Notes under the pieces: model-generated
Told to the model about the DNA's origin: nothing
The model's input: only the letters and a program-made list of their open reading frames with translations
Database searches by the model: none
Origin: Leucoraja erinacea
Lineage: Eukaryota
DNA length: 64,000 nucleotides
Assembly: GCF_028641065.1 (NCBI RefSeq)
Contig: NC_073397.1
Location: forward strand, 7,812,001 to 7,876,000
Direction of reading: 5' to 3'
Part shown: positions 1-64,000 of the stretch, in pieces
How positions within the stretch are numbered: position 1 is the stretch's first letter
Layout: every line of letters begins with the position of its first letter
Position numbers and translations under genes: made by a program

Positions 1-220
1 TTCATAAGACAGTCCTGACATCCCAGGAATCAGTCTGGTGAACCTTCTCTGCACTCCCTCTATGGCAAGAATGTCCTTCCTCAGATTTAGAGACCAAAAC
101 TGTACACAATACTCCAGGTGTGGTCTCACCAAGACCCTGTACAACTGCAGTAGAACCTCCCTGCTCCTATACTCAAATCCTTTTGCTATGAAAGCTAACA
201 TACCATTCGCTTTCTTCACT
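1..220 (-). mobile_element. CR1 (HER1-type) LINE fragment
   Basis: Highly similar to the CR1 copies at 17670-17885 and 42640-42810; ORF2 C-terminal region. Confidence 0.85.
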
Positions 221-617
221 GAGTTGGGGGGTCAGTGCTAGTGTACACCTGAAACAAGGACCGTTCAACGTAACCAACAAAAAACATAGGCATAGCTACA
301 GCCTATGTGGGTGCTCATACCTGCACCATCACCTTGGAGAAAGTGAGAGGAGTCGAAAGATAAATTGTTGAGGGTGAAGACAAGTCCGCCGGGTGGAGGG
401 GAATGTTAGGAAAGGGAAGTTGAGTGCGTCTCTTTTCAAAGAGGAGCGACATGATAAACGATTGTTATCAGGCTGGAGAAATAGAGAAACCGCTCTTTCC
501 AGCTGTTGGTGCGAAGACCAACGTCCAGGTTCAGGAACAGCTTCTTCCCGACAGCCATCAGGCTATTAAACACAACAACGTCCAATAAGCTCTGAACTAC
601 AATAAACTATTATTATT

Positions 618-786
618 NNNNNNNNNNNNNNNNNNNNNNNNNNNNNNNNNNNNNNNNNNNNNNNNNNNNNNNNNNNNNNNNNNNNNNNNNNNNNNNNNNN
701 NNNNNNNNNNNNNNNNNNNNNNNNNNNNNNNNNNNNNNNNNNNNNNNNNNNNNNNNNNNNNNNNNNNNNNNNNNNNNNNNNNNNNN
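618..786. other. Assembly gap (169 N)
   Basis: Run of N. Confidence 1.
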
Positions 787-850
787 ATGACTCTTGATAT
801 CTCTTCCTAATATATTTCAGTAATTTGTTTTTGGGGGGGGTGGGGATTAT

Positions 851-1950
851 AGGGAGATTTCACGAAAGGTCACTGGAGCGTAGATCCTCACCCACGTGAC
901 CGCAAAATTTAACTGGGGTACAATCGTCACTTCCGGTACATGTTAGTGATGCTGAAAACACACACTTTCACACCCGTTAAAAACCGCGAAAACGGCCAGT
1001 TTTTGAGCTGTAAATTACTGTGCCAGTCGGGGTGACCGTGAGGCACAGCTACCTAACTTTACAGTCCAGAAGAAAGATAAAAACTAAGGTAAATTCAAGA
1101 GGGAGCTGAAGGTGCAAAAACAGCGGAAGTGGTCAGCGGACATTTGCCGTGGAGATATAAAGATAGAAAATATCGGGAATTATCGCGTTTGCTCGCTGCA
1201 TTTCATCAAAAGTAAGGCATTATTGACTTTTTATCTTTATTCATTTGTTATATGAAAAGTTTTAAAAGTGAAAAATCCGTCAGTAAAATTGCAAAATCGC
1301 CCATGGTTCTCAGGTGGGTTTTAACATGCAAAATGAAAACGCTTCTGAAGCTCCATTTACCATTTAAATAATCGTAAACTATCAATGCGTTTTGAAATAA
1401 ATTTTACTCAGATGCAAGCTAAGGAATGGGATAATTGTCAGCTGTTAATTGGACAAAATCAGGACATTTTATTATGTGCCAAAATATATTTCTCAATGCT
1501 CACAGTGGGTGCCCAATCAGGATTGTTGACATCATTCCATGCTGCAGGCTTGTCTGTTATTCGATGATAAATAAATAAGTAGTTTGGGTGATTGTGCAGG
1601 CTTTAAACAAGAAACATTGAGAAATATATTTTGGCAAATAATAAAATGTCCTGATTTTGTCCAACTAACAGCTGACAATTATCCCATTCCTTAGCTTGCA
1701 TCTGAGTAAAATTTATTTCAAAACGCATTGATAGTTTACAATTATCTGGACTGTATAGCTGTGCCTCACGGTCACCCCGACTGGCACAGTAATTTACAGC
1801 TCAAAAACTGGCCGCCGTTTTTAACGGGTGTGAAAGTGCGTGTTTTCAGCATCACTAACGTGTACCGGAAGTGACGATTGTACTCCAGTTAAATTTTGCG
1901 GTCACGTGGGTGAGGATCTACGCTCCAGTGACCTTTCGTGAAATCACCCT
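851..1950. mobile_element. Non-autonomous DNA transposon (MITE) with about 200-bp TIRs; AT flanks suggest PIF/ISL2EU-like
   Basis: AGGGAGATTTCACGAAAGGTCAC... at 851 is the reverse complement of ...GTGACCTTTCGTGAAATCACCCT ending at 1950. Both ends are flanked by AT. A second inner inverted repeat lies at about 1370-1498 / 1615-1745. Confidence 0.85.
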
Positions 1951-2491
1951 ATTTCAAAACTGCAGGCATTGCAAACCATGAGGTGCAGCCAACCGCGGGG
2001 AGAATGATGACGGATTTCATGTGGACTCAGATAGGTTGGTGGAGGTGGGAACGCATGTGTCAAGTGAAGCATTCCGGTGGGAAGGGGGAACAGATGCTGT
2101 GGTGCAATGGGTACAGGTCTGAAGGAGGATGGAAACAGAAAGGCCTTTGCAACCCATTAAAGGGAGCAGAGCTGATTGAGAGACCAATCTAAAAAAAAAT
2201 CCAAGCCATTCATGAACAGAGAAACACAATACTAAAGCAGGCAGGTTTTAACTTTTGGATTGACTCTACAAGGGAGGTAGCTTTCAGGAAAAGGCTGGAG
2301 AAGCCAGGATGTTCAAAATAGAGGGGATGCCACTTACAATGTGTGGCGGCGAATCAAATATCTCAGATATAGATGTGATTGGAAAGCAAACATACAGCAG
2401 TAACCGGAACACAAGGATTGGCTGCAGGGTGGAGGTGGATTCAATCTGGGCTTTCAAAAGGGAATTGGAACCGTTTTTGAAACTTCACAAG

Positions 2492-2810
2492 TTATCGGTG
2501 TAGAATTAGGCGATTCAGCCCATCGAGTCCACTCCGCCATTCAATCATGGCTGATCTCTGCCTCCTAATCCCATCTTCTCTCCTTCTCTCCATAACCCTT
2601 GCCTTCTGTTCTAATCAAGAATTTGTCCATCTCTGCCTTAAATATATCCATTGACTTGGCTGCCTCAGACCTCTGTGGCAATGAGTTCCACAGATTAACT
2701 ACCCTCGGACTAAAGACATCCTGTCTAAAAGAGTGCCCTTTGATTCTGAGGCTAGGACCAGACTCTCCCACCAGTGGAAACTTCCTTTCCACATCCACTC
2801 TAACTATGCC
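2492..2810 (-). mobile_element. CR1 LINE 3' fragment
   Basis: Minus-strand FSPRVVNLWNSLPQ motif and the CR1 3'UTR (gatcagccatgattgaatggcgg). Confidence 0.85.
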
Positions 2811-2969
2811 TTAGATAGCGGGAGAATTGCAGAGTTTGAGGTAAGGGCAGGGGTGGGCCTAGCCATTTGTTCTTACAGGGAAGTAGCGGGGACTAAAGGG
2901 GCTTTATGGCCTCTTATTCCATTACTGATCAACAAATTGTAAGATTCTATGAGCTCTTGCAATCCATAT

Positions 2970-2973
<4 letters not shown>

Positions 2974-3005
<32 letters not shown>
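2974..3005. repeat. (TA)n microsatellite
   Basis: Seen directly. Confidence 0.95.
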
Positions 3006-3009
<4 letters not shown>

Positions 3010-3657
3010 CCATGGAAGTATTTTATACCAAATTATGCTGGTTTTGATTAAGTCCTCTGCCATAGACAATCCATCCTCTGGGCACATAGATATTGCCAAG
3101 CATGCATCAGTCCAAGTTCAAAGGTTGGCTTGCTGTGCACATGCAGTCTATCATGCTTCCTATATTTAGAGCCAGAGTGATACAGTGCGGAAACAGACCC
3201 ATCAGCCCAACTTGTCCGGGCCAACATATCCCAGCTACACTAGTCCCACCTGCCAGCGTTTGGTCCAAATCCTTCCAAACCCGTCCTATCCATATACCTG
3301 TCTAACTGTTTCTTAAACGTTGGGATAGTCCCAGCCTCAACTACCTCCATACACTCACCATCCTTTGTATGAAAAAGTTACCCCTCAGATTCCTATTAAT
3401 TTTTTTCCCCTTCACCTTAAACCTATGTCCTCTGGTCCTCGATTCTCCTACTCTGGGCAAGAGACTCTGCGCATCTCTCCCGATCTGTTCCTCTCATGAA
3501 TAAAGAGGAATACATCTGCATCTGCAAGAATAGATCTTAGTTGTTAAGATATCTCAAGACCAAAAGGTGTCAGATATAAACAAGCCTTGTTTTTTTGACA
3601 ATCATTCTTACAAAGTTTCAGAAGCTTATGTGCATTCAATAACTTAAAGGTACAGAC

Positions 3658-3883
3658 CTGCAAAACACAGTAGAATGGTAACAATAGCTTTCCCTGCGGT
3701 AATGATCAGGTCTCCAATCATCTCCTTAATCCCCATCATTAATAATGTTAGCCTCCAGGCCAATCTTTGCTTGTTGCCCGCTTTGTCTTCAGTCAATGTT
3801 TCCTCCTCTTCCTCTTCCTCGTACTCCGCAGAATCTGACTCCGAGCTCGTTTCTTCTTCGGATTCTGTGCCTTCCACTTCTTC
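3658..3883 (-). CDS. PIEZO2-like: PIEZO2-like coding exon 6 (gene continues beyond the left edge of the window)
   Basis: ctgtcag acceptor, gtctgt donor, 226 nt, phase 0-1. Acidic tract, then GIKEMIGDLIITAGKAIVTILLCFA(G), compared with PIEZO2 KLKEFIGNMITTAGKVVVTILLGSSG. Confidence 0.94.
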
Positions 3884-4102
3884 CTGACAGCAATAAAGAT
3901 CAAAAAGTAAAAGAAGGGATTGAATTTAGTTGAGCGTTTTGGTAAATGGGGTACAGTTAGAGATTTAACTTGGATGGCCATCCCTCGCTCCCGTATTCCT
4001 CCCAAAAAACTGACTGCGAGCAAAAATAGCTCAGAGGTTTTAATAGAAAATTGCATAAACCTAACCGCAGAAACGGATAAATCTGACTTTCAACTGATAG
4101 AT

Positions 4103-4405
4103 TGGGCAGCACAGTGGCACAACAGTAGAGTTGCTGCCTTACAGCATGTGAGACCCGGGTTCGATCCTGACCACGGGTGCTGTTTGTATGGAGTTTGTAC
4201 ATTCTCCCTGTGACTGTGTGGGTTTTCTCCAGGTGTTCTGGTTTCCTCCTACACTCCAAAGATGTACAGATTTGCAGGTTAATGGCTTGTAAAATTCGTA
4301 AAGTTTCCCTAGTGTGTAGGATAGTGCTCATGTAGAGGGTGATCGCTGGTCGGCACAGACTCGGTGGACCAAAGGGCCTGTTGCCACATTGTATCTCTGA
4401 AGTTT
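4103..4405 (+). mobile_element. HE1/V-SINE-type tRNA-derived SINE
   Basis: tRNA-like head (GGCAGCACAGTGG...GGTTCGATCC), V-domain GGAGTTTGTACATTCTCCCTGTG, and CR1-like tail AAGGGCCTGTT...TGTATCTCT. Confidence 0.85.
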
Positions 4406-4762
4406 AAAGCTTAAAGTCTAAAAGTAATCAGCAAACACTCTCTCAAACAGTCGCACACGTTTGAGAGCAGACCTGCAGACAGTCCGGGCATGATTTCTGA
4501 TGAGGGGACACTAATTGTAGTGAGGCCGAGACATATCAATAGAAACAGCAATTCATTTCAGTTAAACAGAAACATAACTTGGCATCTAAAAGCTCTCCTC
4601 CACTTCTATGAACCTTAACATGTGATATGATGGAACTTTATTTATCCCCAGTTGGAAATTGGTCGACCAACAGTCGTAAAACGCAACAAGATGCATGAAA
4701 CATGAAATTAAAGTGAAATTAGTGAAGAATGGAAAGTCCAGGATTCGGGATGTGCGATAATT

Positions 4763-4774
4763 GGGGAGGGGGGG

Positions 4775-4808
<34 letters not shown>
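4763..4808. repeat. Poly(G) tract
   Basis: Seen directly; a similar tract lies at about 20231-20261. Confidence 0.9.
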
Positions 4809-4809
<1 letters not shown>

Positions 4810-5591
4810 AATGGAGTAGCAACTCAGCTAAATTAGCAACCCTACATTCCATAGCCACTCGAAAACAAGATTCCAACACTGTTTTCCAGATAGTGGGAGA
4901 TATTTTCTGCATCTGTCCATGCGTGGGGACTTACATTGCCTGTGAACGTAGCCTTTCTCAGGCCATTCTATGGGAATGCCTGGCGTTGGTGAACAAAACA
5001 TAACCGCAATAGTTTATTCGATCACCGGCGTTGATTGCCGCAGGTTGCGCACAAACGTTGCAGACAAGGGGGGCTGATGATTGGCTCAGGGAGGGAGCAG
5101 TGGCGCGGTCTGCTCTGATAATAAATGCCTTGTCGGAGAGAGAACCTTAGCCTTGGACAATGTCGCGAACAGTGCCAGGTGATCAAGAACTTGATGTGTT
5201 CGCAAGTGTATACGGGTTTACGTGAGTGTATGTAGAAACATCCTGCGGCAAGCTCTGCTGTGTGCTCGGGGTTTGCGAGTGTGATCAGGCGGGGGTAAGT
5301 GGGGATACGTGAGTGTATGTGCCTTATTTAGTAGTGTCATAAATTACTGAGTGAATCAAACTCTGTTATCTGAATCTGGTGATTTATCGAACACAACAGG
5401 CGAGTCAGTCTACCCCACAACAGGAGGGGGAGGAGTTGTACAGTTTGATAGCCACAGGGAAAAATGATCTCCTGTAGCGTTCTGTGCTGCAGAACATAAT
5501 ATAATTATCTGGCAAATTGGTCTCCAGTTGAACAAAAATGATTAGTATAAACACAGAGTTCTGTTCCCTCTGACAGAAATTTCCTCCTTAC

Positions 5592-5760
5592 CTCAGGCCC
5601 ACTCTGACCCACGTCCTTGACATGATCTTGGACTCCATTGTCTGTCCTGGGGACGATCACCAATTTCCGACACATGATAAAAGCAGCCAAGCTCCCAATC
5701 AACATCCCAATATCTGGGATCACCAGGCGAATCCCATTTCCAACACCAGCTGCACTCAAC
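5592..5760 (-). CDS. PIEZO2-like: PIEZO2-like coding exon 5
   Basis: tttgtag acceptor, gtaagg donor, 169 nt, phase 2-0. Translates LSAAGVGNGIRLVIPDIGMLIGSLAAFIMCRKLV...GPE, compared with PIEZO2 ADAGNGIRVFVPDIGMFIASL. Confidence 0.95.
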
Positions 5761-6728
5761 CTACAAACGGTTGAAAAGACAATATCTATTAAAGAAGAAA
5801 TTAATAACAATAAACGTCTGTGATGAAATGAGAGGAACACACTAGAGAACATATGCACAAAAAGCTGGAGTAACTCAGAGGGACAGGCAGCATCTCTGGA
5901 GAGAAAGAATGCTGCCTGTCCCGCTGAGTTACTCCAGCTTTTTGTGTCTATCTTCGGTTTAACCAGTATCTGCAGTTCCTTCTTACACACTAGAGAACAT
6001 TACAGGTCTCGACCCAGAAACGTCACCCATTCCTTCTATCCAGAGATGCTCCCTGTCCCGCTGAGCTACTCCAGCATTCTGTGTCTATTACAATTACTGC
6101 TCCAGGCTGGCAGTGGATGGAAGGTGTTACTGGCATTTGTACAGACGGGCAGGGCACGGAATGTGTTGCCTGGCTGGTCAGGTAGTCCATGGACCGTCAT
6201 CCTCTCTAGTCCAGAGTAACAATGTATCAAATGTGCTAAATGTCTGTCAACTGGTCAGGCAGGGAAACCCAACACATGTTCTTTGCAGGCAGTGTGTCAC
6301 AGAAACATAGAAGATAGGTGCAGGAGTAGGCCATTCGGCCCTTCGAGCCAGCACCGCCATTCAATATGATCATGGCTGATCATCCAAAATCAGTACCCCG
6401 TTCCTGCTTTCTCCCCATGTCCCTTGTTTCCGTTAGCCCTAAATCTAACTCTCTCTTGAATAGAATCAGTGACTTGGCCTCCATTTAACGTGTTGTGTTT
6501 AATTATCTAGACCAGCAGCAATAGAATGTGTTACACTTACTGGTCCTTGGATGCGAATTAGGTGTTTCATGTACTCTTCTACACCGCAGTGTGTCGCCTT
6601 CACAAGTCTTGACTGGCAGGGGATGTCGTGGGTCTGTGCTCATGTGTGTTCATAAAGTATGCCAGTACTAGGCTGGGTTTGTATTGTCCCTGTTACTGGT
6701 GACAAGTTAGTGGAAGCTATAATTGAAT

Positions 6729-7081
6729 GGGCGGCCTGGTGGCGCAGCGGTAGAGCTACTGCCTTACAGCGCCAGATACTCGGGTTTGATCCTGACTACG
6801 GGAGCTGTCCGTACGGAGTTTGTATGGTTTCCCCGTGACCATGTGGGTTTTCTCCGGGTGCTCTGGGTTCCTTCCACACTCCAAAGACAAACAGGTTTGT
6901 AGGTTAATTGGCTTTGGTAAAATGGTAAATTGTCCTGTGTGTGCTTGTGTGTGCGTGTGGGTGTGCGTGTGTGTGCGTGTGTGTGTGTAGGATAGTACTA
7001 GTGTGCGGGGATCGCTGGTCGGCGTGGATTCGGTGGGCTGAAGGGCCTGTTTCCATGCTACATTTCTCAACTAAACTAAAC
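6729..7081 (+). mobile_element. HE1/V-SINE-type SINE with internal (TG)n
   Basis: Same family as 4103-4405; ends in (CTAAA)n. Confidence 0.85.
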
Positions 7082-7324
7082 TCATGACTATGTAAAATAT
7101 TCATTGTAGGAATGTGGTTGGAGAGAGTGAGATGACATGCTGGGATAATGATCATGCCATCCATCACACACATTTTAACCTTCAAATGTGCAGTACATTG
7201 TGCTCCATTGGACATTGAAGAGAGGTGGTCGGTGTGCCTGGTTTGATGGTTTACTCCCCACTGGAGCCTATCCTACCCATTGTCAAGGCACAAGCCAACC
7301 TCCCACCCCACTGTGGTCACTTAC

Positions 7325-7367
7325 CTGACTATTCCTGTCTGCCAGAGGGCGCTCTCCCACGCCGTCC
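7325..7367 (-). CDS. PIEZO2-like: PIEZO2-like coding exon 4
   Basis: ctttcccatag acceptor, gtaagt donor, 43 nt (conserved PIEZO exon size), phase 1-2. Translates (G)TAWESALWQTGIV(R), compared with CSTWEKTFRQIGF. Confidence 0.92.
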
Positions 7368-7794
7368 CTATGGGAAAGAGAAAGATTGCTTGATGAAATA
7401 CTTTTGGCCATTGGGTCCATCAAGTCTACTCCGCCATTCAATCATGACTAATCTACCTTTCCCTCTCAACCCAATTCTCCTGCCTTTGCCCCAAAACCCC
7501 TGACGCCCTTACTAATCATTTTAACTTGGCTTTTAATCAGAATATCCCTCGTTACCATGAAGGATCCAACCCCATGCAGAGTTGGAATCTACATCTTTTC
7601 TTTGCGTAAAAAAAATGTTCAACACATGTCACATTTGCCTTTGTTCAGAGCGAAGGATCTGGTGAGAGGGGGGGAGAAGGGCAGAAACTGAGGGAGATAG
7701 ACACTTCTCAGGGTGTCCTAAGGCAGTACTTGCAATGGTCACTTACCTTCAGCTAAAGACACAGAGTGCTGGAGTAACTCAGTGGGTCAGGCAG

Positions 7795-7996
7795 TGTAGA
7801 TCATGTGCATGTGCCTTTAATATAGTGACCTCACCACTACTAACCACTCCCCATATCAGAAGTATAATTGCAACCTCCCCACCCATTGATCTCTCTCTAG
7901 CTCCGGTGACAGACCACGTACAGCTAGGGCAGCAACGGTTATGTGATATTAATAAAAAGTAGTAAAGACACAATGTGTTCATGACTCCTCTTTACA
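7795..7996 (+). mobile_element. Short solo LTR (202 bp)
   Basis: TGTAGATCA...TTTACA termini, internal AATAAA, perfect 5-bp TSD GGCAG (7790-7794 / 7997-8001). Interrupts a Penelope-derived repeat. Confidence 0.75.
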
Positions 7997-8759
7997 GGCA
8001 GCATCTCTGGAGAACATGGATAGGCGATGTTTGCGGTTGGGACCTTTCCTAAAACATCCTGACCCGAAACGTCACCACTCCTTGTCCTCCAGAGATACTG
8101 CCTGACCCACTGAGTTACTCCAGTACTTTATGGCATTCTTTGCAAACTAGCATCTGCAGTTCCTCGTTTCTACATGTACCTTCAGCTAATGGCTTTCTCC
8201 AAGCAAGTAGACCCTGGGTGAAACCAGAAATCACAGACCGCCAGCCTGATTGAACGTTTTTAACCGCTGAGCTAACAGTTGGTAGTGGGTTAGTTTCGGG
8301 CTCCATATCCTCCCTCCATCAAAACCTAAATGTCAACGGGCTGGAGGCACGATAGCATTGAACATTTTGTCACCTGCTCGCACCCGATGCAGCTCATGTC
8401 TGAGAGTTACAATTAGGTTCCATGTGACAAACCGTAACCTGTAGCCCTGCAATAACATGAGACCATATCACCACTGCACAGTGAAGGCAACCACCGCAAA
8501 ACCACGAGAGAGAAAAATAATAAATCAAACCCATTTCCAAGTCTGTTCACAAATCATAGAACGACGGTGATGGTAAATCAGCAGGTTAAAATCTTTTAAC
8601 TTTACGGGCTGAGTCCAATGTTTGGCTTTGCAGGACACTGGAGCTTCACAGTGGCCACTATGCAGAGCGTACATCCTTTGAGGAAATACAGATGCAGCCA
8701 AAACCATAGGGTCATAGAGTCATACAGCATAGAAAAAGGCCCGTTGGCTAACTCATCCT

Positions 8760-10585
8760 TCAGATTCAATTTTAATTGTCATTGTCAGTGTACAGTACAG
8801 AGACAACGAAATGCATTTAGCATCTCCCTTGAAGAGCGACATAGCAAGTGTCTTTGGATTTGAATAAAAACTAAAATACCCGTCTAACTGCCTCTTCTGG
8901 GGGGGGGGTTCCAGTCCCGAGGTACGTTGTTTAGTAGAGTGACAGCGGCCAGAAAGAAGCTGTTCCTCGACCTGCTGGTTCGGCAACGGAGAGACCTGTA
9001 GGAGGGTAAACAGTGTGGTTGGGGTGAGAGCAGTCCTTGGCGATGCTGAGCGCCCTCCGCAGACAGCGTACTTGCTTTGGACAGACTCAATGGAGGGGAG
9101 CGAGGAACCGGTGATGCGTTGGGCAATTTTCACCACCCTCTGCAATGCCTTCCGGTGGGAGACAGAGCAGTTGCCATACCATAACACTGTGATGCAGTTG
9201 GTAAGGATGCTCTCGAGCGCAGCGGTAGAAGTTCACCAGGATCTGAGGAGACAGATGGACCTTCTACAGTCTCCTCAAGAAGAAGAGACGCTGATGAGCC
9301 TTCTTGATCAGAGTAGAGGTATTGTGGGTCCAAGAGAGGTCATCGGAGATGTTGACTCCCAGGAACCTGAAGCTAGAAACACGTTCCACCTCCGTCCCGT
9401 TAATGTGGATGGGGGTGTGCGTGCCGCCTCTGGACTTCCTGAAGTCTACAATGAGCTCCTTGCAGTCTTCTTCCAAAGGGCCAGGTTGTTGTCAGCGCAC
9501 CATGCTAAGTGACCAAGTGCTGGACCTCCTCCCTGTAGGCCAGCTCATCGTTGTTGCTGATGGGCCAATCACCGTTGTATCATCTGCATACTTGATGATG
9601 GTGTTAGTACCATGTACAGGTGTGCAGTCATAGGTGAAGAGGGAGTAAGGAGGGGGCACAGCACACAGCCCTGAGGAACGCCGGTGTTCAGGGTGAGGGT
9701 TGAAGAGGTGTGCTTGTCTAACCTCACAGACTGGGGTCTGTTGGTTAGAAAGTCCAGTATCCAGTTGCAGAGGGAGGGGTCGATGCCCAGGTTACCGAGT
9801 TTGGTGATCAGTTTTGATGGAATAATGGTGTTGAATGCTGAGCTGTAATCGATGAACAGCATTCTTACATAAGTGTCTCTGTTGTCAAGGTGGGAGAGGG
9901 CGGAGTGAAGTGCCGTTGAGATGGCATCCTCCGTACTCCTGTTCTTGCGGTAGGCAAACTGATAGGGATCCAGTGTGGGGGGTAGGCAGCTTTTGAGGTG
10001 TGCCAGGACCAGCCTCTCGAAGCACTTGGTGATGATGGGAGTAAGTGCAACTGGGCGGAAGTCGTTGAGGCTTGCCGCAGTGGAGTGTTTTGGCACTGGC
10101 ACGATGGAGGTGGCTTTAAGGCAAGTGGGGACAACTGCTTGGGCAAGTGACAGGTTGCAGATGTCAGTCCAGACGTCTGTCAGCTGCGCAGCACAGGCAC
10201 TGAGCACGCGCCCGGGGATGCCGTCAGGGCCAGCAGCCTTACGTGCATTAGTCCTACTCAGTGCCACGTACACGTCGTAGGGGGTGAGTGTGAGGGGTTG
10301 GTGATCGGCAGGTAGCACAGCCTTGATGGCTGTCTCTAGATTGTCCCTGTCGAAGCGGCCATAGAAGTGATTCAGCTCCTCAAGGAAGGAGGCGTCGCTG
10401 GATGTGGGGGTGATGTTGGAGGGTCTGTAGTCCGTGATGGCCTGGATGCCTTGCCACATGCGTCGGGGGTCGGAGTTGTTGTTGAAGTGCTCCTCAATCC
10501 TGAGCTTATGGCAGTGCTTGGCCTTCCTGATGCCCCTCTTCAGGTTAGCCCTGGATGAACTGTAGGCTCGAGCATCGCCTGACCA
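8760..10585 (-). mobile_element. Rex1/Babar LINE, 5'-truncated, frameshifted RT
   Basis: ORFs contain [43 protein letters not shown] and KKAHQRLFFLRRL. 3' tail TGTACACTGACAATGACAATTAAA(TGAATC)n. Confidence 0.95.
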
Positions 10586-10739
10586 AGATCCTTGCTCCAT
10601 CCAAGCTAGTCACAGATCCATATCCCTCGAACCTTTCCCATCCATGTACTTGTCCAAGTGTCTTTTGAGTGTTACTATTGTACCCGTCTCAACTGCCTCT
10701 TCTGGCAGCTCATTCCATATCCCAACCTCCTGGGTATAC

Positions 10740-10975
10740 GGGGTGCAGTGTACGGGGACCAGCGATCCCAGTACACTAGCACTATCCGACATGCTAGGGA
10801 CAAATAACCCACAAACCTGTATATCTTTGGAGTGTGGGAGGAAACCAGAGCACCTGGAGAAAACCCTCGCGGTCACAGGCAGAAGGTACAAACTCACAGA
10901 TGCAGCACATGTGGTCAGGATCGAACCCAGGTCTCTGGCGCTGTAAGGGAGCAATTCTACTGCTACACCACTGTA
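10740..10975 (-). mobile_element. HE1-type SINE (partial)
   Basis: Reverse complement of the SINE head and V-domain. Confidence 0.75.
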
Positions 10976-11284
10976 CTGCCCCTGGATTTAAATGTCCAGA
11001 CAGAGAGATCAAGCCTACACAAATATATATGTATGAAATATACAACAGAGCGCTGGACAAAGAGTGGCAAGATGATGGTGGTGGCAATAAAGGACTCAGC
11101 TTCCAAGGTGGATAAAAGGAAAGTGGTGAGATATCAAATAGCCTTGATAAGAGTGAGGTGGGAGTGTGGTTGAGGTTACTCCCTCTAGGGGAAATGCAAC
11201 AATTCTGAATGAATGGCTTTTCCCCAGTTCTACCTATTTCTGCACAGTCTGCAGTCTCTCTCCAACATCATCTGAATGTCTTAC

Positions 11285-11386
11285 CATTGTACTGTACATA
11301 ATGGACCATTGCTTGAAATCCGATCTGAAGCAGCAGGAGGGTGAAGCTGGTGAGACACAAGGTTTTGAGAAGACATCCAGTGTGGC
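11285..11386 (-). CDS. PIEZO2-like: PIEZO2-like coding exon 3
   Basis: tttcag acceptor, gtaaga donor, 102 nt, phase 1-1. Translates (G)HTGCLLKTLCLTSFTLLLLQIGFQAMVHYVQYN(G), compared with PIEZO2 GHTGRLLKSLCFISLSF. Confidence 0.94.
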
Positions 11387-11444
11387 CTGAAACAGAAGGC
11401 ATATCAGTCAAGAGGCTGAGTGATAAAACAAGCAGGACACCAGA

Positions 11445-11750
11445 TTTAGTTTAATTTGGTTTAGAGATACAAAACGGAAAGAGGCCCTTCGGCCCACCGA
11501 GATCGTACTGACCAGCGATCCCGCACATTAACACAATCCTACACACACTAGGGACAATTTACATTTACGCCAAGCAAATTAACCTGCATATCTGTGTGAC
11601 TTTGGAATGTGGGAGGAAACCGAAGATCTCACAGAAAACGCATGCAGTCACAGGGAGAATGTACAAACTCAAACAGCACCCGTGGTCAGGATCTAACCCG
11701 GGTCGCTGGCGCTGTAAGGCAGCAGCTTTACCGCTGCACCACCGTGCCAT
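11445..11750 (-). mobile_element. HE1-type SINE
   Basis: Complete reverse-complement copy with (TTTAG)n tail. Confidence 0.85.
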
Positions 11751-11939
11751 CCTACATTTTATTTACATCACCCAATCTGGCTTTGGTTTCTCCGCTGTAG
11801 AAGAGGCCACATTGTCAACGTCCCTGGCACAGTGTTACAGGTTCTGGGACCATCACAATATGACCAACCGTAACTGGGCAGCCTCTTCATCTGCATCTGA
11901 CACCAGAGCCATGTTCCCTGGCACTGGGGAGATATGCCA

Positions 11940-12760
11940 GGGAGAACATTAATGGGCCTCCATACGCCAAATGGTATTGTAATCTTAATCACCGAGGCCG
12001 ATGTCAAAAGATCCTTCAGGAGGGTAAAACCTCAGTAAGTGTCTGGAACTGATGACAAATCTGGTCACATTCTCAACATCTGCATGGAACTATCCCTGGA
12101 GTTTCTACGGACATTTTCAAGCCTCATTACTGAGGTATGAGGTTCCCATCTGCTATAGAAACACAGAAAATAGGTGCAGGAGTAGGCCATTCAGCCCTTC
12201 CAGCACTGCCATTCAATATGATCTTGGCTGATCATCCGAAATCAGTACCTCGTTCTGGCTTTTTCCCCGTATCCCTTGGTTCTCTTAGCCCTAAGGGCAC
12301 CCTTAAAAGGACACAAAAGAAGAGTAATGAATATCAACCGGTGGCACTATATCCGTGGTGGTGAAGTGCTTTGAGAGGTTGGTTATGGTACACATCACTC
12401 CTACTTTAGCACGAACCTGGACCCACAACAATTTCTCTACCGCCACAATAGATCAATGGGGGATGCAATCTAGCTAAGTCTCCACTTTGCATTTTACCAC
12501 TTGGACAATAAAAACACATACGTCAGGTTGATATTCATCGACTGCAGTTCAGTTCAGCACCATCACCCCCTCCAAACCTGTCCCCAACATCAGGGAACTG
12601 GGTTTCTGCTCACCCTTTGCAACTGGATCCTTGACTTCTTCATCAACAGAGCACAATCAGTACAAATTGGCAACAACACTTCCCCTTCGACAACGATCAG
12701 GGGAACCTCAAGGCCGTGTGCTGAGACCCCTGGTCTACTCACTCAATACCCATGACTCTG
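11940..12760 (+). mobile_element. Old Rex1/Babar RT fragment interrupted by a CR1 tail (about 12154-12295)
   Basis: Degenerate LDNKNTYVRLIFID and LCNWILDF motifs. Confidence 0.75.
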
Positions 12761-13144
12761 CACTGATGTAACTGGGAAGATTTGGCCATTCATTGTGAGC
12801 AATGCCACTGTCAAATTCCCATTGGAAAACAGAAAGAGATCGGCAGTGTAGGAGCACTGAGGGACTAAATCATCTTGCCCATACACCTCCTCCTCTGCAG
12901 CCTCAATGTCTGGTCCACCTCAATATTATACACACTCCACCCAAAAGCAATGTGTTTTCCTGGAAGTGGAGGGAAAATGTGTTATCAACCTGGAGCATTA
13001 GCAAGATATACTGTCAGAAATTCTGCTCTAGCTCTGTTAAGCAACGAACCTCGATCAGGAGCTGGCACTAGCCCCCATTAAAGCAGCTAGCGTGTGCTTG
13101 AGTTGATTGCACTGATCAACAATAGTAACACGTAGGATTCTTAC

Positions 13145-13240
13145 CTTGCATTGTGACGGTTGTTGGCTCAGCGAATAACGGCAATAGAAGGAGAAAGATG
13201 AAATAGAAGACTGAGAACCCATTGTACCGGAAAGAAATAG
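13145..13240 (-). CDS. PIEZO2-like: PIEZO2-like coding exon 2
   Basis: ttttcag acceptor, gtaaga donor, 96 nt, phase 1-1. Translates (A)ISFRYNGFSVFYFIFLLLLPLFAEPTTVTMQ(G), matching the PIEZO FRYNGLS...EPT..TMQG motif. Confidence 0.95.
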
Positions 13241-14139
13241 CTGAAAATAAGAGAGGAAAGACAATTATAGGTGGAAAAGGTAAAGTCAATCATGTATTCC
13301 ATCACCAATTTGCCTTGTCAACTTTAATATATCTGCATGACTGTATTGCCTTTTTCTCAAAGAAAATTTAAAACACCTGCACACATTCGATTTTTCATGA
13401 CATCCCAAGTGACTTTAAATCTCTTTCTGGGATTCACCAAGATCAGGAGCGAACTGCCCCCAAACTCCATGCAACTGCCTTTTCCTTTCTCTCATAATTA
13501 TAGACAATAGACAATAGGTGCAGGAGTAGGCCATTCGGTCCTTCGAGCCAGCACTGCCATGGCTGATCATCCACAATCTGCATTTCGTTGTCTCTGTACT
13601 GTACACTGACAATGACAATTAAAGTTGAATCTGATCTGAATCTGAATCTGACAATCAGTACCGTATAATATTTACATTGTAATTATTAAATATTAATCAA
13701 AATTAGATTCAAAATTAAACTTTGGCCCGACATCAATTGCTGTCTGAGGGGAGCTCAATGCATCCAGCTCTCTCCAGTGGAAGCATTTATAATGTCATTC
13801 TTCTCCCTGGTTCCAAAATTTATACTTTCCCCCTTTGTCTTCAACTTGAGGTTATTTTTATGCTGTTGAGATCTGCCTTATCAATCACCCAGAATATCGT
13901 CAAAACATCACTGGTTACTGCTCAAACTTTTAATTAGAATCCGAAAATGCTGGAAATACTCAGCAAGTCAGGCAGTAACTGCAGAAAGAGAAGAGTTAAT
14001 AGAAATGTCAACTCGGTTTTTCTTTCCACAGATGTTACCTGACCTGCCGATTACTGCCAACATGTTTATGTTTTCATTTTAATCTTTCCAGCTTCAGCAG
14101 TTTCTTTATTTTCACTTTATCTTTTAAATGTCAGCAAAT

Positions 14140-14925
14140 ACAACTTATTGGCAGACCAAGCGCAGGCTTGGCGATCATTTCGCTGAACACCTCCACTCAG
14201 TCCGCATGCACCTACCTGATCTCCCAATTGCCAAACACATCAATTTCCCCTCCCATTCCCACACTGACCCGTCTGCCCTAGGCCTCCTCCATTGTCAGAG
14301 TGAGGCTAAAAGCAAATTGGAGGAACCCAATCTCATTTTTCTCTTAGGCAGCTTACAACCCAGTGGCATGATTCCTCTCACTTCAAGTAACCCCTGCGTT
14401 CCCTCCCTCTCCATCCCTCCCCCATCCAAGTCGTACCAGCTTCAAAGTCTAAAAACAAAGCCACTCTAAAAACAAAATAAAACGTTTTGTTAAGACTCAT
14501 TATCTGTAACTAGTTCTCACCTAACAAACAGCTGACAATGACCCCTTTCCTTTATCATCATTACTTTTTTGCATCTCTCTCATTCATTTGTTCTATATCT
14601 CTCTATATCATCGTCTATATCTCTCGATTCCCTTTCCCCTGACTCTCCAGTCTGAAGAAGGGTCTCAACCCGAAACGTCACCTATTTCTTCTCTCCAGCC
14701 ATCTGCCCGTCTCGCTGAGTTACTCCAGCAGTTTGTGTCTACCATCGGTTTAAACCAGCATCAGCAGTTCCTTCCCAAACCTCTTCATAGATACATCCTA
14801 GATCTCTCCAACCAACTAGTCTAGAAAAGGGTCTCAACCCAAAACATCACCCATTCCTTCGCTCCAGAGATGCTGCCTGTCCCGCTGAGTTACTCTTGCA
14901 CTTTGTGTCTATCTTCAGTACAAAA
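14140..14925 (+). mobile_element. Penelope-like element 3' end: GIY-YIG endonuclease remnant plus terminal repeat
   Basis: YWQTKRRLGDHFAEHLHSV...PIAKH.N..SH...LEE..LIF.LG.LQP.GM is the GIY-YIG C-terminal signature of Penelope elements. It is followed by two copies of the short terminal repeat. Confidence 0.9.
14652..14679 (+). ncRNA. Minimal hammerhead ribozyme motif in the Penelope terminal repeat
   Basis: CTGAAGA-A-GGGT(CTCA)ACCC-GAAA-C-GTC, in sense orientation to the Penelope ORF. Confidence 0.65.
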
Positions 14926-16236
14926 CTTCAAGTGGTATTGTCATTTCATGCCTATATAGAGAGTCTAGCAAATTCCCCACAATACATATTACACTAACTG
15001 GTCGATAATTCATTGGTTTCTCCTTCCCATCCTCCTTGAGGGAAGGGAATTTTTTAATCTAAAGGAATGGATGTCAAACGGAGTAAATTAGATCAGCAAT
15101 GTAACTGTAAACCTTGGGATGGAAGTCATCGGGTCCTGTGGATTTATCACTCTTTACCGTCATTATTTGCTTCGTCACTTTTTCTTTTCTTGGGTTAATT
15201 TTGGCTAGTGATGAACCAAATTGAACAAGATTTTGTAGGAACACCTCAACAGATCTACACAAACCTGCCCACAGAATCCCACTTCTACCCCAGCAAGTGT
15301 GAACTTGGAAACCCCAAACTCACTGGCAGTAGTTTGTTGAAAATTTCACAATGACCCTCAGTGCTGGATTCTGTGTGAAGCTGCTGAACGTTATGGCCCC
15401 TACACCTGAAAATCTGCTCTAAGGCCCGGTGCCAAGTTGCAATGGACAGTCCTCCATTCACTTCTTGGAGAAGTACAGCTACAAGACTTAAAGTGCCAGT
15501 TTTGTTAAAGGTATCTTTAAAGTACTCTAAAACCAAAATAAAACTATTGATTAATGTTTGTTTGATAGATTGATTGATGGTTTCCGGACTTCAGAAGAGC
15601 TCGTGACCGAAAATGTGACCCATGTCGTCAACTATACCCGTGTGAGGCTTGGTGTTTCCAGGAGCACAACCCGAGTGTCAGTTTTCAGGTTACGAAGAAC
15701 ACTAAGAATTAAACTTCAATAGGTTGCTCCTCCATGAATAAATAGAAACCAAATCACAAGAAATTATAAATAGAAATGCAGCAACAGTAACGTCACAGAG
15801 TTTAGCTTCGGCTCCCTTTTACTGAAAGATCAATAATGTAATTTGCAGCACACATTAGAATAATAATGCCATTGATAAGACCATCAAGGAAAGATTGTCA
15901 GGGAAGGGTCAAGAGTAGTCAATAGAGGCTTTGTCATCTATATAGGCTCATAATATGACTTCCTCCCATGGCCTCTTGATTTAAAACTTCACAGTGTGAA
16001 GGAGAGCAGTTGAATATAAGGTGCTGTGCTTCAGGAGTATGTGAGCAGAGTTACACCTGTACCTGTGCTGGGAAGAGTTGTGAAATATTTGAAAGCGCAG
16101 AGTTCACGGGGAGAGCAGGGGAACACAAGTGCCACACCTCGCAGACATCAATGCAGAGACACAGACACAGTCACACATACACAGTGAAACAGACACACAC
16201 ACAGACAGAGAGACAGACACACACACAAACAGAGAC

Positions 16237-16755
16237 TAGGGTTGCCAACTTTCTCACTACCAAATTAGGGACAATAGATCAAAATACGGGACAAATTCTT
16301 GACGGCAATTCGTTGACCAACTCGGCCAGGGTGGGTGAATGATGAGTTGGCCCGGGTGCTGGACTGCACACAACGCCCAGCTGGCGGGCCAGTTGAGGAG
16401 TTTTGGCCCGTGCGACGTCGCGTGCAGAGTCCGGCGCCCCATCTGACTCATGAACTGATGATCTACCATGAGAAGGAGTGGTGGTGGTGTCGGCGGGAAG
16501 CGAAGGTCCGAAGGTCGGATAGCTGGCTGGGCTGCCGACCGACAGGGCCACAGGTAAGGTGCTGCTGCTGCACTCCATGGGCTGCACTACGTTGGGATGG
16601 GTGAGGCGGGGCCGGATGCGGCACTCCGACCCGACAGTCCCCTCGACCTGAGTAGCAGCAGTCAAATACGGGGCAAGGGCGGTCCCGTACGGGATAAACC
16701 AATTTAGCCCAATATACGGGATGTCGCGGCTAATACAGGACAGTTGGCAACCCTA
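16237..16755. mobile_element. hAT-type MITE
   Basis: TIR TAGGGTTGCCAACT / AGTTGGCAACCCTA; 8-bp TSD ACAGAGAC / ACAGAGAT. Inserted in a CA-rich low-complexity tract. Confidence 0.9.
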
Positions 16756-17220
16756 ACAGAGATACACATACACAGGCACAGACAGTCACACGCAGAGACA
16801 CACACAGACACACAATGGCTCCATTCATTCATCATGGCCTCTCCAAGCCCACTCTCTCCAAGATGGCCACACTCAACTTTATTCCCACCAAAATGCTTCC
16901 CAGCAATGCCCCTCCCATGTTTCCATGCCTGTAAAAAGACGTTCTTTGGGAAATATCACGGACGGCCTCTGGGACTTCCTGCATCGTTTGGGTGAGGTCC
17001 AAGAATATTTCCCCATCTGAACAATCAGATTATTTATGTCCTTAACCTTTGCTTTTACACTTCCAGTAACAGCCCAGGCTGCACTCCTGAACACAGTGCA
17101 ATTCATTGAACACAAATGCAGAGATAGTGATAGATTTATGTATAGAAAAAAAAATAGAATGTTACACACACTCAGTTTAGTTAATGGATGACAGTGGCTT
17201 CCCTGGAAAAGCGACTCCAA

Positions 17221-18510
17221 ACATAGAAACATAGAAAATAGGTGCAGGAGGAGGCCATTCGGCCCTTCGAGCCAGCACCGCCGTTCATTGTGATCATGGC
17301 TGATCGTCCCTAATCAATAACCCGTGCCTGCCTTCTCCCCATATCCCTTGATTCCACTAGCCCCTAGAGCTCGATCGAACTCTCTCTTAAATCGATCCAG
17401 TGATTTGGCCTCCACTGCCCTCTGTGGTAGTGAATTCCATAAATACACAACTCTCTGGGTGAAAAAGTTTTTTCTCACCTCAGTCTTAAATGACCTCCCC
17501 TTTATTCTAAGACTGTGGCCCCTGGTTCTGGATTCGCCCAACATTGGGAACATTTTTCCTGCATCTAGCTTGTCCAGTCCTTTTATAATTTTATATGTTT
17601 CTATAAGAATACCCCTCATCCTTCTAAACTCCAGTAAATACAAGCCTAGTCTTTTCAATTTTTCCTCTTATGACAGTCCCGCCATCCCAGGGATCAATCT
17701 TGTGAACCTACGCTGCACTGCCTCAATCACAAGGATGTCCTTCCTCAAATTTGGAGACCAAAACTGTACACAATACTCCAGATGTGGTCTTACCAGAGCC
17801 CTATACAACTGCAGAAGAACCTATTTACTCCTATACTGAAATCCTCTTGTTATGAAGGCCAACATTCCATTAGCTTTCTTCATTGCCTGCTGTACCTGCA
17901 CGCCAACTTTCAGTGACCGGTGTACAAGGACACCCAGGTCTCGCTGTCCCTCCCCCTTACCTAACCTCATTGAGATAATAATCTGCCCCCTTGTTTTTGC
18001 TGCCAAAGTGGATAACCTCACATTTATCTATATCATACTGCATCTGCCACGCATCTGCCCACTCAGTCAACCTGTCCAGGTCGCCCTGCAACCTCCCAAC
18101 ATCGTCTTCATAGAAACATAGAAACATAGAAATTAGGTGCAGGAGTAGGCCATTCGGCCCTTCGAGCCTGCACCGCCATTCAATATGATCATGGCTGATC
18201 ATCCAACTCAGTATCCCGTACCTGCCTTCTCTCCATACCCCCTGATCCCCTTGGCCACAAGGGCCACATCTAACTCCCTCGTAAATATAGCCAATGAACT
18301 GGCCTCAACTACCCTCTGTGGCAGAGAGTTCCAGAGATTCACCACTCTCTGTGTGAAAAAATTTCTTCTCATCTCGGTTTTAAAGGATTTCCCCTTTATC
18401 CTTAAGCTGTGACCCCTTGTCTTCACACTGTTCACACTGCCACCCAGCTTTGTGTCATCCGCAAACTTGCTAGTGTTGCTCCTAATTCCCTCTTCCAAAT
18501 CATTAATATA
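17221..18510 (-). mobile_element. Two tandem CR1 (HER1-type) LINE 3' fragments
   Basis: Motifs KCEVIHFG, LEFRRMRG.LIETYKI, TRGHSLRIKG and RVVNLWNSLPQ. (TTTCTATG)n tails at about 17221 and 18109. Confidence 0.93.
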
Positions 18511-20199
18511 AAGATAAACAGTACACTGAGTTAATCTTTGTTCATTCCTTTGTGTTACATATTCTTGCATGTTTAACCTAGCCACTTTAACCACAGTTAG
18601 GATGTAGGGTTTGTTTATATTTAAGATTAATTCTTTGGGATAATGTTTCCCACCCCTTGGTCTATACCCATGTCTTTGCCTATAAATTACGAGATTCATA
18701 CACGTGGATCAGAGGTTCACACGCAAAGTAGGTTGGCCATTGTCAGAAATGTATTAAACAGCAAATCCAACAGACTATAGCACTATTTGTTTTGCAGCAG
18801 ACAATACAAGCGTGTTTAATTGTGTAGGAAGGAACTGCAGATGCTGGTTTACACCGACCATAGACACAAACGTGAAGGAGTAACTCAGCAGGCCAGGCAA
18901 CATCTCTGGAGATAAGGAATGGGTGACATTTCAGGTCAAGAGTGTTTTATTGTCATGTGTCCTAGATAGAACAATGAAATTCTCACTTACTGCAGCACAA
19001 CAGAATATGTAAACTATTTTCTTCAGCCTGAAGAAGGGTCTTGACCTGAAACGTCACCCATTCCTTCTCTCCAGAGATGCTGCCTGCCCCGCAGTGTTTA
19101 ATTGTTATATGCAATGAGAATAGATCAATGAACTTCATACTTGCTGCAGCCTTACAGACATATTGATGTAACAGCACAACAAATAAATATTAGAATCAAT
19201 AATACAATTATTAAATTGTCAGTGATACCAGACCATAATTATTGTAGTCAGCTTGTTATAAATATTGCAGTTGACTGGTGGGGTATTTCCATTATGGGGC
19301 TGGTCTCCCGTTGCCCCTGGATCACGGGCCTGCTATTCTTCCAACATCCCTCCAGATGCACTCTCCCACTAGGAGCTCACACAGCTTCACATTTGAGATG
19401 CACCAAAATGCACCAAAAGTGTAAAAAATAAAATAACATTTAAAAAAAATGTTAAAGACTTGCAGTTAAAGTAGTTAAAATGTTTGAACTATCTCCACTC
19501 ACATTGCACCCAACAGCTGATGGCCTCCAGTCATTTTCTGAGTTTGGCCTAGCACAGGTGGAGCCAGCCTGCGGAGAAGATCACCCTACCCGAGGACCCC
19601 GCAAGGACTATATCAGCGTGGGACTGGTGGCAGGGCACCAGGTGCCACCAGCAGCCTGTACCCACATCATCGGGCAAGCCCTGGCAGTACCGGTAGATCC
19701 GCCCATTAAATCGGGAGATCAACAGTGACGGCGGTTGTGAAACAACTAGATTGCCATTAATCATTTATGAGTTCACTAATGCCTTTCAGGGCAGGAAGTC
19801 TTCCATTCTTCTGCACTGTGCTCTACTTGGGAGCATCTGAAAATCACTCACTGCTACAGCAATTAGAGATGCGCAGTAAATCCTTCCTTGTTCCCAACAA
19901 GTGGGCATTGCAGGTATGAAATCACTCGGAGTGTTGTGGGAATAACTGAATAACATCAAGTGCTTCAGTGGAAGGTATAATTTAAATTATATGAAGAGTC
20001 ATAGACATGGAGGCATACAGCATGAAATTAAGCCCTTCGGCCCAAACCTCCGACCAAAACTTGCACCATCTACACTATACCCCCATCTGGGGAATGTTTG
20101 GCCTATGTTCCTCTATGAACTTATCCTATCCATATTGTTCTACTTACACCCTCTATATATTTTAAATGTTGCCTTTAAAAGTGCCTGTTGTTGAGGAAT

Positions 20200-20228
20200 T
20201 TTTCTTTAGTTTTTTTCTAGTATGTTGA

Positions 20229-20262
<34 letters not shown>

Positions 20263-21013
20263 AGGGTAAGGGGGAAACAATCTCCCAGTCGCTTCCTGGC
20301 GAGGGTGCGACTATTCTCCGAGTCGCGTCCTTGCCCCCCCTCCTCGCGGCCTACCGACTGGATTGGCGTGGCCTTTCCTGCCGGGGACCGGACCAGAGCT
20401 CCAGCAGCGGCGGCGCAGCGCTGGATACATGGCGTCAATTGCTTACCAGGCGATTGCTTACCTGGATTGCCGTTTGAAGCTCTGGAGTGCCAGGCCTGCT
20501 GCAACAACATCGTGGAGCTGTGGTTTCTAGAGCTTCCAGCGCGGGCAACGCTGACTTCAACATCGCGGTGCCCTGGGGCCCTTTGCCGAACTCCGCCACC
20601 GAGGGCCTGTGGAATTCGTGAGCCGCGGTCTCCGGTAGGAAGTGGCCGATCCGGATGTCCAAGCCGTCGAGGTTGTTCTCCCATTCTGACGTCGGAGTTC
20701 CATCATCCCGGCGAGAGCGCCTGCGCATCAGGCCACCTGTAGCGGCGACTGAGGAGGTCTCGGGAGGCCCCGACCACAATGTACATCAAAGAACATCAAA
20801 GAGGAGGAGGACTGAACTGGGCCTTCACTCACAGTGGGAAGCTAATTCTGCTGTGCAGGGGATGTCTATGTTAATGTTTATATTTATGTTAAAGACTATC
20901 ATGTTTTTGTTCTTTTTTATTCGTATGGCTGTATGGTGACCCTAGATTTCACTGCACCAATTGGTGCATGTGACAATATATGTCTTTCGAATCTTGAATC
21001 TCTCGAATCTTGA
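20200..21013 (+). mobile_element. GC-rich non-autonomous retroposon with a Rex1/L2-like tail
   Basis: CpG-rich body, tail TTCACTGCACC...GTGACAATA, then GAATCTT repeats. Sits between two CR1 pieces. Confidence 0.6.
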
Positions 21014-22150
21014 TCACCCTTCATTCTCCTGCTCTCCAAGGAATAATATCCTGGTAACATCCTTATAAATCTTCTCTGCACTCTCTCCAGCTTAACAACA
21101 TCTTTCCGGTTGCAGGGTAACCAAAACTGAACACAAGACTCCAAATGTGGCCTCACCAACATCTCATACAACTGTAACACAACATCCCAACTTCTATACT
21201 CAATACCCTGGATGATGAAGGCCATTGTGGCAAAATCCTTCTTGTCCATCCTATCTACCTGTAACTCCACTTTCAAGGAACTATGTACCTGCACTCCTTG
21301 ATCCTTCTGCTCCACCATGCTGCACAGGGCCCCATCATTCACTGTGAAGGTCCTGCCTTGGATTGACTTCCCAAGAATGCAACATCTCACACCTATCTGC
21401 ATTAAATTCCATTCCATCAGCCCACTTGCCCATTTGATCAAGATCCTGCAATGATTTTTGATAACCAGCTTCACCATTTACAATACCACCTACCTTTGTG
21501 TCATCTGCAAACTTGCAAATCATGCCTTGTACATTCTCATCCAAATTGTTGATATAATCCACAAACAGCAATTGGCACAACACCGATCATCGAGATACAC
21601 GACTAATCACAGGCCTCCAGTCTGGAAAAACAACCTTCCACCATCACTCTTTGCTTCCTTCCTTGCAGCCAATGTTCTACCTGTGGAACAGCATCCCTCT
21701 TCCCATCAGAACTGCCCCCTCCATCGACTCTTTTAAGTCAAGACTTAAAACTCATCTTTACTCTCAAGCCTTTCTTGACATCCTCTGAGGAAGGGCTATA
21801 TGTCTGTATTTATGTAAGTTCTTAATCTATGAACTACTGTTGTATAACGTTAGCACCTCCACCAATGTAAAGCACTTGGGTCTACGAGAGTTGTTTTTTA
21901 AATGTGCTATAGAAATAAAAGTGACTTGACTTGACTACCTTGTTGGCTTGGTCTCCCCGAATCCCATACACTCCAACCTTCCAGGGCAGCTTACTATGTG
22001 GAACCTTGTCAAATACCTTGCTGAAATTCATATAGATAATGTCTACGACTGCCTTCATCAACCCTCTTTTGTTACTTCTTCAAAATCTCAGATACATGAG
22101 ACACAATCACCCATGCATAAAACTATGCTGACTAACCCTAATCAACCCAT
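21014..22150 (-). mobile_element. Degenerate CR1 LINE ORF2
   Basis: KFADDTKVGG, LVRPHLESCVQFW and LERVQRRF motifs. Confidence 0.88.
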
Positions 22151-22182
22151 CTGTCCAACTGTATATCATCTATCTATCTATC

Positions 22183-22770
22183 TATCTATATATTATTACT
22201 AAAACTCGTCGCCTTCAGGTTTGCGTTTTTTTTTAATTTGCGCAAAAACGGTACCCTATACGTTTTTTTTTTGCCACCTTACTCAACGTTCTCCTCTGCT
22301 CCAAGCGCACTAAATTTAATTCCGATCGGTGGAATACAAAAGTTATGAAGGTTTAAAAAATCGTGAGGTCAGCAAATTGGTCTTTTCGCCTGTCATCACT
22401 ATGAAGGCAACGCCCTTTCCAGCACCCGCTGTTAATCACCGGGCAGGGAGAGGAGAATAAAGCCCTGGAGGCGGGTCTGAGTCCACGAGCCGTGCTGATT
22501 GAGTCCACGAGCCGAGCGGAGGAGAACGACCAGCGAAACGGCCAGCTAAGCAACCAGTACCTTCTGTGAGTCCCCATCGCACCCCAACCCCTTCCCCTCA
22601 GGTCCCCCTAGCTGGCTCATGCCCACCTTCCCCGTAATACCGCACACTCCCCATGGCTCTTCCCCATCTTTTCTCCGAGCTCTCTCCCCCCCTGCCCCAC
22701 AAATGCATCTCCAGAGAGAATGATTTACTTCCAAGCCAACACACAAACAAACTATCTGTACATTGAGTCG
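22183..22770 (+). mobile_element. Probable non-autonomous Helitron-like element, 5' part
   Basis: Starts TCTATATATTATTACTAAAAC after (ATCT)n, resembling Helitron-N 5' ends. No CTRR/hairpin 3' end found. Confidence 0.4.
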
Positions 22771-24169
22771 TTGGATCGGTCTGCTGTATTTTGACAATGT
22801 TTACATTGCTACAGATGCAGGTACAATCCTGACCAACAAACACAACACCACACATGACAAACAAAATGGTGTTCATAGCTACAAATACATTAGGCTGCTC
22901 CATGCTTGTTAAAGCTGTGATGAGATACCAGTAAAGAGTTAGTGAATAGTGTATTCCAGTAGCTGTTTCTCCCTTCCTAATCTCTTTGTGAATGTCTAAA
23001 TTAGACTTTAGTTCTGGATTTGGCCTGAAAGGTTCCGATTTTTTCTCAGACGCACTGAGACTCTGCGTTTCACTTCCCGAGGTCGACACTGGAACCAAAT
23101 GACACAAATTCGTGCTGGGTGATCCATGGTACAGGCTTGGTTCACTTCCAGTCAAGATCACTTGAACATTTGTTTGCATTCTGACAGCCACATCATCGTT
23201 TTCTCTTGCTTCTGCAAACCATATTGACTGGTTGCCTCACCGCCTGGTTCAGCAACTCGTAAGCCCAGGAACAAACAAGATTGCATAAAATGGTGAACAC
23301 TGCCCAGTCCATCACGGGTACTGATCTCCCCACCGTCAAATAAATTTACAAGAGATTTCCAAAAGGTAGCCAGCAGCATCAGTGACCCACACCACCCTGA
23401 CCACACACTCATTTTACTCCTGCCATCAGGAAGAAGATAAAGGAGCCTGAAAACAGTAACGTCCAGGTTCACGAGCAATTTCTTCCCTACAAACATCAGG
23501 CTATTAAACACGACAACCTCCAAATAGACCCCGAACTAGATTGACTTGGCAAAATTATTTTTGACTTTGCTATACTGTTGTCTAGTTATTTGTCTGGTAT
23601 TATAATTGTTATTTATTATGGATTTTACAGAGTAATATGTCAGAGTAATATCTGTTGTGCTGCTGCTAGTAAAATTTCATTTTTACTTTTCGGGATGTTT
23701 GACACTCTTGACACTATTGCGGTTGCAACATCTCTCGTCTCATCCTGACATGTGGGGCCAATGCTTTCTCAAGAGGCGTGGTGTGCGGAGCTGTTTGGTT
23801 CTTTAGTCGGATATTGGCCAGGCAATGATTCACACGGAGTCTGAGTTTTGAATGTCTCTGCAGCACTTGTTTCTTGTGAGGTTCCTCGACTATTCTGACT
23901 GACCTATCTGCAGTTCTACTTTAAACTGGTGAAATGTAGGAACAGAGTAAATTTGCTACCATCCTTTTTCAAAAGGTTTGCAAATCAACAGGTAGAGATT
24001 AATCAAAGATAGTCACGATGGGGGACGATCCTGTTCAGAAAATGGGTTGATCCCGTATGATCAATCTGACCAAATTTTTCAGAGGGTTAATAAAATCTCA
24101 ATGTGGCTGATGTTCCTTCCATGGATTATGTGAATTATGTGAAATAAGTGCACGCAGCACATATCACAA

Positions 24170-26383
24170 GCTCTGGGGTTTTAGATGCTCTCTGGTGCAT
24201 TCTGAGCCTTATTTTGGAGGCACCAAATTTATGACCAATATTTCAGAAATAATTTTGGATGAGTCAAGAGTAATGAATGGTTGGAATGGGATGATAGGGG
24301 TCATTGGTGTATACATTTTTAAAATCAAGAATTGAAGTTGTCCTTGTTTTAATAATTTTCAACTTGGACTATAAAATGTAATGTAAAATGTTATAAAGAA
24401 ACAAGCAAACACTGCAAATAAAATACTGTAAGTTTTTGCAGTAAATAAAACCTTTTTTTCAAAAATGTTTTGTGTGTTGATTTGATTGCCCGTTACTATT
24501 CGACTGTGTTAGTGTGTGCACATTAAAAATATGATGCAAAATGAAAGTCATTAACTATGGAATACAAATTTTTCAGTATTGTTTTTTTTTGTTTTTTTTT
24601 AATTTTATTTTTATTAGAAGTACGGTAAATTACAATCCTACACAGCACATATATCTTAATACATTTTTTGTACCGCTTCATTTTTTTTTTTTTTGAGCTT
24701 TAAGAAAAAGGTAGAAGTAAGAAAAGTAAAGAAAGTGCAAGAGAGTCGTGCAGTGCAAGAGTGTTGGGAAAAGAAAGCCCCTTAGGAAAGAAGTTAGAGA
24801 AGGAAGTAAAGTGAGAAAATGGACCCTAGAAAAGAAAGAAAGAGAAAATAGAAACAATCGCTCTATTATAACATTAAACTCCGCAGAAAGGGGACTACCA
24901 ATCAAGTCTGTTTTTGTTATTTTACCTCCCGTTACCAGGTCCTGATACCACTTATTTATATATTTGTTTTTTTTAGATTACTATTGCACCTCATACTTGT
25001 AATAGGTCCAGAAACATAGACCACGTCTTTTGGAATTGGTCTGCTTTACCTGCTAGGAGGAATCTCATCTCTTCCAGATGTAATGTTTCAAACATATTTG
25101 ATATCCACATTTTTATTGTTGGTGTCGGCGCATTTTTCCAGAATTTAAGTATAAGCTTTTTTCCCATTATTAGCCCGTAATTAAATAAATTCCTCTGAAA
25201 CACGTTTAATTCAGGGTTATCTTCCGATATTCCGAAGATAATCCATTCTGGTTTTGGTACCAGTTTTATTTTGATCAATTTTGAAAAAATATCAAATATT
25301 TCATACCAGAATTTTTGGATTTTTGTACAAAAAACAAAAGAGTGCGCTATGGTAGCTTCTTGACACAGGCATTTATCACAGATTGGTGAAACATTAGGGA
25401 AGATTTTATTTAATTTAGTTTTTGAATAATATAATCTATGTAATGTTTTAAATTGGATGAGCGTATGTCGTACGTTGATCGAGCATTTATGCACCTGTAG
25501 TAAATGATTATCCCAGGTCTCTTTTGAGATTTTTATAGCTAATTCTTGTTCCCAATCTTTTCTAATTCCATCTGTTGTGGGTATTTCTATGTTTAAAATG
25601 ATATTATATAGGTACGATATTAAATTAGCTGATTCCGCCTTGGTCTTCATTGCTTCATCCAATAAGTCGGAAGGCTTATTTTTTCAGTATTGTTATCAGC
25701 TGTTCCAATTGTTTGATATATTAATATGGATGAGAAAATATAATTGCTCTAAAACCTACCTTAATTTTGCAATCTCACTAAAGATAATGCCCCTTTTCCT
25801 CTCCCCTTCTCCCCCCGGTCCTCTCCCTCTACCTCGGTCTCCCCCTTCCCCTCTACCCCTTTCTCTCTCCCCCTCCCCTCCCTCTCTCCCCTCTGTCTCA
25901 ACCCCCCCCTCTCTCCCTCCCACACAGCGAGGGCCCCTACTCCGCGCCACAGACACTGCACCCCCCTCCCCGGCCCGGAGAAACGGGCACTCCCGCAACG
26001 CAATATTCCACTACTTACCTGGAGTAAACACCTAGGATCATTGGTAGACACGAGGCATTGAGGTGATTGTGTGGAGTGCAAATGGAGATCAGAACCCGCA
26101 CGGGCCCACTGCGCACGGAGAGACAGCGTTGCTACTGCGCCACCGGCTTCCCCCAACTGCGTAGGCGTGGATGGTCGCAATTTTTTTCCCCCAAATCTTT
26201 CAGCGGGCCGGAACCAGAATTTCAGGTAATTTCCATCAAAGTGGAAATGCTGATAGCGCCCCAATTTTTTTTTTCTCAGTGATTTTTTTTAAACTCTGGG
26301 CAAAAAACACCTTGGCCGGAGTCCCCCTAGATTTTGAGGCCCTAGGCTTCAGCCTATGCAGCCTATAGATAAATCCGGCCCTG
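24170..26383 (-). mobile_element. Probable hAT-like non-autonomous DNA element hosting the L1
   Basis: One hAT-like end, CAGGGCCGGATTT...GGCTGAAGCCTAGGGCCTC, on the minus strand at 26383. The partner TIR was not found, so the left boundary is uncertain. Confidence 0.4.
24584..25679 (-). mobile_element. 5'-truncated L1-clade LINE with poly(A) and TSD
   Basis: Open 223-aa ORF2 C-terminus (QFKTLHRLYY...C.KC....ATIAHSF..C zinc-knuckle region). Poly(A) at about 24582-24600. 15-bp TSD TTTTTCAGTATTGTT at 24569-24583 / 25680-25694. Confidence 0.93.
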
Positions 26384-28820
26384 CCAGGGCCCCCTGCCGA
26401 GGCCGCCCTAGGTGACAGTTCGGGTAGAGACCCTTCATCAGATTCGTAGCTGCAGTATTTGCGAGGTTGGTTCAGTAGAGTGGTTCTGTCAATGGTGACC
26501 ACGAGGATGTTGATGAATGGAGGCTAGGTGACTTCTACGCTTTTAAATGTAATGGGTGGGAAGTTACGGGCAATCAATGCCAGCACTTTTGTGGAGTGAA
26601 CATTACAGGCCACATACGTAGCTACTCGTGGCCAAGTGTAGTTTAGGATGCGTTTTTTTGCAGGTATTAATTGGTTATTTGTTGAGGTTTTGTGAATGAT
26701 GATGATACTTTATTGTCACGTGCACCTGTGAACTTAGACACAGTAAAAATCTTTGGTTTGCATTCATTCGAGTAAAAACATATTATACATTCAATTAAAT
26801 TGAGCACACAATCATAACAAGTATAGAAGTGCAATGATTGTAGTGCAATAGTGTTCTTCACCGAGACAGTACACAAACAGTCTCCACATTTCTGGCACCA
26901 AAGTTCTGAAGAGGGCAGTGTTATTTTGGCCTTAAAGGCCTATTGTCCTAGCACCACTGATCCTCCCCTTTGCCCGCCGCCCTCTTCAACTCAGCCCTTT
27001 GTCTATCATCCATGGTTGGAAGATGTAGGCTGGCTCAAGAATGGGCCTCTATTCTACTCTGGGCGTGCGAGCCGGGCCTTCCTGGTGGGTTCCTGGTCTG
27101 CAACACGGGTCCTCCATCCCTGGCAGGCCAAGCGGGCAAGCTGAACCTTCCAGGCCCATGGCCAGCCAGGACCCAGTGGGTGTTTCCGGCCGGGTCCAGG
27201 ACTGCCGGTGGGTCTACCACGGCTTGCTGGGAATTATGTTGAATAACATGCAATGATCAGCGATTTCCTCACTGCCTAGATTATAGACGAATAAAACTTA
27301 GCGCTAATACTGGTCAGGCAACGTACAACACAGATAAAAGAGCGTAAAGTAATTCAAGTCATTTGGTCTCAGAGGTTTTTAACTCACCATCCCTCCTTCT
27401 CTGCTACGCCAAACTAACAGCTTCCCTTTCCCAGCCTTGGCAAAAGGTCTACGATCTTAAATATTAACTCTTTTTCCTCCCACAGATGCTGCCTGAAATG
27501 CTGAGTGTTTCCAGCATTTGCTGCTTTTAATTCAGATTTCCACCGTCTACAATTCACAGCTAGATGCGTCAGGACTGCACACCTCCAATCTGATCTCCTG
27601 GTTGTGAGGTGGCTTAGCTGCCCATCCAAATAGTTTACTATGCCTGTGATCCCTTACTGCAGCTTCTCGTCACTTTGGGCAGTGCAGGGGCTGTCCGTGG
27701 TATGCCCTTTGTTTTCCTCATTGAATACAACTTGATCCCCCAAGGGATGTGCCGGGTCATCAGGTTGCTGCTGCTGAGGACTAATATACCGATGGATGCC
27801 AAGTTTTGAGCTGCCAGATTGGATCAGAGTTTATCCCGTTCAAGGAACATGGAATAATATAGCACAGGAACAGGCCCTTTGGCCCACAATATCTGTGCCA
27901 AACATGATGCAAAGACCAGGTCTTATTTGCCTGCACATAATCCAGGTCTCCCCATTCACTGCATATCCATGTGCCTATCTAAAAGTTACTTCAATGCCAC
28001 TACTGCATCTGCCTCCACCACCACCAGCACATCCCAGGCACTCGCCACCCTCTGTTAAAAACGTACCCCACACATCGCCTTTAAACTTTGCACCTCTAAC
28101 CTCAAAGCTATGCCCTCTAGTATTTGATATTTCCATCCTGGGAGAAATATTCTGACTGACGACCTCATCTCTGACTCTTATAATTGTATATAGTGTATTA
28201 CTTCTATCCTTAACCAACTTCCCAGAGAAAACAATTCAAATCTGACCAACCTCTCCCTGCCCTAAACCAGGCACAATTTATATAAATCTCCTCTGCACCC
28301 TCTCCAAACCTCCACATGCTTCCTGTAATGGGGCAACCAGACCTCGCACAACACTAGGGATGGCACAGCGGTGTAGCGGTGGAGCTACTGCCTTACAGAC
28401 TGTCTGCACGGAGTTTGTACGTTCTCCCCATGTCCTGCCTCGGTTTTCACTGAGATATTCGGTTTCCTCCCACACTGCAAACACGCACAGGTTTGTAAGT
28501 TAATTGGCTTGGTATAAATGTAAAATTGTCCTTAGTGTGTCTAGGGTAGTGTTAATATGCGGGGATCGCTGGTCGGTACAGACTCGGTGAGCCGAAGAGC
28601 TTGTTTCCATGCTGTATCTCTAAACTAAACACTGGATAGGATTGTCATGCCAAACACATTGGAAGGTGAGAAAGGATCCTGACCCGAAACGTCACTCATC
28701 CATGTTCTCCAGGGACGCTGAAAGGCCCGCTGAGTTACTCCAGTCCTTCCTCGGTAAATCAGCATCCTCATCTCCTAGTTTCTACAATGGAGGCTCTGCC
28801 TGGTTTGAATGCTGGACAGT

Positions 28821-28848
28821 CTGAAGAAGGGTTTCGGCCCGAAACGTC
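28821..28848 (+). ncRNA. Minimal hammerhead ribozyme motif (Penelope-derived short repeat)
   Basis: CTGAAGA-A-GGGT(TTCG)GCCC-GAAA-C-GTC. The element 28821-28913 is flanked by the 17-bp duplication TTTGAATGCTGGACAGT. Confidence 0.65.
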
Positions 28849-28959
28849 GTCTATTTCCTTCGCTCCATAGATGCTGCTGCACCCGCTGAGTTTCTCCAGC
28901 AATTTTGTATACCTTTGAATGCTGGACAGTTCCTTCCCAAAGACTCCAGTGATCACTTC

Positions 28960-30534
28960 TGTTAAACCGAGTTATTTTGTCAATCTAATTCAAGAAAACT
29001 TGATTCAAACACTTGTTGCTGTTGAAATCGATTCTTTATTCTGACAGCGCTGGATAATTCTTTAAACCTTCCCACACAGAGCTGAAAGCTCCGGGGCAGG
29101 ACCAGAGAATTAGTGACTTTGGTACAAACTCAAGGTATTATATAGGTATTAGACATTTCTGATACAGAAGGTGTGGAAAACTGTTAACCAATCATTATGG
29201 TTTACTATACATAAGCTTATTTGCATTAACCAATCAACTAAGTCCTTCCAGTGATTGACAACAAGTGTAGTCACAAGACTCTCTCTTTTCCAGCCTCTTC
29301 ACCCTCTTTGTTTTTCTTTACCCTCTTTCAAAATCATTTTATTTCAATGAAGTAAAACCACGGAAAAATAAATTCAATTCTCAGAGACCACCTCTCAGAA
29401 TATAAAAGACACATCATACAGCAATCGCACAATACATACACACAAAACACATATTTTCACTTTTGGAAAAGAAAGTTATTTCTCAAACTTCAGATTTAAA
29501 TAAAGTCTAATACTTACAATCCTAATTAAAACACAATACACTTCACAAATAATTTCTACAACTACAACTACATAGTTAAAATACAGTTACTTATGGATTA
29601 CAAAGATTAAATATACATTTCCCCATTCTTACAAAGTCGGTAAAGACTTAAGTTATTTCTAATCACACAATTCCCAACTTCATGCACACAAAGGCCATAT
29701 ACTTGTCACACTTGGTAAATGATAATTGCTTCTTACCAAGCTCAGGTCCATATTCATTCTGACTTACATTCTTCTCCTCTAGAGATAACGGGGAGGTTGT
29801 AAGGGCCTCCTTATGACTACTCACTAGTAGCATTCCACACAGCAAATGGAAGATTACTATAGTCAGACCCCAATCATTTGGCTTAGATCAAAACAGAGTT
29901 ACTTTCTCCGTTTTCTATAAACAAAGGTCACCATCACCCATGCCTTATCTCTTATCTCAACACAAGTACATTTAAACAGCACAAACCAAATCACACTCTA
30001 TTATCTAGACTTGCTGTCTAAGACCCAGTATAAACAACCATTAACCCTCTTTGTGACGTACTAGAGCTCAGAGATGTGTCACAAAGAAAGAACAAATGGT
30101 GGCTATGTCCTGGGTAGAGACCCCATTAACGACCTACACTCTAAACACCAAACTAAACCAATTACAACTTCTGACAGCGTTACAGTTGCTTCAAAGCAAT
30201 AAATAAAGCTATGCCTATTCAGATCAGCATTTCCATGTTATGATAATCCATCTGTTCTCCTGTGCGTGTTCTTTGTACTTTATTTCTTTGTGGGGACATG
30301 TATTGCTGAAAACCTCAAACCCTTCTCTTGCAACTTAACATAGGTTCCTCACACAAAGGTTATTATCCGAGCAATACTATTATTTAATATTTCCTCACTT
30401 CTGTCACAGATAGATTAGCGAGGTTATGCTCGGGCAGGGTTATCCTTGGTGTCAGTATAAAAAGGAAATAACTATAGTTCATCTTTCAGGCATAGTTCAA
30501 CAAGGGCATAGTTCAACAACGTCATCAGCTGAGG
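28960..30534 (-). mobile_element. Probable long solo LTR (ERV/Gypsy-like)
   Basis: Two AACCAATCA boxes read on the plus strand (about 29187 and 29228). On the minus strand: TATATAA (about 29143), AATAAA (29040-29035) and terminal TTTAACA at 28960. The right boundary is uncertain. Confidence 0.5.
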
Positions 30535-33004
30535 GATCACTTCACAAGCTATAGGAGTAGAATTAGGCCACACGTCCCATCGAGTCTACTCCACCATTCA
30601 ATCATGGCTGATCTCTGCCTCCTGATCCCATTTTCGTGCCTTCTCCCCACAACCCTTGACACCCGTTCTACTCACGAACACTTACCAAACTTGCCGCACT
30701 CATCAAAACACTTGCCAGTGCTTAAATTGCACTTGCTCCATATCCCTCCAAACCTGTCCTATCCATGTACCTGCTTAACTGTTTCTTAAACGTTGGGATA
30801 GACCCAGCCTCACTACGTCCTCTGACAGCTTGTTCCATACATCCATCCATACATTCCATAAGTTTTTTTGGCCTTCCATCACAGCGATGTGATGAATGTT
30901 TATGTAAATTATGTTGTGTCTTGGGTCTATTTGTTTGTAATGTATGACTGCAGAAACGGCATTTCGTTTGGACCTCAAGGGGTCCAAATGACAATTAAAT
31001 TGTATCTTATCTTATCTTATCTTACATCCACCACCCTTTGTGTGAAAGAGTTACCCTTCAGATTCCTATTAAATCTTTTCCCCTTCACCATGAACCTATG
31101 TCCTCTGGTCCTCGATTCCCCTACGATCTGGGTCGACACAGTTTGGCCTGTCCAGTTTCATCCTTCTCTTTTTACGACACTTAATGGTAAAGATACTGCT
31201 GTTAGACCCTTTTAGAAAGCACTTAAGAGTTGGTCTGGAGTCAGTCAACCACAGGGGATATATCGGTCACCCATCTTACAGGCCAATTGAGGAGGAAATG
31301 AATAAAATCAGAGGGGCAATGTTGGGGATATCTATGGCTCGAGAAGATTGAAGAGATATGTATTTAAGGATGAGGTCTAACATTTTAAATGAATCGTTTT
31401 GCAAAAAAAAGAAATTAAAGATCTATAATACACGTCAACCACTGATGTGCCCTTGAATTAACTGGTTTGGCTCAGTAGCCACTTCAATTACCTGCCTTCC
31501 CACTGATGGTAGGGACGCACAAGACTTTAAAAGTTTTCAGCTAAGCATCATGCCCCAACTCCAGACTGCCTGTGAAGAACTCCACAGGAGATCCACCAAA
31601 CAAAAACAATATTACAGCATTAGGAAAAATCAATAGCAAAAGGGACAGAATGAAGCAACCCCTGTTTAAAGGTATCAGAATCCTTTCAGTAGTATGAGCT
31701 TAATAGCTTTTCTTTCGAAAGATTAACCAGCCTGATTTTAAATGACTTAACAAAACAAGAAAGGCGCTTTTAAACAAAAGGCTGCATCAAAATCTCTTCA
31801 ATAAACATTGAATAATACATGAACAGAATATGCTGGGAATATAAGGTCACTTAAGCCAATCTCTGGAGAGAAAAGACAAGCTACCTGAATCCCGTATTAA
31901 AAAGCAAACGTTTCACTAAAGTTAGGATAAGAGAGGGAAAGAAATTCAGACGGAAAACTGTGTGTGGGAATTACCAGCGGAACGTAATATTTTAAATGAG
32001 ATGCAAACTGTGGAATACATGGATACTGTAAAAGATGAGCGAAGTACGATGAACAAATTAACAGTTAACAGGGTGACGGTAAACAGCAGACGATCACGAA
32101 GAGTCCAAGGCAAAAAAATCAAAGCAATAAACATGAAAACTGTACAAACTAAAACCATTCTTGGTAAAACAGGTGAAGATCAGGGCACCAGCCAACATAT
32201 TTGTCATAGAGTCACAGCATGGAAACACACCCTTTGGACCAACTTGTCCATGCTAACCAAGAGGCCTATTAAATGCCTGAAGAAATGTCTCGACCCGAAA
32301 CGTCACCCATTCTTTCTATCCAGAGATGCTGCCTGTCCCGCTGAATTACTCCAGCATTTTGTACCCACGGAATTTGTTCCATTTCCCCATGCCTGACCAA
32401 TATCCCTCTAAACCTTGTTTGAAGAAGGGTTTTGGCCCGAAACGTTGCCTATTTCCTTCGCTCCATAGATGCTGCTGCACCCGCTGAGTTTCTCCAGCTT
32501 TTTTGTGTAACCTCCCTCTAAACCTTTCCTATCTGTATACCTGTCTAAATATCTTTTGAAGGTTCTACTGTACCTGCCTCAACTACTTTATCCGACAGCT
32601 CATTCCTTATGCCCATACCGTCTGTGTGAAAAAAGATTATGCTCAGATTCCCCTTAAATCGTTTCCCTCTCATCTTAAACCTACGCCCTCTAGTTTTTGA
32701 TTCCCCTATTCTAGAAAAAAATAATGCTGTGCCTTCATCATTTCTATTCCCCTCACGATTTTATACATCCCTGGAAGATCACTCCAGAGGCTGCGGCACT
32801 CCAAGGAATAAAGTCTTAGCCTTCCCAACCTTTCCCTATAGTTCAGACCCCTTGTATCTTTGCAACATGCTTATAAATCTTCTTTACACTCTGGATACAA
32901 GGATCTAACCTTCTAGAGCAGCCAACCATGTGGAATCTTTCAAAGGCCTTGCTGAGTCCATATAGATTATGTCTACAGTTCCATCGCTCTTGGCTACTTT
33001 TAGC

Positions 33005-33456
33005 GTAGTTTCATTTTTGAGATACAGCGTGGAAACAGCGTTTCAACCCACCGAGTCTGTGCCAACCAGTGATCACCCAATACACTAATTCCATCCTACA
33101 CATTCGGAAAAATTTACAATTTTTACCAAAGCCAATTAACGTACAAACCTGTACGTCTTTGGGATGTGGGAGGAAACCAGAGTAGCCAGAGAAAACCCAC
33201 ATGGTCACAGGGAAAATGTAAGACAGCACCCATAGCTGGGATCGAACTAGGGTCCCTGGCACTGTAAGGCAGCAACTCTACCGATGCCAAATAACCTACA
33301 GACCTGCACGTCTTTAGAGATTGGGAGGGAACCGGAGTACCCGGAAAAAACGCACGGGGAGAACATACAAACTACATTTCAGGCAGCACCCATAGTCAGG
33401 ATCGAACCTGCGTCTCTGGCACTGTAAGGCAGCAACTCTACCGCTGTGCCACCGCA
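33005..33456 (-). mobile_element. HE1-type SINE with a tandem partial duplication of the head
   Basis: Two consecutive head/V-domain units. Confidence 0.8.
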
Positions 33457-35230
33457 CTCAAATTCTTGAGACATTATCTCCCACGCACAAAACCATGCTG
33501 ACTATCCATAATCCACCTATGTAAATGTATATCTTGTCCCTCAGAATCCACTCCAGTAACTTTCTTACAGCAGACGTTAGGTCTACAGTTCCCAGGCTTT
33601 TCTTTGTAATCCATCTTAAATAGAGGCACAACGTTAACACACCAGTTTAATTTAGAGAGAGAGCCCACCAGTCAACACTGACCGTCAATCACCTATTCAC
33701 ATTATTTTTGTCCTCCCACTATCTCATCTACTCTTTATAAACTAGGGACAATTTGCAGAGGACACTATAAGCTCCAAACCCACAGGTCTTTGGGATGTCG
33801 ACGGAAACTGGAGCACCCGGAGTAAACCCACGCAGTCACAGGGAGAACCTGCATCCAAGACATTATTCAAGGTTAGGATGGAACCCAGACCTCTTTGAGG
33901 CTACCATCCTCCGGCACCTCCCCTGTGTCAACCGATGATGCAACTCAACCAGGGCTTGTGCAATTTCTCCCCTGGGTTTCCACAGTGTCATTGGATATGC
34001 CTAAACAGGCCCGGGAGATTTATATGTTTTAGTACATCCAGCACCTCCTTGGCTATAATACGAAATGTTCTCAAGACATCGCCATTAACTTTCCCCCAAG
34101 TTCTCTAATCTTTATGTCTTCCTCCATAGTAGTAATAGAGGGGAAATATTCATTGAGGATGTTGCCATTTTTGACTGCTCCAAGCATCGATTGCCTCTTT
34201 GGTTTCTGAAGGGCTCTATTCTCTCTCTAATACCTCTTTTCCCCTTAATATACATAAAATCTCCAAGACCAAGAACATCCTCACAGATATTTCCTTGACA
34301 CACATCTAATGTCACAGCCATTTCATGCTGGGCAGTGGAAGCAGGAAGGTACAGTCTCCCCCTCTCAACCTCTCCTTTTAGCTGTCCCCACACTTTAGTC
34401 TTGCCTTAAACATAAAACACACTTGCACTTGTAACAAAACCGTACTGGAAGTGATAGCATCCCATCTATTTCACCATTGAGGATTCAGTTAGAATTACAG
34501 GCCTTTCATTAGCTGCCAAATACAGCATTTCCTCTGGAAAGGTGCCGGGTAACTGATTTGTTTGCAACATATTGATCAACACTGAGAAAGCTGCATTTAC
34601 TTCCCATTACTAGTTGACAAAGTGGAGATTGGCTGGGCATAGTGTCTGTTCTGCAGATGGCATTACATGACGTGCCGAGGGATTTGAGAGATTTTCACAC
34701 AAGAGCAACGTCAGACTGGTAATGAATGTCTAAGTTGCAACTGCGTGTTACAGTGGCCTGTAAAAAAACAGGAGGGGCTGTTAAGCAAATATAATCTATT
34801 GCAGTGTGTGCGCAATGATCCTATAGATAGTGCAAGAAGTTAGATGTAGCACAAAGATGAAACAAAAGAAAAAATACTTTGGCCACCTTTCGCTAGGTCT
34901 ACATCCTGGAGGTTGCCCCTGACTAGTCACGTGGCAACAGTTTCACCAGAACTGCAGTGGTTCAAATAGCTCACCACTATCTTCGAGAGCAATTAGGGAT
35001 AGGCAACAAATGCTGACTAAATGATAAGAAAACACAATTACGAGATCTGGGTGATTTCTAGCACAAAGTTGGACTTGCTCTCAGACCTGCAGTGAGCAAT
35101 CCAACACAGTCCTTATTGAACCTTGGATAAAGGAGAGGATTTTGGAGTCAAGAGAGGAGCCATTATCGACATGCATCCATCCTCTGCTCTTGTAGTCATT
35201 TTGTTGCGTGGTTAGTTGAGCTAGCTGCAC

Positions 35231-35525
35231 AGGGCAGCACAGCGGTAGAGTTGCTGCCTAACAATGCCAGGGACCCTAGTTCGATCCTGACTATGGGCGC
35301 TGTCTGTATGCAGTTTGTATGTTTTCCCTGTGACCACGTGGGTTTACTCCAGCTACACTGGTTTCCTCCCACATCCCAAAGACGTATAGGTTTGTAGGTT
35401 CATTGGCATCGGTAAGATTGTAAATTATCCCTAGCATGTAAGATAGCGCTGATGTACCGAGTGATCGCTGGTCAGACGGACTCAGTGGGGCAAAGGGCCT
35501 ATTTCCAGAGCTGTATCTCTAAAGT
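35231..35525 (+). mobile_element. HE1-type SINE
   Basis: Same family signature. Confidence 0.85.
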
Positions 35526-36274
35526 TAGAGTAAAGCTCTGGTCAATGGCTCGATTAATGTTGGGATGTTATTATCTGGAATTTAGGTAAATTAACTGTTC
35601 TTGTCATTCATTAGACATAGTGTCTTGCTGCCTCTTCCATGTCCTACTGGTGGGATGTCATTGACAGCTTCATAGTTATCGAAGGAGTTACAAATCAAAG
35701 TGATTACTGCAGAATCAGCAGCACATGCCTAGTTCTGATCTTACACTGGAGAGGATGTCACTGATGGAGCAGATGGGGACGGTGGGTTGAGCACATTGTT
35801 CTGTGGAATCCCTAGTGGTGTTGCTAGGTGATAACAAGAACCATCCGCTACATCAAATATGTCCCTCTTTCCCTCAGCTTAAGCAGCTTTCTGAGATTTA
35901 TAGAGCAGGAAACAAATGCCAGAACATATGTCATCAGTATATCATCTCTTTCTCTCCCACACATTTGTATTTTGAACATTTACTTCAAAAACCAGCAGTG
36001 TAAAATGTCAAATAATATCATTTTGGAAGCTTGTCTTGTTGGTAAATATTTCTGAAATCTAACTGCTCAGAAAGCAACGGCATCTTATAATCATGCCTCA
36101 GTTGACTAAACTGGCCTATTTTGAGATTCAGGGGATCATGCACATACAACTACATTTCTGGACAATGTTCAAATCCATGGTCAAGTCTTCATCAGTTGTG
36201 GCTAAGGTATAGAACGCTGAGCCCTGAGCCACATGGTTAAAAGTTCAGATTGATCTCCAGACATCCAACTATGT

Positions 36275-36670
36275 GGAGTAACTCAGCAGGACAGGCAACA
36301 TCTCTGGATAGAAGGAATGGGTGACGTTTCGGATCGAGATCCTTCTTCAGACTATGTTAGGGGAGAGGGAGATACAGAGATATGGATGGGCAAGGTGTGA
36401 AAACAAGATATTAAAGGGGACGAATTTCAAGGAAAATGTAGAATTGAACATTGTTAGCAAGGGGAAGATGACAATGAGGCATATAAAGATTAAATTTAAT
36501 CAGGACAGTCAGACTGGTTGGAGATATAGGATGGGGGAGGGACGGAGAGTGGGGGAAAGCAAGGGTTACTTAAAGTTAGAGAAATCAATATTCGTACCGC
36601 GGGGTTGGACTCTACCCAAGCTTTATGTCTATCTTTGGTGTAAACCAGCATCTGCAGTTCCTTCCTACAC
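36275..36670 (-). mobile_element. Penelope 3' fragment with hammerhead motif (36350-36323)
   Basis: Reverse complement of the 14340-14750 region; carries CTGAAGA-A-GGATC(TC)GATCC-GAAA-C-GTC. Confidence 0.8.
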
Positions 36671-37725
36671 GTCTAACTGTGAGGTCTAGATTGACACTCC
36701 AATGCAGGAGTCGGGAGGAAGGGTATGTTGCAGGCGTCAGCTTTAACATCAGACATTACACCTATCAGGGCAGTCAAGTATAAATGGACAAATGGCTTGT
36801 TCAAAGAGAATAGGTAGGGGTCTTCCCATTATTATTGTCATTATTTATTTCTCAACCAACATCAAAATAATCACTAGTTAAAAAACAAAATGCTAGAAAC
36901 ACTCAGCAGCCCAGACTCTATCTATAGAAAGAGAAACAGTGAATGTTTCAGGTCCCTAGCACGTGTAAATATACAAGGGAGTCAGTAACACCAGCAATAA
37001 GAAATAAGGAATTCAGAAGAAACTCCTTTACTTAGAGAGTGATTATAATCAGAAACTGTAGTGGATGGGGTTTAAGCCGTTAAAGCTGGATCAACATAGA
37101 GAGAGGTCGAGGGCAGTCAGGAATAAAGTAAAAATAGCAGTGTGGACCTATAGAAAAGGAAATACTAACATACACCTAATCTCTCACATTCTCTATGAGA
37201 ATGATCCCAGGAATGATTGGGTTAACATATCATGAGCTTTGGAAGGCACTGGGCATGTCATCTCTAGGGTTAAAAAGGGTGAAGAAAACTTTATTGGAAC
37301 TTATCGATTAGTGAAAGGCCTGGATAGAGTGAATGTGGAGAGAATATCTCCACTAGTAGTGGAAGACCAGAGGCCATAGGTTCAAGAACAAAAGGACGCA
37401 ACTTTAGAAAGGAGATGAGGAAGAACTTCTTTAGTCAGAGGGTGATGAATCTGTGGAACTCATCGCCATGGAAGGCTGCGGAAGCCAAGACAACGGATAT
37501 TTTTTAGGCGGAGATTGACAGATTCTTTTGCAGTAAGGGTGTCGTGGTTATGGGGAGAAGGCAGGAGAATGGGGCTGAAAGAGGAAGATAGATCAGAATA
37601 AATATTGTGGATATTACAAGTTTTGAGTATAGGGGGAATAATGGTCAGGTCAAAATGATTAACAAAATATTAAATGATTCATGATTAAAGAGTAGTGGCC
37701 TAAATCTTCCTGTAAAGTAACAGGG

Positions 37726-40700
37726 TGTCACGCTTCTGCTGTTGGAATAACTTGGGTCATACACAGTGATTAAGATCCAAAGACTTTATTAGCGTTACAG
37801 CATAGGTAACTTCATCTTACTACGTAACTCAAGACTGAGGAAGCTTTCTGTTAAACTAGCGGGTGTAGCTACAAAGTATCTCATAACACGAGTGACACTG
37901 ATCTACATCCTCCCTCTTAAAGAATTACATGTCAATACAAAACCATTGACTAAATAAGGCACGCATAGCAATTGTTAATTAGCTGCAGGAAAGTCAAACA
38001 TAGCCCGGGTACTTCACGGTGGGCTTGCAAACATGACCAGCACGGGAGCGATAAAAAACATCTCCGTTTTTCCCCACCGGGGTCAGAGCCGGTGGCTTCA
38101 CGGGTGATGGAGATTGAACAGGGGACTGCAGCGCAGGCAGAGGGGGCATCGCCACTGGCAAAGCAGCCGCTCCCAAACTGGGTTGTTGTGCTGGTGCAAG
38201 CGGATCAATGCCGCTGGGCACAGACGGCAGTACACTTGTACAGTCTGGAGAATACAGAGGTGGAGTCTGCTCATTCACAGGCAAGATATGTTGGCTGTTA
38301 CGCCTGTAGGTGCCGCCATTGGCACTGACCAGATATGAGTGTGGCTCAGAAGCAGTTCCAGCAATTACACAGATACAGTCATGGTCTTGGTCAGTTTACA
38401 AATGAACCACCCGCCCCTTGGTTAGTTATGTGGCGAAAACCCCAGCATGCAGCAAACTTGAAGTGTTGGCTGGTAAATTGACTGCTGTTATCAGAATGCA
38501 CGGAGCTCGTTGTCTGCAAAATGGTGAGCAAGCTTCGAAACTACCCCGCGAGAAATGGGACTGCTAAGAAAATCAATGCCAAATCATCCAGAATGTGAAT
38601 TGACAAGTACCAGGTACTGCTTGCCATGACATTCAAACATGTCAGTTGCCACTGTAGACCGCGGGAAAGCAGGAGCCGGATGTGAAAGAAGTGGTTGCTT
38701 TTGTTGATGAGGTGCAAAACTGTTGCACACTGCACAGGATGCCACATTCCCAGTAATGTATTCGGACATGCCAGGCCGGTAAAACATGTTACTTGCCCGT
38801 AGGACGGTGGCATTTATTTGAAGAAGATTTCTCAATTTACATTGAAGCAGCTCACCCTACTGCTGCTCCCGGTATTCGAGCGTCAATTCTACTTAATCTA
38901 GCAGACACAGAAGCTGCCAAGGTGCAAGAAGATTTCATTATGTACCGGCTAGGTTTTACCCGGCTGGTGTCCAGATCGCTCCCGTTGAATCTACCCGTGA
39001 ACCCGATTGCCTACTATGCAAATTCCGACAGTTATGTGAGTTACACACTAACTTGGTCATGGAGAGGCATTTGTTCTTTTCCCGATGCCAGAGACAGGGT
39101 GAACCTGTGGAGATGTGTCAGTGACTTGAAGCACATTGCCAGTCGATGTGATTTCAGGGATATACGTGATAGCTTAATCCGTGACCTTTTGGTCGATGGT
39201 GTCCGCAATGATAAATTACGCTACGAGTTATTGTGGAATGCTGAGCTGACTCTAGTGACTGCTCAAAACCGCTGTCACATTGCTGAAATGTCTGACGCTC
39301 ATAAAAAAGTTTTAGGGCACTCTGCTGGTCATGCAATTAATGTTGCCGGCATGTCTTATCAAATCTCTTGCCATTCTCCTCAAGTGCCCGACAACTCTAT
39401 CGTGAGGTGGGGGTTTGCATGCTGCTGTTCATGACCGTTGCCCTGCGTATGGAAAATTATGTCGATTTTGTAACAAAAGGTATAATTTCTTCAAATGCTG
39501 CCGCTTGTGTAGCAACAGAGTTCAAACAAGGCAATCTGTAAATTCACTTGGCTATGAGAACTTGCTCTCAGAATGCTCTCAACCAGCTCCTGTAGGCTGC
39601 TAGCGAAAGGTTTTGACTTGAATGTGCATTCCCTGTTTGACTCAATACACAAACCACTAGACCCCAAGGTCGCTTTGCTCGCTAATGGTAAGAACTTTTA
39701 TCTGAAAGTTGACACAGGGGCCAGGTGTATCGTGATTTGTCTGGCTGTGTTGAAAAAGTTACGAAAAACAGAGACTGTCACTACTACGGCTGCCTCCCTT
39801 CTCCCATTTGCAGGAGGTCCAGGGCACCCTATTGGTCAAGTCGAGTTATGCTGCTGTCTTAACTGACGTGTCCACAACCTGAATTTCTATGTTGTTCGTG
39901 AGGATGTGCCGTCTCTGCTGGGTGCCAATGCTTGTCACGACATGGGACTTGTCTCTTTCACCCCTTCTGTTTGTCATCTGACTACAACCTGTGACTTTAG
40001 CCAACAAATCCTGACACAATACAAAACTTTGTTTGACGACAAGCTGGGCAGGCTGCCTGTTAAGTACACAATTACCATTAACCCTGAGATAATCCCAGTT
40101 GTCCGTCCAGCACACAAGATTCCCCATGCCATGTTCAAAATGACCTCAACACAATGGTGTCTCTAGGTGTGATTGCGCCTGTCGCTGACCCCTCGGATTG
40201 GGTCTCCACCATGGTTGTGGCAACAAAGAAGAATAAAGACAAAATACAGATTTGTATCAACCCTAAGGATTTAAACACAGCCATTAAACGACCTCACTAT
40301 CCCATGTGCACTGTGGACGAGATTGCAGCGCAGATGGCTGAGGCAACTGTATTCACTGTACGAGATGCCAAGAGTTCATTCTGGCAGATTTTGCTGGAAC
40401 ACAACTCCTCCAAGGTAACCACCTTCAACACACCGTTCGGACGATACAGATTTCTTCGCATGCCTTTTGGCATAAGCTCTGCTAGTGAAGTATTTCAATA
40501 AGCTATGGAGCAGTTGTTTGCGGGTTACCCATGTCCATTGTAGTGGATGACATCCTCGTTGCTGGACGAACTGTCAAAGAACACGATGCTAATCTGACAA
40601 AGGTCCTGGATCTCACCAAGGCCATTAACCTCAAGCTAAACCCTCAAAAATGCAAATTCAGGATAAGTGAGGTGAAATACATAGGCCATGTGTTCACTAA

Positions 40701-41402
40701 GGATGGCCTAAAAACTGATCCGGTGAAAACCAGTGCCATCAACGAGCTCCCACAGCACCCACAGACGTGCTCGGTCTACAAAGATTCCTTGGCATGGTGA
40801 ACTACTTGAGCAAATTTATTCCGGACTTCAGTGAAATATCAGCCCCGTTGCACCAGCTTACACACAAAGACATTGCTTGGACCTGGCACGCACAACAGCA
40901 AAGGGCGTTCAACACTCTTAAGCAGCAGATGTCTTGTGTTAGTTGAGGCCAGTTCATTGGTTCGTAGTTGAGGCCAGTTCATTGGTTATATTTAAGAAGG
41001 AGTTAGATGTGACCCTTGTGGCTAAAGGGATCAGGGGGTATGGAGAGAAGGCAGGTACAGGATACTAAGTTGGATGATCAGCCATATTGAATGGCGGTGC
41101 AGGCTCGAAGGGCGAATGGCGTACTCCTGCACTTATTTTCTATGTCTATATTTCTATTTTTCTATGCTCCTACTCTTCACTTATTTTGATCCCACTTCTG
41201 ACACCATGTCGAGCTTCTGCTGTTGGAAAAACTTAAGTCACACAGTGATTAAGATCCCAAGAATTTATTAGCGTTGCAGCATAGGTAACTTCATCTTAAT
41301 ACACAACTCAAGACTGAGGGAGAAAGGGCTTAGAAGCTTTCTGTTAAACTAGTGGGCGTAGCTACAAAGTATGACTCATAACATGAGTGACACTGATCTA
41401 TA
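37726..41402 (-). mobile_element. Degenerate Ty3/Gypsy LTR retrotransposon with an internal inversion
   Basis: Direct LTRs at 37726-37907 and 41207-41402. PBS TGGTGTCAGAAGTGGGAT (minus, 41206-41189), complementary to a tRNA-Leu 3' end. PPT TTAAGAGGGAGGA (minus, 37920-37908). TSD CAGGG / CAGAG. Remnants of gag, protease (KVDTGA), RT (TPFGRYRFLRMPFG, VVDDIL) and integrase. Confidence 0.93.
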
Positions 41403-42258
41403 CAGAGTCTTCACTGTTAGTAATGTAGACAAAGAGTCGTCACCAGTTCCGCTAATGGATACATGCCGCCCGGCTGTTCAGTTTTGTGCTGACTGATTAA
41501 GCTGCCAGATTTGCATTTTTAATAATTAAGCCTACCACAAAATGCTTCCTACACACAGCAAAGTCACAAGGTGGCAAGTGATAGTGTCATTCCAATCAGA
41601 AAACAAAAGAGACACAAAGTGCTGGAGTAATTTAGCGAGTCAGGCAGCATCACCAGCAAACAAGGAGGTGACATTTTGGTTGGGACCCTTCATCACATTA
41701 TCTACGTTCGCCAGAAATGTTGCCGGACACACCGAGTTACTCCAGCACTTTGTGTCTTTTTTTTTAAAAATATTGGTCTGCACCTGCAGTCTCCTGTATC
41801 TAAATGAATTTATTCAGTTTCATTGTTTCATGCATTAAGTAGATATTAGCAATTAAAAAAAAACTATTTGCCTTTTCAGATGCTTTTCATGATGGTACAG
41901 ATGCAATCATTTGGATGGAGGTAGGAGACATTGACGACTCTCAGCAAACAGTTTGTCAAGGAAAATAAAACAGTATGTTGGAAATACTCAGCAGGTCAGG
42001 CAGCATTTGTGGAGAAAGGAGCAGTCAGATCAGATGCTTAGTCGCAGCATTATTTTCATTCCAGCGGTGTTTTGTTCTTGGATCACTGTAGGATAACGTC
42101 TATTCACTCACAGGTCTATCCAAAACACGGAGGAAACAGGATTCATTGCAACCTTTCCCAATAAAATCTATGGAACTTTTCTACAAATTGCACTCTGTAT
42201 GTTCACATTCACATTTATTGCCACATGCACCAATTAAGGTACAGTGGAATTTGATTTA

Positions 42259-42554
42259 AACCCCTGTCCCATGGTACGAGTTCATTCCAAGAGTTCTCCC
42301 GAGTTTGCCCTGATTCGAACTCAGAGATTTAAGGTAATGGCCACTCATCGTTACTCGGGGCTCTCGTGGACATTTTTCAACATGTTAAAAAAAAATCTTC
42401 ACGAGTCTTCCCTCCCGTCCACGTTACAAGCCGGTAAGAGACGTCCCCGAGGTCCAACGTACCCGCTACGTTCATTCTCCGTGCTTACCAAAAGTTTAAT
42501 TTTTTTAAACTCGGGAGAGCTCTAGGAATGAACTCGTACCATGGGACAGGGCCA
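42259..42554. mobile_element. PIF/Harbinger-type MITE
   Basis: About 45-bp TIR CCCTGTCCCATGGTACGAGTTCATTCC...; TTA on both flanks. Confidence 0.85.
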
Positions 42555-42616
42555 TTACCATGCAGCCATACAATCAAAAAGAGCACCATACACAATAGAG
42601 TATAACACGATAGCAT

Positions 42617-43242
42617 TCATAGCAAATGGATTTGAATATAGGAGCAGGGAGGTTCTACTGCAGTTGTACCGGGTCTTGGTGTGACCACACTTGGATTATT
42701 GCGTACAGTTTTGGTCTCCTAATCTGAGGAAAGACATTCTTGCCATAGAGGGAGTACAGAGAAGGTTCACCAGACTGATTCCTGGGATGTCAGGACTTTA
42801 ATATGAAGAAAGACTGGATAGACTCGGTTTGTACTCGCTAGAATTTAGAAGATTGAGGGGGGGATCGTATAGAAACTTACAAAATTCTTAAGGGGTTGGA
42901 CAGGCTAGATGCAGGCAGATTATTCCCGATGTTGGGGAACTCCAGAACAAGGGGTCACAGTTTAAGGATAAGAGGGGGAATCCTTTAAGACCGAGATGAG
43001 AAAAACATTTTTCACACAGAGAGTGGTGAATCTCTGGAACCCTCTGCTACAGAAGGTAGTTGAGGCCAGTTCATTGGCTAGATTTAAGAGGGAGTTAGAT
43101 GTGGCCCTTGTGGCTAAAGGGATCAGGGGGTATGGAGAGAAGGCAGGTACAGGATACCGAGTTGGATGATCAGCCATGATCATATTGAATGGCTCGAAGG
43201 GCCGAATGGCCTACTCCTGCACTGATTTTCTATGTTTCTATG
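42617..43242 (+). mobile_element. CR1 (HER1-type) LINE 3' fragment
   Basis: Reverse complement of the 17221-17850 type; ends TTTCTATGTTTCTATG. Confidence 0.92.
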
Positions 43243-43399
43243 ATTTTAGTTAATCTGCAACTGCATTTTCAGTGACTGTTTAATCAAATCTGTTCACTTC
43301 TATTGATGCTACTAATTCATTCATATTGTTGTGACTACTTTTCACGTACTTTCACGAAGGGCCGAATAGCCTACTCCTGCACCTATTTTCTATGTTTCT

Positions 43400-43900
43400 A
43401 TGAACATCCATCACAGTGGAATCAACATTCTTCACTGTGGTGGAAGGCCGTTCGGTTAGTCCTCCTCCTTTTTTCATCCGTGGTTGGGGCCACAAACCCT
43501 CCGCAGTCGCTGCTACGGACGGCCCGATGTACAGACCCTCTTGTCATGATGCTCGAAACTCCGACGTCAGGATGGACGGACACTCCGCGGTTTGCAGGTC
43601 CCGAATCGGCCGCTTCCTACCAGAGACCGCTGCTCAACGATGTTGTAGGCCGCAGGCCGGCAGTCAGAGCTCTTCTCCGGCGATCCCCGGCAAAGGATCA
43701 CCGGCTTTGCGATGGAAAGTCCACGCTGCGCCCGCTGCTGAAGCTCTGGGCCCCGACTCCGGGAGAGGCCGCACCAATCCACGTTGTTAGGCCGCGAGGA
43801 AGGCGAAAATATGACATGAAGAAAAGTCACATACCGTCGAGGCAAGCTACCAAAAACAGTTTCCCCCTATTCCCCGCCACCACCCCCCACACTAAAGCAT
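43400..43900 (-). mobile_element. GC-rich non-autonomous retroposon body
   Basis: Resembles 20200-21013 and 52380-52945 (CACAGTG...CACTGTG motif). Its tail appears displaced to about 42200-42610 by later insertions. Confidence 0.5.
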
Positions 43901-46338
43901 AGATGCACTTTGTAGATGCACTTCAAATCACCGGCACTAAATGGGGCCCTTTTACTGGATCCTATCTATTCCCCTCTCTATACACGGTTCACAATTTAGA
44001 CACATGTTTATTCACATTTCCAGATTTGTAGAAAGGCCGTTGACCTGAAAGGCTAACCTAGTTTCCCACTCCATAGATGCTCACCCACTTCCTGAATATT
44101 TCTGGCATTTTCTATTTTATCTTAATTATGACTTCACCCACAGCAACTGCAATTTGCTGCTTTTGACATCGATTCAACCTTCTCCTTCAATCCTTTCTCA
44201 ATATGCAAAGCTAAAGACTGCCAGTGCAACACTTAATAAGGTCCCATCTACCTGACTTCACAGCAGCATTGCAAACCTCCAGGCCATGCTTTCGGAACAC
44301 ACAGAGGACATGAGCAAGTAGCGGAAGGCCCAGACCACCTCCCAAACTGACCACCTACCTCCAACGCCATCTTCACTTCTCACATTGACTGCATCAGCCA
44401 CCAGAGAACCAACATAACTAAGAGTGGAAGCAAGTAATCCTTGATCCCAAAGGGATTGCACGAGATGACGAAAGATCTGTATTTGTAGGGATCAATATCC
44501 GAGCGAATGTATGCAGGAAAAGGCTAATTAATATTGCGTGCTTCAGCAAAATTGGTGGCTGGACAGCGAGCCACTATCACTTTATAATAAGGCAGTCTCA
44601 TGGTCTGACGGGAAATGGTAACAGTAAAGAGTTTAAACTCCATCAAAACTCATTGTATTGTAGAACCACAGAAACGTTTTGTTATAAATGGATGGAAAAC
44701 TCATTTATTCCAGTTTAGATAACTGCTTCATTATTGTATGGCCAAGACAATTTATTCAAAGATGGACACAAAAAAACAGAGCAATTCAGCAGGTCAGTCA
44801 GAATCTCAGGAGAAAAGACATAGGTGAAGTTTCACGTCAAGACCCTTCTAAAGTCTCCAGAGATGCTGTCTGACCTGCTGAGTTACTCCAGCTTTTTGTA
44901 TTCCTACAACATTCCCATTGAGTCGCATGAGATTAAGTTCAATAGGATCGTAAGCTTTTAACACTGTTTGACCTTGACCTAAGAAATAGAAGGAAAATTG
45001 GTGAGTTTTTGGTGGATATACTTGACATTACAATGTAACCCAGAGGTGGCTTCACGCAGCTCCATAGCAAGAGAAAGGCATGTTATCAATGTAGATACAG
45101 CATTAGATTTACCTGGAGGCAATGCCGATGATCATGTGCCCAAATAAATCTCTCACCAGTACAATGCCAGAAAGAAATTCTGAAGGGAGTTCCCAACATA
45201 AGCTATAGTAGAATACATCCTTTAATAAACCACCAGACAATGATGAAACTAAATCACAGATTCCAATTTCCTGAGAATCATGTGGGCATTGTGTTCACAT
45301 GGTTGGACAAGAAGTGGAGAAGGTACCATAAATATATTTAAAAACCCTGAATGCAAGCTCTTCCAAATATCATTACAAAGAACACTGGTCATGACTTTTC
45401 TGAATAGTAAAATGTTTCACTGTGAGAGTCTGTGACGAGTAATATATCATGTTTCTCTCAAATGACCGTACATTTAGTGATGTGGACGTCAATATTAAAA
45501 AATGTTAAATTTGAACATCCTAATTGTCTTAGAAGTTTTCCAAAAAGAAAACACCTCCCAAAAAGTTCAAGGCAACAGACTTAGAAGTAATGGTTTGGAT
45601 TGTGCACATTTCTCTTGTCAGGCTGCAAGCAACATTTGCTACCTAGTAAAGAATCCTAGTGCCTATAATCTGATCATATGCAACCTTCATACATCGTGCA
45701 CTGCCATGTTATCAAAAGCTGGTCAGGGAGTCAAGAGTCAAGAATGTTTAATTGACATATGTATCAAAATGAAACGTTGGAATTCTAGGCATTACTTCGA
45801 GGAAGTTATGGGCATAAAAAGGGGCAAAGCCCGATACATTTTAGAAAACAAGGACAGAAACAAGGATATACAGCATATATCAAAGTAGGATTGGACTGGT
45901 AGCCCACATATAACATGGAGTATAAAAAAGAAACCTATATGATGCTGATGCAAAACTAGACACAAAAAGCTGGAGTTACTCTGCAGGTCAGGCAACTCCT
46001 CTGGATAAAAGGAATAGGTGAAGTTTCGGGTCGAGACCCTTCTTCAGACTCCGAGGCAAAGATGACCGATTGTTCTTGATGAAAAGTCATCAACCTGAAA
46101 CATTAATTCTGTTTCTCTCCACACAGACTCCACCTGCCCTGTTGGGCATTTCCATCAATTCTGTTTTAATTCAGGTTGAACACAAATGCAATCTTTTTCA
46201 GAATCAGATTTTCAATTATGGATGGGTATTGCATGCTCATGGAGGATGCAATATGCTTAGGACAAAGTGGAATTATTGAGCCCAAAACTTGGTTTGGATT
46301 TCACCAACAAGCAGGCATGGAGCAGGGAAATATGTGTC

Positions 46339-47318
46339 TGTTAGTTTAGACAAGCACACCTCTTCAACCCTCACCCTGAACACCGGCGTTCCACAGGGCT
46401 GTATGCTGAGCCCCCTCCTCTACTCCCTCTTCACCTATGACTGCACACCTGTACATGGTACTAACACCATCATCAAGTATGCAGATGATACAACGGTGAT
46501 TGGCCTCATCAGCAACAACGATGAGTTGGCCTACAGGGAGGAGGTCCAGCACTTAGCATGGTGCGCTGACAACAACCTGGCCCTTAACTCCAAGAAGACC
46601 AAGGAGCTCATTGTAGACTTCAGGAAGTCCAGAGGCGGCACGCACACCCCCATCCACATTAACGGGACGGAGGTGGAACGTGTTTCTAGCTTCAGGTTAC
46701 TGGGAGTCAACATCTCCGATGACCTCTCTTGGACCCACAATACCTCAACTCTGATCAAGAATGCTCACCAGCGTCTCTTCTTCCTGAGGAGACTGAAGAA
46801 GGTCCATCTGTCTCCTCAGATCCTGGTGAACTTCTACCACTGCACCATCGAGAGCATCCTTACCAACTGCATCACAGTATGGTATAGCAATTGCTCTGTC
46901 TCCGACCGGAAGGCACTGCAGAGGGTGGTGAAAATTACCCAACGCATCACCGGTTCCTCGCTCCCCTCCATTGAGTCGGTCCAAAGCAAGCGCTGTCTGC
47001 GGAGGGCGCTCAGCATCGCCAAGGACTGCTCTCACCCCAACCATGGACTGTTTACCCTCCTACCATCCGGGAGGCGCTACAGGTCTCTCCATTGCCGAAC
47101 CAGCAGGTCGAGGAACAGCTTCTTTCCGGCGGCTGTCACTCTGCTCAACAACGTACCTCGGTGACTGCCAATCACCACCCCCCCCCCCCCACGGACACTT
47201 ATTATTATTTATTCAAATCATTTGCTATGTCGCTCTTCCAGGGAGATGCTAAATGCATTCCGTTGTCTCTGTACTGTACACTGACAATGACAATTAAAAT
47301 TGAATCTTAATCTGAATC
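46339..47318 (+). mobile_element. Rex1/Babar LINE 3' end, young
   Basis: Uninterrupted ORF with GVPQGCMLSP, KYADDTT, KNAHQRLFFLRRL and LPSGRRYRS. Near-identical to the reverse complement of 8760-9725. Confidence 0.95.
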
Positions 47319-49318
47319 CGATGTGGAACTAGGCGATTACTGTTTCTGAAAAGATCAGAGTTAGAAGTTCAACAGGCACTGGTGGCTAAAGTGACTTATT
47401 CTTAATCAAATGTTCACCGATGGATTTACACTACAAACGCCCCTGCTATGGTGGTACTGAGGGGACTTTGTGTACGGCATTAATACACTTCAATTGCTCC
47501 GAATATCATGATTACTCAAGTCCTCATTTACTGAGCTATTTTAGTATTCATTTCTGCCATATCTTTAAAAGTTGATGATTTTTTTGTACCCTCCCTTTGA
47601 TATGAAAATCATTTGCAATTACTGCTGTATTTTCCACCTCTGCCTTCAAGGGGTTTTCAATATAGGCCGTCCCAGGCAGGGTTACAAATTCCCAACCCAT
47701 GGACACACCGTACACACAAACGAGTTCTCATGAATATTACTGAACTCAAACGAGAACCTGTCCTGCAAAAAAAAAAAGGCGTTTCCATGTAATCTTTCCA
47801 TATTAATCAGGCACCATTGCATCTTGAGAACACAGGCTGCCAGTTTCACTGCGGGAGGCCATTGAAGAGAGTTTCTTTGGAAGCTGATATTTGTGCAACG
47901 ACACTCTATTAAACAATGTGACAGCCACTGGTCATTGAGCATAGGGCGTCCTGATTATGTACCATTGTAACAGTAAATGAACATTGATGTCAATTGACCT
48001 TCATCAATACTGTGAAGGTATGATTATCATATCCATTGATTTATGGATGTCCGTAAAACTAGAACCGGTTCGTAACCCGAAAACGGTCTTATTTTAATTA
48101 CAGTCCATGGAATTTTCCACCTGCAATTAAAACAGACCTCTCCACCATTCAATACGATCATGACTGATCTTCTACCTCAGCACCAGCTTCCTGCACCAAA
48201 TGTAGATTGCTCGATTCCCTTAATGTCCATAGATCTATTTATCCCAGCCCTGAATATACCCAATGACTCAAAGCTCTTGGGGAGAGATGTTCAAAGATTC
48301 TTTACTCAAAAGAAATGTCCTTTCTCCTTCATGAATGACTGGCTTGGGATAATGACCCACAGTTGTAGATACCCAAATCAGAGAACACTCTATCCTGTGC
48401 AGCCCTGTAAGAATTCTCAATCAGACCACCCCTTATTCATCTAAACTCAGCATTTCTCCCCTCAGTATTGGGCTTGCCTACTTAATCTCTTCTTGTAGAA
48501 TAGACCCCCATTCCAGCAATCAGCCTGGTTGACTTTAGGCACCTCCTCCATCACAGGTATCTACCTCCTCTTCAACTGGACACTTAAAATGGATTCTCAT
48601 CCCACCCACCAGCCAGGCCAGCCATTCCCCTGCACACACCCACCTTCACCTGGAGACGGGGACACACACCTAGGCCCCGTCCTCTCACTGGGACCACCCC
48701 TCATTCTGCCTTTTATTTTTAAAAAGCACTTTATTTTTGGTCTTCCACCCCTGCAACGGACTGTTCCAGCTGCTACCGTTAGGCAAACGCCTCCGTTGCC
48801 ATGCGGTGAGAACAGAGAGGTTGAGAAGGAGTTTCTTCCCAGAGGCCATTCGGACTGTAAACGCCTATCTCACCAGGGACTAACTCTACTGAACGTTTTT
48901 CCTTCCATTATTTATTATGTAAAGGTATATGTGTGTTATGATTGTGTTTATTGTTTGTTTGGTTGTTTGTCTTTTGCACAAAAGTCCGCGAGCATTGCCA
49001 CTTTCATTTCACATCTTGTATGTGTATGTGACAAATAAACTTGACTTGACTTGAAACGTCGCATATTCCTCCTCTCCATAGATGCTGCCTCACCCGCTGA
49101 GTTTCTCCAGCATTTTGTTCACTTTCTTTTGTCATTCTATGGTTATATAATTCTCTCCAGTGCCGCGAGGTGCTATACTGCTCACCTTAACCATTTAATC
49201 AGGGAAGGGGTACACTGGAGCTGTCCTGAGCTATTAACTATCTCATTGAAGACCCTCGGACTATCTTTACTCGGACTGTACCTTGCACTAAACATTATTT
49301 CCTTTATCATGTATCTGT

Positions 49319-49623
49319 ATTCTCCCCGTTGGATTGCAACCTTGTCGTGGTCGGGGAGCTTGTGCGTCTCAGTGACCCCTAGAGCTATGCCAGCGGGAGA
49401 TTCGTCTCCTGTTAGGGTCTCCCATGCTGGACAGGTCGAAGGGTAGAGGTGAGACGATGAGCGATCCACTGGTCCTCCAGGTTGGAGGTTGAGCACAGGG
49501 CTAACAATCCCGTCTCGTAAAACAAATACGTTACGGAAACAGCAACTGAAGGAATCAACATTACTGTGGAAGACCTTCGTTGCTGCCCTACATACCAGGA
49601 GGCATAATAGGCAGCAAGGAAGG
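49319..49623 (+). mobile_element. Bipartite RTE-derived non-autonomous retroposon
   Basis: RTE/Expander-like 5'UTR motifs (CCTTGTCGTGG, AGGGTCTCCCATG, GGTCCTCCAGGTTGG...GGGCTAACAA) fused to an RTE-like 3' end. 10-bp TSD ATGTATCTGT at 49309-49318 / 49624-49633. Confidence 0.7.
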
Positions 49624-51446
49624 ATGTATCTGTGCACTGTGGACGGTTTAATTGTAATCATGTAATCATTGTAGTCTTTCCGCTGACTGGTTAGCATGCA
49701 TCAAATAGGGTTCACTGTACCTCGGTACACGTGACAATAAACTCAACACCCACAAATGCCAGAAAAGTTCTCCTGAGGAGGTTTCTATTATGGGTAATCC
49801 AGCACAGAAAGAGCCCAACAAACGTCATTCCCACCCCTTCAGTATGTCCCATCCTGGCTTCATTACACAACTTTAATTTCACTTTAAAGAGGACATTCTG
49901 TTTCTTTTCTGTGGAGATTCAGAGACTGCGTTACCAGCAGTTTTGGGACTGATGCTGAAACAGAGAGAGAAAAAAATGACCGTTTGCAACTCCCCCTGGG
50001 CTAATTGGAGGAAAGAGGAACTCTGAACCAAAGATCTAAAGAACCAAAGGCACAACACCAAGAAGAAGCTGCTAGTGGCCTTCTACCGGGTGACCATTGA
50101 GAGTCTACTGACATATCGCATGTCAGTGTGGTATGCAGGCTGCTCTGCTGCAGATAAGAAAGCGCTCCAGAGAGTGGTATAAACAGCAGAGAGAATCACT
50201 GGCTGACCTCTCTGGAGGATACTGCCACCTCACGCTACCCTAGCAGAGCCACTAAAATCATCAAAGACCCCACACACCCCAGTCACCACCTTTTAGACCA
50301 GTTGCCCTCTGGCAGGCGTTACAAGTCAGCCAACACACGCACCTCCAGACTCAGGGACAGTTTCTCCCCCAAAGCAATCTTCACACTCAATATGAAAAAA
50401 ACACCTAGTATTATTCCTGCTGCTACCCACCTTGAACTTTACTATCACCATGTACAGTACCGTTTACTTACTTATCTTGATACCTAGTTTTTAAACATTG
50501 TTTTTAAATTGTGTCCTGTGTTTTTATGTTTGTATATTATGCACCAATGGAGTGGCAATGACAATGTCGTTGCATGCAGTGTTTGCAACGACAAATAAAG
50601 GCATTTCATTCGTTTTCGATTATCTTTGCTCTGAACTGCCACCAAAAAAGCTGCCATGTTCACAAACCTGTTTGGAGACGAGGGTCAACCCTGCCTCTTG
50701 GGATGATATCATTTCCAGTTCATGCTTCCACCAGGGTCAACCAGGCCCATGTGACATTCTTGAGCGGCCCTGCCATGTAGGCCTCACATTACAACTGGGG
50801 GGGAGGGTGTGGGTGGATGGAGGGGGCGCAGTATTTTCCCGGATTTGGGAATATTTCTACCGTCAAGCGACGCTTGGCCAGAACCTCGTCGTAACGGATC
50901 AGCCAAGGTAGTAACCCCGCATGGTGATCTATCCATTACCCATTCTATCATCTATCATAAGGTGAACGGCCTTGTCTCACTCTGCACACCTTGTCACAGA
51001 TCCGTTGACGGTAAACCTTCCCAATTAAACCAGTCGATGTAACCGGCCCCGAGCAACAACCCAACCGTGTCAACGAGCCTGTAGATAGATGCGCTTTGGG
51101 GCAACCGCTCCCAACTAATGGGGAGCTCAGCTCAACTCAACTCAACTTTATGCACAGTATCTCGAAAGGCAGTCGAGCAAGTAACACGAACATTAAGGAC
51201 ATAGGTTCCCCTCTCCCCTTATGCTCGCTCTGAAGAAGGGTCTCTGCCCGAAACATCGCCTATTCCTTCTCTCCAGAGATGCTGCCTGTCCCGCTGAGTT
51301 ACTCCAGCATTTCCATCTGTCCCTCCTCCCTAAACAAGCTCGACGCTTGTAGTCTGGGACTTCGCTTTCACGTTTTAAACAGACAAGTGGACTTCACACA
51401 GCCCGCTGCAATGTAACCATTAGATTGAGAAGGTGGTTGCACTCAC

Positions 51447-51510
51447 CTGTTAGTAGACAGAGAGGGAGCAGGAGCCTGAAGATTAAGCCGCAGCCGAGGT
51501 GAGCAGCCAT
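51447..51510 (-). CDS. PIEZO2-like: PIEZO-family mechanosensitive channel (PIEZO2-like, possibly piezo3), coding exon 1
   Basis: ATG in strong context (GCGATGG). Translates MAAHLGCGLIFRLLLPLCLLT, compared with PIEZO2 MASEVVCGLIFRLLLPICLAV. 64 nt, the known PIEZO exon-1 coding length. Donor GTGAGT at 51446-51441. Confidence 0.93.
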
Positions 51511-52170
51511 CGCCAGATACGAGACATGTTATGGGAGCAGCGGTGTGTCGGTGGGGTCCGGTTTACAGAGGCTCCACCACAGTCCCGACAACACACGGGA
51601 TCCCGTCCAACAGCCCCGTCCGTCCAGGGTCGAGCTGCCCCCGAGGGCTCGGCGCTTTCACGGGGGGTGCGAGTCAGTTTCAGCCCGTCTGTCTGCTGGC
51701 CCCCAGACCGTGTGAGGAAGCGGAGTCTCTGGTCACCTCTCCAGCAGGGAGCAGGGGCTAATATCTCAGCCGCTGCAATACAACCAGCTGCATTGAACCC
51801 AACGTCTGCAAGGCGAGGAGGTAGCGCTGAGTGAGGAGCACCTAGACCCAATCCCAACTCTTTCAGGACGGGGTGTGACGTTGGTCCGCGGGGTATGTAG
51901 TTCTCCTGGTCCGGTTTTATTGAAACCTCTCCTGAGCTTTCAGAAGCCGGTGACCCTGTGACCGGGAAGACTCCGGCTGTGGGAGGAGGAGGAGGAGGGA
52001 CGGGCTGCAATCACTTCACCTGCGCCTTGAACATCCACTTGCTGCCAAGATTTCAACCGCCGCCTCTCCTCCTGATCAAGAAACCCACATTTATCTCTGA
52101 ACCCAATAACGTGTTTGCCTTTTTGTCCGCTGCAGCTCGGAGCTTTCAAGAACCCGCTTATAGTTCAGCT
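51480..52170 (-). promoter_or_regulatory. GC/CpG-rich 5'UTR and promoter region of the PIEZO gene
   Basis: Repeat-free, CpG-retaining segment immediately upstream of the ATG. TATA-like CTATAAG on the minus strand near 52160. The transcription start cannot be determined from sequence. Confidence 0.55.
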
Positions 52171-52379
52171 GTTTTGGCAGTTTTGATGCGTAGTCACGAT
52201 GATGTGGACAGAAAGATTGTAGAGTAAGCGCAAGTCAAGGCTATGATGGAGGACTCTGGTTAAAATTAAGGGGTCGCCAACACCTTTGTGTTTGGAAGTT
52301 GAGTTCTTAGAATCCACTCAAGGCAGAGTGTGTTGGTTTGTTTGTTGCATGTCCCCGTTATGAAGCAGAACAATGACAT

Positions 52380-52945
52380 TACTTGAATTGAATTGATTGA
52401 ATCATTTATTTGTCATTCAGACCTTTCGGTCTGTACGAAATGTCGTTGCCTGCAGCCATACATGTAATAATAAACAACACACAATAAACACAAATTAACA
52501 TCCACCACAGTGAGTTCACCAAGCACCTCCTCACTATGATGGAGGCAAAAGTCTTAGGGCTGCAGTCTCTTCCCTCCTCTTCTCCCTCTGCACTGAGGCG
52601 ATACCCCACCGGGCGATGGTAAGTCAGTCCCACGGCTCATCGAGCTCCATGGCCCGGGGAGGTCGAAGCTGCCGCCCTCCAGTCCAGCGGATGCAGTTGT
52701 TGCCACGGGAGCTCCAGAAAACAGGCATCAACCTGTGACCCGCGAGCTCCCGACGATGTCATCCACTGGCCCGCGGCCGAGCCCCGGATTCAGGTCGCCG
52801 CCGCCAGAACGCCACCTCAGCCGCCGGAGCACCGTTTCCGCCCCTGCACCGGGTCACCCACACGGGAGCGTCTCTGCCCCGCACCGGGCCGCCCCCACGG
52901 GAGCGCCTTCCAGCCCCGCACCGGGCCGCCCCCACGGGAGCTTTA
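52380..52945 (-). mobile_element. GC-rich non-autonomous retroposon just upstream of the PIEZO promoter
   Basis: (TTCAA)n tail with TGACAAATAAA on the minus strand; CpG-rich body with short tandem repeats of about 40 bp. Confidence 0.6.
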
Positions 52946-55900
52946 CAGGCACATTAGCCACAATTACAACAAGAAATAATCAAACAATTATCATTTACTT
53001 GAAGTAAACTAGACCACGATAGTGCAAAATACAAAACACATAGAGCAGCCATGGTAGTGCAAAGTCCGTAGTGGCTTGGGGCATGAGCTATGACTGTGGT
53101 TGTTGTGCAGGGTGGTTCAATGGTTGATGGCAAGAAGCTGTTCTTGAATCTAGAGGCAATAGTTCTCAAGCTCTTGAACCTTATTCTTGATGGTAGCAAC
53201 CAGAAGAGAATGTGTCCAGCAGGCTGGGTGTGGGGGTATGATGATTATAACAGCTGCCATCTTGAGGGAGCCTTTCTTGTAGTTGGGTTGATGGTGTGGA
53301 GATCCATACATATCAGACCAGACAATGTCCACCACTTTCTGCGGTCTCCTTCATTCACGAGTGTTCAAGTTTTTGAACAAGGTCACGATGCAACCAGTCA
53401 GTAAGCCCTCCACCGCACATTTGTGGATGTCTAACAGAGTATTCGGTAGCATGGGTGAATCTCCTCATGCTTCTGAGCACATCAAGGCATTGGCGAGCTT
53501 CCTTTGTGATGGCATCAATGTGCTGAGCCCAGGACTGGCTATCAGGGATGTACACACAGGAACCCGAGGCTCTTGCCTCCCTCCACTGCCGTCTCCCAAT
53601 GAAGGCCATGCACAGTCTCTCAGGCTTCTCTTCTTTGAGCAAAGTCCAAGCCTCTGTATAAATGGAAGCAATATTTGGCAAGATGCAGGAACGTGCCATA
53701 TTAAATAATCTTTATATCTACCTGCAAGGTTAATGATTAATCGCATTGCAAGAATTCCTTGAAGAAAGATTGATCCTCATCAATTGATCCTCATTGATCC
53801 TATGAAAAAGTTTTTGTTTTGGATTGGAGAGTGATGGACTCAAACATAGAACTACGTCTTAAACTAACAAAAGCAATTATTTAACTATGAGGCTGAAGTA
53901 GATTAGGTTTTATATTAAAAGGTGAAGGGAGATAAATAACAGCAAACATCCACAACTAACCAAAGCAATTAAGAAGTTTGTCAGAAGGAACTGCAGATGC
54001 TGGTTTAAACCGAAGGACACAAAAAACTGGAGTAACTTAGTGGGTCAGATAGTGGGTTCTCTTGAGAAAATAAATAGTCTTTTCTCCAGCGATGCTGTCT
54101 GACCTGCTGTGTTACTCCAAAGCTTTTTGTGTCTATCTCCAATTAAGTTTGGTTGAAAACTGCCACAATACCATCACAGCATTAAAAAAAAAACATTTGG
54201 ACAAGTACATGGATAGGATAGGTTTAGTGGGATATAGGCCAAATGCAGGAAGGTGGTACTAGTGTAGATGGGACATGTTGGTCAGCGTGGGCAAGTTGGG
54301 CTGACGGATCTGTTTCCACGCTGTATCACTCTACGACCCTATAAGAAATAAACCTGAACATTGAGAGAGTTCATCCAAACAGCAAAAGCTGGTAAAATAA
54401 TTGAGCCATGAAGTAATGTGACATGGAAACTGGCCCTTTAGATCATGCTGATCACCAAGCACCCATTTATACCAATCATACACCCATCCTATTTAATTTT
54501 ACACAAACTCCGATCAACTGAATGGATAGGACAAGTTTGGAGGGATATGGACCAAATGCAGACAGGTGGGACTAGTGTAGCTGGGACATATTGGCCGGTG
54601 TGGGCAAGTTGGGCCGAACGGCCTGTTTCCACACTGTATCATTCTATGACTGTATGACTCTAACCCCTATGGGGCAATTCACAACAGCCAATTATCCTAG
54701 CAACCCTCAAGTCTTTGAGATATGGCAGCAAGCCAGTGCAATCTCCACACAGACAGCACCCGAGGTCAAGATTGAACCCGGTTTGCTGGAACTGAGGCTG
54801 CGGCTCTACCACGGCACTCCACTGTTAATAAAGAGGAAGTACATAAAATGAGAATAAACTAATTGCAGAGTTGTGGATGAAGCCCAGTCCGTCACACAAA
54901 CCAGCTACCAGTCCATTAATTCCACCTACACTTCATACTGTTTTGGGAGAGAACCCAACATAATTAAGGACCACTCGGACCCTGGTCATTTTCTCCTCTT
55001 CCTTCTTCCGTTGGGCAGAAGAAACAAAACATTGAAACCAGGCACCACCAGATTCAACAACCTCTTCTCCACTGTTATCAGACGCTTGAACAGACCTCTC
55101 AGAAGCTAATAATGTAATCCCAAACTCCAAATCTGCCTCATTGCAGCCTTACACTTATTCTTTATATTCTCTTTGGCAGCTGCAACACTTTATTACTCTG
55201 TTTCCTTTCACTTTTGGCAATTGCTGCAGTACGTCATGTATGGCAACGATTTGCATGGACAGCACCAAAAACAAAACTTGCCACTGTATCTTGATCAACA
55301 TGACGATAATAAATCAATACCAATATATGAATGTTGTGAATGACTCAAAGGTACGTAATCGCATCTGGATACTCAGTAAAGCTGTCTGTGGCCATGTTGA
55401 ATTGAGGTCCTAGCTAGCCATCGTGTACTGAGGTTAGGAAAGAACATACAGTACAACTTGTGGAGGAAGGAACTGCAGATGCTGGTTTACACAGAAGTTA
55501 GACACAAAATGTTGGGGAGTCTCGGCCCGAAACATTACCCATTCCTTCTATCCAGAGATGCTGCCCGAGTTATTCCAGCATTTTGTGCCTATATTTCAAT
55601 ACCACACGTGGAGCTAACAGATTAACTTTTCATACTACTTCGAACAATGAAAGCACAATAATATGCATGAACATATTGTTGCTGAGTTCCTCTTGTCTTC
55701 TTGGGTCCCCAAGTACAAATTGATGTGAATAATCTGACTGGCTCCAGATGAGAGTGAACTGGCAGCACCCTCGGGATGCGCTGCATAATGTACTTTGGAT
55801 TAACTCTCCTCCTCTCCTGTAACTACATATCTATAAAGGGCAGTCTGCCACAAATCCATTAGTCATCCATTTAACTGCCCTTTTATCTTGGTTTTTATCT

Positions 55901-56534
55901 ATGTTCATCACCTTTCTCTCCAGAGAAAATGTTGAACAATGTGCTCAGAAGCTAGCGATCTTTCCCATTTCCTCCCCTCTTGTGCTGCAGACTTGCAGTT
56001 GCACCTTTGTTCATCCTCATTTCAAACAGCCCGTCCTCTAAATCTGGGGCCTGGAACATGTTTCCTCCCCCTGGAGATGTAATAGTTGCAACGTTACATC
56101 TTAAATTGGTTCACGCCCACAAATACTTAATTTCCAGAAGTCTTTTTGGTGGTCCTCCTTTTCTACATCCAATGGCAAATGTAACAACCCTGTATTTGCA
56201 CTCGTTGGCAATCAGTAGGTCTTGCTCAGGATAGCTTTTGGAATAAAGTATACTTGCATGTGCATTGTTATTCTGTCGAGACTCTTCTTCAGTCTGAAAG
56301 AAGGGTCTTGACCTGAAACGTCATCCATTCCTTCTGTCCAGAGATGCTGCCGGTCCCGCTGAGTTACTCCGGCAGTTTGTGTCCATCTTCATTTTCTTGG
56401 CCCCGCTCTTTTTTTTTCCGGTAATGTTTTTTTATTAGATTTTTAAACAAATGTACAATTTACAAGGGAAGGTAGAAAGCTCAAACAATTTAGAAAACAC
56501 TTAAACAAAATTATCAATTTAAAATATTAACATT

Positions 56535-59500
56535 TTAATCTATAATATATTCAACCTCCTGTGGTGACCAGTGTTCACAGAAGGCCTCCATAGTCCCCGT
56601 GGACACCGCATGTTCCCTCTCCAGGGACACGCGGGCACGGACATAACCCCGGAAAAGGGGCAGGCAGCCGACCGCTGTGCGGCCATCGACTGCCCGCTGC
56701 CTGGACCTGCGAATGGCCATCTTGGCCAGGCCCAGGAGCAGACCGACAGGGAGAGACCCCCTCCTCCCTCCCAACCCTCCCCCCTATGTGCCGGGTGCCC
56801 ATAAATTAATAGCGTTGGATAAAATGTAGCCAAAACATGAGGAGCAGCCCCTTCAGATACTCGAACAGGGGCTGCAACCTCTCACACTCTATGTACACGT
56901 GGAACACGGTCTCTTCCTCACTGCAGAAATGACAAGCAGGGGAAGAGTCCGTGAACCGGCTCAAGTACCTATTACAGGCCACGGCTTTGTGCAACACTCT
57001 CCACCCCAGGTCCCCGATGTAAAGGGGGAGGACTCCCCTGTAGAGAGACCTCCACTGGGGACCGCTCCCCTCGTCAGGTGGTAGCACGGACCGCCAGGGT
57101 GTGTCTGGACGGAAGACGAGGGCGAGGAAGTGGAGAATGTGCAAGAGCAGCCTGAACAGTACGCGCCTCTCCACATCACAGAACGGCACGCTGGGCATCT
57201 CGGAAAGGCGGCTCATGTTGCATGGGGCCGGCTCTCGGGGAGGGACCTGGGCCGTGGGACCTATGAACAATTCCGACTGAGCGGGGGTAAGCTCGTCCGG
57301 AGTCGCGCCATGCACACGCCTCTCCTCAACGACCACCGTCACAGCCACGACACCCCCCTCCCCCTGAGGAGCAGGGCCCTGGCTGAAGGTGACCAAATTC
57401 CTGGCCTTCAGGAGGTCATGGTAAAAACCAGGCAACTCCCACCTAGCGCGTCGACTCATGCCCGCTACCGGGAGCCGTGAGCCCTCCTGAAGGCAGCGCC
57501 CCTGGCGGAAAAAGTACGTCGCCAGCACGTGCCATTTAGGAGGGTAGTCCAAGTAGACGTACCTCCGCAGGGTCCTGAGTCGGAGAGCCGCCACCTGGGT
57601 ACGAACACAGACCAGCGCCTGACCGCCCTCCTCCAACGGGAGACTCAGAACCCCAGCAGAGACCCAGTGGTTCCTCTCACCCCAGAAGAAGTTGGCCAAT
57701 CTCCTCTGTAAGATGGTTATAAAATAAGAGGACGGGACCATAGTGGCCATCCGGTACCACAGCAGAGAGGCCACCAGCTGGTTTATAACTACAGCCCTGC
57801 CCCGGTAAGAGAGCACACCAAGTAGGCCGGACCAACGTCCCAGCCGGGCGACCACTTTCGCCACCAGTTTGCCGGCCACCCCCCCTCCGCGGGACTCAGG
57901 TAGACCCCCAGATAGAGGAGGTGCGTGGTACTCCACGCAAAACCTGCCATCTCCTCCGGCAGGGAGTCCACCTGCCACCCACCCACCAAGAGACCAGAAC
58001 GCTTTCCCCAGTTGATCCTGGCGGGGGAAGCAGCCGAGAAAACCTGCTGGCACTCACGCATCCTCCGCAGGTCAACAGGGTCGATGAACATCAAAATGAC
58101 ATCATCGGCGTAGGCCGAGAGGACCACCTCCATCCCCGGCCCCGGTAAACCCAGGCCTGTCAACCGCCTCCGGAGAAGGCACAGGGAAGGCTCTACACAG
58201 ATGGAATACAGCTGGCCGGACATGGGACATCCCTGACGAACCCCCCTCCCAAAGGGAATGGGGGCCAACAAAGAGCCGTTGACCATAACAAGGCATTCTG
58301 CAGCAGTGTATAAAAGTCGGACCCAGGCCACAAAATGCCGTCCAAATCCGAACGCCTGCAGAGTCCCCAGAAGGTAGTCGTGCTCCACCCTGTCGAACGC
58401 CTCCTGGTCGAGGGAGAGAAAGGTGACTGACTGACCAGCCCCCTGGGTCAGATCCCGGACCAAATGGACATTGTCCTGGATGGACTGGCCCGGGACTGTG
58501 TACAACTGGTCAGGGTGGATCACCTGGGACAGCACGGGGCCCATGCGATTCGCCAATGCCCGGGCAAAAACGTTATAGTCCGTGCTGAGGAGAGAGACCA
58601 GGCGCCAGTTCTTCAAAAGGCGGAGATCGCCCTTCTTGGGCAGCAGGACAACAACTGCCCTGCGCCACGAGAAGGGCATCTCCCCGGTCACCAGGCTCTC
58701 CCCCAGGACCTTCATATAGTCACCCCCCAGGACATCCCAGAAGGCTCTAAGGTATTCCACAGCCAGCCCATCCAGCCCTGGAGACTTGCCCCCCCTGAGC
58801 TGGTGCAGGGCACCAGTCAACTCCTCCAGCGTTAGGGAATCATCCAGGTGTTCAGCCACATCATTGCACACAGCGGGTAAGCCCTCCCACAGGACCTCTT
58901 GCGCCTCCCCACTCGGTGTGCCTGCCGAGAACAGAGTCCTGTAGAAAGACCCAACCGAGGCACCGATGCTCTCTGGATCTGTGACAGAGGAGCCATCATC
59001 CGCAAGCAACTCTACAAGCTGCCTGCGGGCTCCTCGCTCCTTCTCCAGTGAAAAGAAAAAGGAGGATGCGCGGTCCAGATCGTGCAACATCTGGACTCGC
59101 GACCTCACATACGCACCCCGGGACCTCCTAAGCTGCAAGTCCCTCAGTGCTCCCTTCTTCTCCTGGTACTCCTCCCACTCACACAAAGCCCCACCAGTCC
59201 GATCCAGACGAGCCTCCGAGTCGAGCAACTCTCTCTCAAGCCGTCCGATCTTGGAGTCCCGCCCCTTGGTCGACCCCCTCGCGTAGTCCTGGCAAAACAG
59301 ACGGACGTAGGCCTTCCCCACGTCCCACCACTGCCTTAGGGAAATGAAACGCCCCTGCCTCTCTCTCCACCTCGCCCAGAACTGCCTGAATGAATCCCGG
59401 AATCGGCGATCCTCCAACAGCTGGCTATTAAAATGCCAGTACACGGACCCAGCCCGTGTGCGTGTCGGGATAAAATCCACTCGCACCAGGCAATGGTCCG

Positions 59501-60030
59501 AGCGTGGCGCCGGCTGCATGGAGGCCGCCGAAACACAGGAGACATAGGCCTTGGACACGTATAAATGATCAATACGGGAACCACCACCCTCAAACCTGTA
59601 CGAGAAGGCGTTAGAGTCAGAATGGAAATTCCGCCAAGCATCTACCAGCTCAAAAGAGTCCACCATCTCCCTTAAAGTCTTTACTGCAGCCGGGTCACGC
59701 TGAACGCCAGAGCGATCTCTTGCCTCGAGGGTACAATTAAAATCTCTCCCAAGGAAAACACACTCCCCACGGTCGATAGTATTCAACAACGTGGTCACTT
59801 CCCTTGTTAAGCGCATCTGCATTGCGCCGATCTTGGGGGCGTACACATTAATGAAGTGTAATGGCACGCCATCCAAGCGCACGGCCAGATACAGCAAACG
59901 GCCTGGTACAATGTCCTGCACTTTGAGGATCTCTAGCTGGAAAAACGGGGCCAACAGGAAGGCCACTCCACTTGAATTGGAGCTGAGACGACTCATGTAG
60001 ACACCCCCCCCTTCCCACTCCAGGAGCCAG
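56535..60030 (-). pseudogene. Tx1 ORF2 (APE endonuclease, reverse transcriptase, zinc knuckle), frameshifted
   Basis: Motifs SSGVAFLL, NVYAP, DFN, SRID, SDH, KSPGLDG, LDQEAFDRV, GVRQGCPMSG, SAYADD and C..C...ETVFH...C. Split over ORFs 57789-59996, 56806-58053 and 56535-56833. Confidence 0.93.
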
Positions 60031-61176
60031 GTGAATCACCTCACCGTGGCCCTCAGGGGCCGATGTTACTGGAGTCTCCCCTGCTCACTCAACCATGGGG
60101 CATCACACCCCTCAACTGGGCTTGTAGCCTCAACAGGGAGCTCATGTTGGGGACCCACCCCCTCACCCAAGTCCTCCCCTTCAGGCTGCCCCTGGTCATC
60201 CACTAAGCTAGCAGACGCGTTCTCTGGGGGAACAGCCCCCAAGAGTAATATATTGCCACTCCCAGGTGGTCCCTGACCTACAGAGGCATCCTTCCCCTCA
60301 GAGGAAACGTGTCCTGGGTTCTCCACCTCAACAGGAGGGGAAGGCTCCCCTTCAGGTTGCCCCTGACCTCCAGGGCCCTTCTCTGTATCGGAGGACCCAT
60401 GCCTCCTCTTCCAACCACTGGCGTGCGGTGGTACGGTGAGCTCCATTGCAGAAGCCTCTACCTGCGCACTACCATCTATCTCAGAGGCGAGCACAAAATT
60501 ATCTGCTGCCAGGGGTCCTGCTTGGAGGTGATCATCTTCTAGGGGGTCCGCCTGGAGATGTTTCTTCGTTTTCTTGACTTTCCTCCCCCTCTGGCGCTCC
60601 CAACTCTCCTCATCCACCCCACGGACTTCACCGGCATCCACCGCCACAGGTACGGGACATGGAGGTGGTGGGGGGGGATGGGGAGTGGGGGTAGGGGAGT
60701 AAAGCCTTCACGGGCCACGGTGGTAAAACCAGCAGCCCCAGATGGCAGTGCTTTCCCGGGGCCATCGTGGTGGAACTGGTAGGCTGGGTCCCCACCTTTT
60801 TGCAAGCGTGACAACGCACTTGGCCCGCGTTCCAGAACACGTGATAGGAGAAATCATCCACCTCCACCTCAAAACTCCTCTCCGTGTCCGTCCCCTGTGA
60901 CAACTGTATATACACGTGACGCCTGAATGTATATATATGTTGCATCTCAGGATCGTCAAACCTGTACAACAGTTTGGTGAGCCCTGACACACCTCCCCCA
61001 GCTTCCTTACATGTGGGATCAGGATCGCATCCGGAACAAATGTGGGAACATTGGACCGAATGACCGGCAAAACGGGACCCCCCCCCCCCCCCATGGGTCC
61101 ACCGCCACGAAATTCCCGCCTGCTGCTACCCCCCTTTCCAGAGCCAGAGCCACCGCCTGTTCAGTCTTTAGTAGTA

Positions 61177-62810
61177 CAGGTGCACAACCTTTTATCCGAA
61201 AGCCTTGGGACCAGACACTTTTCGTAATTCAGAATTTTTCGGCTTTCGGAATGGAAGATTTTTAGCGTAGTGGTAGAGTGCTCGGCTCATATCCGCAAGG
61301 TCGCGAGTTTGTGCCTCGATCCCGGCAGTTACTCAATCGCGAGTTTGAGTCTTCAATGTAGTTTTTTCTTGCAGAATAGGAGAGAATAGGGAGGGCTAGG
61401 CTGGGATCATTCTCTGCGAGATGATCTTAGTGCGGGAGACAAGTGTAGGAGAGGTGTACTGACTGTGTGGGCAGAACTTTGGAAGTGATTGCCCACCATT
61501 CTCAAAAGCCGCTGTGTCTCCCTGCCCCTCCAACTCCAGAGGAACCCACTCCCCGATGGGCCGCAACGGCGACGTGGCAGTTCGCCCACAGCCCGAGCTG
61601 CGCCCCCTCATCCACAACCCGGGTTCCTCTGGAGTTGGAGCGGGGCTGGGCTAGAGTTGCTGTTGGCTGTGAGTCTCCGGGATCTCCGTGCTTGCAGTCG
61701 GTGTCCCGTTGGTCCTGACGTCTCCGGTCACCCCCCTGGAATGGAGCTGAGACTGGGAACTGTACCGCCCTTGCCCCCTCCCTCTGCAACTGCAAACAAC
61801 CCCACAGTTCCCAGTCTCAGCTCCTGTATAGGGGGGTGGCCGGAGACGTCACAGCCCGAGCTGTGCCCCCTCATCCGCAACCTCAAGACCAAGACGTACT
61901 TTGCACACCATCAGCTTCTGTCCCTACGGGGAGCGTGTTCCTTTGTAGTTGGAGCGGGGCTGGGCTGCTGCTGGCTGTGGGTCTCTGGACGACAGATAGC
62001 ACAATGGGCTAAGAGTTCGGCTGGCGACCGGAGGGTAGCCGGTTCAAATCCCGCTTGGAGTGCATACTGTCGTTGTGTCCTTGGGCAAGACACTTCACCC
62101 ACCTTTGCCTGTAATGGAATGTTACGGCGGCAGGCGCGGGCACACCGCGACGCCCTGTGTCTCCCTTTCAAGGGAGATGCTAAAAAAAATGCATTTCGTT
62201 GTCTCTGTACTGTACACTGACAATGACAATAAATTGAATCATTTCATTTCATCATTTCATTTCATTTCATTTCTGGGATCTCCGTGCTTGCAGTGGGCCT
62301 GGGGGCCGGTGTCCCGTTGGTCCTGACGTCTCCGGTGACTGGCACTGGCTCCGACGTGAAGACAGTGCAAAGCCCCCGCGCCGGTGCAATGGGCGGGGAG
62401 CTGGAGAGGGAAGGGGTCACACATATGGCCGGGAAGCAGAGGGGTGTAGGTGGGGTGAAACTGAAGGGAGCGACAATCTGCTGCTGCCTGCCCGCTGAGT
62501 TAAAAAGTTCCCACGCAAGACTCGCGATACACTGTGTATCGTGAGTTTACCATGGGAACTTTTTTAACTCAACGGGCAGGCAGCAGCAGATTGTCAATTA
62601 TTAACCCTCCCGCGCAATATACCCTCACCTTCTCTTTTATGAATGGGGATTTAGTTCCCCTTTCTTCGAGGACCGACCGGAGGTTCCGCTGTCACCTCTG
62701 CGGGCCGCCCTCGGTGAACGTTTTCAAGGACCTTTTTTCAAGGACCGAAAAAATGTCGCTATTCGGAGCTTTTCGTTATTTGGAACTTCGGATAAAAGGT
62801 TGTGCACCTG
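61177..62810. mobile_element. Tc1/mariner-pogo (Tigger-like) non-autonomous element inserted in Tx1 ORF1
   Basis: 24-bp TIR CAGGTGCACAACCTTTTATCCGAA with TA TSD on both sides. Confidence 0.93.
61989..62271 (+). mobile_element. tRNA-headed SINE with CORE-like body and Rex1-derived tail
   Basis: Box A TAGCACAATGG, box B GGTTCAAATCC, CORE-like GTGTCCTTGGGCAAGACACTT. Tail near-identical to the Rex1 3' end, then (CATTT)n. TSD TCTGG. Confidence 0.85.
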
Positions 62811-63730
62811 TACAACAACCTTCCCACTGACCACCGCGCCCGAGACTATGGCTTTCTTGCCAACAGTCTCACCCAGCACATCTAGAAAGGCCTTGAAGGG
62901 CAGGTTGCTCTGCATGTACATTTTTACACCATATGTGCGCCCCATCAACTCGTGACCCTCAGTCTCGGAGACTGCCGACCGTGCGACAGCTGCGTAACTC
63001 TGAGGGACCGCCATCTTTAGGGCGTGGCACAACACACAAAGTATCAGTACTTTATACATCAAAGCAGCCTTTCTGCTGTTGCTGCACCTCCACTCTTTTC
63101 CAGCAGTCAAATAGTCCTGTGAAGGCTTTCTTGGCAAGCAACAGAAGCAGTCTCCTCCTGATAAGATAGGAAATGTCCGTGCCAATCCTTCCCGTCGTTA
63201 AAAATGGAGCTTCCAAAGGCTTCTCCCCCAGGTCTCCATTGCCTTCCCGGCTTCAACGAAATCCAAGGCACTGTTGCCGTTCTTACCCAGCACACCTGGA
63301 CCGGGCAAGTCGGTGTAGGAGGGAGCTTTCCGATGTTACTGTCCACAAACACCGCTCCAGTCTCAGCTCCGACCTGTACAAGTGTAACTTGGCCTTCCGC
63401 CAACCACAGGCGCTCCTACGACTTTACAGATAGACGGACAAATTCTCCCTAATTAGAGGAATCTTTGAAACAAAGAAAGTCTCTGCAGATCGACGAAGCT
63501 CTGAACTGCAAAGTCTGACTGCTTTTGTTTCTCCCCGCCAAACAAAACCTAACGAAAAGTTCATCAAATCCTCCCCGCCAGCAGAACAGCTCCTCTCCTG
63601 GCCCCGCTCTGGGAGTAGAAGTGGGGGCGAATCCAGACCGTAATGGCTGTGAGCCCCAGGCCGAGCTCGGCGATCGTTTGCCTGCTTCTGCTGCTGTTGG
63701 AGGTGAGATGTTGCGTCGTGCCAGGTTCTT

Positions 63731-63957
63731 GGGCCTGTCCCACTTTGGCCGTCAGTTCCGTGACAGGCCGTTGGCACGTGAAGATTTAGTTCGCTACAAA
63801 AATTCTGGAGTCCCGCACGATGTCCCGCACAACTCCATACCCCTCCGCGCTTCTCAGTGGGACTGGCCCCGTGCGGCCATACGATGCCCGTGCATCTCAA
63901 CGCGGCGACGAGGTCGCGTAATTTGCATGCCAAGGACTCGTAAGTGGGACAGGGGCT
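63731..63957. mobile_element. PIF/Harbinger-type MITE
   Basis: GGGCCTGTCCCACTT ... AAGTGGGACAGGGGC inverted ends, related to 42259-42554. Confidence 0.7.
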
Positions 63958-64000
63958 AAACTCTCAATCTATGCTTAATTAGATCTTGCCAGAAAGAGCT

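What the first reader, a model, noticed from the sequence alone, without database searches (positions are those of the whole stretch)
3658..51510. Divergent PIEZO paralog: candidate intact piezo3 rather than orthodox PIEZO2
Seen: six exons splice in frame to 233 codons with no stops, giving MAAHLGCGLIFRLLLPLCLLTAISFRYNGFSVFYF...HTGCLLKTLC...YNGTAWESALWQTGIVRLSAAGVGNGIRLVIPDIG...KEMIGDLIITAGKAIVTILLCFA. Known: the motifs are closer to PIEZO2 than to PIEZO1, and a third vertebrate paralog (piezo3) exists in many non-mammalian lineages. Inference: the marked divergence from PIEZO2 and the compact introns 2-5 (1.6-3.9 kb) fit that little-studied paralog, which would be an uncharacterised mechanosensor in a cartilaginous fish.
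Basis: partly seen in the sequence, partly recalled or inferred. Interest (0 to 1): 0.7.

Follow-up and report, generated by a model that had tools for sequence, protein, structure and literature searches.

The report
Intact piezo3 gene, cartilaginous fish
This is the start of an unbroken, predicted 53-exon gene for Piezo3, the already described third vertebrate force-sensing ion channel, in a cartilaginous fish that also has separate PIEZO1 and PIEZO2 genes; its one unusual trait is a half-lost lysine patch near the pore that might make it close more slowly.

Summary
Observation confirmed: six minus-strand exons give 700 nt and 233 stop-free codons; introns 2-5 are 1.6-3.9 kb. The gene runs on beyond the window as a modelled 53-exon, 2,669-2,689-residue frame with no stop or frameshift. 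The genome has three Piezo loci. This one falls in the third vertebrate clade beside shark and chimaera '2-like' proteins (100/100), and placement inside PIEZO2 is rejected (p-AU 1e-11). Separate PIEZO2 (C4) and PIEZO1 (C17) genes exist. Most published piezo3 neighbours are on the same contig, though the GNAS-NELFCD block lies 1.0-1.3 Mb away. Piezo3 is already described, including in chondrichthyans, with a zebrafish channel assay and knockouts (PMC13228305), so this is an ordinary orthologue. Not found in my searches: the tetralysine needed for PIEZO1 inactivation reads KKNM in all five chondrichthyan Piezo3 proteins in hand and here, predicting slower inactivation (untested); and a SPIRE3-like gene lies 64-81 kb upstream. 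Expression was not shown. The scan's notes held no earlier piezo3 finding.

The parts
51447..51510 (-). piezo3 coding exon 1 (ATG at 51510, 64 nt, phase-1 donor)
51483..51527 (-). Out-of-frame upstream ATG 17 nt before the main ATG, opening a 14-codon frame that overlaps the start (candidate overlapping uORF; transcription start unknown)
51251..52250 (.). GC- and CpG-enriched stretch around exon 1 (GC 0.53-0.61, CpG observed/expected 0.66-0.67); probable promoter region (inferred)
13241..51446 (-). Intron 1, 38,206 nt, about one third interspersed repeats
13145..13240 (-). piezo3 exon 2 (96 nt; same size and phase as in PIEZO2 on C4)
11285..11386 (-). piezo3 exon 3 (102 nt; 24 nt shorter than the 126-nt PIEZO2 exon, a loop gap shared with 8 of 8 amphibian piezo3 proteins that matched the pattern)
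7325..7367 (-). piezo3 exon 4 (43 nt)
5592..5760 (-). piezo3 exon 5 (169 nt; Pfam Piezo_TM1-24, E 6.5e-6)
3658..3883 (-). piezo3 exon 6 (226 nt; acidic loop and next helix; Pfam Piezo_TM1-24, E 0.004)
1..3657 (-). Part of intron 6 (5,177 nt). Exons 7-53 lie outside the window at G000:C21:7810480-7687461

Best explanation
The six exons are the 5' end of the animal's piezo3 gene, whose modelled frame is unbroken over 53 exons and is predicted to encode a full-length mechanically opened cation channel of the Piezo type. Shown: an open frame of 2,669-2,689 residues; membership of the third vertebrate Piezo clade; separate PIEZO1 and PIEZO2 genes; conserved inner-helix gate and voltage residues (equivalents of mouse Piezo1 L2475, V2476, K2479, R2482) and the MFEE stretch. 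Inferred from PIEZO1/2 and zebrafish Piezo3: three subunits form a curved propeller, membrane tension flattens the blades, and beam and anchor open a central Ca2+-permeable pore. The window encodes the outermost blade helices. Inferred and untested: a supporting, non-essential mechanosensory role as in zebrafish, with possibly slower inactivation because the lysine patch before the outer helix is reduced.
For: Spliced alignment to a piezo3 profile: 52 exons, no frameshift, no stop, GT-AG throughout; with exon 1, 8,049 nt and a TGA. Three Piezo_cap loci in the genome: C4, C17, C21 (9 of 9 matches). Tree of the last 750 residues, 51 rows: the gene groups with Heptranchias and Scyliorhinus (100/98), then Callorhinchus (100/99), in a 24-row clade (100/100) with coelacanth, lungfish, amphibians, reptiles, platypus, wombat, mole, tree shrew and deer; C4 joins chimp, rat and bird PIEZO2 (100/99); C17 joins mouse PIEZO1 (100/99) (same groups under a mixture model). 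AU test rejects placement inside PIEZO2 (28 rows, p 1e-11). The window's 233 residues alone pair with the shark piezo3 (100/100) and reject PIEZO2 (p 0.0006). Identity 75% to the two shark proteins, 53% to C4, 45% to C17, and 84-91% to the shark protein over the last 600 residues. Neighbours on C21: NPEPL1-like tail to tail about 2 kb away, VAP (50), beta-tubulin and PRELI (51, 55, 66), the only NELFCD locus found (12 of 12 matches), a cathepsin beside it (53) and a Gs-alpha-like gene (18, 60). These match the published piezo3 block (PMC13228305). Gate residues by ungapped alignment to PDB Piezo1 and Piezo2; their roles from PMC10531961 (passages).
Against: Expression is not shown. Of 4 runs laid on exons 38-39, one contig of one guessed-RNA run matched 213 nt of exon 39 without differences and stopped at its donor; no splice joint was seen, exon 38 had no cover in any run, and the one raw-read RNA run (another organism, about 6% read) put no reads on either exon. 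The gene model is computed, and two donors are uncertain (exon 9: 99 or 117 nt; exon 16: 174 or 216 nt). A 14-residue segment of the shark protein has no exon here. The protein has 1.5-2 times as many unique changes as the shark orthologue (151-168 against 77-104 with four outgroups), with no control for lineage-wide rate. Synteny is imperfect: GNAS-NELFCD-cathepsin lie 1.0-1.3 Mb away on the 3' side, no APCDD1L was found on C21 (0 of 3 matches), and an NPEPL1 copy also flanks PIEZO2. No zebrafish piezo3 sequence was in hand, so the clade name rests on its make-up and synteny. A hydropathy scan found only 26 strong segments, but also only 21 and 27 in the PIEZO2 and PIEZO1 models, so it is uninformative.
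Confidence: 0.93

Rival explanations
1. It is the orthodox PIEZO2, or a recent lineage-specific duplicate of PIEZO2, that has diverged quickly.
For: The last exon scores higher against solved PIEZO2 than PIEZO1 (145 against 131 bits). The nearest shark protein is labelled 'component 2' by its source. The window fragment is 46% identical to bowfin PIEZO2 and was unresolved in a small tree (p-AU 0.47). Both loci have an NPEPL1 copy downstream.
Against: A separate gene on C4 groups with mammalian and bird PIEZO2 (100/99) and has very large 5' introns. AU tests reject the placement. The clade spans chimaera to deer and follows the species tree, so it predates the split of jawed vertebrates.
Confidence: 0.02
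2. It is piezo3 by descent but silent or decaying here (a young pseudogene or relaxed selection), as in humans and mice.
For: Faster change than the shark orthologue (chi-square 8.7-26.8). Scant transcript evidence. A rearrangement separates the 5' end from GNAS, a broken LINE lies 5-9 kb upstream, and an out-of-frame ATG precedes the start. The zebrafish gene is non-essential (PMC13228305).
Against: About 8 kb of frame over 53 exons has no stop, frameshift or non-canonical splice site. Conservation is highest in the pore module (84-91%) and lowest in linkers (61-67%), the pattern expected of purifying selection. One contig ends at a splice donor.
Confidence: 0.05

Closest known systems
Piezo3 (zebrafish si:dkey-11f4.7; human pseudogene PIEZO1P2), Dong et al. 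2026 preprint, PMC13228305
   Same: Third vertebrate Piezo clade, nearer PIEZO2 than PIEZO1. Similar length (2,605-2,651 aa in zebrafish). Same chromosomal block (NPEPL1, VAP, beta-tubulin, PRELI, NELFCD, cathepsin, Gs-alpha). The paper already lists chondrichthyans as carriers.
   Different: Gene order differs from the order the paper calls conserved in sharks: GNAS-NELFCD-cathepsin are displaced, SPIRE3-like and PIGT-like genes lie upstream, and APCDD1L was not found. The lysine patch is KKNM here but KKKK in the three teleost piezo3 proteins aligned. No functional data for the cartilaginous-fish protein in my searches.
Heptranchias perlo XP_067856809-11 (labelled 'component 2'), Scyliorhinus torazame scyTo_0013328, Callorhinchus milii 'component 2-like'
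   Same: Direct orthologues by tree. The two sharks are 75% identical to this protein; all three share the KKNM motif.
   Different: They are not labelled piezo3 by their sources. This gene has more unique substitutions and lacks a 14-residue segment of the Heptranchias protein.
PIEZO2 (mouse PDB 6KG7; the C4 gene of this genome)
   Same: Near-identical exon phases, 53% identity to the C4 model, conserved inner helix and C-terminal domain, and an NPEPL1 copy tail to tail.
   Different: Separate clade. 5' introns 14-55 times shorter here. Exon 3 is 8 codons shorter. His after the inner helix is Arg (132 of 134 piezo3 against 0 of 96 PIEZO2). 6 against 10 basic residues in the 24-residue segment before the outer helix.
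PIEZO1 (mouse PDB 5Z10; the C17 gene of this genome)
   Same: Same domain series in the orthologue (five Piezo Pfam domains in P0488). Gate, K2479, R2482 and MFEE equivalents are kept. A symmetric 72-nt exon 34 aligns with the segment I recall as the lateral-plug exon.
   Different: 45% identity, a different clade and a different contig.

Membership tests
Piezo channel family | Full-length protein with blade repeats, beam, anchor, outer helix, cap, inner helix and C-terminal domain in order | tested here: met
   The 53-exon model aligns along a piezo3 profile to column 2741 of 2748. Its 75%-identical orthologue carries all five Piezo Pfam domains. Window exons hit Piezo_TM1-24 and 3' exons hit Piezo_cap.
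Piezo channel family | Conserved pore residues (hydrophobic gate, K2479 and R2482 equivalents, MFEE, anchor glutamate) | tested here: met
   Ungapped alignment of the last exon to PDB Piezo1 and Piezo2; alignments. The anchor-glutamate role is recalled.
Piezo channel family | Mechanically activated cation current; homotrimer | not testable with these tools
   Needs expression and recording. Calcium entry on poking was shown for zebrafish Piezo3 (PMC13228305, results read).
Piezo3 subfamily | Groups in the third vertebrate clade, apart from PIEZO1 and PIEZO2 | tested here: met
   The zebrafish type sequence was not in hand; the clade was named from its members and synteny.
Piezo3 subfamily | PIEZO1 and PIEZO2 present as separate genes in the same genome | tested here: met
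   C17 and C4 loci modelled and placed.
Piezo3 subfamily | Lies in the prelid3b-atp5f1e-tubb1-ctsz-nelfcd-gnas-piezo3-npepl1-stx16-apcdd1l-vapb-rab22a block | tested here: met
   Family-level matches for 7 of the 11 neighbours lie within 1.4 Mb on C21: PRELI, beta-tubulin, cathepsin, NELFCD, Gs-alpha, NPEPL1 and VAP. APCDD1L was not found, a recalled ATP5F1E pattern found nothing, and the syntaxin and RAB22A were not tested.
Piezo3 subfamily | Published gene order with GNAS directly upstream | tested here: not met
   The Gs-alpha-like gene is at C21:6.36-6.51 Mb, on the 3' side. The upstream neighbour is a SPIRE3-like gene. Rearrangement and misassembly were not told apart. Order is also variable in teleosts (PMC13228305), so this does not exclude membership.
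Piezo3 subfamily | Transcribed and spliced as modelled | tested here: inconclusive
   One contig matches exon 39 up to its donor; no joint was seen.
PIEZO2 | Groups with mammalian PIEZO2 | tested here: not met
   p-AU 1e-11 and 0.0006 for the window fragment.
PIEZO2 | Linked to NAPG and APCDD1 | tested here: not met
   APCDD1 is on C4, the PIEZO2 contig, 29 Mb from that gene. NAPG was not located by the SNAP search (matches only on C8 and C38).

The most novel reading that the evidence does not exclude
Cartilaginous-fish Piezo3 is a naturally slow-inactivating Piezo. The four-lysine patch proposed to bind PIP2, whose deletion removes PIEZO1 inactivation, is KKNM from chimaera to elasmobranchs, and elasmobranchs lack two more basic residues beside it. 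Together with the clade-wide His-to-Arg change after the inner helix, this would give a sustained-current mechanosensor unlike the zebrafish Piezo3 that has been tested, and a natural variant for testing how lipids control Piezo inactivation.
Probability: 0.25. Interest if true: 0.6.

Novelty: new member of a known kind. Interest (0 to 1): 0.3.

Why it matters
As an orthologue it adds little: piezo3 and its presence in chondrichthyans are in print (PMC13228305). It matters in three modest ways. (1) Labels mislead: the sevengill-shark piezo3 and several teleost piezo3 proteins are named 'component 2' by their sources, so reports of 'piezo2' in cartilaginous fishes, such as skate sensory ganglia (PMC13621994, passages), should state which locus was probed. 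(2) The reduced lysine patch gives a cheap, testable prediction about inactivation. (3) Each of the three Piezo genes has a SPIRE-type gene within about 2 Mb, which ties the mammal-lost SPIRE3 and piezo3 to one duplicated chromosome block. [quoted passage not shown]

Tried and rejected
No RNA holder listed: the run search named no holder on record as RNA; this is no evidence on expression. NAPG was not located. APCDD1L was not found on C21. One 40-residue exon separates Gs from Golf for the C21 gene (70.9 against 57.2 bits) but not for the C4 gene (65.6 against 64.3), so 'GNAL' for C4 is by position only. A whole-frame Pfam scan for the syntaxin neighbour could not be run. A first tree of the window fragment kept only 10 of 26 rows through a poor cut and was unresolved; it was redone from the alignment. 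A search for a 42-nt exon in intron 16 found none. The hydropathy count was uninformative. The Atlas gave no hit for the KIND exon. No structure or complex was predicted, because the family is certain from sequence. Paper searches: 'piezo3' gave 16 papers, 14 listed, one on this gene. H2490 with piezo1 gave 0. NPEPL1/ohnolog/GNAL/paralogon gave 0. Piezo with skate and ampullae gave 4, and piezo2 with shark and cartilaginous fish gave 5; none has a title on a chondrichthyan Piezo3. Table S1 of the piezo3 preprint (accessions) was not in the supplement text held, so the paper may already include this species; figures were not seen. Subscription papers are not searched.
Full report
Observation. 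Six exons at 51510-51447, 13240-13145, 11386-11285, 7367-7325, 5760-5592 and 3883-3658 splice through GT-AG introns to 700 nt, that is 233 codons without a stop. Intron 1 is 38.2 kb and introns 2-5 are 1,758, 3,917, 1,564 and 1,708 nt. The window is G000:C21:7812001-7876000.

The whole gene. I fetched 200 kb downstream and aligned it, allowing introns, stops and frameshifts, to a profile of 13 returned orthologues. The result was 52 exons from exon 2 on, with no frameshift, no stop and canonical splice sites. With exon 1 this is 53 exons, 8,049 nt and 2,683 residues ending in TGA, over 176 kb. Two donors are uncertain: exon 9 may be 117 instead of 99 nt, and exon 16 is more probably 174 than 216 nt, matching both paralogs. 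The range is 2,669-2,689 residues. A 14-residue segment of the shark protein has no exon in intron 16. The same method gave a PIEZO1 model 98% identical to an unnamed public protein over 2,407 aligned residues, which supports the modelling.

Three Piezo genes. A Piezo_cap search gave 9 matches at three loci: C4, C17 and C21. I modelled most of the other two. A maximum-likelihood tree of the last 750 residues (51 rows; five long invertebrate rows left out) puts the window gene with Heptranchias and Scyliorhinus (100/98) and Callorhinchus (100/99). They sit in a 24-row clade (100/100) that also holds coelacanth, lungfish, amphibians, reptiles, holosteans, teleosts, platypus, wombat, mole, tree shrew and deer, and none of the three bird rows. 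C4 groups with chimp, rat and bird PIEZO2 (100/99) and C17 with mouse PIEZO1 (100/99) (names). The mixture-model tree with all 56 rows has the same groups (quick search only). An AU test on 28 rows rejects the window gene inside PIEZO2 (p 1e-11). The window's own 233 residues are ambiguous by identity (46% to bowfin PIEZO2, 40-45% to three bony-vertebrate piezo3, 64% over 109 residues to the shark orthologue) and were unresolved in a 10-row tree. With 27 rows they pair with the shark protein (100/100), the clade has 83/77, and PIEZO2 is rejected (p 0.0006). Exon 3 is 102 nt against 126 nt in PIEZO2, a gap shared with 8 of 8 amphibian piezo3 proteins that matched the pattern and absent from 2 of 2 bowfin PIEZO2 isoforms (10 of 20 full-length proteins matched). 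The animal is an elasmobranch by this tree; two earlier AI notes call it a skate or ray, which I did not check.

Surroundings. On C21: a Gs-alpha-like gene at 6.36-6.51 Mb, NELFCD at 6.68-6.72, a papain-family protease at 6.73-6.74 (CTSZ by position), a VAP at 7.55, an NPEPL1-like gene ending about 2 kb from the piezo3 stop, piezo3, a SPIRE-type gene at 7.927-7.944, a PIGT-like exon at 7.98 (weak, E 0.003), a beta-tubulin at 8.00 and a PRELI gene at 8.04. This is the block published for piezo3 (PMC13228305), but the order differs: GNAS-NELFCD-cathepsin lie on the 3' side, and APCDD1L was not found. On C4, PIEZO2 has the paralogous set: SPIRE, PRELI, a Gs-family alpha and a second NPEPL1 tail to tail, with VAP and APCDD1 29 Mb away.

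How it most likely works. Shown: the last exon aligns without gaps to solved Piezo1 and Piezo2 and keeps the equivalents of mouse Piezo1 L2475, V2476, K2479 and R2482, which control inactivation (PMC10531961, passages), and the MFEE stretch. Identity to the shark orthologue is 84-91% in the last 600 residues and 61-67% in linkers. Inferred: a trimeric, tension-gated, Ca2+-permeable channel like PIEZO1/2. Zebrafish Piezo3 passes calcium on poking, is blocked by streptomycin, is expressed in brain, eye, pharyngeal arches and fin buds, and is dispensable, with mutants more reactive to tapping (PMC13228305, results read). Exon 34 is a symmetric 72-nt exon aligned with the segment I recall as the lateral-plug exon; skipping that exon raises conductance in Piezo1.1 (PMC9256749, passages). 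Skipping here is untested.

What differs. The four-lysine patch before the outer helix is, by position, human PIEZO1 K2166-K2169 (equivalence inferred). It is proposed to bind PIP2, and its deletion removes inactivation (PMC10531961, passages). Of 489 proteins in hand, 306 matched the anchor pattern and 301 were classed by best score (isoforms and near-duplicates included). The patch has four basic residues in 65 of 65 PIEZO1 and 95 of 97 PIEZO2, but is KKKK in only 53 of 138 piezo3; three lysines are common (KKKM 47, KKKL 19). It is KKNM in 5, all chondrichthyan (three species), and in this gene. The 24-residue segment has 6 basic residues here against 10 in both paralogs. The histidine after the inner helix is arginine in 132 of 134 piezo3, and in 0 of 96 PIEZO2 and 0 of 61 PIEZO1. 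A paper search for that residue found nothing. Two lysines remain and the K-to-N/M change was never tested, so slower inactivation is a prediction at about 1 in 4.

Expression. Not shown. On exons 38-39, one 219-nt contig of a guessed-RNA run matches 213 nt of exon 39 exactly and stops at the donor; there is no joint, no cover of exon 38, and no exon reads in the raw-read run of another organism.

Literature seen. PMC13228305: parts 1-3 of 7 (introduction, results, discussion, part of methods), passages with figure legends, and the supplement PDF text (legends only). PMC10531961, PMC9256749, PMC13621994 and 10.1101/591974: passages. 10.1101/787531 and PMC11231147: search listing only. The propeller mechanism and the plug-exon position are recalled.

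Verdict. It is an expected orthologue of a described gene, with one testable sequence difference and a useful synteny link to SPIRE3. Interest 0.3.

Noticed in passing
G000:C21:7927459-7944314 (L106-L107), 64-81 kb upstream of exon 1: SPIRE-type gene: KIND exons (Pfam E 3e-8) and further exons 39-65% identical to the SPIRE genes on C4 and C17. It is the third KIND/SPIRE locus found, and each lies within about 2 Mb of a Piezo gene. Probably SPIRE3, known from chimaera and sauropsids and lost in mammals (10.1101/591974). Intactness not checked.
   Followed up: partly
G000:C4:60573944-60595588 (L056-L058): A second NPEPL1-like aminopeptidase gene tail to tail with PIEZO2, with exons 59-86% identical to the copy beside piezo3: a probable retained ohnolog. 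My one paper search found nothing on it.
   Followed up: partly
G000:C21:6.36-8.04 Mb: The GNAS-NELFCD-cathepsin block is displaced 1.0-1.3 Mb to the 3' side of piezo3, unlike the order reported as conserved in sharks; APCDD1L was not found. Rearrangement or misassembly.
   Followed up: partly
window 51483-51527 (-): Out-of-frame ATG 17 nt upstream of the piezo3 start opens a 14-codon frame overlapping it; it could damp translation if it is in the mRNA.
   Followed up: no
window 56806-60035 (-): Broken non-LTR retrotransposon 5-9 kb upstream of exon 1: endonuclease and reverse transcriptase in a 748-aa frame, and zf-RVT in an overlapping second frame. Upstream frames to about 63200 had no Pfam match.
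   Followed up: partly
window 38757-40800 (+): Fragmented reverse-transcriptase element in intron 1, RT split over two frames; by eye an LTR-retrotransposon remnant. Observed only.
   Followed up: no
window 9569-10609 (-), 24991-25683 (-), 46280-47164 (+): LINE reverse-transcriptase fragments in introns 3 and 1; about 32% of the gene span is interspersed repeat.
   Followed up: no
public proteins P0233/P0488/P0489, P0168, P0180, P0173, P0187, P0227, P0076, P0149, P0163, P0348: Proteins labelled 'component 2' or 'PIEZO2' by their sources that fall in the piezo3 clade: mislabelling is common.
   Followed up: yes
G000:C17:38648406-38648652 (L003): This genome's PIEZO1 has tyrosine where 59 of 61 PIEZO1 proteins counted have histidine after the inner helix.
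   Followed up: no

Follow-up and report, generated by a model that had tools for sequence, protein, structure and literature searches.

The DNA analysed (the window) is a stretch of 64,000 nucleotides from the skate Leucoraja erinacea. Its host context is a PIEZO-family gene on the minus strand, with the first coding exon at 51447..51510, the second at 13145..13240 (tblastn with paralogue exons, E 2e-13; splice sites read) and the third at 11285..11386; the first intron of the coding region occupies 13241-51446. A first-pass annotation had described nine dispersed hammerhead-ribozyme repeats, at 14652, 19028, 28821, 32277, 32419, 51230 and 56294 on the plus strand and at 36350 and 46047 on the minus strand; its coordinates are correct, and the motif is present at all nine sites. 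The core attributed to every copy holds strictly for seven of them in a CTGA-N-GA...GAAA scan of the window (14652+, 19028+, 28821+, 32277+, 51230+, 36350- and 46047-), while 32419+ reads TTGAAGA, i.e., C3 is lost, and 56294+ has an additional A within the core. An exact 33-nt form of the motif is found 7,972 times genome-wide, as opposed to 0 times for its reversed control, so the recurrence is not due to chance; an Rfam search gave no hammerhead match at E<=1. With a profile made from the nine named copies, 36 matches were obtained at E<=1 in the window, many of them having no core; the family is therefore bigger than had been stated.

At 14152..14391 (+) lies a remnant of the GIY-YIG endonuclease C-terminus of a Penelope-like element (PLE) (tblastn with P0001, 62% identity, E 3e-23; also a match to the GIY-YIG protein P0011, E 7e-11), which taken alone had no match in a Pfam search. 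It is followed by a pyrimidine-rich 3' UTR of about 257 nt and by a pseudo-LTR (pLTR) end at 14649..14780 (+), with an intact minimal hammerhead (core 14652-14679) and a tail of about 35 nt. The second copy at 14818..14916 (+) has a broken core (CTAGAAAA, GAAA to AAAA) and was rejected as a functional tandem partner. Another pLTR end with an intact motif (36255..36353, -; stem II GGAT/ATCC) has the last residues of the endonuclease frame at 36569..36601 (-), 218 nt upstream of the motif (tblastn, weak alone, E 0.12). Of the nine named copies, 14652 and 36350 thus still carry endonuclease remnants (257 and 218 nt upstream, respectively), and the earlier description as ORF-less does not apply to these two.

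The short 19028 copy (19025..19092, +; 3' end approximate) has an intact motif, in which a G.U pair forms the base of stem II and helix I is unpaired, and stands head-to-head with a 5'-truncated copy without core (18856..18941, -; profile match). The 28821 copy is a short unit (about 28818-28913, +) with an intact motif and a UUCG loop. Its target duplication of 17 bp is exact (28804-28820 and 28914-28930), extends into the first bases of the element and brings the whole span to 28804..28930; an older degenerate copy with a broken core lies at 28668..28748 (+). The short copy at 32277..32371 (+) has intact core letters and a broken stem II. The neighbouring 32419 copy, a short unit of the youngest subfamily (32417-32512, +; 32403..32526 with the duplication), was rejected as its tandem partner, since its own target duplication of 14 bp, an exact one at 32403-32416 and 32513-32526, marks a separate insertion. 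The 46047 copy (45954..46050, -) is a short unit beginning at AGT, the 51230 copy (51228..51317, +) has intact core letters, and the 56294 copy (+) is head-to-head with a short inverted piece at 56275-56298 (-), the two spanning 56275..56391. Further head-to-head pairs lie at 7990..8140 (truncated copies, profile match), 13941..14065 (an older diverged relative), 41608..41759, 44760..44903 and 54011..54136 (profile match), and at 5850..6089, beyond the coordinates first given, a fold-back (head-to-head) pair of truncated copies is accompanied by one more copy.

Hammerhead anatomy and conservation

The minimal type I anatomy that had been proposed is supported: the CUGA-N-GA / GAAA / U-H core, the extra base after A9 and G10.1-C11.1 are present in every subfamily consensus. 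The palindromic ACGT helix III is also found in every consensus, with its CpG decaying in copies, and is lost in 46047 (ACTT) and 51230 (ACAT); the predicted energy of the ACGT dimer duplex is only -1.7 kcal/mol. Helix I is indeed very short, with two putative pairs (U-A or U.G; G-C), the third position being A/C in 184 of 271 copies, and with a predicted pair probability of <=0.03. In folding prediction the active hammerhead fold was not among the minimum-energy structures, and the core pairs with a pyrimidine tract downstream. The core, four stem II pairs and ACGT-H are retained together in four of the nine named copies (14652, 19028, 28821 and 36350), and core, stem II and palindrome are all intact in 11/102 unbiased core-reaching copies.

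Two claims about stem II did not survive. It had been read as the 5-bp GGGTC/GACCC, but it is a 4-bp stem closing a 4-nt loop: the supposed fifth pair would leave a loop of 2 nt, and its 7 compensatory changes fall short of the 13.4 expected. Covariation is likewise not borne out: in 280 copies, 15 compensatory changes over stem II were counted where 10.2 were expected. Among the nine named copies there is one two-sided change (36350), equalled in 358 of 500 shuffles, and at the level of the masters the changes either affect one side of a pair (U-A to U.G) or fall within the loop.

Selection on the hammerhead would be visible solely between master lineages, with inserted copies expected to decay neutrally: the five subfamily consensuses differ at 0/13 core positions and at 11/46 downstream (p 0.048). 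Substitutions among copies are somewhat lower in the core (144/2,230) than downstream (1,176/11,499), which counts against this view, since pure neutrality would not predict a difference; we ascribe it to ascertainment and unresolved subfamilies, and it does not reach significance in the two youngest clusters (20/744 vs 150/3,900, p 0.14). Since inserted copies would decay neutrally, the refutation test suggested by the first-pass annotation, a lack of excess conservation among copies, is unsuitable.

The parent element and the ends of its copies

The repeats are the terminal parts of a Penelope-like jumping gene, a known type of element, with a known miniature hammerhead RNA motif. Their proposed Penelope origin stands, because the motif lies in the pLTR, about 100 nt behind a GIY-YIG stop codon and flanking RT-EN frames. 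In 20 of the 30 top endonuclease loci, the strict motif is found 87-141 nt past the endonuclease stop. In one locus (L021), the frame upstream of the motif carries LIYCI-CxxC-LYIGET and the CCHH histidines, and its relatives are RT/GIY-YIG proteins, closest in skates and rays. The CCHH feature of these endonucleases (PMC8557442) is also present in P0001, which reads IYCIRCSRCQLLYIGET, with cysteines between GIY and YIG and histidines downstream. RT and then GIY-YIG occur in one frame in L064 (a 601-aa open frame) and L065, homologous to the RT/GIY-YIG protein P0019, and the linker between them in L064 is CX4CX2C (FPCNRKKCYTC), which agrees with the CX2-5CxxC linker of Neptune. Pfam values for skate-type frames are below curated cut-offs (GIY-YIG E 0.0096, RVT_1 E 1e-4). 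In L163, an endonuclease fragment, the motif, an ORF with RT and EN, the motif again and the tail follow each other, with the motifs 4.4 kb apart; the repeat is at both element ends in L163 and L166, and L163 and L164 carry the endonuclease 3' end and motif upstream of the ORF start, a pseudo-LTR partial tandem. Judged by domain order and linker motif, the element is a putative Neptune-type PLE, a clade reported as paraphyletic (PMC8557442, in part).

First-look candidates number 107,112 for the endonuclease and 1,231 for a 5' DNA stretch; the query types differ, and the 5' truncation gradient that these counts suggest is indicative only. Members of head-to-head pairs make up 84 of 232 copies, and longer inverted pairs occur in L239/L240 and L245/L246; an inverted 5'-truncated copy at the 5' end, a feature of EN+ PLEs, is thus present.

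The extrapolated genome total is about 850,000 family matches. In 248 unbiased young copies, 5' ends cluster 3 nt ahead of the core, on the A of TCAGT (-3, 35/83 at risk; -2, 16/99; -1, 11/110), against a background inside the body of about 0.009 per nt; the -3 peak comes from local alignment to six reference copies and could be inflated by unrepresented upstream variants. Further peaks lie at +40 to +43 and at +10, and 0/187 copies have their 5' end at the cleavage site (+28). Exact genome-wide counts are 20,464 for CAGT, 4,964 for non-C before AGT and 7,053 for non-A before GT. Among the first 100 matches listed, G precedes AGT in 41 (27% expected, p 0.003), as an extra G derived from the cap would predict; copies anchored by target duplications do not show a dominant extra G. 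The 30 copies that continue into the ORF start are uninformative on a -3 start of full-length copies, since few extend back to the core and only one of the 30 is endonuclease-linked. The 3' ends are bimodal, at about +85-99 and +120-134 from the core, common to all copy lengths, and target duplication junctions at both sites agree with an optional 30-40-bp tail. Target duplications of >=9 bp flank 58/259 copies (a set that includes pattern-selected loci) and 4 in a swapped control; many short copies have duplications of 9-22 bp.

Origin of the short copies

We consider it probable that the family is the pLTR end of a very abundant Neptune-type PLE with a minimal hammerhead, and that the majority of copies are stubs of 95-135 nt, likely templated by the uncut 5' part of the element RNA. 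The best reading of the short copies is that they are complete cDNAs of the first 95-135 nt of this transcript, with a putative start site. Since 5' ends lie at -1 to -3 and none at the cleavage site, the template may well be uncut RNA, and the DNA ends incline us somewhat towards one beginning at the initiator-like TCAGTCT. What is observed is the position of the motif, which follows the endonuclease stop by about 100-260 nt and is present at either end of RT-EN frames. The element's own RT would start inside the uncut transcript and copy as far as the 5' terminus, the predicted start site being the A of TCAGT, and by analogy with the green-anole element the two shared 3' ends may be two internal RT start sites, whence the tail. 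Target duplications and head-to-head pairs suggest that short units arise by target-primed insertion by the element's endonuclease, while longer copies could be 5'-truncated products of read-through RNA on which priming took place in the 3' pLTR. Selection would maintain the hammerhead in master elements alone. Its cleavage would be weak and would need either a dimer or the protein of the element, and in dispersed copies, the PIEZO-intronic ones included, it would be largely inert. In PMC11167929, internal RT starts make the tail, the main substrate is uncut RNA and the hammerhead needs protein; minimal hammerheads are described in part of PMC4209133 as mostly single motifs of truncated PLEs and as poor cutters.

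For the same element, the 5' hotspot might instead come from an endonuclease self-cut of the pLTR or of the RNA-cDNA intermediate, from RT arrest, or from a microhomology join, which we hold to be rather unlikely. The green-anole enzyme does cleave its own ORF-pLTR junction (PMC11167929, in part). In the skate, 11 of the 58 target duplications extend up to the core, where microhomology blurs the true 5' end, the extra peaks imply that sequence-dependent stops exist, and inverted junctions likewise cluster near the motif. However, the hotspot lies beyond the copied hairpin, whereas RT would be expected to stall at the hairpin's 3' base, and TCAGTCT, which fits the initiator consensus, is retained across subfamilies with wholly different upstream UTRs. 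By inspection, no downstream promoter element was seen at the canonical spacing. Initiator-like motifs and start sites have been reported for pLTRs in PMC3846280, PMC8557442 and PMC2377424.

The first-pass annotation saw many copies as ORF-less units mobilised independently, in a retrozyme- or SINE-like way. Many are indeed short, discrete and separately inserted with their own target duplications, but a separate family is unsupported. A self-propagating SINE-like family, with an internal promoter and internal RT starts and copied in trans by Penelope protein, seems unlikely to us, although discrete ends, target duplications and absent coding capacity are SINE-like, and short units outnumber long copies. 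Of 101 unbiased core-reaching copies, 66 have no upstream homology above threshold (some are diverged long copies) and 14 more are at inverted junctions; moreover, the D. virilis Penelope promoter is internal (PMC2377424) and non-autonomous PLE derivatives are known (parts of PMC8557442 and bioRxiv 2026.07.22.740005). Against it, no short-only subfamily was found: in the youngest subfamily (3,884 copies), short and endonuclease-linked copies have one diagnostic body, 17 of 30 loci being endonuclease-linked, 2 more having the 3' UTR of the endonuclease gene and 11 being short. The remaining main bodies also occur on endonuclease-linked copies, and no master lineages apart from the autonomous partner were found, with one subfamily sampled directly.

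It seems highly improbable that the family is a non-LTR retrozyme whose tandem units self-cleave as dimers, circularise and undergo rolling-circle reverse transcription. There are 552 close head-to-tail pairs, with both cores intact in 7/57 sampled tandem loci, and these few doubly intact loci could satisfy a two-unit retrozyme definition; retrozymes have also been reported from one chondrichthyan genome (bioRxiv 2026.07.22.740005, in part). Yet tandems are <2% even of the at least 32,481 exact single cores, sampled tandems hold at most 3 intact motifs within 400 nt, and unit ends disagree with the cleavage site. The back-splice junction pattern gave only 5 matches, with the donor's upstream sequence in none of them by eye. 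The motif is the minimal PLE type and not the canonical type with a 6-bp helix I that defines described retrozymes (PMC7229834, PMC4209133).

The 36350 and 46047 copies are sense in the PIEZO intron, as had been stated, 9.7 kb apart. That such copies are latent cleavage sites tuning PIEZO pre-mRNA, as the annotation proposed, we find hardly credible. The 36350 copy has every motif feature, 2 bp of helix I and the sense orientation, but the palindrome is missing in 46047, no intact sense partner is nearby and the core is predicted to pair downstream. Across three PIEZO paralogues, sense copies are neither depleted nor enriched (115/232 of all copies, 73/148 solo, 12/26 intact motifs, the last at low power), with no strand bias and no sign of harm to the host gene.

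Relation to known systems

The cited sources allow the following comparisons. Non-LTR retrozymes (PMC7229834; bioRxiv 10.64898/2026.07.22.740005) are, like the skate family, short, non-coding, hammerhead-bearing and related to PLE pLTRs, but they form tandem arrays with mostly canonical hammerheads and ribozyme-cut circular RNAs, whereas the skate copies are dispersed or inverted, carry the minimal motif and have ends that ignore the cleavage site. Neptune-type EN+ PLEs (PMC8557442) share RT followed by C-terminal GIY-YIG with CCHH, the CX2-5CxxC linker and the DKG motif, as well as partial-tandem pLTRs, target duplications, inverted copies with 5' truncation and an optional tail of 30-40 bp; unlike them, stubs of about 100 nt whose 5' end falls sharply just ahead of the hammerhead dominate in the skate, and microsatellite targeting is not evident in the junctions seen. 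The green-anole Poseidon element PAc (PMC11167929) also has a pair of 3' ends past the hammerhead, separated by about 35 nt, and copies passing through the cleavage site, as an uncut template would give. However, PAc belongs to the Poseidon clade, its ORF starts inside the hammerhead and its RT starts within the ORF, whereas the likely skate start codon would lie about 35 nt past the tail; a 5'-end hotspot, as in the skate, is not described for PAc in the part of the source consulted.

The minimal hammerheads of metazoan PLE pLTRs (PMC4209133, in part) share the CUGA-N-GA core, one extra base after position 9, G10.1-C11.1, a loopless palindromic helix III, a short helix I (2 bp in the skate, as in D. 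virilis), the pLTR location and mostly single dispersed motifs with some opposite-strand pairs. Helix II has 4 bp in the skate, unlike the 7-8 bp of Schistosoma, and the youngest skate subfamily differs in its GUU cleavage triplet. Cartilaginous fishes are unnamed in the part of Cervera and De la Pena 2014 (PMC4209133) consulted, in which about 4,000 motifs are given for coelacanth and 9,000 for Xenopus; the skate exceeds both, with at least 32,481 exact motifs.

Anatomy and conservation of the hammerhead-like repeat

The hammerhead-like repeat which the first-pass annotation had placed at nine positions is present at all nine (14652, 19028, 28821, 32277, 32419, 51230 and 56294 on the plus strand, 36350 and 46047 on the minus strand), and a strict core scan of the window matches seven of them; the 32419 copy has lost C3 and the 56294 copy carries an extra A in the core. 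The motif of core, stem II and ACGT-H described there is intact in four of these copies, but not in the remaining five. A profile built from the nine copies gave 36 window matches with E<=1; many of these have no core, and several are head-to-head pairs. The 2.19-Gb genome contains 7,972 instances of an exact 33-nt form (reversed control 0), and 155 matches in 40 arbitrary 10-kb stretches extrapolate to about 850,000 matches in total, with the halves of inverted pairs each counted; among unbiased copies that reach the core, 11 of 102 keep core, stem II and ACGT-H together. An Rfam scan did not find any hammerhead family at E<=1, and its miRNA-like and plastid hairpin matches at 5858-5945, all under gathering scores, were rejected, as they are a fold-back pair of the hammerhead repeat. 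An older diverged relative with a different stem II region is found at 13941-14065, 27443-27524, 36885-36954, 41971-42017 and 44026-44115; its 5 usable copies were too few for deeper covariation or a reliable consensus.

The anatomy matches that of the minimal hammerheads of Penelope-like elements (PLEs) in the available part of PMC4209133, with a stem II of 4 bp closed by a CUCG, CCCG or UUCG loop and a helix I of 2 bp; a fifth stem II pair was rejected. The stem II covariation claimed from the window could not be sustained, since the nine copies hold one two-sided change, a number reached by 358 of 500 shuffles, and 280 copies hold 15 compensatory changes against 10.2 expected. Between subfamily consensuses the core differs at 0 of 13 positions and the downstream part at 11 of 46 (p 0.048), and the stem changes are one-sided, with pairing kept. 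As for excess conservation among copies, it is seen for the core overall (6.5% substitutions vs 10.2% downstream), but within the two youngest clusters the deficit does not reach significance (p 0.14), and stem II is kept no better than the rest of the repeat. In the predicted folding of four window copies, helix I would form with a probability of at most 0.03, and in three of these copies the purine-rich core would tend to base-pair with a pyrimidine tract close by. The cleavage triplet of the youngest subfamily is GUU, which is a weaker hammerhead substrate than GUC.

The parent element and its short insertions

An open frame ending in IDFSNFR lies upstream of several copies. The protein of this frame, the endonuclease of the element (P0001), shows a GIY-YIG layout with CxxC and CCHH histidines and a weak match to Pfam GIY-YIG (E 0.0096); among named relatives, the nearest come from skates and rays, followed by invertebrate reverse transcriptase (RT)/GIY-YIG proteins. 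The strict motif lies 87-141 nt past the stop in 20 of the 30 top genomic endonuclease loci, RT and endonuclease are joined by a CX4CX2C linker at two loci (L064 and L065), and a further locus, L163, is a canonical partial tandem of endonuclease fragment, motif, ORF, motif and tail. The linked RT and GIY-YIG frames and the pseudo-LTR (pLTR) layout bear out the proposed Penelope derivation, and as such features are those given for Neptune-type endonuclease-bearing (EN+) PLEs in the part of PMC8557442 at hand, the element is probably of this type. Its 3' UTR is wholly different between subfamilies (either about 100 nt long or about 190-260 nt), with TCAGT-CTGAAGAAGGG common to them. Of the copies continuing into the ORF start, 113 match exactly, and the 30 that were read, most of them short internal pieces, carry no information on the 5' ends of full-length copies. 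A donor-like AAG/GTATG overlaps the likely start codon about 35 nt past the tail at L163 and L164; other PLEs carry an intron near the ORF start. Several annotated skate and ray proteins (P0002, P0003, P0010 and P0050) include endonuclease pieces fused to host domains, by exonisation or as gene-model artefacts.

Ends were mapped in 899 kb of unbiased sequence with 393 matches, of which 248 were used (identity of 85% or more to any of six reference copies, and reach to +70, counted from the core) and 145 left out. The 5' ends pile up immediately before the core, with 11/110 at -1, 16/99 at -2 and 35/83 at -3 over a body background of about 0.009 per nt, and the exact genome counts agree with this pile-up (GT precedes the core in 32,481 matches, of which 7,053 have no A at -3 and 4,964 no C at -4). 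At the cleavage site (+28), 0 of 187 copies begin, and there is no peak; the 3' ends form two clusters, at +85-99 and +120-134. Among 259 copies that have no long upstream part, a set that includes pattern-selected loci, 58 lie between exact target duplications of 9 bp or more, vs 4 in a swapped control, and a looser first pass had given 21/60 vs 4. Two window copies have them, of 17 bp at 28821 and 14 bp at 32419, and no target duplication was found for the remaining 9 of the 11 window copies tested. Given these discrete ends and duplications, the first-pass annotation was right that many copies are separate short insertions; its description of them as ORF-less suits many, but 14652 and 36350 retain endonuclease remnants. 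Minor 5'-end peaks among unbiased copies (27 at +40 to +43 and 10 at +10) are possibly fold-back points of inverted pairs, and 84 of 232 matches are members of head-to-head pairs. One short unit (L209, near 1500) has landed, with a short target duplication, in a different copy's endonuclease coding sequence, an insertion of the element into its own kind.

Proposed independent spread and the Penelope cycle

Near-identical matches to the youngest subfamily number 3,884, and among its 30 loci read, 17 are endonuclease-linked, 2 have the 3' UTR only and 11 are short, with exact duplications at 7 of these 11. Retrozyme- or SINE-like independent spread, as had been suggested, finds no support here, since the diagnostic body is common to all 30 loci, long and short, and there are 245 + 307 close head-to-tail pairs against at least 32,481 exact single cores. 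Both cores are intact in 7 of 57 distinct tandem loci sampled, and none of the 57 has more than three intact motifs within 400 nt. In the window, one copy of every same-strand neighbouring pair is broken, and two of the copies are flanked by duplications of their own, so these neighbours are not functional dimers. By the definition taken from the accessible portions of PMC7229834 and bioRxiv 10.64898/2026.07.22.740005, the family is not a retrozyme, and a few tandem loci could be. Minisatellite-like arrays of 27-50-nt motif fragments occur on three contigs (G000:C20 at about 0.8-6.4 Mb, where one variant recurs at several places, G000:C4:100478319 and G000:C3:7905512), and the few arrays in which two or three intact cores lie close together would provide natural substrates in dimer form.

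What is new here is that 5' ends fall sharply at the A of TCAGTCT, a motif that fits the initiator consensus. Start sites and initiator-like motifs have been reported for pLTRs (PMC2377424, PMC3846280 and PMC8557442, as far as their available text goes), and on the position of the hotspot in the sequence we lean towards a transcription start site at -3; the main rival is that the same ends arise from an endonuclease cut, RT arrest or a microhomology preference. Signs of a cap-derived extra G are mixed, with G before AGT in 41 of the first 100 matches listed (27% expected, p 0.003) and no dominant extra G in copies anchored by target duplications. For the green-anole element, the part of PMC11167929 available describes RT starting at two internal sites, which define the tail, a main substrate of uncut RNA and a hammerhead that cuts only with protein; our two 3' ends, with no 5' ends at the cleavage site, are consistent with that scheme. 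With a transcription start at -3, RNA beginning there and copied by RT from +95 or +130 would yield a complete short cDNA, which may be inserted alone, folded back into a head-to-head pair or carried on by a template jump, and read-through RNA primed at the 3' pLTR would be the source of the longer copies. A fuller scheme, which we regard as rather unlikely, has the stubs spanning the Penelope transcript's initial 95-135 nt as complete cDNAs that run from an initiator located 3 nt ahead of the hammerhead up to the internal site where RT starts. They would be what each retrotransposition cycle makes first, and would normally jump to a second template so that the pseudo-LTR is rebuilt; as the start site and the RT-loading region would both lie within the stub, some could self-transcribe and amplify as a SINE of about 100 nt driven by polymerase II, with the hammerhead folded shut and the RNA copied uncut.

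Two splicing origins of the 5' end were rejected. Back-splicing from AAG/GTATG at the ORF start to CAG/TCTG before the core gave 5 genomic matches, none with the upstream sequence of the donor (by eye). For host exons spliced onto CAG/TCTG as the source of the AG there is no room, because the short 5' ends directly adjoin target duplications.

The kind is already known, since pseudo-LTRs of Penelope elements were shown to carry minimal hammerheads in 2014 (PMC4209133, available in part), and the skate family is a new, very abundant member. The literature searched yielded no description of the family in cartilaginous fish or of the pLTR 5'-end hotspot; Repbase/Dfam probably contain the element, and the retrozyme tables that cover one chondrichthyan genome (bioRxiv 10.64898/2026.07.22.740005) may include related tandem loci. 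The remaining value is mechanistic, concerning the Penelope cycle and the role of the hammerhead, as hundreds of thousands of insertion junctions lead to two testable statements, that the RNA is copied uncut and that it likely starts 3 nt before the core. If that start site is true, the ribozyme could remove no more than about 31 nt from the capped end, and this speaks against its serving to release unit-length RNA.

The PIEZO host gene and other repeats in the window

A PIEZO-family gene lies on the minus strand (coding exons 51510-51447, 13240-13145 and 11386-11285), and the copies at 36350 and 46047 are, as had been noted, sense in the first intron of its coding region; their proposed standing as latent cleavage sites fared less well, as 46047 is without the palindrome and there is no strand bias. 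Within 476 kb of three PIEZO paralogues, sense copies make up 115 of 232 matches, 73 of 148 solo copies and 12 of 26 intact motifs, with no sign of selection for or against them, at low power for the intact motifs; the repeat family gives no evidence for a new ribozyme-based control of PIEZO. The Pfam N-terminal family picks out three PIEZO loci (contigs C4, C17 and C21), of which the host gene (5600-51510, minus strand) is one; its second coding exon shares 72% identity with the C4 paralogue and 50% with that on C17, so the gene may be a third, PIEZO2-like paralogue. The repeat body has an acceptor-like pyrimidine tract ending in CAG at +33 to +46, and the family supplies the introns of this fish with fold-back hairpins and splice-acceptor-like sequence on a large scale.

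Two LINE-type RT copies (Pfam RVT_1; 8759-10609, minus strand, and 46280-47310, plus strand) are inverted and 37 kb apart, with arms 94-97% identical. The long non-LTR retrotransposon frames at 56806-60035 (minus strand; endonuclease/phosphatase plus RT of 748 aa and a zf-RVT frame of 415 aa) are presumably L1/Tx1-like, and the broken frames with an RT fragment at 38757-40501 (plus strand; Pfam RVT_1) resemble, in our estimation, an LTR retrotransposon. A further abundant family of short repeats (D9, D11, D14 and D15; 10802-11744, 33134-33859, 4117-4318 and 6742-6943) is putatively similar to elasmobranch tRNA-derived V-SINE/HE1 elements.
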